Below, piece by piece: positions 1 to 46,042 of a stretch of DNA of 46,042 nt (position 1 is the first letter of the stretch; each line of letters starts with the position of its first letter). This DNA comes from Holosporales bacterium (GTDB lineage: Bacteria; Pseudomonadota; Alphaproteobacteria; RUG11792). The stretch lies in contig JAIRYO010000039.1 of the NCBI GenBank assembly GCA_031267725.1, forward strand, positions 1-46,042, read 5' to 3'. The translations under genes and the position numbers were made by a program. Under the pieces are notes generated by a model. That model ran no database searches. It was not told where the DNA came from and was given only the letters and a program-made list of their open reading frames with translations.

Positions 1-2
1 AT

Positions 3-188
3 AGGAGGAAGGAACTTGAGAAGTTGGCAAAGGATGCTGGATGTATAGTTTTATTCCTTCCAGCATATTCCCCAGATCTCAATCCGATTGAACAATTCTG
101 GAGTTGGGTTAAGAGAAAACTGAGAGAGATTTTGCACAATTATGCTTCTTTAGACGAAACCATCCAAGCCTCCTTTCAACTAATTTGA
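3..188 (+). mobile_element. IS630/Tc1-mariner family DDE transposase, C-terminal fragment (5' part lies outside the window)
   Basis: Frame +3 reads RRKELEKLAKDAGCIVLFLPAYSPDLNPIEQFWSWVKRKLREILHNYASLDETIQASFQLI*, with stop TGA at 186-188. The LPxYSPDLNPIEQxW block is the signature around the last catalytic acidic residue of IS630-family transposases. Confidence 0.8.
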
Positions 189-190
189 GT

Positions 191-503
191 ATATATAGCA
201 ATCTCTGAATATTACTTAGAGGGATTGGTAATCTATTATATAAAGGTGAAGAGATTGCTTTATATATCTTGTCTAAAGCATTATAAAAAAAATACAAAAA
301 TCATTTAAGCATGGTTTACGGTCTATTCAGACTGGGCCGCCTGAGTCATGTTAAGTTTGAGGCTGGCCGAGTGGTTCTCAAGGTCTTAAGCATTCGTTGA
401 AGATCTATGTTTGCGGCCGGCCGCTTTGTTCAAGCTTTAATAGGAAAAGGATGAAAAGAAAAAAATACAAAAATCATTGGGGCATGGTTTTATGAACGTA
501 TAC
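191..503. repeat. Half copy of the composite palindromic repeat: central module (191-267) plus one complete arm, ending in the terminal module
   Basis: ATATATAGCAATCTCT...AGAGATTGCTTTATATAT (191-267) is followed by the arm ...AAATACAAAAATCATTTAAGCATGGTTTACGGTCTATTCAGACTGGGCCGCC...TTGTTCAAGCTTTAATAGG...CATTGGGGCATGGTTTTATGAACGTATAC. It matches the arms at 23774-24370 and 35632-36333. Confidence 0.9.
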
Positions 504-579
504 CATAGATTTGACAACTAATTTAGTTGCCAATTCCCATAGATACACACCTGGACAAATCCATCCCCCTTAATGTAGA

Positions 580-2928
580 ATGAAGCTGTTATGCTGTATA
601 GAGTTGATCGCGTTACAAATGGCTAAAGAGATGAAAAGGCAATTGCCGCTGGTTGCATTGAGGGATACAGTTGTTTTTCCTGAGTTTGTTATTCCGCTTT
701 TCATAGGTCGTCCGAAATCAATAAAAGCTGTAGAAAATGCCCTTAACGGTGATAAGCAAGTTGTTTTTGTGACGCAAAAAGATTCAACTCTCGATGTTGT
801 TGTACCTGAAGATCTTTACAAATTTGGAACAGTTTGTCATATAAGTCAAATGATAAGGTTAACAGATGGTACGGTGAAAATATTAGCTGAAGGATTGTAT
901 AGAGCCTCGATTGAGGAAATAGTCGACGACGAATCAATGATGTTGGGAGTAGCAATCGAAGCGAAAATCAGTAAAGTGGATACGAAAAAGCTTGATGCTT
1001 TAAGACTCGCCATTCTTTCAAATTTTGAATCGTTCTTCAAACAAAATAGAAAAATTCCAGCGGATGTTTTCTCTTCTATTTCATCTATTGAAGCTCCTTC
1101 GAAACTATGCGACACAGTAGCATCTTACCTTCCTCTTAAAATAAGTGAACGACAAAACGTACTAGAAATACTCTCAGTCAGAGAAAGGCTAGAAAAATTG
1201 ATATACCTGATGGAAGAGAGATCTGAGCTTGTTTTAGTCGAGAAAAAGATTAAGAACCGGGTAAAGAAGCAAGTGGAAAAAAATCAAAAGGAGTATTACC
1301 TAAATGAGCAATTAAAAGCCATATATAGAGAGCTTGGAGATGCTGAAGATGTAAATCAAGAAGCTAGAGCACTTGGACAAAAGATAAAAAAATCTAATAT
1401 GTCAGTTGAAGCGAAAGAAAAGGCTCTTACCGAACTTAAAAGGTTAAGGAGCATGCCTCCTCTTTCGCAAGAGGGAGGCATAGTGAGGACTTATTTGGAT
1501 TGGTTGTTTAATATACCATGGAGTCGTTCAACAAACGATTCTTCCCTAAAAGAATCTCAAGAGATCTTGGATAAGAGTCATTACGGATTAGAAAAGGTCA
1601 AAGAGCGCATAATGGAATATTTGGCAGTTCAAAAAAGGGTTTCTGAAATGAAAGCTCAGATAATGTGTTTTGTTGGGCCGCCCGGTGTAGGAAAAACGTC
1701 ATTAGGAAAAGCCATAGCAGATGCAACTAAAAGATCTTTCGTTAGGGTTGCGCTCGGAGGAATTAACGATGAAGCTGAAATAAGAGGGCATAGAAAGGCA
1801 TACATTGGAGCAATGCCAGGAAAAATAATGCAGGCCATGAAAAAAGCAAAGACGATTAACCCTGTAATAATGCTGGATGAAATAGACAAATTGGATTCAG
1901 ATTGGAGGGGGGATCCTGCGGCTGCTCTTCTGGAAGTACTGGATCCAGAGCAGAACCGGTCTTTCGTTGACCATTATATAGAGGTTCCATACGATTTGTC
2001 TGAAGTCATGTTTATAACGACGGCGAATAGTCTGAACATTCCTCCTGCCCTTCTTGATCGTATGGAAGTTATAGCTCTTTCAGGATACACAGAAGAAGAA
2101 AAAGTTAGTATTGCTAAGATTCATATAATTCCGAAACAGTTGAAATCTAACGGGCTAAAGGATGGAGAAATCGAATTTTTGGATTCTGCAGTAATAAAAA
2201 TCATTTCGAGTTACACTATGGAATCCGGAGTTAGGAGTCTCGAGAGAGAAATTTCTAAAATCTGTAGAAAGATAGTAAAGAAAATAGTTTCTGAAGAGTG
2301 TAGTGGGTTAACAATAATCGAAGATGCAAATTTAGCTGATTATCTCGGCGCGGAAAAACATTCCATGCTTAAATCTGATAAAAACCCTAAAGTTGGAGTA
2401 GTAATGGGGCTTGCCTGGACGGAAGCTGGGGGAGACGTTCTTGAGGTAGAGTCCCTTCTTCTCTCTGGAAGCGGAAATATAATATCAACCGGAAAGCTTG
2501 GGGAGGTTATGCAAGAATCCATAAAGGCTGCATATAGTTATGTTAAGTCTCAATCAAAGAGGTTTGGGCTGGATCCTAAAAATTTTAATAAAACAGACAT
2601 TCATATTCACGTTCCAGAAGGGGCCGTTCCGAAGGATGGGCCTTCCGCTGGTATTACTGTATGCACTGCTATAGTTTCGGCATTAACCAATAAGAAGGTA
2701 AAGTCAGATATAGCAATGACCGGAGAAATAACTTTGGTGGGAAAAGTCCTAGGTATCGGCGGTCTCAAGGAAAAATTACTGGCTGCGAGAAGGAGCGGAA
2801 TCAGAAAGGTTTTCATTCCACAGGAAAACGAAAAGGATATTTCGGAATTGCCAAGAATTTTAAAGGACGAGATAAAGATAGAATGCGTCAGGCACGTTGA
2901 CGAAGTTTTAAGTAAGGTGTTTGCATGA
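580..2928 (+). CDS. lon: ATP-dependent Lon protease
   Basis: 782-aa ORF with an N-terminal Lon substrate-binding domain, Walker A GPPGVGKTS, Walker B IMLDEIDK, and protease Ser/Lys context PKDGPSAGIT...KEKLLAARR. The ATG at 619 or 631 (MAKEMKRQLPLVALRD...) aligns better with other Lon N-termini than 580. Confidence 0.97.
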   Translation: MKLLCCIELIALQMAKEMKRQLPLVALRDTVVFPEFVIPLFIGRPKSIKAVENALNGDKQVVFVTQKDSTLDVVVPEDLYKFGTVCHISQMIRLTDGTVKILAEGLYRASIEEIVDDESMMLGVAIEAKISKVDTKKLDALRLAILSNFESFFKQNRKIPADVFSSISSIEAPSKLCDTVASYLPLKISERQNVLEILSVRERLEKLIYLMEERSELVLVEKKIKNRVKKQVEKNQKEYYLNEQLKAIYRELGDAEDVNQEARALGQKIKKSNMSVEAKEKALTELKRLRSMPPLSQEGGIVRTYLDWLFNIPWSRSTNDSSLKESQEILDKSHYGLEKVKERIMEYLAVQKRVSEMKAQIMCFVGPPGVGKTSLGKAIADATKRSFVRVALGGINDEAEIRGHRKAYIGAMPGKIMQAMKKAKTINPVIMLDEIDKLDSDWRGDPAAALLEVLDPEQNRSFVDHYIEVPYDLSEVMFITTANSLNIPPALLDRMEVIALSGYTEEEKVSIAKIHIIPKQLKSNGLKDGEIEFLDSAVIKIISSYTMESGVRSLEREISKICRKIVKKIVSEECSGLTIIEDANLADYLGAEKHSMLKSDKNPKVGVVMGLAWTEAGGDVLEVESLLLSGSGNIISTGKLGEVMQESIKAAYSYVKSQSKRFGLDPKNFNKTDIHIHVPEGAVPKDGPSAGITVCTAIVSALTNKKVKSDIAMTGEITLVGKVLGIGGLKEKLLAARRSGIRKVFIPQENEKDISELPRILKDEIKIECVRHVDEVLSKVFA

Positions 2929-2976
2929 AAAGTTCTTTTATCCACACGCAGCTACATCAAAGGGAACAGGAAGGTA

Positions 2977-3753
2977 ATGATAGATTCACACGCACATCTC
3001 TATTTTGAGGAGATTTATCAGGATCTAGCAGAAAAGTTGAGACTGATGAAATTGGTTGGGGTTGATTATGTATTAACCGTCTGTACCGATTCAAAAACAA
3101 TGCCAACGAATATATCAATCGCAGAGAGTTACGACAATGTATTTTGCTCAGTTGGAATCCACCCTCATCATTTTAAGGAAGGTTATGATTTGGATGAAAT
3201 ACTTTTTCTCTCGAAGAGAAAGAAAGTCGTCGCTATTGGAGAAGTTGGTTTGGATTATCATTACGCAGATGAAACACCAAAAAGTGATCAGATAAAGTTA
3301 TTTAGAGATATGTTGTCGATATCTGAAAAGACAGACCTGCCATATATCTTCCACGCTAGAGAATGCTTTAAAGACATCTTGAACATTCTATCCGAATATA
3401 ATATAGGTTCTGCGGTATTTCACTGTTATACTGACTCGCTAGAAAACGTAAAAAGGGTTCTTGATCTAGGATATTATATTTCATTTTCCGGAGTTGTTAC
3501 TTTCAAGAACTCAGTAGATCTTCGCGAAATCGTGAAATACGTTCCTGAAAATAGGTTTTTGATTGAAACTGATTGTCCGTATTTAGCTCCAATCCCATAT
3601 CGCGGCCACACAAATGAACCGGCATTTGTTAGTCTTGTCGCTGAATGCATTGCGAATCTTAGAGGTATTTCGGTTGATGCTGTTTCAGATTTGACAACTA
3701 AGAATTTCTTTGAACTGTTTAAGAAAGCAAAACTTTTTATTGAGGAAAATTGA
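2977..3753 (+). CDS. tatD: TatD/YcfH-family metal-dependent hydrolase (DNase)
   Basis: 258 aa with motifs DSHAHL, GEVGLDYHY, FHCY and ETDCPYLAP. A purine-rich AGGAAGG sits just upstream of the ATG. Confidence 0.9.
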   Translation: MIDSHAHLYFEEIYQDLAEKLRLMKLVGVDYVLTVCTDSKTMPTNISIAESYDNVFCSVGIHPHHFKEGYDLDEILFLSKRKKVVAIGEVGLDYHYADETPKSDQIKLFRDMLSISEKTDLPYIFHARECFKDILNILSEYNIGSAVFHCYTDSLENVKRVLDLGYYISFSGVVTFKNSVDLREIVKYVPENRFLIETDCPYLAPIPYRGHTNEPAFVSLVAECIANLRGISVDAVSDLTTKNFFELFKKAKLFIEEN

Positions 3754-3836
3754 TGAAAAAAGTAGAAAAGTTATTTTTGAATTCAAGGAGGTTTAGAGAA
3801 TTGGCAAGAGAATCGTTAAGGAAAAAGGATTAATTT

Positions 3837-5156
3837 ATGTCTGGAAAGCGTAAAGAATTAGGGTTTATCACACTTATTTCGATTGTCATAAGTAGCCAGC
3901 TTGGCTCTGGCGCGTTTTTTTTGCCTGCCCAATTAGCTCCCTTTAAAACGGTAGGACTTTTCGGATGGCTTGTATCTGTCGCTGGAGCAATATCATTGGC
4001 ACTGGTCTTCTCCGACCTATCCTCGCATTTACCAAAAAACGGAGGACCTCACGTTTATGTTACGGAGGCGTTTGGCCGAGTTGCAGGATTTTTTACTGCG
4101 TGGTTATATTGGATAATATCCTGGTCAAGTAATTCCGTTCTACTTGTCACGGCTCTAGGGTATCTAACTATCCTAACTGGTAAATTAGGTTCATTTGAAA
4201 CGTTTGCGATAGAAGCAATCATTCTTTTTTCGATAACTTATATTAACATTGTTGGGATGAAATTTTCCGGCAAGATTGAAATCTTTTTAACTATGTTTAA
4301 GATCCTTCCCTTGATTTTTTTACCTATTGTTTTTTTTATGTTTTTCGATCCATCATTTTTTAAAATCTCGCTAAAAGAGGGAGCGCAAGTCGGAGACGTA
4401 TTAACAACAATTTCAAAAACAGCGCTTCTAACTTTTTGGGGATTTATAGGGGTTGAATGCGCGACAACTCCGGCGCAAAGCGTTAAGAATCCTCAAAAAA
4501 CGATTCCAAGAGCGATTATTATTGGAACTTCATGCGTCGCGTTGGTATACCTTATGAATACAGTATCTATAACAGGAGTTGTCGGATTTGAAAAATTGGA
4601 AGGAGCAGCTGCGCCATATGCGATAGTTATGAATAGCATATTCGCAAACTATAGTGATGTACTGATATCGATGTTGGCAACCATAGTCTGTGTCGGGACT
4701 TTAAACGCTTGGACATTAACAAGTGGACAAATTGCGTATGGAGCGTATGAAGACGGACTTTTTCCAAAAATATTCGGGAAAACAAATAAATCCGGAGCGC
4801 CAAAGGCCGCATTACTAATCGCTGCATTTGGAATTCTTCCATTTTTAGCATTGGAGCAATTCGAACAAGGAGGCCTTGGAAAATTGATTGACATGTTGGT
4901 TAGCGTTTTCATTTTTGTCTATCTTGTATGTTGCATTTCCTATATGAAACTTATCAAAAAATGGTATGGAGCTAACAAAAAGAAAAAGATAAGATCACAG
5001 CTTTTGGCACAATTTTCGGCGATATTTTGTATTTTTACCTTATCGCAGGATCTCATTTCTTCTATAATCGTTCTTCTAATATTCATATCAGTCGGTATTC
5101 CAGTATTTTTAAAATATAAAAATACCATTAAAAATACGTTGATAATTGAGGATTAA
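3837..5156 (+). CDS. APC-superfamily basic amino acid/polyamine antiporter (PotE/AdiC/ArcD-like)
   Basis: 439 aa and about 12 hydrophobic segments. The N-terminal SSQLGSGAFFLPAQLA...GWLVSVAGAISLALVFSDLSSHLPKNGGPHVYV pattern is typical of the APA subfamily. Confidence 0.8.
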   Translation: MSGKRKELGFITLISIVISSQLGSGAFFLPAQLAPFKTVGLFGWLVSVAGAISLALVFSDLSSHLPKNGGPHVYVTEAFGRVAGFFTAWLYWIISWSSNSVLLVTALGYLTILTGKLGSFETFAIEAIILFSITYINIVGMKFSGKIEIFLTMFKILPLIFLPIVFFMFFDPSFFKISLKEGAQVGDVLTTISKTALLTFWGFIGVECATTPAQSVKNPQKTIPRAIIIGTSCVALVYLMNTVSITGVVGFEKLEGAAAPYAIVMNSIFANYSDVLISMLATIVCVGTLNAWTLTSGQIAYGAYEDGLFPKIFGKTNKSGAPKAALLIAAFGILPFLALEQFEQGGLGKLIDMLVSVFIFVYLVCCISYMKLIKKWYGANKKKKIRSQLLAQFSAIFCIFTLSQDLISSIIVLLIFISVGIPVFLKYKNTIKNTLIIED

Positions 5157-5159
5157 CCT

Positions 5160-6395
5160 ATGATAGAAAGACTTATTGCGATGAGATATCTGAGCTCTAG
5201 AAAAGGCTCTGGGTTTGCGTATGTTGTAACCTGGTTTTCATTCATAGGAATCGCACTTGGTGTTGCAACGCTGATAATAGTTACATCTGTTATGAATGGA
5301 TTTAGAGAAGAGCTTCTCGAGAAAATTGTGGGAATGAAGGGACATATTATAGTTTTAAAAACGAGCCATATAGGAATATCGGAGTACGAAACTCTCGCTT
5401 CAAAAATAAGATCCAGTGATAACGAAATCGAGCAAGTGATCCCTCAGATTGAAAGGCAGATTGTGCTAATTTCAAATGGAAACCCAAAGGGAGTTTTGGT
5501 TCACGGACTTTCAAAAGAATCTTTAAAATCGAAAACCTTGATATCAAAAAATATAGTGTCTGGAGAAATAGAAAAATTTTCTGGACAAGGTGTTTTTATC
5601 GGGAAAAGATTGGCAGATGTGGAAAGGTTACATATCGGAGATTTTTTAAAAATACTTGTTCCAGACGGATTGATAACTCCATTTGGAAAATTACCGAAAG
5701 AAGAGCAATTTGAGGTTTTGGGAATTTTTGAAATTGGAATGAGTGAATACGATAAAAACATCATATTAATGCCTTTAGAAGCCGCCCAATCGTTATTTGA
5801 TTTCGAAAACAGAGTATCTCAAATTGAAATTTTTCTTAAAAATGTTGACAAGTCGGAACGGATATCTAAAAAACTCGCAAATGAAATTGAAAGCGAATTC
5901 AGCATCTTCGATTGGAAGCATTCTGATTCAAGTATTTTTCATGCGGTAGTTGTCGAAAAAAATGTTATGACGCTGATTTTGAGTATAATAGTTTTAGTTG
6001 CAGTTTTTAATATAATATCCGGGTTAACGATGTTAACCAACAGCAAGATCAAAGATATCGCTATTCTTAGAACAATAGGACTAACTCGGAGGTCTATTTT
6101 AAAAATCTTTTTTTTAATAGGCTCTTTAGTAGGAGTTCTCGGGACAAGTGTTGGGGTTATCCTCGGAATTACTGTTTCATTGAACATCGATAAAATTAAG
6201 CAATTTTTGGAACAATTTGCTGATAGAGGGCTTTTTAGTGAAGAGATTTACTTTCTTTCCCAAATCCCGTCAAAAACAGATTGGAATGAAGTTTTTTGCA
6301 TCATTCTTTTTTCTATTCTTCTGTGCCTTCTTGCAACGATTTATCCGGCAAGAAAAGCTTCAAAATTAGAACCAGCAGAGGCGTTGAGAATATAG
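5160..6395 (+). CDS. lolC: Lipoprotein-releasing ABC transporter permease, LolC/LolE family
   Basis: 411 aa with an N-terminal TM, a large periplasmic MacB-like domain and a C-terminal FtsX-type TM bundle ending YPARKASKLEPAEALR. It starts 4 nt after the permease stop. Confidence 0.85.
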   Translation: MIERLIAMRYLSSRKGSGFAYVVTWFSFIGIALGVATLIIVTSVMNGFREELLEKIVGMKGHIIVLKTSHIGISEYETLASKIRSSDNEIEQVIPQIERQIVLISNGNPKGVLVHGLSKESLKSKTLISKNIVSGEIEKFSGQGVFIGKRLADVERLHIGDFLKILVPDGLITPFGKLPKEEQFEVLGIFEIGMSEYDKNIILMPLEAAQSLFDFENRVSQIEIFLKNVDKSERISKKLANEIESEFSIFDWKHSDSSIFHAVVVEKNVMTLILSIIVLVAVFNIISGLTMLTNSKIKDIAILRTIGLTRRSILKIFFLIGSLVGVLGTSVGVILGITVSLNIDKIKQFLEQFADRGLFSEEIYFLSQIPSKTDWNEVFCIILFSILLCLLATIYPARKASKLEPAEALRI

Positions 6396-6400
6396 TCAAC

Positions 6401-7141
6401 ATGATCTTTAAAATCCTTTCAGATTGTTTTTTATTCCTGAGTAATGACTATCTGCTTATGGCAATTGCTGCAGCTTTATTTATTTTCTCAACAAAAAAAG
6501 ATAACACAGAATTAATTTTACTACTCCTTTTTGCAATGATGTATAAGGCCATTTTGAAAGACATATTTAAATTACCCGCCCCACTGACTTCTCCAACTCT
6601 TAATTATGGTTTTCCAAGCGGACACATGAATTTTGCAACTGTATTTTATGTTTTTCTCATGTTTAAATACAGTACTAAAAGTATGTATATCTTAGGGATA
6701 ACTTCTTTAATTTTGACTGGATGGAGCATCGTGTATTTTGGATATCATACTATCAGCGATGTGATACTGACTCCCCTTTTTGGAATTTTTTCTGTAGGAC
6801 TATATAGGGTATTACTCGGTGAAACTAATAAAAACATAATTATTTTGATATTCATGATAGCTGCGACAGTTTGTCAGATGATTTCATTGATTTTGATTGA
6901 TTCGATGAAATGCGATTTGATAATAGGTTCTTATGCGACTTTTGGTTTTGGCTCTTCCATCCTGTTCCAGAATGATCCTAAAAAGCTGGTAATCTCATTT
7001 GCTTGTTTAATTCTATTTTTTCTCTTCTCGGATGATGTAACTCAATCTGTATTAAACATGAAATGGAGCGTTATATTCGCCCTATTGCCAATCTTTAAAA
7101 AGCAAGCATCCCGCCGAAGATGTAAAATCAAAGACAATTAG
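6401..7141 (+). CDS. PAP2-superfamily membrane phosphatase-like protein (variant motifs)
   Basis: Polytopic membrane protein with KDIFKLPAP / FPSGH / SIVYFGYHTISD, corresponding to PAP2 motifs Kx6RP / PSGH / SRx5Hx3D. Both Arg positions are substituted. The ATG at 6401 is chosen because the 6296 start would overlap lolC by 100 nt. Confidence 0.6.
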   Translation: MIFKILSDCFLFLSNDYLLMAIAAALFIFSTKKDNTELILLLLFAMMYKAILKDIFKLPAPLTSPTLNYGFPSGHMNFATVFYVFLMFKYSTKSMYILGITSLILTGWSIVYFGYHTISDVILTPLFGIFSVGLYRVLLGETNKNIIILIFMIAATVCQMISLILIDSMKCDLIIGSYATFGFGSSILFQNDPKKLVISFACLILFFLFSDDVTQSVLNMKWSVIFALLPIFKKQASRRRCKIKDN

Positions 7142-7161
7142 AATTGAAAACGAGACCTCGT

Positions 7162-7237
7162 TGGTGGGCGCCGTAGGATTCGAACCTACGACCCACTGAT
7201 TAAGAGTCAGTTGCTCTACCAACTGAGCTAGGCGCCC
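7162..7237 (-). tRNA. tRNA-Lys (anticodon CUU), CCA encoded
   Basis: The reverse complement folds as GGGCGCC-TA-GCTC-AGTTGGTA-GAGC-A-ACTGA-CTCTTAA-TCAGT-GGGTC-GTAGG-TTCGAAT-CCTAC-GGCGCCC-A-CCA. Confidence 0.92.
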
Positions 7238-7243
7238 AAAAAC

Positions 7244-7320
7244 TGGCGTCTCCTACGGGATTTGAACCCGTGTTGCCGCCGTGAGAGGGCGGTGTCCTAG
7301 ACCCCTAGACGAAGGAGACC
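7244..7320 (-). tRNA. tRNA-Glu (anticodon CUC), CCA encoded
   Basis: The reverse complement is GGTCTCC-TT-CGTC-TAGGGGTCTA-GGAC-A-CCGCC-CTCTCAC-GGCGG-CAAC-ACGGG-TTCAAAT-CCCGT-AGGAGAC-G-CCA. It closely resembles the E. coli tRNA-Glu scaffold. Confidence 0.9.
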
Positions 7321-7391
7321 CATCCTCTGGATTGTGCCAAAAATATTCGCGATTTGCAAGTTAAAATGGAGTTTTTAAAATGGAATTTCAT

Positions 7392-7616
7392 GTATACGTT
7401 CATATAGCTGGGGACAAAAGAGAGGTATCTTGAACTCTCGTTACTCTGTAAGCAATCTCTTCACCCTTTATATACATACCCCCCTCTAAGTAATATTCAG
7501 AGATTGCTATATATCTTGTTTGAAGTATTGTAAAGAAATACAAAAATCATTGGGGCATGGTTTACTGCCTATTCAGGCTGGGCCATGCCGAATTTAGGGT
7601 TGTTACAGAATTCATA
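7392..7616. repeat. Composite repeat copy: terminal module + central module (7449-7514, inverted relative to 191-267) + partial arm
   Basis: GTATACGTTCATATAGCTGGGGACAAAAGAGAGG...AAGCAATCTCTTCACCC...CTCTAAGTAATATTCAGAGATTGCTATATAT CTTGTTTGAAG...AAATACAAAAATCATTGGGGCATGGTTTACTGCCTATTCAGGCTGGGCC. Confidence 0.85.
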
Positions 7617-7645
7617 ACTTTTCTACATACTTAGTTTTCAAGTGA

Positions 7646-8245
7646 GTGTGGATGTTTTTTGGACATGAGCGTATATTAGGAGCAAAGTTGAAAGATGTTT
7701 TTGAGAGAATTGTTACCGTTGTGATACTTAAGATATTTAAAGTGATTTTCCTTTTTCTTGCAATATGCATAATCGGTTACTGTATATCGAGAAGTGAAAA
7801 GCCGGATAAACTCACTGAAGTTTCACCTTTAGTTATAAAAAAGAATTCAGGAGAGGTTATAAGGTATAGTAAACGATTCAAAAATGGAACACTACTTCTT
7901 TCGGCAAAAATGGCAAATTTAAAAACTAATGATTGTGTATTCATGGAGGATATGGAAGCAACTTTCAAAAAGGGGAATAGAATAATCATTGTCAAGGCTA
8001 AAGCATGCGAATTAAACACCAAAGAGAAAAAGGTATATCTTAAAAAAAATGTTCAGATAAATTCAGAAGACATGATCTGTAATACAGAATCTGCTATAAT
8101 TGATCTCGAATCAAATTTAATAACGGGGAATTCAAAAGTAAGCGGTAGCTCTCATAAAACAAAGTTTACATCAGATGGTTTTTCGATACATGATAATGGA
8201 CAGATTAAGTTAAAACGAGCAGTGATAACAAAGGTAACTAAATGA
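7646..8245 (+). CDS. lptC: LptC-like LPS export protein (membrane-anchored OstA-fold)
   Basis: 199 aa with a single N-terminal TM (IFKVIFLFLAICIIGYCI) followed by a beta-rich domain. It lies immediately upstream of lptA-lptB with an ATGA stop/start overlap. The start is GTG 7646 or ATG 7652. The call rests mainly on context. Confidence 0.55.
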   Translation: MWMFFGHERILGAKLKDVFERIVTVVILKIFKVIFLFLAICIIGYCISRSEKPDKLTEVSPLVIKKNSGEVIRYSKRFKNGTLLLSAKMANLKTNDCVFMEDMEATFKKGNRIIIVKAKACELNTKEKKVYLKKNVQINSEDMICNTESAIIDLESNLITGNSKVSGSSHKTKFTSDGFSIHDNGQIKLKRAVITKVTK

Positions 8246-8742
8246 ATAGATTTTCTCTTATAGAAATCACATTGTTTTTTACTTTTTTTACTCCTTCCGC
8301 ATTTCCCATGGGGACAAGCGCAGATGAGATCTCTATCGATCCTAAAACGAATACGTACACTCTATCTGGTAACGCAATCGCTAAGGATGATGGAAAAGTA
8401 TTCAAAGCCAATACCATCATTATCAAGAGCGAAAATTCAAAAAAAACGACTAGAATAACAGCGAATGGAAATGTATCTTATCAAGAAGGGGGCACTGTTA
8501 TAGTTTCTGATTTGTGCAAGAGTGATATGAGTCTCATTATATTTTCCGGGAATGTTGTAATAAGGAATCCTAAACTTGGAACAATTCATGCGGATAAAAT
8601 TGAATACAATATTAAAACAAAAAACATGGACATAACCTCCAACAAAAAAGTAAGATTGAAGTTTGGTAAAGAAGCTGAAAACAATTTCAATAAGAGAAAT
8701 AAAGGTGATTCTAGAGGCAAACAACATAACAAAATCTTTTAA
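8242..8742 (+). CDS. lptA: LptA-like periplasmic LPS transport protein (OstA N-terminal domain)
   Basis: 166 aa with a signal peptide (FFTFFTPSAFP) and OstA-type strands (TLSGNAIAKDDGKVFKANTIIIK, ITANGNVSYQEG, FSGNVVIRNPKLGTIHADKIEYNIKTKNMDI). It sits between lptC-like and lptB. Confidence 0.75.
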   Translation: MNRFSLIEITLFFTFFTPSAFPMGTSADEISIDPKTNTYTLSGNAIAKDDGKVFKANTIIIKSENSKKTTRITANGNVSYQEGGTVIVSDLCKSDMSLIIFSGNVVIRNPKLGTIHADKIEYNIKTKNMDITSNKKVRLKFGKEAENNFNKRNKGDSRGKQHNKIF

Positions 8743-17348: not shown

Positions 17349-17822
17349 TTGGAGCCGATACCGATGACACTCAAAGGATATAGTAAGTTACAGGAGGAAC
17401 TTAGGCATCTGAAGAACGTTGAACGGCAGCAGATTGTTGATGCAATTGCCGCAGCTAGGGAACTTGGTGATTTATCTGAGAACGCGGAATATCACTCTGC
17501 TAAAGAACGCCAAGGTATTATTGAAGCGAAGATTTTGGATCTTACGGAAAAATTGAATAAAGCGAAAATTATTAATGTCCATGAAATAATTTCTGATACG
17601 GTTAAGTTTGGAGCAACTGTTGAGCTTATGTGCGATGATGTAAGCCCGATATTGAAATTTCAGATAGTGGGAAGCGATGAAGCGGATATAAAAAGCGGGT
17701 TGCTACCGATAACTTCTCCAATAGCAAAAATTCTTATCGGAAAAAAGAAAGATGACTTGGTTGAAGTAACTACTCCAGGTGGCGCCAAAAGTTACACAAT
17801 AGTCGGAGTGAAATATATTTAA
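17349..17822 (+). CDS. greA: Transcription elongation factor GreA
   Basis: (M)EPIPMTLKGYSKLQEELRHLK... aligns with E. coli MQAIPMTLRGAEKLREEL, so the TTG at 17349 is a plausible start (alternative ATG at 17364). The C-terminal FKBP-like domain has VKFGATVEL and ISPIAKILIGKKKDD. Confidence 0.95.
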   Translation: MEPIPMTLKGYSKLQEELRHLKNVERQQIVDAIAAARELGDLSENAEYHSAKERQGIIEAKILDLTEKLNKAKIINVHEIISDTVKFGATVELMCDDVSPILKFQIVGSDEADIKSGLLPITSPIAKILIGKKKDDLVEVTTPGGAKSYTIVGVKYI

Positions 17823-17829
17823 GTTTTAG

Positions 17830-18975
17830 TTATTGTTCGTTTTTATTCAACACATTTTGCTTTATTGTAACTATCGTGGTTGCGGAAATTCCTTCTCTCC
17901 TTCCTTCGAATCCCATTCCCTCCGTCGTCTTACCTTTGATATTAATGGAAGACTTTGGGACTTCAAGGTAGCTTGCGATTGTGCGCTTCATTTCTGTAGC
18001 GTATGCGGAGATATTTGGCGACTCGCAAACTATGGTTGTATCAATACTTGTAAGGCGTGCTTCTTTCTTTATTAAAAGTTCCCTGCAATATTTTAAAAAA
18101 ATCTTTGAATCCGCGTTTTTATTCTTTGGCTCGCTTGCTGGAAAATGCTCCCCTATACTGCCGGCGCCAAGAGCCCCTAGTATGGCATCAACAACACTAT
18201 GAATTCCCACGTCTGCATCTGAAATTCCTTCCAATCCTTTGTGATTTTCAATTTCCCTTCCCATCAAGTACAATTTTTTTTCTGGAGTTTCAGAGAACCT
18301 ATGAGCATCATAGCCGAAACCTGTTTTAAAAACTTCCTTTGCGACATCAGATTGGAAGGTAATTTTCCTGTTTAAAACATCTCCCATAACGCTAGTGACA
18401 TCTATATCTTCAAGTTCACAAAGCGTCGCATCATCGGTAAAATCTTTATCTTTATATTTTTGATGCAATTGGTAAATAACCTCGAAGCAAAACCCCTGCG
18501 GAGTTTGTGAAAGCTTAACACTAGACCTGGATACACTTTTTCCATTAACCCTAACTGAATCTGTTGGGAAAATTTCTGGAATAACTGCTTTGGCTCCAGA
18601 ATTTAATGCTTGAAAAACATTTTCTACAACAAAACGAGGGCAAAAGCATCTAACTGCATCATGAATCAAAACATAGTTTGGAGAGTATTGGGATATGACT
18701 TTCAAAGCAATCCTAACCGAATCACTTCGTCGTCCCCCACCAACAACCGGCTGCAACAGTCTTGGATCATTCACACTCTTAAAAATTTCGGTATACACTT
18801 CTTGAAACCCAGAGGGGATTGCACAAACAATTCCAGAGACAAAATCAAATGAAAGAAAAAGCTCTACCGATTTCTTTATCGGAAAACTTCCACCAATGCA
18901 GCAAAACTGTTTGGGCGTTCCTTCTCCAAACCTCCGCCCTTTTCCCGCCGCAACTATTACCGCAAAAAAGGGCAA
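17830..18975 (-). CDS. ispDF: Bifunctional IspD/IspF (MEP cytidylyltransferase / MEcPP synthase)
   Basis: The N-terminal half has AVIVAAGKGRRFG (IspD). The C-terminal half has GFGYDAHRF...EGISDADVGIHSVVDAILGALGAGSIGEHFP (IspF). The TTG start directly abuts the rpmJ stop codon. Confidence 0.95.
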   Translation of the reverse strand: MPFFAVIVAAGKGRRFGEGTPKQFCCIGGSFPIKKSVELFLSFDFVSGIVCAIPSGFQEVYTEIFKSVNDPRLLQPVVGGGRRSDSVRIALKVISQYSPNYVLIHDAVRCFCPRFVVENVFQALNSGAKAVIPEIFPTDSVRVNGKSVSRSSVKLSQTPQGFCFEVIYQLHQKYKDKDFTDDATLCELEDIDVTSVMGDVLNRKITFQSDVAKEVFKTGFGYDAHRFSETPEKKLYLMGREIENHKGLEGISDADVGIHSVVDAILGALGAGSIGEHFPASEPKNKNADSKIFLKYCRELLIKKEARLTSIDTTIVCESPNISAYATEMKRTIASYLEVPKSSINIKGKTTEGMGFEGRREGISATTIVTIKQNVLNKNEQ

Positions 18976-19101
18976 TTATCCTTGTCTTGCTTTAAACTTT
19001 GGAACCTGCTTGTTTATAACGTACAATCTTCCCTTCCGGCGAACGAGTTTGCAAGCTCTGTGGCGATTTCGCAATGTTTTAAGCGAATTAACTATTTTCA
19101 T
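18976..19101 (-). CDS. rpmJ: 50S ribosomal protein L36
   Basis: The last 41 codons of the 96-aa ORF read [41 protein letters not shown], the alphaproteobacterial L36 pattern. The upstream 55 codons are read-through into a repeat element (MVYGLF...). Confidence 0.9.
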
Positions 19102-19224
19102 ACTAGCCAAGAATTCAAGTGCGACTCTGAGCATTATATCACTTTTCTTAATTATAGAAAGAGCAATTAAAATAATGTCTGCGTTCACATACCCCAAGGT
19201 AAAAGAAGTGGAATTATTTTTTCC

Positions 19225-19471
19225 CATGACTCCAGCATGCCCCCTCCTGAATAGACCGTAAACCATGCTTAAATGATTTTTGTATTTTTTTTATAATGCT
19301 TTAGACCGGATATATAGCAATCTCTGAATATTACTTAGAGGAGTTGGTTATATATGTAAGGGGGGAAGGAGATGGGTTTACTCCCTATTCAGGTTGGGCC
19401 GCCGAAGTTATGGTTATTCATAGAAGAAAACTAACTTTGAATCTTTTGTCTCAAACTATATGAACGTATAC
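19225..19471. repeat. Composite repeat copy (arm + central module 19310-19370 + short arm + terminal module)
   Basis: ...CTGAATAGACCGTAAACCATGCTTAAATGATTTTTGTATTTTTTTTATAATGCTTTAGACCGGATATATAGCAATCTCTGAATATTACTTAGAGG...GGTTTACTCCCTATTCAGGTTGGGCCGCC...CTTTTGTCTCAAACTATATGAACGTATAC. Confidence 0.9.
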
Positions 19472-19573
19472 AAGTGTGAAAATTTTTATTGTTTTTACAG
19501 AGAGGGCATGTTAATGTTAATTGTAATATGGGGTGGTTTTTCGTAACTGATTTCTTCTGGGGAGGGGATAGTC

Positions 19574-21298
19574 GTGAATTTAAGATATGTACTGAAGTGT
19601 ATGTTCATCTGTATGGTTTTCACCAGTCCGGGACTTCCTGCTTTTTCCGGAGAAGATCCCGATATCAAGAAATTAAAAGAAGCTGATGAAAATTTACAGT
19701 CCGAAATTGCCACCATCAAGAATATTAATGAAAATTTAGAAGCTGAAACTCAAAGTTTGAAAAATACCATAAAGGAGATGAAATCAAAGCTCGAAGAGAC
19801 AGAGGATAGTTTTGAAAAGAAGTTGGATACAATTGATAAAAAGTTGGGGAGCAATGAAGAAGAGATGGAGCAGCTAAACTCACTTCAGGAAAAAGTTGCT
19901 AAAATAGAAGAGGGGACAAGGGCTCCAGAAAGTAATGAACAAATTGAACAATTAACTCAGAAATTGGATAAATTAGAAACTGATATTCAGGCTATATCAG
20001 CTAATGAAGACTCTGATGAGGAATTAAAAAATATAAAAGAGTCTTTAAATTCAGTGACTCAACAACTTGAAAATCAGAAAAACTTTGATGAACAACAAAA
20101 CATAGAGTCCGCAAAAAGCTCTGCAAGGCTTGATAAACTCGAAAGAACGAATGGAGCCGCCGTAATTGGAGCGGCCGGAGCTTCTGTTGGGGGGCTGCTA
20201 GGATCGGTTGTCAAAGAAGGTTTTGGAATTTTATCGCAAAAACTCGAGGTGGACTCCATAAAAGAGCAGCTGCTGAATGGTAACTCCACCATAACCTTAT
20301 CGGAGAACATGACTAAGGAAGAGAAAAAAGAACTTGAGGAGATAGAGTCTGATATACGTAACGGAAAAAGCGATCAGGAAATTCAAGCAAAACTAGATAT
20401 TTTAAAAGATGAAATTGAGAATAGAGAAAAATTACAATCCAGATTTCAACGAGCGACTTTTTATGGGGTGAACCAATCCTTCAAGGATGAAAGCATCATA
20501 ATTCACTTGTTAAACCAAGCTCGCCTAGGCCACAAAATCCCCCCAGAGACAATATTAACGGGAAATATAAATTCGGTTGATGTCGATTTAATAAATACGA
20601 TATACGAGATGGGAGTGCAAAACGCTACGATATTTGATATTTATGATGCCATAAAGCTGATATTCACCGGATCACCGAAAAAAATAATAGTAAAGCAACC
20701 AGATAAATCCACTATTGCCCAACAAAGTGCTAATGGAGCAGTAGTACAGGAGGGGGGAACCATAGCTCCTGGTTCTGCTTCAGAAGCTTCTGTTCAAGGT
20801 GGAGCTGTTCCTCAAGCATCTTCAGTTCAACCTGTTGTTCAACAAAGTACTAGTGGAGCAGTAGTACAGGCTGGAGGAACTATAGTTCCTGGTTCTGCTG
20901 AAGCTTCTGTTCAAGGTGGAGCTATCCCTCAAGCATCTTCAGTTCAACCTGTTGTTCAACAAAGTACTAGTGGAGCAGTAGTACAGGCTGGAGGGACTAT
21001 AGCTCCTGGTTCTGCTTCAACCCTTCAAAAACCTGTAAAAAATGGAAAAACTCCCGAGCAAAGACAGGCTATTTCCAAATCGGATTCGAATATAGCTTTG
21101 GAAAAAAGAAGGCTAGACATGACGGTTATGGACGTAAAGGATAACAGGTATTACGATGTTGAAAGACAAAAATTTGAGCAAATTGCTCAGTCGTCCAAGC
21201 GGTACCCAGAAACGAAAGTGGTGCCACCAACAAATATGGAAGTAAGACCAATTGACCAGGCATCATCCGCTAATTTAAACTTACTTAGCAAGGATTGA
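19574..21298 (+). CDS. Hypothetical secreted coiled-coil protein with a Gly-zipper segment and C-terminal 39/40-aa tandem repeats
   Basis: 574 aa. The GTG start is preceded by GGAGGGG. It has a signal peptide (CMFICMVFTSPGLPAFSG), about 170 aa of E/K/L-rich heptad-like sequence, NGAAVIGAAGASVGGLLGSVV, and then 2.5 copies of QQSTSGAVVQAGGTI(A/V)PGSAEASVQGGA(I/V)PQASSVQPVV. Confidence 0.7.
   Translation: MNLRYVLKCMFICMVFTSPGLPAFSGEDPDIKKLKEADENLQSEIATIKNINENLEAETQSLKNTIKEMKSKLEETEDSFEKKLDTIDKKLGSNEEEMEQLNSLQEKVAKIEEGTRAPESNEQIEQLTQKLDKLETDIQAISANEDSDEELKNIKESLNSVTQQLENQKNFDEQQNIESAKSSARLDKLERTNGAAVIGAAGASVGGLLGSVVKEGFGILSQKLEVDSIKEQLLNGNSTITLSENMTKEEKKELEEIESDIRNGKSDQEIQAKLDILKDEIENREKLQSRFQRATFYGVNQSFKDESIIIHLLNQARLGHKIPPETILTGNINSVDVDLINTIYEMGVQNATIFDIYDAIKLIFTGSPKKIIVKQPDKSTIAQQSANGAVVQEGGTIAPGSASEASVQGGAVPQASSVQPVVQQSTSGAVVQAGGTIVPGSAEASVQGGAIPQASSVQPVVQQSTSGAVVQAGGTIAPGSASTLQKPVKNGKTPEQRQAISKSDSNIALEKRRLDMTVMDVKDNRYYDVERQKFEQIAQSSKRYPETKVVPPTNMEVRPIDQASSANLNLLSKD
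20720..21019 (+). repeat. In-frame tandem repeat, 120 + 117 + ~63 bp
   Basis: Units start with CAACAAAGT(G/A)CTA(A/G)TGGAGCAGTAGTACAGG at 20720, 20840 and 20957. Units 2 and 3 are nearly identical. Unit 1 has a 3-bp insertion and a few substitutions. Confidence 0.9.
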
Positions 21299-21868
21299 TT
21301 TAGAAAGATATTTTTGGCAGTATGTGATGCCAGATACAATGGCGATAATTGAAGAGGTCCAAAACATAATTTCTCCAAATTTTAAAATTGCTACCGATTT
21401 TCCGATATTAGAGAGTAAAACAATGGCGACGGAAAACATTTGGCTAGCCGTTTTCCACTTCGATAATAAGGATGTTTTAAAGTTGCGTTCGGACGTTTCG
21501 GCTACATCTCTAACTCCCGATATGATTACTTCTCGACATAGTATTATCGCGGCTGCTATTATTGTATAACCCGAAATCAAATCAAATCCAACTATGAACA
21601 GAATTGATATCGATATGAGTATTTTATCGGCCAGAGGATCAAGCATCCTTCCAATCTTACTTGTCTGCTTATACATTCTTGCATAATACCCATCGAGATA
21701 ATCTGTTGCACAACATAAAACAAAAATCGAAAAAGAGATAATCGCACCCAACCTCGACTCTATAAAAAAACCAAGAGCAAAAATCGGTAAAACAAATACC
21801 CTTGAAACGGTAAGTATGTTTGGCAGTGTAAAAAACTTATTCATCTTTTCGTTCGATAAAAAATTCAA
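21281..21868 (-). CDS. pgsA: CDP-diacylglycerol--glycerol-3-phosphate 3-phosphatidyltransferase
   Basis: CDP-alcohol phosphatidyltransferase motif DYLDGYYARMYKQTSKIGRMLDPLADK in a polytopic protein. It lies immediately downstream of uvrC, overlapping it, as in E. coli uvrC-pgsA. Confidence 0.9.
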   Translation of the reverse strand: MNFLSNEKMNKFFTLPNILTVSRVFVLPIFALGFFIESRLGAIISFSIFVLCCATDYLDGYYARMYKQTSKIGRMLDPLADKILISISILFIVGFDLISGYTIIAAAIILCREVIISGVRDVAETSERNFKTSLLSKWKTASQMFSVAIVLLSNIGKSVAILKFGEIMFWTSSIIAIVSGITYCQKYLSKSILAK

Positions 21869-23729
21869 AAATAGAAGCCGCCATTCTCTCGCTAATTCCT
21901 TTTACCATTTTTATATCTTCCATAGAAGCACTTTTTATAATTTCCGCTGCGCCGAAATGTTCAAGCAATAGTTTTTTTCGAATCGTGCCAATGTTAGGTA
22001 TATCATCTAACACCGATTTTGTTATTCCTCCTTGCCTCTTTTTTCTATGAAAAGTTATTGCAGCTCTATGAGCTTCATTTCTTAACGTTATCAAAAATGA
22101 GAGTAACTCACTGTTGTTTCCTAAAACCATTTCTTCACCGCTTTCAAAGACTATTTTCTCGTCTCCCATCCTTCTATCGTTCTGTTTAGCTATCCCTATT
22201 ATTTTAACATTATCCAGAAATTTAAATTGATTTTTAACTTTAAGGGCAATAGAAAGCTGTGTTTTACCTCCATCTATTATTAGAAGATTCGGAATTTCGG
22301 GAATTCTCGATGATTTGAAGCGTTTTTCAAGAGAAAAGCGCATCATCTCAATATCGTCTCCCCCATTTGCAGTTTTTTCAGAAATAGTAAACTTTCTTGT
22401 TTTGCTTTTCTGTATTTTTCCATATTCAAAAACGACCATTGCTCCGCACGCATTTGTTCCATGAATATGGCTATTATCATAAATTTCTATTCTATCTATG
22501 GTTTTAAGACCAATCAATCGACATAATTCTGCAATTTGCTTTTCGTAGTGGTTAGCATTCTCCTTCTCCAATTTCATCTTAGCATTAAACCTACAAGAAT
22601 CAATTATCCTTCTATATACTTCTCGTTTCGCCACCTCTATCTTTACATTTACTCCGTATGATAATTGCATAAATTCAGAAACCGGCTTCGCGTTCTTAAG
22701 TTCAAATTCAATGATAATTGTAGTTGGAGGAGTAACGCTTTTATAAAATTGAAGAATAAAAGATTCGACCACTTCTGAATCTTCAAATCCTATAGTATTT
22801 TCTAAAAGTAACGATTCACTTCCAACATTCTTTCCCGTTCTGAAAAATGTTATTGAAATGGCGGTATTTTCAAAATTTCGAACAATAGCTATAAAATCTA
22901 TGGAGAATAGATCTTCAATTTGTATATATTGTTTTGATTGAATTTCCGTAATTGCCTTTATTCTGTCTCTAATTACAGCAGCTTGCTCAAAATTCATATC
23001 TTTTGCAGCGCTTCGCATCTTGTCGGTCAACATTTTCCTGACTATCTTATCTTTCCCAGTTAAAAGCTCTTTGGCAAGATTAACATTTTGCGTATATGTA
23101 TCTTTAGATATTTTGTTAACACAGGGGGCTGAACACCTTTTTATAAAATACTGCAAACATGGTCTTGTTCTGTGCACGAATTGGTTATCCGTACAATTTC
23201 TCAGAAGAAATGCTTTTTGTATAACCTTTACGGTTTCGTTGAGAGCGGATATCGCAGGATATGGCCCAAAGAAGTTTTTGTTTTTTGGTTTTAAAGTCCT
23301 ATATTTAAAGATTCTAGGAAATTCATGAACGTCATCAATAACTAGGTATGGGAAAGTTTTATCATCCTTTAAAAGAATGTTATAAAATGGTTTAAGTTCT
23401 TTTATCAAATTACTTTCAAGAAGGAATGATTCAATTTCGGAATTAACGACCGTAACCTCTACATCCTCAATATTAGATATCATCATTTTGGTCCTATTCG
23501 CCAATTGATTAAAGTTAGTATACGAAAGCAGCCTGTTTTTAAGATGTTTGGCTTTTCCAACGTATATAACCTTTTCTTCTGCATTAATCATTTTATAAAT
23601 TCCAGGACGCGAACCTGCTCGTCTCGCAGCCGTTTTTATCGTTTCGATAATCCCTTTTAGCTTTTTCAATCTAGACGCCTCAGTGCCTCGACAAATAAGT
23701 ATGCTAACAAAAAAAATAGGGAAACGCAA
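21837..23729 (-). CDS. uvrC: Excinuclease ABC subunit C
   Basis: GIY-YIG (PGIYKMINAEEKVIYVGKAKHLKNRLLSY), a Cys-rich region (CLQYFIKRCSAPC), a UVR domain (FEQAAVIRDRI), an RNaseH-like endonuclease domain and a C-terminal HhH. The N-terminal 20 codons look spurious; a possible TTG start lies at 23669. Confidence 0.95.
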   Translation of the reverse strand: MRFPIFFVSILICRGTEASRLKKLKGIIETIKTAARRAGSRPGIYKMINAEEKVIYVGKAKHLKNRLLSYTNFNQLANRTKMMISNIEDVEVTVVNSEIESFLLESNLIKELKPFYNILLKDDKTFPYLVIDDVHEFPRIFKYRTLKPKNKNFFGPYPAISALNETVKVIQKAFLLRNCTDNQFVHRTRPCLQYFIKRCSAPCVNKISKDTYTQNVNLAKELLTGKDKIVRKMLTDKMRSAAKDMNFEQAAVIRDRIKAITEIQSKQYIQIEDLFSIDFIAIVRNFENTAISITFFRTGKNVGSESLLLENTIGFEDSEVVESFILQFYKSVTPPTTIIIEFELKNAKPVSEFMQLSYGVNVKIEVAKREVYRRIIDSCRFNAKMKLEKENANHYEKQIAELCRLIGLKTIDRIEIYDNSHIHGTNACGAMVVFEYGKIQKSKTRKFTISEKTANGGDDIEMMRFSLEKRFKSSRIPEIPNLLIIDGGKTQLSIALKVKNQFKFLDNVKIIGIAKQNDRRMGDEKIVFESGEEMVLGNNSELLSFLITLRNEAHRAAITFHRKKRQGGITKSVLDDIPNIGTIRKKLLLEHFGAAEIIKSASMEDIKMVKGISERMAASIFEFFIERKDE

Positions 23730-23773
23730 ATTTGTCCATTTCTAATTCTGTATTGAATTTGAAAGTTAGTTTT

Positions 23774-24370
23774 CGTCTATTAATAACTCTGAATCCTGAA
23801 TAGGCAGTAAAACCATGCTTCAATGATTCGTGTATTTCTTTCTCTTCATCCTTTCCTTTTAAAGCTTGAACAAGGCGATCGAACTCAAACATAAAATGTT
23901 CCACGTGGAACAATTGATTTAAAAGCTTGAGAACCACTCGGCCAGCCTCAACCTTAACATGACTCAGGCGGCCCAGTCTGAATAGACCGTAAACCATGCT
24001 TAAATGATTTTTGTATTTTTTTTATAATGCTTTAGACAGGATATATATAAGCACTCTCTTCACCGTTTTATATATGATTACCAATCCCTCTAAGTAATAT
24101 TCAGAGATTGCTATATATCATGCTTAAAGCATTATAAAAAGAAATACAAAAATCATTGGGGCATGGTTTACGGTCTATTCAGACTGGGCCGCCTGAGTCA
24201 TGTTATGTTTGAGGCTGGCCGAGAGGTTCTCAAGCTTTAACAGGAAAGGATGAAGAGAAAGAAATACTCAAATCATTGAGATATGGTTTAGGGTCTATTC
24301 AGGCTGGGGCAGGCAGGATTCATGGCGAAAAGTAATTCCACATCTTTTGTCTCACATCTGTTTGAACTTA
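23774..24370. repeat. ~600-bp nested palindrome of the composite repeat family (centre module 24041-24118)
   Basis: The left arm (23790-24040) and right arm (24119-24330) are reverse complements. The exception is a 61-bp segment carrying GTTCCACGTGGAAC (23898-23911), present only on the left arm. The right end carries the terminal-module variant AAGTAATTCCACATCTTTTGTCTCACATCTGTTTGAACTT. Confidence 0.92.
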
Positions 24371-24393
24371 CACACATATTGTAAATATCTTGG

Positions 24394-25659
24394 ATGCGGT
24401 ATAAAATAGGGTTTTATAGATTGGTCGAAAAAATGTCTAAAAGTTTAGGCTTCTTTTCTTTCCTAAAGCACTCCATACCTGCCTCGATTTGGGCTATCGG
24501 TCTTTCGTCTCTTTTGATCAATTTGGCAACTTCTGCCATTTTTTCAGGATCTGCATTATATCTAAAAGTTGTTTTGGGGGCGACGGTATCTGCCATTGGT
24601 TTTATAGAAGCGATTGTTGAAGCTATGTCCTATGGAGTAAGGATATTTTCTGGGGTAGTAAGCGACTATTTCAAAAAAAGAAAACTCTTTATGGTTATAG
24701 GATTCGTAATGCTGACAATTTCGAAACCAATGTTTGCGTTTTCTAAATCTATTGCCGAAATTTTCGTCGCGAAGACGATAGACAGAATTGGTAATGGCCT
24801 TCAAGCAACTCCGAGGGATGCGTTAATTACGGATTCTTCCCCAAAGGAAATAAGAGGCTCCTGTTTTGGGTTAAGACAAAGTCTAGCTGTTATAGGTTCA
24901 ACTTTGGGAGGGTTATTCGGTATTGCGGTTATGGCCGTTTCAAATAATGATTTCAAACTACTTTTTATATTAGCTGCCGTTCCTGCCGCAATTGCTTCCA
25001 TTATATTGTGTTTATTTGCGAAAGAGAAAAAGTCCGCAGAGCACGCTAATCCTCAACGTAGAAAAATAAGAATGCGTGACTTAAAGCTACTAGGAAAGAA
25101 GTTTTGGGTTTTAACAATCGTTGTCGTTGTTTTCAGTTTAGGACGGTTTAGCGGAATTTTTATTACACTTCACGCTTGTGAAAATTTTGGATTAGACCTT
25201 TTATACGGGACTGCGATAACCACAACATACAATCTTTTCTCAACTTTAGTTTCGTATCCAATTGGAAAGTTGTCCGATAGGATGGATAGAGTAACGCTGT
25301 TGCTGATAGGTTTTGGATTTTTAATTTTATCTCATTTATCTATCGGTCTTGCAAACGGCCTATTTTGGGTATTTTTTGGAACTGCATTTTGGGGGATACA
25401 ACGTGGAATAACAGATGGCCTGCTATCAACGCTTGTTTCAGATTATGTTCCAAAAGAACTAAGAGGAACTGGATTTGGCATCTACTATCTCGTAGTTTCG
25501 GCTTCAACCGCGGTCGCGAACGCATTTGCTGGAATTGTTTCTCAACAAAGCGGAAAAGGGGCAGAATTCATTGCCGGAGCAATTTTTTGCATATTCGCAA
25601 CATTCCTATTGTTAATCGTAAAAAAAAATCTCTCACCAAAAGCGAGTGTTTTAAAGTAA
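24394..25659 (+). CDS. MFS transporter
   Basis: 421 aa and about 12 TM segments, with the MFS loop motif DRIGNGLQATPRDAL and GKLSDRMDR in the second half. The start is possibly at MSKSLGFF (24433). Confidence 0.85.
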   Translation: MRYKIGFYRLVEKMSKSLGFFSFLKHSIPASIWAIGLSSLLINLATSAIFSGSALYLKVVLGATVSAIGFIEAIVEAMSYGVRIFSGVVSDYFKKRKLFMVIGFVMLTISKPMFAFSKSIAEIFVAKTIDRIGNGLQATPRDALITDSSPKEIRGSCFGLRQSLAVIGSTLGGLFGIAVMAVSNNDFKLLFILAAVPAAIASIILCLFAKEKKSAEHANPQRRKIRMRDLKLLGKKFWVLTIVVVVFSLGRFSGIFITLHACENFGLDLLYGTAITTTYNLFSTLVSYPIGKLSDRMDRVTLLLIGFGFLILSHLSIGLANGLFWVFFGTAFWGIQRGITDGLLSTLVSDYVPKELRGTGFGIYYLVVSASTAVANAFAGIVSQQSGKGAEFIAGAIFCIFATFLLLIVKKNLSPKASVLK

Positions 25660-25703
25660 CAGAGAGGAGAAAGCCTTTACTCAGATACGACAAAAATCTG
25701 CTC

Positions 25704-26738
25704 CTCTATGAATAACCATGACTCCCGCATGGCCCAGCCTGAATAGAGAGGCTGTATTGTAATCTTCCGATGAGGATATATAAGCAATCTATGAATATTG
25801 CTTAGAGGGGTTGGTAATATATGTAAGAAGTGAAGAGATTGCTTATATACATCTTATCTAAAGCATCGTAAAAAAATACAAAAATAATTGGGGCATGGTT
25901 TACTGCCTATTCAGGTTAGGTCATGCGGGAGTCATGTTGTGTTTGAGGCCAGCCGGATGGTTCAAGCTTTTAAGCGATTGTTCCATAACCATGAATCCGG
26001 CAGCTCAGCCTGAATAGGTAGTAACCCTTGCCCCCCCCTATAGCAACAAAACTCTTCTGATGATTCTCATTCTTTGTTTGTACTTAAGTCTAGCAAGGTA
26101 GTGTTTTCCTGTCCTAAACAGGCTGAAACAAGTCCCCAATGATTTTTGTATTTTTTTACAATGCTTTAAACGGGACATATAGCACTCTCTTCACCCTTTC
26201 CTATTAAAACCTTGAACCACTCGGCCGGCATCAAACATAACCTGAATTCGGCGGCCCAGTCTGGATAGACCGTAAACTATGCTTAAATGATTTTTGTATT
26301 TTTTTTATAATGCTTTAGACAGGATATATAAAGCAATCTTTTCACCTTTATATAATAGATTACCAACCCCTCTAAGTAATATTCAGAGATTGCTATATAT
26401 CATGCTTAAAGCATTATAAAAAGAAATACAAAAATCATTGGGGCATGGTTTACGATCTATTCAGACTGGGCCATGCAGGGTTCAGGTTATGTTTGAGTCC
26501 GGCTGAGTGGTTCTAAAGTTTTTAGGCATTCGTTGAACATTTATGCTTTAGGCCAGCCGGATGGTTCAAGCTTTTAAGCGATTGTTCCAGATGAGACATC
26601 TACGTTTGATGCTATCAGTGGCTCAATCTTAAATTGCTATGTATACCCCACCATTTAAGTATGGTTTACTCCCTGTTCAGGCTGGGCCATGCAGGAGTCA
26701 GAGTTATTGGATGAAAAGTAACTTCACACCTTTTGTTA
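25704..26738. repeat. ~1-kb repeat-only region: several juxtaposed or nested copies of the composite repeat (central modules at 25775-25850 and 26324-26400)
   Basis: Multiple CTGAATAG..GTAAACCATGC / GCATGGTTTAC..CTATTCAG units, half GTTCCA modules (GATTGTTCCATAACC, GATTGTTCCAGATGAG) and AAGCTTTTAAGCGATTG duplicated at ~25966 and ~26568. No ORF of convincing length. Confidence 0.9.
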
Positions 26739-26930
26739 TAGCTAAGTAATGAGGGAACTGAGGAAACAATAATGGAAGCTATTGTCTTTTAGACTATTTG
26801 TAAAAACCAGCCATTGTTCTTTTCTCAGCCGGTCATTGAATTAAATCTATAACAAAAAAATTTTAACAAGAATAAGTTTTACTTTTTTGTGTACAATACT
26901 ATTTCAGTGTAACTCAGGTCTATTTTAATC

Positions 26931-27806
26931 ATGTTTGCAAACGGTTGGTTTTTTAGGGAAGGTAAGAAGCAAGGAATTTTCTGGGCAATAATGATATATC
27001 TTGTTGGGGCAATAAATGACGTTTTAATGAAATTTCTTGGAGATAGATTGCACACAATCGAAATCGTATTTTTCAGATTTCTTTTTTCGGGAATCGCCGT
27101 TCTAATTCCGATGTTTTATTCTAAAACCAATCTTTTTAAATCTGCAATTCATTCTTGGCATTTTTTAAGGGGGGCTTTAGGTGCTATCTCTTTAACTTTC
27201 TGCTGCTTCAGCGTTAATACGATGCCACTCGCTGAAAATACTATTATCCTCTTTTCGGAGACGCTTTTCATGCTTCCTTTGGCCATAATATTTCTTAAAG
27301 AGAAGATAGGAGGTAAAGTGTTCCTTGCGACAGCAATTGGATTTTTAGGACTTATCGTTATGTTTAAGCCAAATGCCGACAATATAAACATAATAGCAAT
27401 TATTCCAACCTTGGCTGCCGCTATTTTTGCTGTCATGAATATTATGATAAAAAAAATGGTTGATAGTAAAGAACATACATTAACGATGCTTTTCTATTTT
27501 GGGCTATATACAACGATATTATCTGGATTTGTTGTTCCATTTTATTGGACAACTCCGAATTTATCGGAACTTGTTTTGATATTACTTCTCGGAGTCGGCG
27601 CAAACCTTATTCAATTTTTTATTTTTTTGGCATACAAAGCAACAACAGCCTCAAATGTGAATCCAGTAAGGTATGTCGAATTACCCTTCGCTATTCTATT
27701 TGGTTTTATATTCTTTGGACAAGTTCCGGAAACAACAGCTCTCTTCGGATCATTTTTGATAATCTTTGGCACGCTACTTCTTTCCGGTTCTACTAAGCCT
27801 AAATGA
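26931..27806 (+). CDS. DMT-superfamily (EamA-type) transporter
   Basis: 291 aa and 10 predicted TM segments in two EamA-like halves. The substrate cannot be inferred from sequence alone. Confidence 0.85.
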   Translation: MFANGWFFREGKKQGIFWAIMIYLVGAINDVLMKFLGDRLHTIEIVFFRFLFSGIAVLIPMFYSKTNLFKSAIHSWHFLRGALGAISLTFCCFSVNTMPLAENTIILFSETLFMLPLAIIFLKEKIGGKVFLATAIGFLGLIVMFKPNADNINIIAIIPTLAAAIFAVMNIMIKKMVDSKEHTLTMLFYFGLYTTILSGFVVPFYWTTPNLSELVLILLLGVGANLIQFFIFLAYKATTASNVNPVRYVELPFAILFGFIFFGQVPETTALFGSFLIIFGTLLLSGSTKPK

Positions 27807-27904
27807 ATATCTCTTGAGTATAGATGGCAGTGGTCTTTAATTCTCCCATATTATCTGATGCTTTGTTTACGAAAGGGGGAGGCCAAACTCTCCCGCTAAG
27901 TAGC

Positions 27905-28020
27905 TAAAGCTTTTAAGCGATTGTTTCACGTGGAACATTTTATGTTGGAGGCTGGCTTACTCAACTATAACAACAAACATAGCCATGAATCCTGCATATC
28001 CAGGTCTGAATTGGGGCAGC
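27905..28020. repeat. Fragment of the composite repeat with a degenerate palindrome core (GTTTCACGTGGAAC, 27923-27936)
   Basis: AAAGCTTTTAAGCGATTGTTTCACGTGGAACATTTTATGTTGGAGGCTGG...CATGAATCCTGCATATCCAGGTCTGAATTGGGGCAGC. Confidence 0.75.
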
Positions 28021-28170
28021 TTCAAAGAACTCCTTTTATAGTAGGATTGCTAATTGGAAATCCCTTATATCATATGTTTAAGTAATTGCGGAAATCCCAA
28101 ATAGCATATTCGATAAAATCATTTAATTGCTTTCAATCTCGCGTTAAACTTAATTATCAGATTTTTAAAA

Positions 28171-29373
28171 ATGAAAATAATGAAATGGTTAAAAATTAAT
28201 AATTCAAAAAAATGTAGTATGATGAAGTCCTTTATTTGTAGGGCGATTGATAAAAAAGGGCAAATTGTTGAGAAGTGCTTTTTTATGAATTCGGATACGG
28301 ATCCTTTTTTGATTTTAAAAAATTTAGATCTAACACTTATATCCACAAGAGCCAATAGATTAAATACAAAAAATCCGATTACTGAATTTACAATTCCCTT
28401 TTTGAAAAACGTTAAGCAATTGATCAAAAACAAGCTTGATTTGATAACTGCCCTAACGATAGTTGCTCAGTTATTTAAGAACAAAGAATTCAGATCGCTA
28501 ATTTATCATATAATCGATGACATAAAATCCGGAAGCTCGTTTTCTAAATCTTTATCAAAATTTGAAAGATATTTCGATATGTTAACGGTAAAAACGTTGG
28601 AAATTTCCGAAAAAACCGCGGAGTTACCTGAATCGCTTTCAAGAATAATAAGCCACATTGAATCTGAATCTGAATTAAGAAATAAGTTAAAAAAAGCTTT
28701 TCGATATCCGATAATTTTGTTATTTGGAGTTGTGTTGGTTTTTCTATTTTGGCTTATAGTTGTAGTTCCTCAATTTGCCGAATTATTTTCGGAAATAGGA
28801 GTTACTCCTCCTCTGATTTCTCGAATCATCATAAAATTAAGTTGTGCTTTTAAGACTAATTTATTTTACATGGTTGCTATATCTGGAATGTTAGCCTTTA
28901 TTTTTTTTAAAAAGCTTTTTTGGCAAAAAGGAAAAATATCTTCGAATTTGCCAATCATATCAAAAATAAATAGAGACAGATTGGTCTTAAACTTTTTTTC
29001 AGCAATGGAAATCATGCTTCAAGAAAAGATAACCCTCATTGAATGTATAGAATGCTTACGGATTCCACATTTGAAAACTGATAAGATAATAGGTTATATC
29101 AATTTAGGAAATAGCTTCTCATCAGCACTTAGGAAAATTGGATTTCTAAGCGATTATGAGTTGGCGATAATAGAGACAGGGGAAAGGACCGGAGAACTAT
29201 GTTTAGCATTCAAATCTATAACTGGTATAAAAAGGGAAAAACTTGAAAGTAGATTTAAAGAGATAATCACTATGATACAACCAATAACAATCGGCCTCAT
29301 CGGGATCTTGCTAATTATAATCGTTTATTCTTTGATTATTCCACTGTATTCTAACCTAAATCTCTATTTTTGA
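28171..29373 (+). CDS. GspF/PilC-family inner-membrane platform protein (type II secretion / type IV pilus), orphan
   Basis: Two T2SSF-like repeats (IDDIKSGSSFSKSLSKFERYFDMLTVKTLEISEKTAELPESL and YINLGNSFSSALRKIGFLSDYELAIIETGERTGELCLAF), each followed by TM segments. The likely start is at MMKSFICRAIDKKGQIV (28219/28222). No GspE/PilB, pilin or secretin gene is nearby. Confidence 0.8.
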   Translation: MKIMKWLKINNSKKCSMMKSFICRAIDKKGQIVEKCFFMNSDTDPFLILKNLDLTLISTRANRLNTKNPITEFTIPFLKNVKQLIKNKLDLITALTIVAQLFKNKEFRSLIYHIIDDIKSGSSFSKSLSKFERYFDMLTVKTLEISEKTAELPESLSRIISHIESESELRNKLKKAFRYPIILLFGVVLVFLFWLIVVVPQFAELFSEIGVTPPLISRIIIKLSCAFKTNLFYMVAISGMLAFIFFKKLFWQKGKISSNLPIISKINRDRLVLNFFSAMEIMLQEKITLIECIECLRIPHLKTDKIIGYINLGNSFSSALRKIGFLSDYELAIIETGERTGELCLAFKSITGIKREKLESRFKEIITMIQPITIGLIGILLIIIVYSLIIPLYSNLNLYF

Positions 29374-30313
29374 CGTGATATGCACTAGTTCCAAAAACTA
29401 TGTAACAAATCGAATCGAGAATGCATTTAGTCCAATTCGCCTTTTCAATACGCTCTATTGATACTATAGTTTCCACTATAGGATTTTTGAATAAGTCGGT
29501 GAAATAAAATACGAATCCCAGTTCGGTACCGATCTCAAATGGAGCACGGATCACCGTTCTATATCTAATGACCTTTGTTACTTGATTAGAGTGCTTTTTT
29601 GATAACAAAATTGAGCGATTAGAAAGATTCTTAAATAGCACACTTTCTTTAACTCCATACAGCACTGGAATCTTTGTAACAGCTTTTTCATCACTGCTTA
29701 TGCGTGAAACAAAAAATTGATCCAGCCATTGTATAACGCTTTTAATATCTCTTACTGCCTGCTCTTTGGAGGAGAACTCGTATAACACCACGGTAAATTC
29801 GCAAGAATTGGTATTTTTATAATTGAACATGCATCCCATCGTAGATGAAGATGATTCAAAAAAGCAGATGTCAGCCCCATTTATATTTTGAAAAAAAGTA
29901 CCATATCCTCTTTGAGGCTCTTCTAGAAGGTCCGCAAAAATGCAACATATATCATATAGTGCCGTTTTGTTTTTTTTTAAAATAAGCTCCATATTTTTGG
30001 CAAACTCAAAATCCTCTACTTTTTCGGATTGCGGGTTTCTTATAGTGAGTTGTTTGTTTTCGTATTTATAAATTTTTGACGAAGTTATATTTTTATCTAT
30101 TTTTTTAAACGAGTTCTTTTCATGGACAACGATATTGCAGTCCTTGTTAACGATTACAAATCGTTTGGCTTTTAATTTTGGGAAAGACCGAATTAGTTTT
30201 TCAGAAATCGGTAATTGGGAAACCTGAAATGCCGAAGAGGGAATAATAAAAAAAAAGAGAAAGGGTAAAAGTAATAACTTATTCACTTTCCGAATGTATT
30301 GTCTCTTTAACAA
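29351..30313 (-). CDS. Degenerate PBP5/DacA-like (D,D-carboxypeptidase-like) secreted protein, catalytic motifs not recognisable
   Basis: 320 aa with a signal peptide. AKRFVIVNKDCNIVVHEKNSFKKID resembles the PBP5 N-terminus [25 protein letters not shown]. ...AVRDIKSVIQWLDQFF and ...IPVLYGVKESV...IRAPFEIGTELGFV...IEKAN resemble the end of the transpeptidase fold and the PBP5 C-terminal beta domain. SxxK is ambiguous (ITSSK), SxN is absent and KTG is replaced by ESS. Confidence 0.45.
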   Translation of the reverse strand: MLKRQYIRKVNKLLLLPFLFFFIIPSSAFQVSQLPISEKLIRSFPKLKAKRFVIVNKDCNIVVHEKNSFKKIDKNITSSKIYKYENKQLTIRNPQSEKVEDFEFAKNMELILKKNKTALYDICCIFADLLEEPQRGYGTFFQNINGADICFFESSSSTMGCMFNYKNTNSCEFTVVLYEFSSKEQAVRDIKSVIQWLDQFFVSRISSDEKAVTKIPVLYGVKESVLFKNLSNRSILLSKKHSNQVTKVIRYRTVIRAPFEIGTELGFVFYFTDLFKNPIVETIVSIERIEKANWTKCILDSICYIVFGTSAYHVKNRDLG

Positions 30314-31526
30314 AAACTGACAATAGGTAAGCTAGCATCAGACAGACTGGAATGACTAAGAGAGCATGATTATAGCAGTCTATGTCGTAAATTCTGACGC
30401 CAGATTCTTTAACTTTTCCATTCCAAAAAAAGTCTAACAGCACGCCTAAAAGTGGCTGGAATATCGCTCCAACAAGCATGATTATACAATTCGTCAAAGC
30501 GAGGGCAGTTCCAGAAAATTCTGAAGTCACGCTGTTTTTTGCGCAAGTAAAGCTGATTGTCTGAGCTCCGGTTAAAAATCCTATAAGAAATACAATTCCA
30601 AAAGCCACGTAAACGTTACATTGCACAAACAACAACAAGACAAAAAGTAAGCTTGTAAAAATTGTAGAAATCTGCATAGTTTTCACGTAGCTTCTAATTC
30701 TTCTTGCAAAAATGGCAAGGAGGATACTTCCAATTGCTACCCCAATAAAAACCATCGCAGATGCCAATGAAGCTTGTTCGTTGTTTATTCCGTATCGAGA
30801 CATAAAAAACGGAACAGCCCATAATTCGGAAAAGGCGCTAATTGGAAGATACATAAAGCTTCCAACAACTCCGGGTAATATTACCTGCGAATTTTTTAAA
30901 AGCTTTAAAATAGCATTAAGAACAGATCTAAAACTTTTTTCCGTTCGCTTTTTTTTTATATCCTTAGGTATAAAGAAAAAGATAAGAAGAGTTATTAAAA
31001 CCCCAATTCCCGCAAGCCAATATGTCGTCTTTTGCCAACCGATGATATTAACCGCCTTCGCGACCGGAGGGCCTCCAAACAATCCTCCAAGCGTTCCCAT
31101 CATATTTGTTACTCCCGCCAAAATAACGAAATATTTTTTGGGAAATAAACTTGAAGCGACCTGGAGACAGCTAATGAAAGCGCAAGCAGACCCAGCACCA
31201 ACTAAAAATCTTCCAATTTGCGCAACATATATTCTATCGAATCCGGCAAAAAGTACCGAACCAAAAACGCAAAGCAAAGCCGATAGCCCCATTAAGTTTC
31301 GAGCCCCTATTCTGTCAAGGATAACTCCACAGGGCAGTTGTAAAATTGTATAGGCGTAATAATAGAATGAAATTAAAACTCCAAGCATTGTTGAAGTTGC
31401 ACCGAAAGTTGTCATCAAATCGTTAACCATAACGCTCGGAGAGACTCTCAGCATTAATTCGTACAGATAAAAAACCGTAGCGATTCCGAAAATCAGCAAC
31501 GACCTATACTTAATCTTGGACTTCAT
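30279..31526 (-). CDS. MFS transporter (paralogue of 44336-45607)
   Basis: 415 aa and 12 TM segments. The N-terminal block RVSPSVMVNDLMTTFGATSTMLGVLISFYYYAYTILQLPCGVILDRIGAR parallels RVEPSVLSNQLIKEFNLTSSVFGFVISLSYLPYVMMQIPCGIITDKIGTK of the other copy. Confidence 0.85.
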   Translation of the reverse strand: MKSKIKYRSLLIFGIATVFYLYELMLRVSPSVMVNDLMTTFGATSTMLGVLISFYYYAYTILQLPCGVILDRIGARNLMGLSALLCVFGSVLFAGFDRIYVAQIGRFLVGAGSACAFISCLQVASSLFPKKYFVILAGVTNMMGTLGGLFGGPPVAKAVNIIGWQKTTYWLAGIGVLITLLIFFFIPKDIKKKRTEKSFRSVLNAILKLLKNSQVILPGVVGSFMYLPISAFSELWAVPFFMSRYGINNEQASLASAMVFIGVAIGSILLAIFARRIRSYVKTMQISTIFTSLLFVLLLFVQCNVYVAFGIVFLIGFLTGAQTISFTCAKNSVTSEFSGTALALTNCIIMLVGAIFQPLLGVLLDFFWNGKVKESGVRIYDIDCYNHALLVIPVCLMLAYLLSVFVKETIHSESE

Positions 31527-32103
31527 AATTTATAAAATTATCCAAACCTGGTAGGATTGTAGCATATGAAATTTAAATAGATCAACTTAGATTTAGAATA
31601 TCTTTAAATCCCGCAAGGGCTTTTAATTCTCCAATATTATTTTAATAGCTTGTTTATGAAAGCGTGAGTACCAAGCTCTCATTTCAGTGATAGATTATCC
31701 ATTTGGATACAAGGAGCACGGCTAGACTCTCATTAGAGAAACCATTATTTTAGTTTAAGGACTAATTGACGCTTACTCAGTTACGGCAAAAGGTATAACT
31801 AGGAATCCTAGATGGCTATTAATAATTGTTCCACGTGGAACAATTGTTACCGGAATGCTTTAATGCTTTATCTTATCTATGATGTGGGAAAGAAGATGAA
31901 AGAACAACGCACACATTATAACGAGCAGTGAGGCTAATATTGTACTATAACAGAATCATAAGCTGCAAGAATTAAATCGGGTTTAAAAAAAATTGTTCGA
32001 GATTAGATATGAAATCTGCATTTTTGACCAATTTGTATCATCTATTTGCTTTCCATTTTGTACACTAAATTTGTGACCTTTTAGTTCGATTTCAATACGT
32101 AGT

Positions 32104-33573
32104 ATGTTTTTCAACTTAAAAAATCTAAGACAGTATTTTTTTGTTATATGCATACTAATCGTTAGCTCCATTATAAACAAAGGAAAGGCGATGCAGAACG
32201 ACGAGGATTCCTTAGGGAGTGCATGCGTTCGTCTTTTGGCAATTAGCGAAATGGGCGCGTTATACCCTAAAGAAGTTTGGCCATTGCCACAACTACAAAT
32301 TCAACAAGTATCATCCGATAAGAAGCCTTCCAATAAAAATGAACAGAATTTGAAGTTTATTAGATTCAAGTTGGAGTATGGGGCGCGATTGGAAGAAATA
32401 ATCAGGCAAAATAATAACAAAGACCCCCGTGAAAACATGTATGAGTATCTCTTTTTTAGTCTTCCAAACAGTGCTTCCTTGTTAAAAGAGAAAGTTAAAA
32501 CTCCTTTTGATAAAATTATCAAAGGTATTCAAGAAATTCTAAAATTCGGAGTAAAGAGATATGAAAAAGATGACAAAACACCTAGTATGGTGCGCCGTGG
32601 AGAGAAACTTAAAAATACCATCTTAAAAAATCCCAATCTAAAATCGCAAATAGGGAAGCGGTTACCGGTGATATTAGAAAAGGAAATACGATTCTTGAAA
32701 CTAATTTTTAAATATTCTTCTTTTTTATTTGAGGCTCACGATTTTGGAAAATCAATTTTTGAAATTGTAAAAAAATCGATAAATCTTTTTGACATTAATA
32801 AAACGAATGAATGTTTACAGGAGATTAAAAATCAGTTTCTTCAAGTTGAAGGAAGGTTAATTTCGGAGTACGAACGTATAAAAGGAGAAGATCAAGTATT
32901 TGCGCTTCTCGAAAATTCCTGTTTCCTCTCTTATTCACCTTCTCCCTCTTTAATTCCTCATTTTTTGTGTCTTTTTAGAGAAGCTGAGACAAATGCGCAT
33001 TATTTGGTATATTTTTTATCAAAATTTTTTGGGGCATTATATAATCCCTTCGAACGAATAGAGTTTTTTGATTTAAGTTATAATTTAGCTGATTATGTAA
33101 AAAGCTGTTTTATACAATCGGAGCTTATGATGACCCTCGAACAACGTAAAGAATTATTTGCAAATTTAGTTAAGGAAAAATTAAAAAAATCAGACGTCAA
33201 GATTTTTTCTCCAATTTCTGATTTTTCAGAAGAGGATGAGCCTAATGAGGGACAAGCGGCTCTTTCCAATGAAGCTTTTTTTCCATCTTCTGATCTAAAA
33301 AAAGAACCTTTCCCTTCCTATAATGAAAGACAAGAGGATTTTTCCAATGAAGCTTTTCCTACTGATGTAAAAGAGGAATATAATGAAACTCCTTCGCCCT
33401 TTTCCGGCATAAAAAAACCGCTAGAAGAAATTCTTTTCTCACCTCCCGATATTAAAGAGTCTCCTTTTCCGGAAGATATTTTGCAGAATCCTAGTTCAAA
33501 TCAGAATCCACCTTCGCGCTTTGCTTCAATGAGCAAGAATGAGTTTCTCTCCTATCTATCCAATGAAACTTAA
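32104..33573 (+). CDS. Hypothetical protein with an acidic, Pro/Phe/Ser-rich C-terminal tail
   Basis: 489-aa ORF with an N-terminal hydrophobic segment (YFFVICILIVSSII) if the ATG at 32104 is used. An alternative ATG at 32191 is preceded by AAAGGAAAGG. The last ~120 aa are rich in E/P/F/S with recurring (E/D)xFP / PFP motifs. No family recognised. Confidence 0.6.
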   Translation: MFFNLKNLRQYFFVICILIVSSIINKGKAMQNDEDSLGSACVRLLAISEMGALYPKEVWPLPQLQIQQVSSDKKPSNKNEQNLKFIRFKLEYGARLEEIIRQNNNKDPRENMYEYLFFSLPNSASLLKEKVKTPFDKIIKGIQEILKFGVKRYEKDDKTPSMVRRGEKLKNTILKNPNLKSQIGKRLPVILEKEIRFLKLIFKYSSFLFEAHDFGKSIFEIVKKSINLFDINKTNECLQEIKNQFLQVEGRLISEYERIKGEDQVFALLENSCFLSYSPSPSLIPHFLCLFREAETNAHYLVYFLSKFFGALYNPFERIEFFDLSYNLADYVKSCFIQSELMMTLEQRKELFANLVKEKLKKSDVKIFSPISDFSEEDEPNEGQAALSNEAFFPSSDLKKEPFPSYNERQEDFSNEAFPTDVKEEYNETPSPFSGIKKPLEEILFSPPDIKESPFPEDILQNPSSNQNPPSRFASMSKNEFLSYLSNET

Positions 33574-33628
33574 AAACGATAGAGGATGACAGGAACATAC
33601 ATAATAAGGCTTATGTCTATTTGTCCTT

Positions 33629-35611
33629 TTACATTCCCAATAAAGCCCCTAACCCCGGTTTTTTGGATGCGATACCCGTATCTACCTCTTTTAAAAAAGT
33701 CTTTTCAGCTACACTTTCGTCATTAGACAAAAGCTTTAAAAAAAACATCTTGGCAATCCTAGCAGGTATTCTGCCTCCAGTTGATGTTTCAATCATTTTT
33801 TGCCTATTTATGTCGTTTCCGATCCATACCCCCATCGAAAATCCACTATTTTTGTCATCTGGCGGATCGTAAAACCCGACAAACCAAGCATCCGTATTTC
33901 CATTTGTTCCGGTCTTTCCGTATATATGGGCATTAACATTAACCGCTCTACCTGTCCCATTTTTTACGACGTTTCTTAATAAGGCTTTACACGAAATTAG
34001 CGCTTCTTCATCTATGATAGGCAGAATTTTTTCTTTATTTTTCTGAAACAAAATATCTCCAGACTTCGTTTGAATTTCAGTAATGCAATACGGCCAAATT
34101 GGAATTCCATCCATAAACGATGTGTATGCAGAGGTGATATCTTTCAGAGTTACCGGAGTAGTTCCTATTGCGACGCTCATGTCATGGATTGATACATCAA
34201 ATATTCCGAGTTTTTTTGCGAATTTAGAAACTCTTTCTAGTCCTATAAATTGAGCCAATCTGATACTAACCGTATTAACTGAATGAGTAAAACCATCAAG
34301 GAGTGAAATTTCGCCACGACTTTTCCATTTATAGTTTTTAGGTCTCCAATTAGATATGGATATCGGCTCATCCGATATTTTATCTTCTAGTTGAAAACCA
34401 TATTCTATTGCTGCTCCATAAACAAAAATTTTAAATGCTGATCCAGGTAACCTATTTGCCTGAACAGCCCTATTAAATTGGGTTGCAGAGTATTTTGTCC
34501 CTCCAACCATTGCTAAGATTGCCCCATCTCTATTTAAGCAAATAAATGAAGCTTCGGAAAATTTATAATTATCTCCTTCAGTTTTTACGTAAAAATCAAC
34601 AGATGCTTCTGCAGCCGTCTGTTTTTTATCATCCAAAGTGGTGATAATCACTATATCGTCTTCAATTTCTCCGAGAATTTTCTTTGCTTGTTCATACGCG
34701 TAATCGCAAAAATACATGCAGTTCTGATCTTGTTGAGGGCTGTTAGCAAAAGCACTTTTTGCCTGTTTTTTCTCTATCTCTTTAGCATCTTTTATATATC
34801 CCTGTTCTTCCATCATTTTTAGTACAACAAGAGCGCGTTCATAAGCGTAATTGGGATGATTTCCTGGGTTATACTTAGTCGGAGCTTTTAGCAATCCAGC
34901 CAATATCGCGGCTTCAAAGATAGATAATTTAGTTGAGGATTTGTTGAAATATTTGCGAGAGGCAGCATCTATCCCATACGTACCAGCTCCGAAGTAGACT
35001 CTATTTATGTATAACATCATTATATCTGCTTTACTAAATCTATATTCAAGCCAAAAGGCGAGTAAAAGTTCCTTTATCTTTCTTTTAATTGTTTTATCGT
35101 AATGTGTGATGATTCCCTCAGCAATCAATATATTTTTTGCGAGTTGTTGAGTTATTGTTGACCCCCCCTGAATAACCTTGCGGGCAATATAGTTTTGGTA
35201 AATTGCTCTACAAAATCCTATAAAATCTATGCCAAAGTGATGGAAGAACCTTTTGTCCTCAATGGCTATAAACGCTTCTGGCACATATTTAGGCAGGTCT
35301 TCAAGCTTCACGAGCTCTTCATATAAATCTCCATAGGTGCCTAAAATTTTTCCATCATAAGTTTGTATAGTAACTCCAGGGAACCTGATTTCTGTTTTTA
35401 AGTTTTTAAGATCCGGAAGCCCATTTGCAAAGTATAACAAAACGACGCTGAACGAGACTAAGCCGCAAACGAAGAGACATAAACAATGCCTGAAAAATAT
35501 TCTTAAAAATGATTTTTTCTTTTTTTTTATAGGACGAGTCTTAGCTCTCATTAATGTTTGGAATCGACTCGGCCACCAGGGCAGTTTAGCAGCATACAGT
35601 CTTAAAAACAA
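33629..35611 (-). CDS. mrcA: Class A penicillin-binding protein (PBP1A-type transglycosylase/transpeptidase)
   Basis: GT51 motifs EDKRFFHHFGIDF and GGSTITQQLAKN. Transpeptidase motifs SAFK (GSAFKIFVYG), SVN (HSVNTV) and KTGT. It has an N-terminal TM anchor. The start is possibly at MRAKTRPIKKKK (35551). Confidence 0.93.
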   Translation of the reverse strand: MFLRLYAAKLPWWPSRFQTLMRAKTRPIKKKKKSFLRIFFRHCLCLFVCGLVSFSVVLLYFANGLPDLKNLKTEIRFPGVTIQTYDGKILGTYGDLYEELVKLEDLPKYVPEAFIAIEDKRFFHHFGIDFIGFCRAIYQNYIARKVIQGGSTITQQLAKNILIAEGIITHYDKTIKRKIKELLLAFWLEYRFSKADIMMLYINRVYFGAGTYGIDAASRKYFNKSSTKLSIFEAAILAGLLKAPTKYNPGNHPNYAYERALVVLKMMEEQGYIKDAKEIEKKQAKSAFANSPQQDQNCMYFCDYAYEQAKKILGEIEDDIVIITTLDDKKQTAAEASVDFYVKTEGDNYKFSEASFICLNRDGAILAMVGGTKYSATQFNRAVQANRLPGSAFKIFVYGAAIEYGFQLEDKISDEPISISNWRPKNYKWKSRGEISLLDGFTHSVNTVSIRLAQFIGLERVSKFAKKLGIFDVSIHDMSVAIGTTPVTLKDITSAYTSFMDGIPIWPYCITEIQTKSGDILFQKNKEKILPIIDEEALISCKALLRNVVKNGTGRAVNVNAHIYGKTGTNGNTDAWFVGFYDPPDDKNSGFSMGVWIGNDINRQKMIETSTGGRIPARIAKMFFLKLLSNDESVAEKTFLKEVDTGIASKKPGLGALLGM

Positions 35612-35631
35612 CTCTTTTTCCGATTATGTCT

Positions 35632-36333
35632 GCGTTCATATGATTTTGGACAAAAGGGGCGAGATTACTTTTGTCTAACAACCCCGAATCCTGCCTGCCC
35701 CAGCCTGAATAGGCAGTAAACCATGCTTAAATGATTTGTGTATTTCTTTCTCTTCATCCTTTTCTATTAAAGCTTGAACAAGGCGGCCAGCCTCAAACAT
35801 AAAATGTTCCACGTGGAACAATTGTTTAAAACCTTAGGCCCCTCGGCCAGCCTCAAACATAACATGACTCAGGCGGCCCAGTCTAAATAGACCGTAAACC
35901 ATGCTTAAATGATTTTTGTATTTTTTTTATAATGCTTTAGACAGGATATATAAAGCAATCTCTTCACCTTATATATAATAGATTACCACCCCCTCTAAAC
36001 CATATTCAGAGATTGCTATATATCATGCTTAAAGCATTATAAAAAGAAATACAAAAATCATTGGGGCATGGTTTACGGTCTATTTAGACTGGGCCGCCTG
36101 AGTCATGTTATGTTTGAGGCTGGCCGAGGGGCCTAAGGTTTTAAACAATTGTTCCACGTGGAACATTTATGTTTGAGTTCGGCCGCCTTGTTCAAGCTTT
36201 AATAGAAAAGGATGAAGAGAAAGAAATACACGAATCATTGAAGTATGGTTTAGGGTCTATTCAGGCTTGACCAGGCAGGAGTCAGGAAAAGCAACTCCCC
36301 CTCTCTTTTCCCTCAGGCTATGTGAACATATAC
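35632..36333. repeat. ~700-bp near-perfect nested palindrome of the composite repeat family (centre module ~35946-36023)
   Basis: Terminal modules lie at both ends (GCGTTCATATGATTTTGGACAAAAGG / ...CAGGCTATGTGAACATATAC). 35806-35880 is the exact reverse complement of 36090-36164 (75 nt, checked base by base). Each arm carries two CTGAATAG..GTAAACCATGC units and one GTTCCACGTGGAAC (35806-35819, 36151-36164). Confidence 0.95.
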
Positions 36334-36488
36334 ACTAAAAAGAAAGATAAAAATTATTTTTAATGATATGATGAAGGTGAAGTTTATAACTCTAACTCGT
36401 ATTCATAAAGTAAAATTTTTACTGCAAAATGAATGTGTATTTAAATGTACTTACGAAACGACGTTTTTTATGAGGTGATAATAAATCG

Positions 36489-37970
36489 ATGAAAGAATAT
36501 TTAACTATATCAGCTGTAAGAAATGGGTTGAAAAGCGGAGAGTTTACCTCTGTTGAATTGACCGAGTATTATCTCAAAAAAATGGATGCAATGGCGGATC
36601 TTAACGCATTTATAACTATCGATTCGGAAAAATCAATTGATTGCGCTAAAGCGGCAGATAAAAAAATTTCAAAAGGAGAAAATAAGCCGCTTCTTGGGGT
36701 TCCACTTGCAATTAAAGATTTGTTTTGCACTAAAGGAACGAGAACTACAGCTGGATCTAAAATGCTTTCGAATTTCATTCCAGAATATGAGTCAACAGTA
36801 ACTCAGAACCTGATTGATGATGGGGCGATTTTTATTGGGAAAACCAATATGGACGAATTTGCAATGGGCTCCGCCAATATAACGAGCTATTTTGGTCCAT
36901 GTTTTTTGCCATACAGAAAGAAAACATCTCCAGAGATGAAATTAGTTCCCGGAGGATCCTCTGGTGGATCTGCAACATCCGTCGCATCTGATTTGTGCGT
37001 TGCCGCAACCGGATCTGATACTGGCGGGTCAATAAGACAACCTGCTGCCTTTTCCGGTATTGTGGGTATAAAGCCAACTTATGGCCTCTGTTCAAGATGG
37101 GGAATGGTGGCTTTTGCTTCCTCGCTAGATCAAGCTGGACCATTGACTAAAAACATTGAAGATGCAGCTATTATGTTACAGTCAATGGCTGGATATGATG
37201 ATAAAGATTCAACTTCGGAAAACATAAAAATTCCGAATTATCTTGATTTTTTGGGAAAATCTATAAAAGGCATGAGAATCGGAATTGCTAAGGAATATAC
37301 TGATGGAATAAATCAGGAAAATGTGGAATTACTCGAAAATGTTAAGACTTGGCTTGTTGATGCTGGATGTGAAATTATAGACATTTCTCTTAAAACTACC
37401 CCTTATGCTCTTCCTGTTTATTATATAATTGCCCCCGCAGAAGCTTCCTCTAATCTTGCTAGGTATGACGGTGTTAAGTATGGATACCGTTCTAAAAATT
37501 ATAAAAACATTGATGAGTTGTATATTAACTCCAGATCTGAAGGATTCGGAGAAGAAGTCAAGAGAAGAATTTTGACTGGAACATATGTTCTATCTGCGGG
37601 ATACCATGATGCTTATTACACAAAAGCTCTAAAAATCCAACAAATGATAAAAGATGATTTTAAAGATAATGCATTTTCTAAAATTGATTTAATTTTATGT
37701 CCAACTACTCCTAATACAGCTTTTGGCGTTGAGGAATCGAGTAAAATGTCTCCTGTTGAAATGTATTTAAACGACGTATTTACCGTTAATGCGAATATAG
37801 CTGGCCTTCCTGCTATTTCCATACCGACCGGTTTATCAAAAGATGGACTTCCAATGGGAATTCAGGTAATTGGAAACAGGTTTTGTGAAGCGGACATATT
37901 CAAAGTTTCTTACGTGATAGAAAAATCCGCTTGTTTCGAAGAGTTGAGGAAGAAAATCCTCCTGGTGTAG
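36489..37970 (+). CDS. gatA: Glutamyl-tRNA(Gln)/aspartyl-tRNA(Asn) amidotransferase subunit A
   Basis: Amidase signature GGSSGGSATSVASDLCVAATGSDTGGSIRQPAAFSGIVGIKPTYG, at a typical GatA length of 493 aa. No gatC or gatB is adjacent. Confidence 0.96.
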   Translation: MKEYLTISAVRNGLKSGEFTSVELTEYYLKKMDAMADLNAFITIDSEKSIDCAKAADKKISKGENKPLLGVPLAIKDLFCTKGTRTTAGSKMLSNFIPEYESTVTQNLIDDGAIFIGKTNMDEFAMGSANITSYFGPCFLPYRKKTSPEMKLVPGGSSGGSATSVASDLCVAATGSDTGGSIRQPAAFSGIVGIKPTYGLCSRWGMVAFASSLDQAGPLTKNIEDAAIMLQSMAGYDDKDSTSENIKIPNYLDFLGKSIKGMRIGIAKEYTDGINQENVELLENVKTWLVDAGCEIIDISLKTTPYALPVYYIIAPAEASSNLARYDGVKYGYRSKNYKNIDELYINSRSEGFGEEVKRRILTGTYVLSAGYHDAYYTKALKIQQMIKDDFKDNAFSKIDLILCPTTPNTAFGVEESSKMSPVEMYLNDVFTVNANIAGLPAISIPTGLSKDGLPMGIQVIGNRFCEADIFKVSYVIEKSACFEELRKKILLV

Positions 37971-38002
37971 CCCGTATCGGCTTTAACTTCCCTCTTATTT
38001 AA

Positions 38003-38063
38003 CCCCAGTTTCACATAAGAGCCCCATTTTTTGTAAAGTTATTAAACTTTTACGAAACTGGGG
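38003..38063. terminator. Candidate bidirectional terminator / structured element between convergent genes
   Basis: CCCCAGTTTC (38003-38012) pairs with GAAACTGGGG (38054-38063). The ~41-nt interval holds a second small hairpin (GTAAAGTT...AACTTTTAC) and a T-run. It lies between gatA (+) and the 134-aa ORF (-). Confidence 0.3.
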
Positions 38064-38162
38064 GGAATACTCGTTCGTTTCAGCCTCGCCAGCTGCATCC
38101 CCCTCAAATCAAGTGTTGTTTGAAGATATTTTCAAAACCTTGGAATCGTGCCCCTCTCAGAA

Positions 38163-38567
38163 TTACACATTTTGCACTGTTTCACTTACAGCTTCAAGAT
38201 CTTCAGCAATCTGCTCAAGCTGAGCTTTATATCCTAAAAACCCCACCTTCAAGGCGCCAACTTCTTCAGTCTCCCAATCTCTCGTTTCCAGTGTTAGTGT
38301 TAATAATCTTATTTCTTGATTTAGTTTTTCTATCTCCAAATCTCTCGCTTTCAGTGTTGATGTTAATAATCCTATTTCTTGATTTAACGAATTTATCTTT
38401 CGTTGAAATGCTTCTAACTGTCCCTTTATTGATAAAACGTTTCTGTTTATTTGCTCAAATATTTTCTTATCGTTGCCCTTTTCTATTTGGAAATTGCCTG
38501 TGGCATATACATTCATTCCAGTGACTATCATTACAAAAAGCGCCAGTAACGGCCTATTCAATTTCAT
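38163..38567 (-). CDS. Small secreted coiled-coil protein with an internal 21-aa tandem repeat
   Basis: 134 aa. An SD-like AAAAGGGG lies ~8 nt upstream of the ATG. It has a signal peptide (LLALFVMIVTGMNVYA|TG) and heptad-like LNQEI(G/R)LLT(S/L)TL(K/E)(A/T)RD(L/W)E(I/T)E repeats. It is preferred over the mirror ORF 38120-38524 (+), which is low-complexity and has no signal or SD. Confidence 0.55.
   Translation of the reverse strand: MKLNRPLLALFVMIVTGMNVYATGNFQIEKGNDKKIFEQINRNVLSIKGQLEAFQRKINSLNQEIGLLTSTLKARDLEIEKLNQEIRLLTLTLETRDWETEEVGALKVGFLGYKAQLEQIAEDLEAVSETVQNV
38271..38396 (-). repeat. In-frame 63-bp tandem duplication (2 units)
   Basis: Unit 1 (38271-38333) is CTCCCAATCTCTCGTTTCCAGTGTTAGTGTTAATAATCTTATTTCTTGATTTAGTTTTTCTAT. 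Unit 2 (38334-38396) is CTCCAAATCTCTCGCTTTCAGTGTTGATGTTAATAATCCTATTTCTTGATTTAACGAATTTAT. Confidence 0.85.
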
Positions 38568-38709
38568 AACTAAACCCCTTTTCTCAAAAATAAATCTCTA
38601 AGTGATGGGGGAAAGTATATTAAAATTTACATAAAAAGTAAAATATTTATCTCATCTCGTATAAAAATATTAGTTATTTATTACTAAAGGGAATGTTATA
38701 GTCTTCAAA

Positions 38710-38951
38710 CATGACTCTTGCCTGCCTCATCCTGAATAGACAGTAAACCATGCTTCAATGATTCGTGTATTTCTTTCTACAATGCTTTAAGCATGATATA
38801 TAGCAATCTTAGAATATTGTTTAGAGGGTTTGATAATCTGTATACAAAGGGGGGGGGAGTCTATTCAGGGGAAGTCGCCGGAGTAATGTTATGTTTGCGG
38901 CTGGCGGATGGTTCAAGCTTTTAAACAAAATGTTCCACGTGGAACATTTTG
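38710..38951. repeat. Composite repeat copy (arm + central module ~38795-38850 + 26-bp perfect palindrome 38926-38951)
   Basis: ...CTGAATAGACAGTAAACCATGCTTCAATGATTCGTGTATTTCTTT...GATATATAGCAATCTTAGAATATTGTTTAGAGGG...GGTTCAAGCTTTTAAACAAAATGTTCCACGTGGAACATTTTG. Confidence 0.85.
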
Positions 38952-38963
38952 ATTTTTTTAATG

Positions 38964-39953
38964 CTACTCCGTACATGACTTTTTTAAATTAAGATTCAAG
39001 CGTTGCATTAATTCTAGATCTCTCGGTGTTTGTGAGTTAGTAGTAGTTAAGAGTTTTTCCCCTATAAATATAGAGCTAGCTCCTGCAAAGAAACAGAGCG
39101 CTTGCAATTCATCTGACATACTTTCCCTGCCTGCTGAAATTCGAATCACAGAGTTTGGCATTAAAATTCTGGCGAGGGCGATACATCTAACAAAATCGAA
39201 AGGGTCTATATCAGGAACATTTTTGAGCCTAGTTCCAGGAATTTTTACCAGCTTATTAATTGAAACTGAAGCGGGAGGTTCGTTTAAATTTGCTAGCAAA
39301 AGAAGCATTTTTATCCTGTCATCGTTTGTTTCTCCCATTCCTAAAATTCCGCCACTACAAATTTTTATGTCATACTTTTGCAAAAGGTTAATCGTCTGTA
39401 TTCTCTCATCTATTGTTCTTGTTGTTATTACTTTGTTATAGTATTCAGGAGATGTATCCACATTATGATTATAATAGTCTAATCCACACTCACTCAAATT
39501 TATTACTTGGGATTCAATCAACGTTCCCATGGTTACACAAGTCTCGAGTCCTAGTTCTTTAACTGCTTTTATCGCATCACAGACTATTTTGAAAATTTGC
39601 GGATTTGGAGTTCTTCCGGAAGTTCCCATGCAAAATCGAGAGCTTCCCATAGACTTCGCTTTTTTGGCAGACTCTATGATGAGAGCGAGATCTGTTATAA
39701 TCTGCTTAGAAATTTTTTTTTTATTTTTTATGGATTGGGCGCAGTAAGCGCAATCTTCTGAGCATCCTCCAGTTTGAACACTAAGCAATGTACTAGCCTG
39801 AATCTCATTTGGGATATGGTGATTTATATGAACTAAGTGAGCTTGATATATCAATTCTAAAAATGAAGTTTGGAAGACATCTTTTGCAAATTCAAGGGTA
39901 TGCATTAGTAAAGGTAAAAGAGCAGATTGATGAAATAATATGATACAATCCAA
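38964..39953 (-). CDS. bioB: Biotin synthase
   Basis: Radical-SAM CSEDCAYCAQS (CxxxCxxC), YNHNVDTS and GGILGMGE. The probable start is at MHTLEFAKDVF (39905). Confidence 0.95.
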   Translation of the reverse strand: MDCIILFHQSALLPLLMHTLEFAKDVFQTSFLELIYQAHLVHINHHIPNEIQASTLLSVQTGGCSEDCAYCAQSIKNKKKISKQIITDLALIIESAKKAKSMGSSRFCMGTSGRTPNPQIFKIVCDAIKAVKELGLETCVTMGTLIESQVINLSECGLDYYNHNVDTSPEYYNKVITTRTIDERIQTINLLQKYDIKICSGGILGMGETNDDRIKMLLLLANLNEPPASVSINKLVKIPGTRLKNVPDIDPFDFVRCIALARILMPNSVIRISAGRESMSDELQALCFFAGASSIFIGEKLLTTTNSQTPRDLELMQRLNLNLKKSCTE

Positions 39954-39980
39954 GAAAAGTGAAATGATTATTAGTCGGTT

Positions 39981-41084
39981 GTGATCAGAAAGTACGAGGA
40001 GTTTATAGCAAAATCTAAATTAGAATCGGTTCATAGAAAATTGTCGATTCATCCTGAAGACTACATAGATTTTTCTAGCAACGACTATCTTGGATTTAGT
40101 AAAAACGCAGATGTAATCAACGCAGGTATTAATGCTTCCTTAAAATACGGCAGTGGTAGTGGCGGTTCTCGATTGCTTTCTGGGAATAATGAGCTATTTC
40201 TTGCATTTGAAGAGCTTATCCTAAGTGATAAAAATACAAAAGCTGCATTGATATTCAATTCTGGGTTTCAAGCAAATTCTGGGGTGTTAGAAAGTTTAAC
40301 AGATAAGAAAACTACTGTGATTTTTGATAAACTAAATCATGCCAGCATGTATCATGGAGTCTTTACCAGTTCCGCAAAATTAGTTAGATTTAATCATCTA
40401 GATTATGATCACTTGGAAAATATATTGATAAATGAAAAATCAAAGCAGATTATGATTTGTTCAGAGACAGTTTTTGGAATGGACGGTGATATTGCCGACG
40501 TGAATGTTTTATCTGATCTATCAAACAAATATGGAACACTGCTATATTTGGATGAAGCGCATGCGACAGGTATTTATGGAAAGAATGGATATGGCGTATC
40601 AACGGATTTTAATTTAAACCCAGAAACTACTGTGATAATGGGAACTTTTAGTAAAGCGCTCGGATCTTCTGGTGCTTATGTTGCGTGTTCCAAACTTATT
40701 CAGGATTTCTTGATTCAAAAATGCAGAAGCTTCGTATATTCCACTGCTCTTTCCCCTTTTTGTATTGGTGCGGCGATGGCGGCATGGAAAATGTTAAAAT
40801 ATACCAAAAGCGTCAGAAAAAAATTGCTTGAGAAATCCGAAAACCTTAGAGAGAAATTGAAAAGGTCCAGCTTAAAAACAACGGGGCATGGAACGAACAT
40901 AATTCCAATTTTATATAAAGATAGCAAAAGTATGAAAGAGGCCAAAGAAGCGTGTTTGAAGGGAAAGTTGATAGTTTCAGGAATTGCCCCTCCAACCAGT
41001 CCAACTCCCCGTATCCGAATCGCGTTAACGACAAAACACACTGATGAAGAAATTGAAAAACTGCTGGAAAGAATCACTAAATGA
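39981..41084 (+). CDS. bioF: 8-amino-7-oxononanoate synthase
   Basis: Class II aminotransferase fold: SNDYLGF, DEAHATGIYGKNGYG and the PLP-lysine context GTFSKALGSSGAYV. GTG start. Diverges from bioB. Confidence 0.92.
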   Translation: MIRKYEEFIAKSKLESVHRKLSIHPEDYIDFSSNDYLGFSKNADVINAGINASLKYGSGSGGSRLLSGNNELFLAFEELILSDKNTKAALIFNSGFQANSGVLESLTDKKTTVIFDKLNHASMYHGVFTSSAKLVRFNHLDYDHLENILINEKSKQIMICSETVFGMDGDIADVNVLSDLSNKYGTLLYLDEAHATGIYGKNGYGVSTDFNLNPETTVIMGTFSKALGSSGAYVACSKLIQDFLIQKCRSFVYSTALSPFCIGAAMAAWKMLKYTKSVRKKLLEKSENLREKLKRSSLKTTGHGTNIIPILYKDSKSMKEAKEACLKGKLIVSGIAPPTSPTPRIRIALTTKHTDEEIEKLLERITK

Positions 41085-41797
41085 TCAATTTTAGCAAAGC
41101 GGCAAAAATTTATGATAAACACGCTTTTGTTCAAAAAACATCATCTGATTACTTAGCAGAGATCTGTAAAAGCATTCTTCCCATCTCCCCAAAAAGTATT
41201 CTTGATATAGGTTGTGGTACAGGTTTTACGTCATTAGCTCTGAAAAAATTCTACACCGAATCAAAATATACTTTATGTGATATCTCAAAAGAAATGATTG
41301 AGGTTGCAAAAAACAAAATCGAAAACTGTAAATGTATACCGCATAATGCAGAAAGCTATGAATTCAAGAGCGGATACGATCTTGTAGTTTCTAACCTGGC
41401 ATTTCAGTGGTTTAACAATCTTGACGCCTTCTTAGGTAAAATTTTACATAAATGTAAACATATGTCTTTTTCGATTTTATTGAAAAATAGCTTTGAAGAT
41501 TATAAAAATTTATTCAAAAATAAAGGGGTTAACATACTGACCAATGACTGTCTTTCCGAAAATGAAATATATAATTTATCGAAAGGCCACGGCAACGTTC
41601 TATTTTTTTGTTCCAAAGAGTATGATATGAGTTTTGATGATGCTATTTCCGCCGCTAGGTATTTTAAAAATATTGGAGCCAACATTACAAGTTCCAAATA
41701 TAATCAGGGAAGAGTATCCGCGATATTGACCTCTCATAGAACTCAGATGAATCTTAAACATCGAATATTTTTTGCTTTTATGGAAGGAAAGACATGA
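41081..41797 (+). CDS. bioC: Malonyl-ACP O-methyltransferase (BioC-like SAM methyltransferase)
   Basis: SAM-binding ILDIGCGTGFTS and a SNLAFQW motif. Its position between bioF and bioD, with ATGA overlaps on both sides, supports the call. Confidence 0.75.
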   Translation: MINFSKAAKIYDKHAFVQKTSSDYLAEICKSILPISPKSILDIGCGTGFTSLALKKFYTESKYTLCDISKEMIEVAKNKIENCKCIPHNAESYEFKSGYDLVVSNLAFQWFNNLDAFLGKILHKCKHMSFSILLKNSFEDYKNLFKNKGVNILTNDCLSENEIYNLSKGHGNVLFFCSKEYDMSFDDAISAARYFKNIGANITSSKYNQGRVSAILTSHRTQMNLKHRIFFAFMEGKT

Positions 41798-42402
41798 ACA
41801 TTTTTGTCACAGGAACCAGTACCAATGTTGGAAAAACAGTAGTTTCCGCCTGGATCTGTTTGCATACTAAAGCATCCTATTGGAAACCAATACAGACTGG
41901 TTCTGAGATCGATAGCGATAAAAAGGTCATGGAAGTTTTATCACCAAAAACGAAACGAGTCGATGAGGTATATCTGCTGAAAGCGCCTTTATCTCCCTAT
42001 GACGCTGCGAAATTCGAAGACATAGACATTGATGTTAAAAAAATCTTAAGTAAAACGCCAGAAAGAACCGTTATAGAGGGAGCAGGGGGGATTTGCGTTC
42101 CTATTCAAGAAAATTTTCAAATGCTAGATCTAGCCGCACTAAGTAATTCACATACTTTAGTCGTTGCTAAATCAGAGCTGGGGATGCTAAATCACTTGTT
42201 CATGACAATCGATGCATTGGCAAGAAGGAGCATCTCGATAATTGGAGTTGTTCTAATTGGAAATACAGAAAACTTTCTTATAAAGACTATAGAAAAATTC
42301 ACTAAAGTTAGGGTATTACAAATTCTCCCAGTTGTAGAAAATGTTAAGAGGATGATAGATACAACCCCGCTTCCCAACGAAATATATAGGACATTTCAAT
42401 GA
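41794..42402 (+). CDS. bioD: Dethiobiotin synthetase
   Basis: P-loop IFVTGTSTNVGKTVVS, then YWKPIQTG and IEGAGG. Confidence 0.9.
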   Translation: MNIFVTGTSTNVGKTVVSAWICLHTKASYWKPIQTGSEIDSDKKVMEVLSPKTKRVDEVYLLKAPLSPYDAAKFEDIDIDVKKILSKTPERTVIEGAGGICVPIQENFQMLDLAALSNSHTLVVAKSELGMLNHLFMTIDALARRSISIIGVVLIGNTENFLIKTIEKFTKVRVLQILPVVENVKRMIDTTPLPNEIYRTFQ

Positions 42403-43619
42403 AAATCTGGCACCCATTTACTCAAGAAAAAACCGCCTCTCTCCCGGTTAAAATTGTCAAAGGAAAAGGGGCATACTTGTTTGATTCCAATGAAAAAAAA
42501 TATATAGATATGGTTTCTAGTTGGTGGGTCAATATACTCGGCCACTCCAATAAAGAAATAGCAGAGGCAATATATAAGCAAGCAAAAACGCTAGAGCATG
42601 TTATGTTCGCTGGTTTTTCCCATGAGCCTGGAGAAAGATTATGTCAGAAATTATATGAATATTTACCTTCATCGCTAGAATATTTTTTCTTTTCTGATGA
42701 CGGCTCAACCGCTGTTGAAGTTGCGCTCAAGATGGCATATCAGTATTTTAAAAACTTAGGAAAAAACGATCGAAATATGTATATAAACTTAGAAGGAGGC
42801 TATCATGGAGACACTATGGGGGCAATGGGAGCCGCCGGAAACAATTCAAAATATCACTCAATTTTTGCTGAATTTTTTTTTAAGACATTTTCAATTGATT
42901 TTCCAAACTCCGAAAAAGATGAGATTGTCTCTTTGGAGAAATTAAAAAAATTTCTTAAAAATTTTGGAGAAAACGTTTGCGCAATAATCGTTGAACCTCT
43001 CGTTCAGGGAGCTGCTGGTATGAGAACATATCGCTCCGAGTTTCTTGATCTGATTACTAAAGAAGTTAGGAAATACGGAATTTTGGTCATATTTGATGAA
43101 GTCATGACGGGATTTTATAGAACTGGCTCGATGTTCGCTGTGGATAAATGCGTTGAAAAACCGGATATTATATGTTTATCAAAAGGAATAACTGGAGGGT
43201 TTTTGCCAATAGCGTTAACAATTACTACAGAAAAAATTTATGAATCTTTTCTTTCAAATAGTTGGGAAAAAAGCTTTAAACACGGGCATTCATATACGGC
43301 AAATCCTATAGGATGTGCAGCGGCATGTAAAGCTATTGAAATTTTAGAAAGACGCAAAACGCAACAAAATATAAAAGAGATTTGCGATAGTCATAACGAG
43401 TTTCTTAAAAGGTTGAGTAATGTCTCTAACAAAAGATCCTTGGGGACGATAGTGGCCTTCGATGTTGAAACTTCCCAGATTGCAGAAAAAATTAAAGTGA
43501 GTATGTTTAAAAAGGGGATTATTATTAGGCCAATTGGCGCAAGTGTTTATTTAATTCCACCATACTGTATATCCAAAACTGATTTGGAATACGTTTATCA
43601 AGAAATGGTTTTGCATTAA
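42399..43619 (+). CDS. bioA: Adenosylmethionine-8-amino-7-oxononanoate aminotransferase
   Basis: Class III aminotransferase: WWVNILGH, DEVMTGFYRTGSMFA and the PLP-lysine context LSKGITGGFLP. Confidence 0.95.
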   Translation: MKIWHPFTQEKTASLPVKIVKGKGAYLFDSNEKKYIDMVSSWWVNILGHSNKEIAEAIYKQAKTLEHVMFAGFSHEPGERLCQKLYEYLPSSLEYFFFSDDGSTAVEVALKMAYQYFKNLGKNDRNMYINLEGGYHGDTMGAMGAAGNNSKYHSIFAEFFFKTFSIDFPNSEKDEIVSLEKLKKFLKNFGENVCAIIVEPLVQGAAGMRTYRSEFLDLITKEVRKYGILVIFDEVMTGFYRTGSMFAVDKCVEKPDIICLSKGITGGFLPIALTITTEKIYESFLSNSWEKSFKHGHSYTANPIGCAAACKAIEILERRKTQQNIKEICDSHNEFLKRLSNVSNKRSLGTIVAFDVETSQIAEKIKVSMFKKGIIIRPIGASVYLIPPYCISKTDLEYVYQEMVLH

Positions 43620-43627
43620 GATATTTA

Positions 43628-44329
43628 CTACACATTCTTTGAGTTAAAAACTGAAAGACATGCGATTGCAGCAGTTTCAGATCTCAGAATGTTTCTACAA
43701 AGAGAAACAGGAGTTGTCTTTTTCATTAAAAAATTCTTCTCAAAATCCGAGAAACCTCCTTCAGGACCGATAATAAAGCCACTGTTTTTACAGTTAAGAT
43801 CGACGCTCATCAATGATTTCATACCCTCCTGCCGCTCAATAGCTGAGATCCAATTAAATTCACAGGGTAGATTCATTATAAATGTTTCAAAATCAATTTC
43901 TTCATATATGCTTGGGATATCGATTCTTTCAGATTGCTCTGTTGCGAGTATTGCAATCGATTCTAATTTCTCAATAAGGATATGAAAATTGGTATACTGA
44001 CTCGTTATAGGATAAAAATCGGTAACGCCTAACTCTGTTCCTTTTTCTATTATGAATTTCATGTTATTATGTTTTATCGGTGAAAACGCCAAGGCTAAAC
44101 GAATCGTTTCAACATACCCCCTTCGAGATTCCAATTTTTTCGCTTTTACTTTGTTTTTTTTAATACTTTCTATCGAGCAAAGCCACTCTCCTTCATCTTT
44201 GTTGAAAGCAAGAAAATTATCTGACTCTTTTAATCGTAAAACCGAGATAAGGCGATATACTTGAGAAATTGGGATATCGAAAACAACGTTTCTAAAATTT
44301 GAGCAATAGACTCTCGGTATGTGTCTCAT
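43628..44329 (-). CDS. rsmE: 16S rRNA (uracil1498-N3)-methyltransferase RsmE
   Basis: SPOUT/RsmE motifs: HILIEKLES..., IIGPEGGFSDFE and ILRSETAAIACLS. 233 aa. Confidence 0.88.
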   Translation of the reverse strand: MRHIPRVYCSNFRNVVFDIPISQVYRLISVLRLKESDNFLAFNKDEGEWLCSIESIKKNKVKAKKLESRRGYVETIRLALAFSPIKHNNMKFIIEKGTELGVTDFYPITSQYTNFHILIEKLESIAILATEQSERIDIPSIYEEIDFETFIMNLPCEFNWISAIERQEGMKSLMSVDLNCKNSGFIIGPEGGFSDFEKNFLMKKTTPVSLCRNILRSETAAIACLSVFNSKNV

Positions 44330-44335
44330 TCGAGG

Positions 44336-45607
44336 TTAACTCTCTTCTTTAGGCTTTACATCGCTAAGAAAAAAAGTCGCGATTACCGCAAGTAGCATCC
44401 CTATTCCAACGAATAAAAGCGCACTCCGATACATTGCTAAATTATAAACAGCCCCCCCATTAGCATCTACTAATTCATTTCTAAAAAAATCAAGTAGTTT
44501 TCCTAAAAGAGGCTGAAAAATAAGGCCGCTCGACATTATCAATGCATTCATAAACCCGCTTGAAGTGCCTCCAAATTCGCTTGGGGTTAAATGATAGACC
44601 ATCGCAAACGCTAATGTATTCGCTCCAGCGCAAATCCCGCATATGAACAATATTCCCAATGATGTGTAAAAGTTGATAGAGTCACTGTATATAGCAAACA
44701 AAAATGATGCGAGAACTCCGAATGTAAACGAAATTATCGTCTTTTTATAACTGTTTATTTTTTCAGCAACCCACGCCGATATAATTCCTCCCAAGGCAAA
44801 ACCGATGAATATTATAATTGAAGATATAGCAGCTGTTTCAGTTTGTATTTCATATCTTTGTTCCATAAATGGAATTATCCAAAGTTCTGCGAGTGCAGTA
44901 AGCGGCAAATATGTCATGGCTCCATAAAGTCCAAGAATCCAGATTTTTGGATTTTTGGAGATAATCTTTAAGCCAGAAAAAAGCTGGATTTTTACCTGAG
45001 AAGAAATCTTTTTTTTCTCCATGCAGACAACTGCCAATATTGCCAGCATTATCCCAACAAAAGATATGAAGTATGTCGTTACCCTCCATCCAAATTTTGA
45101 AACAAAATATGCGGTAGGAGCACTTCCCGCAATACCTCCTAAACACCCCATTCCCATCGCTACTCCCATGAGCATTGCGTATTTTTTTTTATCAAAAAAA
45201 TCTGCCGCAACTTTTCCGCAACACAAAAAAGCGGGAGCTGATGATAAACCTATAAAAAACCTTCCAGCTTCTAGCTGAAAAAGTGATTCTGCTGATCCAA
45301 ACATGAAGGTTCCAAGGGCGCAAATTATGGAACTAATGGCAATCATGGTCTTCGTTCCAATCTTATCTGTTATGATTCCGCAGGGAATTTGCATCATAAC
45401 ATACGGAAGATAGGACAAAGAAATGACGAAACCAAAAACGGAAGAAGTAAGATTGAACTCTTTGATTAACTGATTCGACAAAACACTTGGTTCGACTCGA
45501 GCTATATAACTATATAGATAAAACAGCCAACAAATCGCTACAGAACAAAAGGTAGCTTTTCTTTTTTCAAAAGTGGACATACCATCCATCTCAAATCGTA
45601 AAACCAA
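44336..45607 (-). CDS. MFS transporter (paralogue of 30279-31526)
   Basis: 423 aa and 12 TM segments, sharing sequence blocks with the 30279-31526 product. The likely start is at MDGMSTFEKRK (45589/45580). Confidence 0.85.
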   Translation of the reverse strand: MVLRFEMDGMSTFEKRKATFCSVAICWLFYLYSYIARVEPSVLSNQLIKEFNLTSSVFGFVISLSYLPYVMMQIPCGIITDKIGTKTMIAISSIICALGTFMFGSAESLFQLEAGRFFIGLSSAPAFLCCGKVAADFFDKKKYAMLMGVAMGMGCLGGIAGSAPTAYFVSKFGWRVTTYFISFVGIMLAILAVVCMEKKKISSQVKIQLFSGLKIISKNPKIWILGLYGAMTYLPLTALAELWIIPFMEQRYEIQTETAAISSIIIFIGFALGGIISAWVAEKINSYKKTIISFTFGVLASFLFAIYSDSINFYTSLGILFICGICAGANTLAFAMVYHLTPSEFGGTSSGFMNALIMSSGLIFQPLLGKLLDFFRNELVDANGGAVYNLAMYRSALLFVGIGMLLAVIATFFLSDVKPKEES

Positions 45608-45761
45608 ATCGTTTGGATTTTATCAATTTTTAATCCTTTTCTCAACAGCATACAAATTTGGGATTGCCCCCCCCTGATTCAGTGAGTCGCATCTCAATAC
45701 TGAATTATAACTCTCAACCAAACATGTTTCTAATTCGTATTCGTATTAAACTTTTCAGGTG

Positions 45762-45836
45762 TGGTGCCGCAGGAGGGAATCGAACCCTCGATCTCTCCCT
45801 TACCAAGGGAGTGCTCTGCCTCTAAGCTACTGCGGC
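45762..45836 (-). tRNA. tRNA-Thr (anticodon GGU), CCA encoded
   Basis: The reverse complement is GCCGCAG-TA-GCTT-AGAGGCA-GAGC-A-CTCCC-TTGGTAA-GGGAG-AGATC-GAGGG-TTCGATT-CCCTC-CTGCGGC-A-CCA. Confidence 0.9.
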
Positions 45837-45925
45837 TCACGCACCGTTCGATAATAACCTATCACTCATGCTAATGTAAATTTATTTTACAAAAAACGTA
45901 CGAGTTCACATGATTGGAGGCATTA

Positions 45926-45965
45926 TCCCACGTGGAACATTAGATGCTCCACGTGAAAAATTGTT
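45926..45965. repeat. Two degenerate copies of the CACGTG palindrome core
   Basis: ATCCCACGTGGAACATTAGATGCTCCACGTGAAAAATTG. Compare the consensus GTTCCACGTGGAACATT. Confidence 0.5.
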
Positions 45966-46042
45966 TTAAGGTTTTCTATTTTCTTTTAACTTTCTGCTGC
46001 TTGACCGGCGTCCGCGAAGCATTCTTAGGAGAAACGCCTCTC

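Follow-up and report, generated by a model that had tools for sequence, protein, structure and literature searches.

The 77-bp module that stands directly behind a truncated IS630-family transposase gene at the start of the window, by which we mean the whole 46,042-nt stretch of DNA analysed here, is best explained as the core of a layered, recombining repeat family that was later entered, at a TA, by an unrelated derivative of an IS630 element. We put the probability of this reading at roughly 0.7. The initial annotation had left two explanations side by side, namely that the module is a MITE derived from the insertion sequence (IS), or even its actual right end, and that the IS merely landed in the TA-rich edge of a pre-existing palindrome. 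Our comparisons of the IS ends with the module ends speak against the former, and the junction between IS and module fits the latter. The adjacency of the two would then be ordinary, a decayed IS630 element sitting at a TA inside a repeat.

The window opens within the 3' part of an IS630-family element that is cut by the contig start (1-191, forward strand). Positions 3-188 translate into 61 amino acids, with the codons at 3-185 and the stop at 186-188, and 3-185 matches the Pfam family DDE_3 (PF13358, E 1.6e-12). A protein search with this 61-aa fragment returned only short fragments. The fragment P0009 lies at the end of L161, a contig of 3377 bp from GCA_031269095.1 whose final 107 nt match window positions 1-107 at 106 of 107 positions; L161 therefore carries a second copy of the IS of the window, probably in the same genome. 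Its ORFs match HTH_Tnp_IS630 (PF01710, E 3.9e-9) and DDE_3 (PF13358, E 1.4e-21). The left IS end in L161 reads TA|TACCTAAATTAGTTGA (2836 onward), in the context ...AAAAG TA TACCTAAATTAGTTGACAAAAGCCT..., and is followed by an 82-aa IS630-type HTH ORF, a stop codon and the C-terminal part of DDE_3. The right end in the window reads TCAACTAATTTGAGTA|TA, and the reverse complement of this terminal inverted repeat (175-191, forward strand), TACTCAAATTAGTTGA (TACTCAAATTAGTTGAAAGGAGGCT), pairs with the left end of L161. The left end, taken from L161, and the right end, taken from the window and thus from another copy, are identical at 20 of 30 positions, which none of 2000 shuffles reproduced. Relatives of the IS found in other samples (L162, L163 and L165) align up to ...TTGAGTA and then diverge, with no module behind them; in L162 and L163 this motif is followed by TA. 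On the left side, the similarity of L162 to L161 starts at TAC....

Judged from these alignments, the IS of the window ends at position 191, and its TGA lies inside the terminal repeat. The initial annotation was literally right that the module begins 2 bp after the TGA of the IS630 fragment, and this close spacing arises because the terminal repeat of the IS overlaps the stop codon. The TA that abuts the IS end at 192-193 (unstranded) is presumably one copy of the target-site duplication; it falls within the (TA)n edge of the module, so its position is ambiguous by 1-3 nt. In L161 the left end is likewise preceded by a TA (2834-2835), the left and right junctions being those of different copies. 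Comparison with L162 shows ~75 aa to be missing after NKPL and ~17 aa after GRAV in the L161 copy, whose reading frame is broken. This copy is therefore internally deleted and non-autonomous, having no intact transposase gene. Joining L161 to the window, that is, two separate copies, would give a full element of ~620 bp. At least seven further IS fragments, of 47-68 aa, occur in the same MAG and are likewise decayed, non-autonomous copies. The element resembles IS630 (Tc1/mariner superfamily) in its DDE_3 domain, its HTH_Tnp_IS630 N-terminus, its short terminal inverted repeats, the TA at both ends and, in the window copy, the stop codon within the right terminal repeat. Unlike an intact IS630, the element seen in the window and in L161 is only ~620 bp long, with internal deletions and a split frame, and can encode no working transposase.

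The module itself is a recurrent structure. In the copy at 191-267 (forward strand), the GAATATT end lies on the left and the inverted ends, 191-206 and 250-267, enclose a 43-nt asymmetric loop: ATATATAGCAATCTCT at 191-206 is followed by 43 nt and then by AGAGATTGCTTTATATAT, and the inverted partner of ATATATAGCAATCTCT at 250-265 has a single mismatch, in agreement with the 77-bp unit with 16-bp inverted ends that had originally been described there. The 16-bp end motif has 13 matches in the window (at most two mismatches), where 0.06 would be expected and where none of 100 shuffles gave as many. These belong to ten module copies, and from position 191 onward the first of them is 92% identical to other copies, e.g. 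26400-26204. The second inverted end is present in only six of the ten (191, 7449, 24041, 25776, 26324 and 35946), so that the description of the module by two such ends holds for these copies and fails for the four short forms (14793, 17083, 19310 and 38796). In the short forms, ...GAAGAG is fused directly to CATGGTTTAC (...GGTTTAC)..CTATTCAGG on the TCACC side, without the second inverted end, the inner arm and AAATACAAAAATCATT; the difference between long and short forms amounts to an inverted copy of ~58 nt. The 32 nt on the GAATATT side (ATATATAGCAATCT..GAATAT...TTAGA.G) are nearly invariant in all ten copies, whereas the other half is variable. Both inverted ends of copy 25776 carry a TAAGC variant, which suggests a concerted change within the copy.

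The extent of the module as a unit is a matter of how the repeat is divided. Neither the inner arm nor the adjacent inverted end occurs without the other in the window, no arm-arm junction lacking the module (...GCTTTAAGCATGATATCATGCTTAAAGC...) is present there, and the 77 bp are therefore one possible segmentation of the repeat as a separate unit. All ten copies lie in the same arm context, and no module was found outside it in the window. Folded as single-stranded DNA, 191-267 forms a hairpin of -9.5 kcal/mol (z -3.8); among five copies folded in this way, three were more stable than their shuffles (z -3.7 to -4.4), and the other two were not significantly stable (z -1.3 and -1.9). No match to a promoter consensus was found in the module. 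The module has several traits of a MITE, being small, non-coding and multi-copy (ten in 46 kb), with 16-bp inverted ends in six copies. Neither independent sites nor empty sites were seen within the window, and because both module ends are (TA)3-4 runs, a TA duplication would be indistinguishable from the repeat itself.

The modules lie within larger palindromes. The large elements, such as 23773-24375 and 35627-36335, are near-perfect palindromes of 600-700 bp with arms that are 88-97% complementary, and their sole asymmetric part is a central loop of ~44 nt; within 35683-36286, with the same complementarity of the arms, a 16-bp inverted repeat with a 44-nt spacer occupies the centre. The arms are layered: the segment AAATACAAAAATCATT..GCATGGTTTAC..CTATTCAGGCTGGGCC has one copy close to the centre and a second one towards the outside, at least four concentric layers build up the 600-700 bp, and other repeat loci hold differing subsets of these layers. 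The outer layer may itself be found at the centre of a palindrome, since two full copies of GTTCCACGTGGAAC flank the inner element in 35627-36335, and locus 10950-11078 has a single central copy. The module copy next to the IS continues into a B-type arm and outer layers (268-503, forward strand), in which the arm matches the B reference arm at 61 of 62 positions and the whole is 87-92% identical to 24118-23808, 36023-35718 and 26400-26204; it ends in the outermost motif TATGAACGTATAC (..ATATGAACGTATAC), just upstream of lon.

The remaining copies differ in how much of this architecture they retain. On the reverse strand, 23773-24375 is a long-form composite palindrome of ~600 bp with its module at 24041-24118, 26113-26608 is a composite with its module at 26324-26400 and an extra truncated module end at 26175-26196, and 35627-36335 is the largest composite palindrome, 709 bp in length, with its module at 35946-36023. 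The copy at 7449-7605 (reverse strand) has a partial second inverted end and one mosaic arm, with none on the TCACC side. Among the short forms, 14692-14863 (forward strand) presents an A arm followed by the module without the TCACC-side inverted end, 16964-17210 (reverse strand) also has an A arm and a palindrome that reaches outward to GATACTCGTCTAT, 19183-19472 (forward strand) has a B arm next to the GAATATT end and represents the one clear flip, and 38708-38950 (forward strand) contains a module starting at 38796. In the copy at 25720-26034 (forward strand; module 25776-25849), an unrelated 30-nt segment at 25746-25775 takes the place of the A arm. We considered this segment as a remnant of IS excision and dropped the idea, only TGAG being common to it and the IS end.

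The module had been reported in both orientations relative to the same flanking arm. As the arms are inverted repeats of each other, the same arm is expected in both orientations around any palindrome, and the claim is informative only if the two arms can be told apart. We therefore typed the arms by three linked markers, CCC / C / AGCATG for arm A (..CATGCCCCAATG..ATTTCTTT..TTTAAGCATG) and TTA / T / GACAGG for arm B (..CATGCTTAAATG..ATTTTTTT..TTTAGACAGG). The A arm adjoins the GAATATT end at 14793, 17083, 24118, 26400 and 36023 and, less clearly, at 38796, and the B arm adjoins the TCACC end at 191, 24041, 26324 and 35946. In copy 19310, by contrast, the arm at the GAATATT end scores 61 of 62 to B and 54 to A. 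This copy is a true flip of the core relative to its arms, as had been proposed from its comparison with 24041, 26324 and 35946. Only 8 nt separate the arm marker GACCGG from the end-specific TAGC, which places the breakpoint of the flip within the TA run. The other proposed case, 7449-7514, is less clear. The arm at 7515 is a mosaic. Overall (53 to A, 50 to B) and by its two distal markers it resembles A, with B-like sequence confined to the proximal ~10 nt, which leaves the orientation of this module ambiguous. GGGG and ACTGCC occur both in this arm and in the one at 25850, which adjoins the other end of the module, and lend weaker support to a second flip. The initial annotation's remark that recombination between inverted arms inverts the DNA between them could reasonably account for the clear case.

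These data bear directly on the relationship between the module and the IS. That the module is an IS630-derived MITE, or the true right end of the IS, which then seeded the palindromes, is suggested by its place directly after the transposase stop codon and by its TA-rich ends, TA being the target of IS630 elements. A precedent exists in the RUP elements of Streptococcus pneumoniae, a known IS630-derived MITE thought to be mobilised by IS630-Spn1, to which it is tied by similar terminal repeats and TA targets (PMC2229807). Like RUP, the module is small, non-coding, multi-copy and intergenic, with inverted ends that are TA-rich and, here, lie beside an IS630-type element. Unlike RUP, the module was seen only within its palindromic arms, and the similarity of its ends to the terminal repeats of the IS, on which the IS-derived origin depended, was tested and found to be absent. 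Local alignment of the IS ends with either module end gave only chance-level similarity (shuffle fractions 0.21-0.99), as did the alignment of the 60-nt IS ends with the 709-bp composite, and a BLAST search of the ~620-bp IS against the window returned only its match to itself. Furthermore, the topology is inside-out: the ATATAT runs of the module face outward and its CTCT/AGAG motifs inward, whereas internal deletion of an IS ending in ...TATATAGCAATCTCTG would leave them the other way round. The related IS copies stop at GAGTA|TA without a module, and none of the nine other modules in the window has an IS beside it. With unrelated ends and no IS at the other nine copies, we rejected the 77-bp module as a piece of the IS or as a MITE derived from it, and regard any such origin as very improbable.

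One shared motif deserves comment, as it could be taken to favour an IS-derived module. The 8-mer CAGAGATT stands next to both the left IS end in L161 and the right IS end in the window, where it belongs to the module inverted end, at nearly equal distances from the IS (the L161 flank reads CCAGAGATTAAAAG-TA). The L161 left flank aligns over its full length with an outer layer of the repeat family, CTATTCAGGTTGGG..GGAGTCATGGTTATTCATAGAAGAAAAC-TA, at window positions 19385-19423, and more widely with 19372-19423 together with the reverse complement of 25690-25760, so that the outer repeat layer accounts for every base of it; the IS of L161 sits at the TA equivalent to 19422-19423. We therefore discarded the possibility that CAGAGATT is a part of the IS terminal repeat extended into the module, the L161 flank being outer repeat layer (19372-19423) throughout. 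The match is best read as a coincidence owed to homology with the outer layer GGTTATTCATAGA.., while a target preference or a remote relation could also lie behind it. The L161 copy of the IS lies in a different layer of the repeat family from the window copy, and thus there is no fixed association of IS and module.

The junction in the window fits an insertion into an existing palindrome. In intact copies, the A arm precedes the module end as ...GCTTTAAGCATG|ATATATAGCAATCTCT, and insertion at catgA|TA|TATAGC predicts the junction GAGTA-TA-TATAGC, which is the one found (...GAGTA followed by TATATAGC). From position 191 onward the sequence is homologous to the intact copies, and the A arm that flanks the GAATATT end in the other copies is precisely the part missing at this one. 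The IS630 element would accordingly have entered a TA in the TA-rich edge of the palindrome, as far as the sequence allows this to be judged; the corresponding left junction, predicted as ...GCTTTAAGCATGA-TA-TACCTAAATTAG, would lie beyond the start of the contig, which begins inside the IS.

Of the remaining alternatives, we rank as the main rival the view that the core is a discrete, TA-targeting MITE that repeatedly entered palindrome centres in either orientation, moved by some transposase. Its 16-bp inverted ends finish in TA runs, a non-complementary 6-nt patch of the arms lies exactly at the module edge, and the flip breakpoint of 19310 falls within ~8 nt of that edge, GACCGG having remained with the arm and TAGC with the GAATATT end. 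The breakpoints of this flip, of the divergent A/B patch and of the IS insertion all coincide at the TA run, and the nesting of the outer layer at a centre (GTTCCACGTGGAAC twice in 35627-36335 and once in 10950-11078) provides a parallel. We nevertheless consider a discrete element unlikely, given that the window holds neither a solo module nor an empty arm-arm junction, that four of ten copies lack one inverted end, that the boundaries of the unit are arguable with the inner arm segment inseparable from the adjacent inverted end, and that no candidate transposase for moving the module is encoded in the window. A core bounded by inverted repeats and found in both orientations relative to the arms could also be a programmed switch, inverted by a site-specific recombinase acting on the 16-bp repeats. 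Such a switch is hard to credit: the only recombinase gene in the window is XerC/D-like (11149-12096), no invertase gene adjoins any module copy, no promoter-like site was found in the module, and a spacer of 44 nt leaves very little room for recombinase synapsis. The flip or the IS-module junction might finally be an artefact, a chimeric join in what we take to be a short-read metagenome assembly, as the contig begins inside a multi-copy IS and its many repeats are 80-97% alike. The arm markers, however, lie only 6-45 nt from the asymmetric loop and thus within one read or k-mer length, copy 19310 has private substitutions in both arm and module, and the junction at 191 leads through a coherent 300-nt copy into unique DNA upstream of lon, all of which makes a chimeric origin scarcely plausible.

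The reading that we prefer, a recombining repeat family with a later and unrelated IS insertion, can be put as a sequence of events. The intergenic DNA is filled by MITE-like, non-coding, hairpin-forming palindromes of a layered mosaic type, in which the 77-bp module represents the asymmetric family core, consisting of the ~44-nt loop and the innermost 16 bp of both arms. IS630/Tc1-mariner elements insert at TA as a rule, and an internally deleted IS630-family element of ~620 bp would have entered a TA of a (TA)3-4 run, so that core and A arm came apart. Flipped cores most likely arose when inverted arms of ~90% identity, within or between copies, underwent homologous recombination or gene conversion, and these processes, combined with deletions, would account for the short forms and mosaic arms. 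We infer this order of events, as well as how the flip came about and that the repeats are mobile. A further and rather doubtful reading holds that the repeats are self-nesting and grow from within, each layer, including the 77-bp core, being a discrete unit that inserts at or inverts around the exact centre of an existing palindrome. The TA run would then be the centre used by the core and CAC|GTG that used by the outer layer, giving rise to onion-like palindromes of up to 700 bp, and genes nearby would receive a conserved promoter-like motif from the outermost layer.

As a kind of repeat, the family described here has known counterparts. BIMEs are mosaic repeats built from REPs (PMC2817692). 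The repeats of the window share with BIMEs, Correia/NEMIS elements and Rickettsia palindromic elements (RPEs) the hairpin-forming, recombining modules, the coexistence of long and short forms and the restriction to one lineage, here with abundance in a host-associated alphaproteobacterium; moreover, the 13 intergenic loci combine the same segments differently, as REP/BIME-type mosaics do. They differ from these families in having no sequence relation to them, and in their at least four concentric layers and total length of 600-700 bp. RPEs are inserted in frame into genes, which is not the case for the window repeats. Unlike in REP/BIME systems, no RAYT-type gene accompanies them in the window, the 35 window ORFs that were scanned including no RAYT (IS200-like) transposase.

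Self-comparison assigned 13 loci, all of them intergenic, to the family, totalling 5167 bp or 11% of the 46,042-nt window. The window has a GC content of ~36% and carries housekeeping genes (tatD, lptCAB, lpxA, fabZ, infC, greA, ispDF, uvrC, a bio operon and transporters); its Lon protein (619-2925) shares 72-76% identity with Lon proteins of uncultured Holosporales living in rumen and termite gut, which suggests that the window is a chromosomal contig of such a bacterium, probably from the MAG that also contains L161 (GCA_031269095.1). The repeats adjoin most gene starts in the window, and a 97-aa ORF has been called inside one repeat copy. Outside the window, the arm motif had no match in GTDB representative genomes, the module motif matched JGI metagenomes only once, by chance and within coding sequence (L166), and a BLAST search of a 604-bp composite against 165 loci, including ~20 Holosporales Lon regions, gave no match. 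Peptides encoded by the repeats were found only in the proteins of one NCBI Holosporales MAG and in one JGI entry. An Rfam scan of the window returned three tRNAs and matched the repeats to no Rfam family, and a literature search for palindromic repeats in Holosporales yielded nothing relevant. The family looks lineage-specific and undescribed, a new member of a kind that is already known.

To conclude, what had appeared as a transposon-linked module belongs, on the reading that we favour, to the centre of a layered palindromic repeat. Repeats of this type disrupt assembly from short reads and can lead gene callers astray. About a tenth of the window, itself part of a reduced endosymbiont genome, consists of undescribed, lineage-restricted layered repeats, whose mosaic arms, together with one flipped core, indicate ongoing recombination between copies.

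The decayed IS630-family element, when the left part of one copy at 2836–3377 of L161, a 3377-bp contig of NCBI MAG GCA_031269095.1, is joined to the 3' part of another copy in the window (1–191), spans about 620 bp, carries two internal deletions and has a broken frame. Because at least eight IS630 fragments are present in that MAG, some of them nearly identical, the defective element appears to have undergone recent multiplication or homogenisation. The 90% protein cluster of one such fragment, the 53-aa P0037, also includes P0042, a 331-aa 'porphobilinogen synthase'; a quirk of the clustering or a fusion in gene calling probably accounts for its presence.

Beside one module, the 77-bp asymmetric core of the palindromic repeats, a 30-nt segment, agaggctgtattgtaatcttccgatgagg (25746–25775), stands in place of the A arm, one of the two distinguishable flanking arms. 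No second copy of this segment was found within the window, and it showed no clear similarity to the IS630 element.

A 97-aa ORF (23704–23997, minus strand) lies wholly within a repeat, and similar ORFs are annotated in the MAG as the hypothetical proteins LBI95_03570 and LBI95_03485; these are probably spurious gene calls. A 574-aa ORF (19574–21298), for which no clear Pfam family and just weak coiled-coil-type matches were found, harbours within it a repeated stretch roughly 300 bp long (20712–21019) that is unrelated to the palindromic family.

The repeat locus at 10859–11147 separates a solitary phage-type large terminase gene (9477–10745, minus strand; Terminase_6N/6C) from a XerC/D-like tyrosine recombinase gene (11149–12096, minus strand). 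The terminase gene may be left over from a gene-transfer agent or a prophage.

A small palindrome centred on CACGTG, TTGTTCCACGTGGAACA, is present both on its own and as one layer within the composites, the largest palindromes. Copies lie at 11005–11022, 27921–27938, 31826–31843, 38930–38947 and 45923–45939, and others, one per arm of the big composites, at 14992, 23896, 35804 and 36149. While the composite at 35627–36335 holds two full copies with an inner element between them, the palindrome at 10950–11078 has a single copy as its centre, an arrangement suggestive of elements nesting where the palindrome has its centre.

A conserved motif, CTTTTGTCTCAAAyyATATGAACGTATAC, makes up the layer of the repeats that lies farthest out. 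It is found on the plus strand at 491–503, 15167–15189, 17248–17270 and 19449–19471, on the minus strand at 7392–7414, 12181–12203 and about 2715–2740 of L161, and as a diverged inverted pair at 35627–35655 and 36306–36334. In six of seven cases the motif faces the start of a gene or tRNA 70–110 nt away. The motif may be a repeat-borne promoter, or it may be the outermost terminal repeat.

Follow-up and report, generated by a model that had tools for sequence, protein, structure and literature searches.

A family of long palindromic intergenic repeats in a Holosporales genome, with likeness to MITEs and foldback elements

MITEs are usually shorter than about 500 bp, and the modular BOX elements of Streptococcus pneumoniae measure about 100–300 bp; the RIME of rhizobia is an intergenic mosaic element. 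Foldback transposons (FB of Drosophila, Tetris) are eukaryotic; their terminal inverted repeats are very long and consist of tandem sub-repeats in variable number. To our knowledge, no counterpart has been described in bacteria. The bacterial MITEs tabulated in PMC3184786 (Correia, ERIC, RUP, Nezha, MaeMITE, and others) range from approximately 100 to 440 bp. The same source gives the size of the Rickettsia palindromic elements (RPE) as about 105–146 bp and records REPs as targets of insertion sequences (IS). According to PMC3733652, REP units are imperfect palindromes of 20–40 nt that are rich in G+C and headed by GTAG or CGTC.

The window, i.e., the whole 46,042-nt stretch of DNA analyzed here, contains a real family of repeats, dispersed over 13 loci in 46 kb. 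A search with an nhmmer profile built from 19 oriented repeat arms assigned 4,666 nt to this family, equal to 10.1% of the window and to 53% of its 8,803 intergenic nt, in agreement with the ~4.8 kb (~10%) that the initial annotation had obtained by hand mapping. Repeats had been reported in nearly every long spacer, and of the 13 spacers that measure 300 nt or more, 12 indeed carry one; the sole exception, at 31527–32103, holds only a lone 16-bp core. The copies had also been described as intergenic and as leaving genes uninterrupted; in the profile search of the 46 kb, their overlap with coding sequences is 5 nt only, at the xerD stop (11149–11153). A repeat search of the window (37 direct-repeat families and 184 inverted pairs, all clustered in the spacers concerned), blastn with the copy at 35632–36333 as the query (4,245 nt matched in 16 intervals), and the profile agree in placing the copies where they were first seen. 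The 22-nt U core occurs 22 times in the window at ≤5 mismatches, GTAAACCATGCNNNAATGATT occurs 12 times vs. 0 expected, and TGTTCCACGTGGAACA nine times at ≤2 mismatches, again vs. 0 expected.

Repeat-derived ORFs are also annotated on at least three further contigs of one NCBI Holosporales MAG (39,387, 34,788, and 24,738 nt) and on two JGI contigs; with these, the alternative of a purely local artefact, set out at the beginning, falls. An artefact of assembly or binning, whereby the metagenome contig would contain chimeric joins or collapsed repeats, is in our opinion hardly conceivable. The window does begin inside a multi-copy IS, which is a typical assembly break; however, the copies differ from each other by 3–40%, each is flanked by unique, intact housekeeping genes that all belong to one alphaproteobacterial lineage, and the same repeat peptides come from independent gene calls on the other contigs.

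Plasmids and phages gave no blastn match to the repeats, pattern scans returned chance-level matches only, whether in GTDB representative genomes, in JGI metagenomes, or in IMG/VR, and the gatA loci of relatives with 77–80% GatA identity contain no such family. Within the repeats, Rfam matches were sub-threshold only and belonged to plant miRNA-precursor models, i.e., to generic long hairpins; the gathering score was passed in the window by tRNAs only. Neither transposases and insertion sequences nor repetitive or palindromic elements are mentioned in a 2025 review of the Holosporales. The early suggestion that the family might be uncharacterized thus stands, no described relative having been found in Rfam, plasmids, phages, GTDB representatives, or JGI metagenomes; judged by sequence comparison, the family is lineage-specific and undescribed as far as searched. 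The 16-mer TGTTCCACGTGGAACA occurs alone upstream of gatB in a relative (L008:7321–7336), and at least 120 IMG/VR contigs contain it. The window shares no synteny with the nearest relatives. A single hint bears on the initial proposal that the family may be a major driver of genome architecture: gatA is not followed by gatB here, although the two genes are neighbours in relatives, and the spacer at this breakpoint contains a repeat copy.

The family was initially described as self-nesting, with modules in varied combinations and nestings. Mapping to a half-master shows, instead, that almost all copies are colinear sub-stretches of a single order, T-Uo-X-d-b-c-y-b2-z-Ui-e-C, followed by its inverse (T, outer U, X, AAGCTT/d, b, the 16-bp palindrome c, y, b2, z, inner U, e, C). 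Sub-repeats recur within each arm, U twice and the b/c units one to three times. The longest and most complete copy, which we term the master, comprises 708 bp at 35627–36334, with an A-type arm on the left and a B-type arm on the right; the copy itself had been recognized, but its ends, placed at 35632 and 36333, were corrected from an alignment of eight repeat ends. The master is 87.5% identical to its own reverse complement over 604 nt (blastn) and contains the inverted pairs I4 (127 nt, 97%) and I7 (121 nt, 88%). Arms of the same type are 80–90% identical across loci, compared with ~82% for the two partners within an element. Relative to the asymmetric centre, the B arm is upstream and the A arm downstream in seven of ten copies, a polarity that the other three break. 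Repeated rebuilding by nesting does not fit these arm relationships and this largely fixed polarity. Colinearity, arm types, and centre polarity together indicate that the compound architecture was inherited from one master and then eroded by deletions; among the copies, truncations and deletions take all possible forms.

The long form measures 610–708 bp. The copy at 23762–24373 (nhmmer E = 1e-100 and 4e-92) has the order and polarity of the master, with the A arm left and the B arm right, and is 90% identical to the master's A arm; its left terminal module is truncated, and its right arm has lost the c core and the b/d units at an AAGCTT junction. The long copy at 26109–26739, likewise with the A arm left and the B arm right, has extra b/c*-type sub-repeats in the right arm and stands in tandem with a partial copy at 25695–26033, in which profile and half-master mapping identify a terminal/U fragment, one arm, and a complete centre with both 16-nt arms. 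At 14666–15188, a long copy lies in reverse orientation (B left, A right); its left arm is truncated, and its right arm contains three b units with c* and c between them. The half copy at 191–503, cut on its left side by an IS630 end, consists of the centre C, an inverted A-type arm, and a terminal stub, and is 88% identical to master positions 87–379. It shares with the inner arms at 23919–24047, 26214–26400, and 35839–35970 stretches of 129–187 nt that are 94–97% identical among the four loci (I1–I3), the two members of I1 (191–377 and 26214–26400) being 94% complementary.

The short form measures 295–316 bp. Its representative at 19177–19471 (295 bp) reads T-U-e-C-U'-T', has both termini, and lies upstream of rpmJ (18979–19101, minus strand), as the initial annotation had it. 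A second, at 16955–17270, has a long right terminal module ending in the canonical terminus, and a short copy at 7392–7620 comprises the canonical left terminus, the centre, a B-type U, and a terminal module (profile and end alignment in both cases); the latter copy and the short forms have one U per arm. In the single-core copy at 10859–11153, the inter-core part is absent and the outer arms are joined at one c core, whose left flank comes from the left-arm core and whose right flank comes from the right-arm core; xerD takes its final bases and its stop codon from the right end of this copy, in line with the abutment noted previously. The copy at 38707–38956 is partial, with U, e, and the centre followed by U'-z'-b2'-c; its end lies 8 nt short of the bioB stop. 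Two fragments complete the modular loci: a degenerate one at 12181–12395 (E = 5e-11), with a terminal piece and a d-b-c* piece, abuts the lpxA stop, and another at 27892–28024 (E = 6e-11) contains AAGCTT, y', a c core with one mismatch, and b. Two isolated cores had been proposed as well. That at 31824–31845 holds, with the solitary perfect 16-bp palindrome TGTTCCACGTGGAACA at 31827–31842, extended on both sides by CAATTG and with no other modules nearby; that at 45926–45965 proved to be a degenerate match only (TATCCCACGTGGAACA at 45924–45939, two mismatches in 16).

Folded as single-stranded DNA, 35632–36333 reaches −297 kcal/mol (z = −41.6). The notion of long palindromic copies is therefore correct for this copy, but not for all, as the fold of the short form at 19177–19471 is not significant (z = −0.5). 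The 16-mer c is the only recurrent short palindrome in the repeats, and the most numerous module, U, forms no hairpin. ORFs inside the repeats are short and vary from copy to copy; parts of the arms are open in one frame, so that gene callers yield peptides from them, and the spurious ORFs beginning MVYGLF... were seen again at 24163–24240 (plus strand) and 23704–23997 (minus strand).

It may be asked whether the host maintains the repeats as cis elements (cassettes for promoters, terminators, or small RNAs, or palindromes that structure the nucleoid), homogenized by gene conversion and not by transposition. For PBP1, the MFS gene at 24394, and lptC, the start of the longest ORF lies just 15–25 nt from the end of a copy, so that, if these starts are right, transcription of the three genes has to begin in the element or cross it. 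The c core followed by a T run was scored as terminator-like on both strands, the core alone precedes gatB in a relative, and the centre loop is asymmetric and well conserved. Nevertheless, promoter-like sites are not enriched in the repeats (42 vs. 43.6 expected), truncations and deletions of every kind occur among the copies, palindromy is lost in the short form, the copies have no consistent orientation relative to the adjoining genes, and relatives possess the same genes without the family. We regard such a role as an unlikely explanation of the repeats.

Another alternative would see REP/BIME-like mosaics of short palindromic units, mobilized by a RAYT (Y1) transposase with single-stranded hairpins as its substrate and serving the host in gyrase or IHF binding or in transcript stabilization. 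Recurring units in both orientations and in variable number, a strictly extragenic location, a lack of target-site duplications, and the strong hairpin potential of the long form are all compatible with this model, which we nevertheless judge decidedly improbable: 20–40-nt G+C-rich stem-loops of the GTAG/CGTC type are absent (one weak match in 4.7 kb), U is not a hairpin, and five of 12 loci lie between divergent gene starts, not at 3' ends. Furthermore, the copies have in common long defined termini and a fixed overall order, unlike BIMEs, and the window contains no RAYT/IS200-IS605 Y1 transposase gene.

Eight ends from six loci align inward from 5'-TGTMTRCGTTCAYATAG.TTGAGACAAAAG, whereas the outer flanks are unrelated and show no conserved target sequence. 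The family thus has the sharp, common ends by which MITEs are recognized, with terminal inverted repeats of ~30 nt that start 5'-TGT.... No target-site duplication (direct repeat of 2–9 nt) was found at 35627–36334 or 19177–19471, a weak negative from two old copies, and no TA duplication flanks these two complete elements. The window contains no cognate transposase gene with matching terminal repeats.

IS630/Tc1-type elements are classical drivers of bacterial MITEs, e.g., RUP, and the window starts with the 3' end of an IS630-family (DDE_3) transposase gene (3–188, plus strand; identified by translation, Pfam PF13358, E = 1.6e-12), which directly adjoins the copy at 191–503. The same transposase is found on another contig, and fragments of it in a Holosporales MAG, which makes it multi-copy in the lineage. 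Accordingly, this IS630 could be taken for the autonomous partner, and the repeats for IS630-type MITEs with TA duplication. However, the DNA homology of three independent IS630 remnants (window, L034, L160) stops at TGAGTRTA, which places the right end of the element at approximately window position 193; beyond it lies a (TA)3 tract, as between the B arm and the centre in uninterrupted copies. IS630 has therefore inserted into a repeat copy, and by this sequence comparison the fragment is not a module of the family. Moreover, the IS630 end (TATACTCAAATTAGTTG...) is unlike the repeat terminus (TGTMTRCGTTCAYATAG) and unlike the centre arms, and other IS630 loci are without a repeat. An IS630 partnership is, in our view, quite improbable; as a class assignment, the IS630/Tc1-type MITE was rejected on its dissimilar ends and the missing TA duplication.

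In our opinion, the repeats probably constitute a family of non-autonomous, non-coding, foldback/MITE-like transposons, copied as a unit by an enzyme acting in trans. The colinear order, the arm types, and the centre polarity show that a master of ~700 bp was copied whole to numerous intergenic positions in the genome of one uncultured Holosporales bacterium, the enzyme presumably being encoded outside the window. Once inserted, copies would decay by deletions between their own direct sub-repeats (U/U, b/b2, c/c, AAGCTT/AAGCTT), which would account for the short form of ~300 bp, for the copy with a single core, and for the various fragments; deletion junctions do coincide with shared sub-repeats, the c core in 10859–11153 and AAGCTT in 23762–24373. 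Copies may persist only in spacers since insertions in genes would be purged, and weak selection in a host-restricted bacterium may have let the family expand to about half of the intergenic DNA. The 94–97% identical stretches suggest recent copying or conversion; gene conversion alone could also produce this identity.

The core deserves separate mention. The perfect palindrome AAATGTTC-CACGTG-GAACATTT has an 8-6-8 layout, as does a tyrosine-recombinase or hairpin-resolution core site, and its flanks occur in the window in all four combinations (AAAATG/CATTTT, AAAATG/CAATTG, CAATTG/CATTT, and CAATTG/CAATTG), which by analogy resemble attB, attL, attR, and attP. The CACGTG-centred core is also found alone in a relative. 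A transposase-free family, in which site-specific recombination at the core, or fold-back replication, would assemble, invert, excise, and spread the palindromes, seems very unlikely to us; if it were true, bacteria would have a type of foldback element that has so far gone undescribed. As non-autonomous transposons, the repeats would represent a new, private family in the Holosporales, which are intracellular alphaproteobacteria, but a kind of selfish DNA that is already familiar.

The family comes closest to MITEs with respect to kind and to foldback elements with respect to architecture. Like MITEs, it is non-coding, has many dispersed intergenic copies with sharp terminal inverted repeats and strong fold-back potential, and has no transposase of its own. 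Unlike them, its full form reaches ~700 bp, its inverted repeat extends over nearly its full length, and sub-repeats make up each arm; target-site duplications and TA flanks are missing (two complete copies), no parent IS with its ends is known, and it has no sequence similarity to anything searched. With the BIMEs of enterobacteria, NIME of Neisseria, and RIME of rhizobia it shares a few recurring motifs in both orientations, in variable number, and in extragenic positions, and, like BIMEs/REPs, it serves as an IS landing site, IS630 lying inside a copy. In contrast to BIMEs, it has neither a REP-type hairpin unit nor a GTAG/CGTC tag, and it keeps one global order, polarity, and set of termini, whereas BIME-type mosaics combine units freely; many of its copies, unlike such intergenic mosaics, occupy divergent promoter regions. 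RPE resemble it as palindromic repeats that proliferate in an obligately host-associated alphaproteobacterium and whose arm parts, open in one reading frame, are annotated as peptides. It differs from RPE, as these are described, in its much larger size, its host order (Holosporales), and the lack of in-frame insertion into genes in the window (5 nt of overlap in 46 kb). BOX elements parallel the b/c units in the variable number of an internal unit, but they are not long palindromes with defined transposon-like ends. Foldback transposons share with the family very long inverted repeats with a variable number of tandem sub-repeats, a short unique centre, and many internally deleted copies; they are eukaryotic, and the likeness is one of architecture only, implying neither homology nor a shared enzyme.

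The arm profile, which was built from 19 oriented arms, covers 4,666 nt of the window (10.1%) and, when set against the gene list, 53% of its intergenic DNA. A general repeat search returned 37 families of direct repeats and 184 inverted pairs, all of them clustered in the spacers listed by the initial annotation, and the longest copy matches 4,245 nt of the window by blastn. Core motifs occur 9 to 22 times, versus none in shuffles. Among the 13 spacers that are 300 nt or longer, 12 carry a copy, while the thirteenth has only a lone 16-bp core, and the overlap with coding sequence is restricted to 5 nt at the xerD stop. The view that copies make up about a tenth of the window and fill nearly all long spacers without interrupting genes is thus borne out, as are the details reported for the xerD stop, rpmJ (18979-19101, minus strand) and the open reading frames beginning MVYGLF.

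The most complete copy, here termed the master (35627-36334), has the order T-Uo-X-d-b-c-y-b2-z-Ui-e-C, followed by the whole inverse. The terminal module T, of about 70 nt, starts 5'-TGTCTGCGTTCATATG, and the outer U unit, Uo, reads CTGAATAGRCNGTAAACCATGC...AATGATTTTTGTATTTCTTT. Then come the X module, d (AAGCTTGAAC), the b unit (GGCCAGCCTCAAACATAA) and the core c, a perfect palindrome (TGTTCCACGTGGAACA); y, a second b unit (b2), z, the inner U unit (Ui) and e lead to the centre C, in which two 16-nt inverted arms (TATATAAGCAATCTCT) flank an asymmetric loop of about 45 nt. As single-stranded DNA, the master is predicted to form one hairpin of about 600 nt (-297 kcal/mol, z = -41.6). The arms are internally repetitive: U is present twice per arm, and b with its c or c* linker one to three times, the right arm of the copy at 14666-15188 having three b units. 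The variant linker c* (ATTCGTTGAACAT) resembles c minus its central bases. Local hairpins conserved through compensatory changes were not found in the repeats: the stems AAAAG/CTTTT (terminal) and GCATG/CATGC (around U) are short and inconsistently kept.

The initial annotation described a self-nesting family whose modules occur in varied combinations and nestings. In our opinion, this description should be replaced by one polar master plus deletions. When mapped onto the half-master, nearly all copies are colinear sub-stretches of a single order, followed by the inverse. There are two arm types, A and B, distinguished for example by CATGCTTAAATGA versus CATGCCCCAATGA; arms of the same type are 80-90% identical between loci, while identity between the two partner arms within an element is only about 82%. 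In 7 of 10 copies, reading the centre loop as GAATATTACTTAGAGGG places a B-type U upstream and an A-type U downstream. Colinearity, arm types and centre polarity together indicate that the polar master already had two diverged arms and was copied whole. The variant copies match the products of deletion between the element's own sub-repeats. Thus, such deletions would account for the short form T-U-e-C-U'-T' (16955-17270 and 19177-19471), for the joining at AAGCTT within the right arm of the copy at 23762-24373, and for the single-core form (10859-11153), in which the left-arm core contributes the left flank and the right-arm core the right flank. The palindromy of the short form is no longer significant (z = -0.5), so the hairpin structure is not kept in every copy.

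The two cores that bound the inner part of the element raised the possibility that an inner element had nested independently into an outer one at its 16-bp core. This is not preferred, because both long copies have identical junctions, the two arm types are conserved, and deletion between the two cores accounts for the single-core copy equally well. Independent nesting is kept only within a reading that we consider very unlikely, in which the 8-6-8 palindrome would be a site of recombination or resolution through which the palindromes are assembled and moved. The core, which may act as a terminator, an operator or a recombination site, occurs alone at 31827-31842, and in degenerate form with two mismatches at 45924-45939, between divergent genes, and all four combinations of the core flank types (AAAATG/CATTTT and CAATTG) occur in the window (direct-repeat families D14 and D17). 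A lone 16-mer is also found about 25 nt upstream of gatB (7321-7336) on a contig of a relative with 80% GatA identity. It should be noted that the 16-mer was ruled out as a diagnostic marker, since it is present in at least 120 unrelated viral contigs of IMG/VR.

Eight ends from six loci align inward from 5'-TGTMTRCGTTCAYATAG.TTGAGACAAAAG, and their outer flanks are unrelated. The repeat termini are transposon-like, of the TG...CA type. Two copies retain both ends; target duplication was seen at neither, and the bases just outside the aligned ends are not conserved.

The window begins with a fragment of a different element, the 3' end of an IS630-family (DDE_3) transposase gene (3-188; last 61 residues, ...LPAYSPDLNPIEQFWSW...), whose stop codon lies within the IS right end. 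The contig starts within the IS, and a repeat begins directly after the fragment. Remnants of the same IS lineage on two other contigs are homologous to the window's DNA as far as ...TGAGTRTA and no further, which places the IS right end at about position 193. The sequence past this end (TATAGCAATCTCT...) is a (TA)3 tract, which in uninterrupted copies separates the B arm from the centre (direct-repeat family D8). IS630 elements insert at TA, and the tract following the IS end indicates that the IS was inserted into a repeat copy at such a site. That the same IS drives the repeats as miniature inverted-repeat transposable elements (MITEs) is improbable, since its end bears no resemblance to the repeat termini and TA duplication was not seen; on the end sequences, IS630 was rejected as the parent element. 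One of the two contigs with remnants (ENA ERZ16299754, 13,958 nt) is plasmid-like, with ParA, a ParE toxin, resolvases and 32% G+C, and contains none of the repeats. Among the matches listed, the closest homologues of the transposase fragment are all short fragments of 47-107 aa, and one of them, from a contig of 3,377 nt, has an exact overlap with the fragment in the window and supplies its upstream part. This suggests a multi-copy IS situated at contig breaks. The repeats probably fragment assemblies of this lineage.

Several repeat termini lie 15-25 nt from the start codons of the longest open reading frames, namely those of an MFS gene (24373-24394), the PBP1 gene (35611-35627) and lptC (7620-7646). 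Either the true starts of these genes are further downstream or a promoter lies inside the element; with termini this close to predicted starts, the element probably carries or transmits the transcription signals of those genes. Such positions are relevant to the possibility that the repeats are regulatory or structural cassettes maintained by the host and spread by gene conversion, which we regard as unlikely. Promoter-like sites are not in excess in the repeats, and terminator-like matches within them mainly correspond to the c core.

The arms also contain single open frames of 22-97 codons (23704-23997 and 35675-35821 on the minus strand, 24163-24240 and 36169-36270 on the plus strand), with peptides such as MVYGLFRLGRLSHV... 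and MFEAGRLVQAL...EEKEIHESL... Because their length varies from copy to copy, a coding origin of the MVYGLF... frame was rejected and the frame is treated as spurious. The arm frames are annotation artefacts. The same arm peptides have been deposited as hypothetical proteins (MVYGLFRLGR...) of an NCBI Holosporales metagenome-assembled genome (MAG; e.g., MDR1391413.1, LBI95_03570), false entries to which the repeats give rise.

The genes of the window (G+C about 36%, three tRNAs) are alphaproteobacterial housekeeping genes: lon, tatD, lolCE, lptCAB, a GTA-type terminase, xerD, lpxA, fabZ, secG, infC, greA, fused ispDF, pgsA, uvrC, PBP1, gatA and bioBFCDA. GatA is 77-80% identical to its nearest proteins, every named match being "MAG: Holosporales bacterium", so that the window derives from an uncultured lineage of Holosporales. 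The rpmJ gene (18976-19101, minus strand, 41 codons) lies immediately upstream of ispDF and falls below the 80-codon cut-off; the TTG start listed for ispDF (18975) is merely the first start codon following the stop of rpmJ, and the true start probably lies further downstream. The phage- or GTA-type large terminase (Terminase_6N/6C; 9477-10745, minus strand) is solitary amid housekeeping genes, and a Phage_connect_1 gene adjoins gatB on relatives' contigs; both may be leftovers of a gene-transfer-agent cluster. On the contigs of five relatives, gatB directly adjoins gatA, but in the window (36489-38963) gatB does not follow gatA, and no gatB remnant is present anywhere in the window. The spacer after gatA instead contains a repeat copy and an unassigned 134-codon open reading frame (38120-38567, open on both strands), which raises the question of repeat-mediated rearrangement. 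Apart from gatA and ispDF, the relatives' gatA contigs have nothing in common with the window and thus offer no orthologous spacer for comparison.

These gatA loci lack the family, apart from the lone 16-mer already described. The exact U-core pattern gave three chance matches in GTDB representative genomes (one within a signal-peptidase gene), and pattern scans gave 25 single chance-level matches in JGI metagenomes (the best within a high-GC ribosomal-protein gene region) and four single chance-level matches in IMG/VR; blastn found no match to the repeats in plasmids and phages. In Rfam, the repeats match generic hairpin models only, below threshold. Plant miRNA-precursor models (MIR7996, MIR5048 and MIR2606) hit 35869-36099 and 26236-26491 with E-values down to 1e-12 but scores far below gathering level; any long hairpin gives rise to false positives of this class. 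A review of the Holosporales from 2025 is silent on transposases and insertion sequences as well as on repetitive and palindromic elements. The suggestion that the family was previously uncharacterised therefore stands in these collections. Repeat-derived peptides were found only among the small hypothetical proteins annotated in a single NCBI Holosporales MAG (LBI95_01870, 03275, 03485, 03500 and 03570, on three contigs) and on two JGI contigs, which indicates that the family is genome-wide in one lineage, probably that of the window's own genome. An assembly artefact has a negligible probability. The distribution is strictly intergenic and genome-wide; the family is real and dense, and within the available collections and literature it is lineage-specific and undescribed. 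Should the window be representative, one private family would account for over half of the intergenic DNA of this symbiont and about one-tenth of its genome; it would be among the denser small-repeat invasions of host-restricted bacteria, and the first noted for Holosporales within the scope of our searches. The repeats are also a sensitive strain marker.

We favour, with slightly better than even confidence, a non-autonomous transposon family whose members are copied whole, in trans, and subsequently decay through internal deletions. The shared termini, polarity, colinearity and high identity between loci point to copying of the master as a unit, for which transposition would be the route. 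An enzyme would act in trans, a deletion mechanism would erode the copies, and purifying selection would remove insertions in genes. Nothing in the analysis establishes a new mechanism; what is new is the family, the type of element being already known.

The bacterial intergenic repeats listed in PMC3184786 are about 100-440 bp long, which places the 700-bp form at or beyond the upper end. A REP/BIME-like system driven by a RAYT seems to us quite doubtful, since REP/BIME units are defined by a tagged G+C-rich hairpin, which is absent here, and the copies keep a global order and termini. Rickettsia palindromic elements differ in their in-frame insertion into genes, of which there is no instance among these repeats. 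With generic MITEs the family has in common inverted termini, a non-coding nature and many copies; target duplication was not seen at the two copies with both ends. The closest architecture, by analogy only, is that of eukaryotic foldback transposons, which have very long inverted arms of variable sub-repeats, a short unique centre and many deleted copies.

Follow-up and report, generated by a model that had tools for sequence, protein, structure and literature searches.

In S. pneumoniae, BOX elements are composite, modular and MITE-like intergenic repeats of 67-637 bp, organised as boxA - boxB(n) - boxC, in which the end modules pair around an iterated internal module to give a predicted stem-loop (PMC3049150). 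Correia elements are characterised by terminal inverted repeats, a non-coding core and dispersed intergenic copies, which can form long hairpins and carry promoter-like hexamers (PMC2649163, PMC3184786, PMC2229807). BIMEs, or REP clusters, and the NIMEs of Neisseria, where RS blocks are flanked by dRS3, are intergenic motif mosaics in which a short palindromic unit punctuates the blocks and which have been tied to genome rearrangement (PMC3049150, PMC3184786, PMC1797815). Besides, the arms of inverted repeats can be homogenised, and the spacers between them inverted, by template switching and gene conversion (PMC8604942, PMC13100816, PMC8794818, PMC7202029).

A repeat family found in the window, i.e. 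the whole stretch of 46,042 nucleotides analysed here, is a new example within this MITE / BOX / BIME-like class of bacterial junk or regulatory repeats. The host is an uncultured Holosporales-like alphaproteobacterium and the contig is endosymbiont-like. The modules of the family are T, which ends in the inverted repeat TGTMTRCGTTCAYATAG, U of ~51 nt, the iterable S of ~60 nt, a 16-28-bp palindrome centred on CACGTG, and an asymmetric centre. They are present in at least 12 spacers with unrelated flanks, divergent, tandem and convergent alike, and cover 4394 of the 8917 intergenic nucleotides (49%), with 0 copies inside genes. Motif counts in the window range from 9 to 18 against 0-0.1 expected; the U core has 11 matches against 0 expected, and the 16-bp perfect palindrome TGTTCCACGTGGAACA is found in seven exact copies and three with 1-3 mismatches against 0.06 expected. 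The S units, with at least 18 occurrences, repeat every 60 nt and their number differs from copy to copy, with one to three per arm flanked by T/U pairs. The terminus motif TGTMTRCGTTCAYATAG delimits both ends of the elements at 36 kb and 19 kb and single ends of five other copies, and it recurs at 7391, 12180, 15190(-), 19176, 19472(-), 17271(-), ~504(-) and 36334(-).

The structure at 36 kb, 708 bp in length, is one large nested copy of this dispersed modular family and not a one-off. A sister copy of the whole composite palindrome lies at 23773-24375 (plus strand), between uvrC and an MFS transporter gene whose ATG is 19 nt from the repeat at 24375; 35704-36131 aligns in direct orientation with 23795-24226 at 92.2% identity over 434 columns. 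The arms of this sister copy comprise 102 nt at 93% (inverted repeat I8), its right arm has a 75-nt deletion between TTAAAGCTTGA direct repeats and is without S1 and the 16-bp palindrome. The inner palindrome occurs a third time at 26113-26736 (plus strand), together with additional S units and with the arm-type states kept; here 35826-36200 matches 26204-26574 at 85.7% over 378 columns, and the S2 arms are identical at 42/57 positions. The copy at 0.2-0.5 kb is inverted and 87.7% identical over 309 columns. Simpler members are also encountered, namely a ~300-bp element at 19176-19472, whose centre is inverted, and a shell-only relative at 10907-11123 (X-S1-palindrome-S1'-X'), which has one 30-bp perfect palindrome, lacks an inner module and aligns at 88-93% with each outer half of the 36-kb element. 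Truncated copies lie at 0.2, 7.4 and 14.7 kb, and the core of the small palindrome stands alone at 31828. Of note, the original prediction gave too little weight to membership in a dispersed repeat family.

Regarding the described classes, the family shows two hallmarks of MITEs, that is terminal inverted repeats at defined ends where similarity stops, and many dispersed copies (at least 12 spacers in 46 kb). As for size, usually below 200-400 bp in MITEs, the simple members reach ~300 bp and the 36-kb element 708 bp, with no ORF of at least 50 aa in its interior. At the nine termini inspected, no consistent direct repeat indicative of target-site duplication was present, and the window encodes no transposase, its sole recombinase being a housekeeping-type XerD. 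Under a MITE reading, TGTATACGTTCATATAG would correspond to the element ends shared with any parent insertion sequence. The family is not a member of the Correia elements (CREE), with which it shares terminal inverted repeats, a non-coding core, dispersed intergenic copies, potential long hairpins and promoter-like hexamers; Correia elements are 100-155 bp long with 26-bp terminal repeats and TA duplications, whereas members of the family are 300-708 bp long, with other termini and no duplication, and the 36-kb element is nested and has no known parent insertion sequence. As in BOX elements, pairing end modules surround variable tandem internal modules, T and U being analogous to boxA/boxC and the 60-nt S units to boxB; the sequence is probably unrelated, searches with the whole element or its core motif having returned nothing akin to it in plasmids, phages, representative genomes or metagenomes. 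Unlike BOX, the elements here are nested palindromes in which two U pairs lie concentrically around a conserved asymmetric centre; no target-site duplication was seen, and the host is a Holosporales-like alphaproteobacterium. The likeness to BIMEs and NIMEs lies in the mosaic of a few motifs, combined in a regular though variable way, that occupies intergenic spacers, in the short palindromic unit that punctuates the blocks and in the association with genome rearrangement. REP units, however, are G+C-rich imperfect hairpins of 20-40 nt, often beginning with GTAG and arranged in inverted pairs, and are linked to RAYT transposases (Y1 HUH), whereas the modules here are A+T-rich and 50-70 nt long, and no RAYT was seen in the window; the only short palindrome, TGTTCCACGTGGAACA, differs from the dRS3 and REP sequences, which sets the family apart from REP, REPIN and BIME units.

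The 36-kb element is flanked by a class-A PBP gene (PBP1A, 33629-35611, minus strand, Transgly and Transpeptidase domains) and by gatA (36489-37970, plus strand, Amidase domain), both domain matches agreeing with the names originally given to these genes. The ~700-bp inverted repeat predicted between them is real in the assembled sequence. It does not fill the whole spacer as had been thought, because PBP1A most likely begins at the ATG at 35551, so that unique sequence remains on either side of the palindrome, ~75 nt to its left and 155 nt to its right. The two junctions of gatA depart from the gene order kept in five relatives and both carry repeats; these relatives have no synteny at the PBP1A-gatA locus and thus offer no empty-site comparison.

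In terms of geometry, 35806-35880 is, as predicted, the exact reverse complement of 36090-36164, and the perfect arms exceed the 75 nt then claimed, since they extend over 103 nt (35802-35904 / 36066-36168, axis at 35985). The repeat search reported 127-nt inner arms matching at 97% and 121-nt outer ones matching at 88%; by BLAST, 35683-36286 is 87.5% identical to its own reverse complement over 608 columns, the left and right halves of the palindrome being 81% alike overall. A palindrome near-perfect from end to end is therefore too strong a description, as identity is only 60% between the terminal modules and 81% between the outer U units, and self-complementarity falls to ~67% in the 115-nt centre. 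The perfect arms are separated by 161 nt, which include the asymmetric centre of ~115 nt. Each arm does bear the CTGAATAG..AATGATT..GTATTT unit twice (51-53 nt, with 81-88% identity) as well as an internal palindrome, the latter being 16 bp and not 14 bp long. The DNA fold is predicted at -296.6 kcal/mol against -73 +/- 4 for shuffles and, together with the motif counts against expectation, indicates a structure far beyond chance. Instead of the branched cruciform proposed originally, the predicted minimum-energy fold is a single long unbranched hairpin, with a 44-nt terminal loop in the centre.

Following the plus strand, the element opens with the terminal module T-L (35627-35698). The family's inverted terminal repeat, TGTCTGCGTTCATATG, stands at the start of this module, and a small hairpin, GACAAAAG..CTTTTGTC, lies within it; on this side, BLAST similarity to other copies stops at 35633. 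The left outer U unit (35699-35749, plus strand, CCCAGCCTGAATAGGCAGTAAACCATGCTTAAATGATTTGTGTATTTCTTT), included in direct repeat D1 and inverted repeat I3, has arm-specific states in common with the left arm of the 24-kb copy. The left X and S1 modules (35750-35804, plus strand, CTCTTCATCC..TTAAAGCTTGAAC..GGCCAGCCTCAAACATAAAA) are identical to their right partner at 51/55 positions and match 10950-11024 and 11003-11073 at 88-93%. The left copy of TGTTCCACGTGGAACA, located by exact-motif count, occupies 35805-35820. It is followed by the left S2 module (35821-35876, plus strand), which bears the locus-private TTAGGCCCCTCGG and agrees with the right S2 at 53/53 positions, yet with the S2 arms at 24 kb at only 45-47/55. 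The left inner U unit (35877-35927, plus strand, D1) is of an L-type, ..CATGCTTAAATGATTTTTGTATTT-TTTT, and its centre-proximal part agrees at 44/44 positions with the left arms of the 24-kb and 26-kb copies. Within the asymmetric centre (35928-36042, plus strand, inverted repeats I4 and I9), a non-palindromic core of ~45 nt is surrounded by short inverted repeats proper to the centre (TATAATGCTTTA.., ATATAAAGCAATCTCT / AGAGATTGCTATATAT); the core GATATATAGCAATCTCTGAATAT has nine occurrences in the window.

On the minus strand, the right inner U unit (36043-36095, D2) is of an R-type, with CCCCAAT, an extra C and AAGCATG in minus-strand reading; its centre-proximal part is identical to the right arms at 24 and 26 kb (45/45), against 38/45 for the left arm of its own locus. 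The right S2 module (36096-36149, minus strand) carries CCGAGGGGCCTAA, the mirror of the left variant, and precedes the right copy of TGTTCCACGTGGAACA (36150-36165, exact-motif count). The right S1 and X modules (36166-36219, minus strand) were delimited by BLAST matches to other copies and by arm comparison; the right S1 retains GGCCGAACTCAAACAT like the copies at 24 kb and 11 kb, whereas the left S1 reads as S2. The right outer U unit (36220-36272, minus strand, D2), 81% identical to its left counterpart, has arm-specific states in common with the right arm of the 24-kb copy. The right terminal module T-R (36273-36334, minus strand), 60% identical to T-L, ends in ..CTATGTGAACATATACA, the reverse complement of the terminal repeat, its terminus at 36318-36334 matching the terminal motif with 2 mismatches; similarity to other copies ends at 36335. 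Across these modules runs a symmetrised tract, in which 35738-35904 and the reverse complement of 36066-36231 are identical at 163/167 positions; it contains the 103-nt perfect arms and holds all the locus-private symmetric variants.

The history of the arms can be read from two sets of differences. Near the centre, seven columns are fixed as left-type or right-type in all three full palindromes (36, 24 and 26 kb), e.g. TTA vs. CCC, -/C, GAC vs. AGC and G vs. T, so that the centre-proximal arms compared across loci are identical at 44/44 positions from left to left, 45/45 from right to right and 38/45 from left to right. The fixation of these arm-type states across three loci, together with the arm-specific states that the outer U units have in common at 36 kb and 24 kb, indicates that the palindrome predates its copies and travelled as a unit. 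The second set comprises the variants reported as private to the locus and borne by both arms, which hold up against all other arms in the 46-kb window, "private" being relative to that window; within CCTTTTCTATTAAAGC, however, the T at 35763 alone is private, the TATTAAAGC part being present in other copies. Over 125 aligned columns of S2 and the inner U, the 36-kb copy has four private changes on both arms (35836, 35837 and 35841 in S2, and an A at 35885 in the inner U) and 0 one-armed, against 1 symmetric and 12 one-armed in the 24-kb and 26-kb copies together (hand-computed hypergeometric P ~0.002), a contrast drawn from three full palindromes only and thus from small numbers. The proposal that the arms have been homogenised against each other at this locus is upheld, and the contrast points to one recent arm-to-arm copying event rather than to general selection for pairing. 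Quasipalindrome correction, template switching or gene conversion between inverted repeats would account for the derived variants shared by the arms (PMC8604942, PMC13100816, PMC8794818, PMC7202029), and also for a perfect tract flanked by older asymmetries and for the inverted centre at 19 kb. Because the tract of ~125-167 nt exceeds the inverted repeats of mostly tens of nucleotides involved in documented template-switch events, RecA-dependent conversion between the arms would be equally possible; the sequence alone cannot separate the two.

On these grounds, the 36-kb structure is probably the largest and most intact copy in the window of a lineage-specific, modular and hairpin-forming intergenic family, spread as a unit and recently symmetrised. 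Its outer shell, T-U-X-S1-palindrome ... palindrome-S1'-X'-U'-T', which resembles the simpler 11-kb element, encloses the inner module S2-U-centre-U'-S2', each side of which is bounded by a copy of the small palindrome. The composite spread between loci as a unit, as the 92% identity of the 24-kb copy and the fixed arm-type differences show. The most likely route would be that of a non-autonomous MITE-like element mobilised in trans, presumably helped by recombination between short motifs common to the modules; the mosaic or truncated state of many copies means that shuffling by recombination, with no true transposition, could also account for the pattern. After dispersal, the copies decay by substitutions and deletions. 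At this locus only, a tract of ~125-167 nt from one arm has recently been copied onto the other, presumably by gene conversion between inverted arms or by replication template switching, and this gave rise to the perfect arms of 103 nt and to private variants shared by the two arms.

Long perfect palindromes are lethal in SbcCD+ E. coli, central symmetry being the lethal property. The 36-kb element is likewise long-armed (103 nt perfect, ~300 nt imperfect) but is without central symmetry, with 80/120 self-complementary positions in the centre at 35928-36042. Since this ~115-nt asymmetric centre makes it an interrupted palindrome, with perfect arms 161 nt apart, neither a special tolerance mechanism nor a missing SbcCD need be invoked, and its retention does not carry the implication originally drawn, namely the loss of SbcCD/RecBCD. 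In recombination-proficient E. coli, palindromes with 111-230-bp arms and a central asymmetry of 20-24 bp are tolerated, which is no longer the case when recombination is defective (PMC4245961). Active maintenance, the other suggestion made at the time, is argued against by the visible decay of the sister copies, i.e. the 75-nt deletion at 24 kb and the divergent S2 arms at 26 kb. The current understanding of palindrome tolerance is not overturned by this element.

Several other explanations deserve consideration. The long hairpin could be a functional RNA (e.g. an RNase III substrate, a terminator or an insulator separating the divergent genes) or a DNA cruciform kept paired by selection, the variants on both arms then being compensatory. 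The extreme predicted stability, the four changes on both sides of the stem and the symmetric variant GTTTCACGTGAAAC in the small palindrome of the relative L049 are in line with such a role, as is the influence of Correia and BOX elements on expression and RNA processing (PMC2649163, PMC3049150). Selection for pairing would however sit poorly with the 10 one-armed private changes of the 26-kb copy, the 75 nt lost from one arm at 24 kb and the indifference of the copies to spacer orientation. Transition mismatches between the arms have no significant strand bias (G.U on the plus strand 6, on the minus strand 3), and at gathering thresholds Rfam returned tRNAs only, the plant miRNA hairpin models obtained at permissive settings, far below threshold, being a generic long-hairpin effect. 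A selected hairpin is considered unlikely. For the T-module hairpin and the centre hairpin, informative changes were too few for covariation. Inside the element, no sigma-70 promoter passed the scan, inward-facing TATAAT boxes having poor -35 partners, and GANTC (CcrM) sites were only 1.6-fold enriched in the repeats. The formation of the palindrome at this very locus, by inverted duplication after the private variants had arisen, was the second possibility of the original prediction and would explain the perfect 103-nt arms and the symmetry of those variants; it is contradicted by the near-centre and outer-U asymmetries common to the independent 24-kb and 26-kb copies and by the complete composite at 24 kb, and is deemed extremely improbable.

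The small palindrome opens another line of thought, as its layout at 11 kb, ATAAAATGTTC-CACGTG-GAACATTTTAT, also found in L049, is that of a tyrosine-recombinase core site (two inverted arms of ~11 bp on either side of 6-8 bp, here 11-6-11), a layout that does not define a family by itself. The modules could then be cassettes swapped by a tyrosine-type recombinase, 36 kb being an occupied site and 11 kb an empty one. Two palindrome copies do bound the inner module, with outer half-sites matching the 11-kb site and inner ones matching 31828, the palindrome is solitary in relatives, and S units are delimited by the palindrome or by a copy minus 7 nt. Yet the half-site pattern would follow trivially from S units whose head and tail form the palindrome arms, and the half-sites do not resemble the XerC/XerD arms of dif. 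The recombinase at 11.1-12.1 kb, tried as a candidate partner of the family, is an ordinary XerD-like protein. Cassette exchange would seem quite unlikely. An active recombination or template-switch hotspot at the CACGTG palindrome, where elements would grow and modules insert, is similarly doubtful; being solitary in relatives, this palindrome is older than the repeat family. If such a hotspot existed, the lineage would continuously build, nest and re-symmetrise long palindromes at an 11-6-11 site, thereby driving the loss of gene order; this would be comparable, on a chromosome, to the cassette exchange of pdif modules or NIME/dRS3, or would amount to a self-extending palindrome system. Finally, the palindrome or the PBP1A-gatA join might have been made by an assembler walking through repeats, in a window that resembles a metagenomic contig with repeat copies near both ends and where the two junctions of gatA break the gene order shared by five relatives. 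With respect to the inner and outer arm markers, the centre is nonetheless oriented alike in three independent palindromes, the outer arms differ from each other and so are not a simple fold-back, and ordinary reads can span the 103-nt arms as well as the longest exact inter-locus repeat (87 nt); an artefact is accordingly very unlikely.

With regard to distribution, a dispersed copy spread as a unit, as favoured here, belongs to a family that appears lineage-specific, with no copy in the public collections searched or in the sampled relatives. The U core gave 18 and 25 single-hit loci in the representative-genome (GTDB) and JGI metagenome collections, respectively, all read as chance hits without extended similarity, and the whole element had no BLAST match among plasmids and phages. 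When all repeats of the window were compared by BLAST and nhmmer with 153 kb of DNA sampled in five related lineages (GatA identity to the window 75-80%), only the small palindrome was recovered, as a 16-28-bp CACGTG core standing alone in L019 and L049; the sampled DNA of these relatives showed no repeat family of its own. Within the poorly known and protist-associated Holosporales, there is a lineage where one modular palindromic family takes about half of the intergenic DNA and is located at breaks of gene order, the family being absent from sampled relatives that close. It provides a clean natural example of long interrupted palindromes that spread as units, decay and occasionally re-copy one arm. 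Anyone annotating genomes of this kind should first mask and model such repeats, and only then call promoters, small RNAs or rearrangements. As a minor point, what looked like an insertion of ~105 nt within a U unit at 26.03-26.15 kb is in fact a pair of degenerate U units lying side by side.

The inverted repeat reported in the original prediction stands as an observation. It separates a gene for a class-A penicillin-binding protein (PBP1A; 33629-35611, minus strand, Transgly and Transpeptidase domains) from gatA (36489-37970, plus strand, Amidase domain) and had been said to fill their spacer entirely. Since translation of the upstream region suggests that the actual PBP1A start is the ATG at 35551 (MRAKTRPIKKKKK.., then a membrane helix), the spacer would run from about 35552 to 36488, and the element, at 35627-36334, occupies only part of it. 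Perfect complementarity, initially recognised over 75/75 nt, is confirmed and extends to 103 nt (35802-35904 vs. 36066-36168, axis at 35985); the repeat search delineated inner arms of 127 nt at 97% identity (35802-35928/36042-36168) and outer arms of 121 nt at 88% (35683-35803/36166-36286). The region matches its own reverse complement at 87.5% over 608 columns (BLAST), and global alignment of the left with the right half, terminal modules and centre included, gives 81%. Regarding the paired modules, identity amounts to 60% for the terminal modules, 81% for the outer U units, 93% for X+S1, 100% for the 16-bp palindrome, 96-100% for S2 and 89% for the inner U units, with a self-complementarity of 80/120 for the 115-nt centre, so that the designation near-perfect goes too far for the terminal modules, outer U units and centre. 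The same holds for the suggested branched cruciform, as the 708 nt, taken as single-stranded DNA, are predicted to form a single long hairpin that does not branch and ends in a 44-nt loop (-296.6 kcal/mol; shuffles, -73 +/- 4); the same 708 nt as RNA is predicted at -469 kcal/mol.

Side-by-side reading of the copies defined the constituent modules, namely a terminal module T beginning TGTMTRCGTTCAYATAG, a U unit (CCTGAATAGNNNGTAAACCATGC..AATGATTTTTGTATTT), an X module between U and S1, S units of about 60 nt (TTAAAGCTTGAAC..GGCCAGCCTCAAACATAA) present one to three times per arm, a palindrome (pal, TGTTCCACGTGGAACA) at S-S junctions, in some cases as a version without its central 7 nt, and an asymmetric centre (GATATATAGCAATCTCTGAATAT..). 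In the 36-kb element, these are ordered T-U-X-S1-pal-[S2-U-centre-U'-S2']-pal-S1'-X'-U'-T', where primes denote right-arm counterparts. The element at 10.9-11.1 kb has only the shell, X-S1-pal-S1'-X'; it lacks the inner module, its one palindrome is perfect over 30 bp, and it aligns at 88-93% to each outer half of the 36-kb element. The 36-kb element is therefore a nested composite rather than the product of a single duplication. A simple family member of 297 bp (19176-19472) bears T inverted at both ends, just as the 36-kb element does at 35627 and 36334. Relative to the 36-, 24- and 26-kb copies, the centre of this 19-kb element is inverted, its other face meeting the left-type arm; spacer inversion of this kind is expected of recombination, or of template switching, between arms in inverted orientation. 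The 24-kb copy (23773-24375) is without S1 and the 16-bp palindrome in its right arm, where 75 nt have been deleted between direct repeats of TTAAAGCTTGA. The right end of this copy lies 19 nt from the ATG (24394) of the MFS transporter ORF, the promoter of which must therefore reside inside the repeat or far upstream.

These modules belong to a dispersed, modular and exclusively intergenic repeat family with defined inverted termini, the copies of which have decayed to various extents. In self-comparison of the window, 35704-36131 aligns to 23795-24226 in direct orientation (92.2% over 434 columns) and the element to 26204-26574 (85.7% over 378 columns) and, inverted, to 191-490 (87.7% over 309 columns). 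The window holds 11 matches to the U core (0 expected), 9 to the centre core, 10 to the 16-bp palindrome (0.06 expected), 6 to the terminal motif (0.1 expected) and 18 to the S core (0.02 expected). Altogether, repeats cover 4394 of the 8917 nt of intergenic DNA (49%) and occur whether the flanking genes are divergent, tandem or convergent; the only repeated DNA within genes consists of two unrelated in-frame tandem arrays.

As to how the palindrome arose, left arms and reverse-complemented right arms of all copies were aligned. Over the 45 centre-proximal columns, the left arms at 36, 24 and 26 kb are mutually identical (44/44), as are the right arms (45/45), and left vs. right gives 38/45 at each of the three loci, with seven columns fixed by arm type. 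The outer U units likewise carry arm-specific states common to the 36- and 24-kb copies (GGCAGT..CATGC vs. ACCCT..CATA). Read from these alignments, such a pattern can only mean that the palindrome predates the separation of the 36-, 24- and 26-kb copies and was copied whole; an origin by local inverted duplication at the 36-kb locus, one of the two alternatives originally proposed, is therefore ruled out by the shared arm-type states, and the nested palindrome has propagated as a unit. Besides, the constant orientation of the centre relative to inner and outer arm markers at independent loci provides an internal check on the assembly.

The private variants noticed on both arms are correct and non-trivial. 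The two arms of the 36-kb copy have identical S2 modules (53/53), which match the 24-kb arms at 45-47/55 only; arm vs. arm, S2 reaches 48/55 at 24 kb and 42/57 at 26 kb, no closer than arms of different loci. The predicted homogenisation thus holds for the 36-kb copy and is not a property of the family. Over 125 columns, the 36-kb copy shows four private changes on both arms (35836, 35837, 35841 and 35885) and none on one arm, against none symmetric and two one-armed at 24 kb, and one symmetric and ten one-armed at 26 kb (4:0 vs. 1:12; hypergeometric P ~0.002, calculated by hand); a fifth symmetric change, at 35763, falls outside this span. Selection for pairing could be invoked for variants on both arms, but it is a poor explanation since the sister copies freely gather unpaired changes, even the 75-nt one-armed deletion. 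One recent symmetrisation has taken place at the 36-kb locus, for which a single arm-to-arm copying event is the economical explanation; the copied tract covers a minimum of 35763-35904 and a maximum of 35738-35904, the latter with 163/167 positions identical to its partner. It probably proceeded by gene conversion or template switching. The latter is documented both to make the arms of inverted repeats alike and to flip the spacers between them (PMC8604942, PMC13100816, PMC8794818, PMC7202029), and is indistinguishable by sequence alone from RecA-dependent conversion between arms. Within the copied tract, the left S1 core (35785-35802) reads GGCCAGCCTCAAACATAA, as does the S2 core 60 nt downstream (35845-35862), and the right S1 (36167-36184) retains the GGCCGAAC form (GAAC) of the 24- and 11-kb copies, which suggests another small conversion, this one between direct repeats of a single arm.

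Retention of the palindrome had been taken to suggest a missing or altered SbcCD/RecBCD pathway, an argument that applies to perfect palindromes. When carried in the E. coli chromosome, a perfect palindrome of 460 bp is lethal in the presence of SbcCD. The same arms placed 20 bp apart, or 111-bp arms 24 bp apart, are tolerated except in recombination-defective cells, and the authors ascribe the lethality to central symmetry (PMC4245961). With perfect arms 161 nt apart and an asymmetric centre, retention of the 36-kb element is therefore no sign that a nuclease is missing, and the element is no evidence for unusual repair biology. No sbcCD, recBCD, addAB or ruv gene lies within the 46-kb window, which says nothing on the rest of the genome.

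For comparison, eleven loci (L019-L023, L049-L054; 153 kb) were sampled from five related lineages with GatA 75-80% identical; the best named GatA relatives are metagenome-assembled Holosporales at ≤76% identity, the nearest other proteins reaching 77-80% and the window's own GatA being the sole match at 100%. The order PFK-SH3-RNase J-(APH)-gatA-gatB is kept in 5/5 relatives. In the window, PBP1A lies upstream of gatA and gatB is absent downstream (35552-38963), with repeats at both gatA junctions (35627-36334 and 38685-38950). This arrangement fits repeats lying at putative rearrangement points, with a chimeric assembly join as a residual possibility. Repeat copies also sit near the contig ends, with the composite at 186-505 near one and a pair of degenerate CACGTG palindromes (45924-45960) near the other, as would fit an assembly that broke where further copies of this family were longer or more alike.

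Throughout these 153 kb, spacers are compact and contain neither a repeat family peculiar to these lineages nor any module match, the small palindrome excepted. This palindrome, GTTCCACGTGGAAC, occurs 25 nt upstream of gatB in locus L019 (7322-7335), and in a spacer of locus L049 (1548-1575) as a 28-bp perfect palindrome variant, ATAAAATGTTTCACGTGAAACATTTTAT, with a symmetric C>T/G>A change; in the window, the CACGTG-centred palindrome also stands alone, without any repeat module, at 31824-31848 (AATAATTGTTCCACGTGGAACAATTGTT). Found alone both here and in two related lineages, it therefore predates the composite elements. Could it be a protein-binding or recombination site? Its 11-6-11 layout may recall a recombinase core site, which is only a lead. 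Searches with the U core in one genome per GTDB species and JGI metagenomes returned single matches only, without extended similarity, and plasmid and phage collections returned none; Rfam reported only tRNAs at curated thresholds and only far-sub-threshold plant miRNA hairpin models at permissive ones.

The family would have dispersed as a non-autonomous element moved in trans, by recombination between short motifs that the modules have in common, or by both routes. The absence of target-site duplications, the lack of a known parent insertion sequence and the unusually large size speak against a strict MITE assignment, and no transposase is found among the ORFs of the window. Among the closest analogues are pneumococcal BOX elements (up to 637 bp), which likewise combine pairing end modules with an iterated internal module, enterobacterial BIMEs and neisserial NIMEs, in which a short palindrome also punctuates a mosaic, and Correia-type MITEs (PMC3049150, PMC3184786, PMC2649163). 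The family is a further representative of this class, likened to it by its architecture; no search gave a related sequence. Its significance is moderate, that is a repeat expansion in Holosporales together with a tidy case of arm homogenisation.

Otherwise, the window codes for ordinary housekeeping functions (lon, tatD, lptCAB, lpxA/fabZ, infC, greA, ispDF, uvrC, bioBFDA), plus a XerD-like recombinase and a T4-type terminase. Neither Pfam nor NCBIfam gave a match for the ORFs 32104-33573 (489 aa) and 15325-16746 (473 aa), or for a 574-aa ORF (19574-21298), which contains an in-frame 117-nt (39-codon) tandem repeat (2.5 copies, 92% identity, 20720-21016). A 134-aa ORF (38163-38567, minus strand), without family match, has a 63-nt tandem repeat x2 (38270-38398) and lies within the non-syntenic stretch after gatA. 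Of note, the T4-type large terminase gene (9477-10745, minus strand) adjoins the XerD-like tyrosine recombinase gene (11149-12096, minus strand), which is flanked on both sides by repeat copies, and the pair (9477-12096) may be a gene-transfer-agent or prophage remnant.
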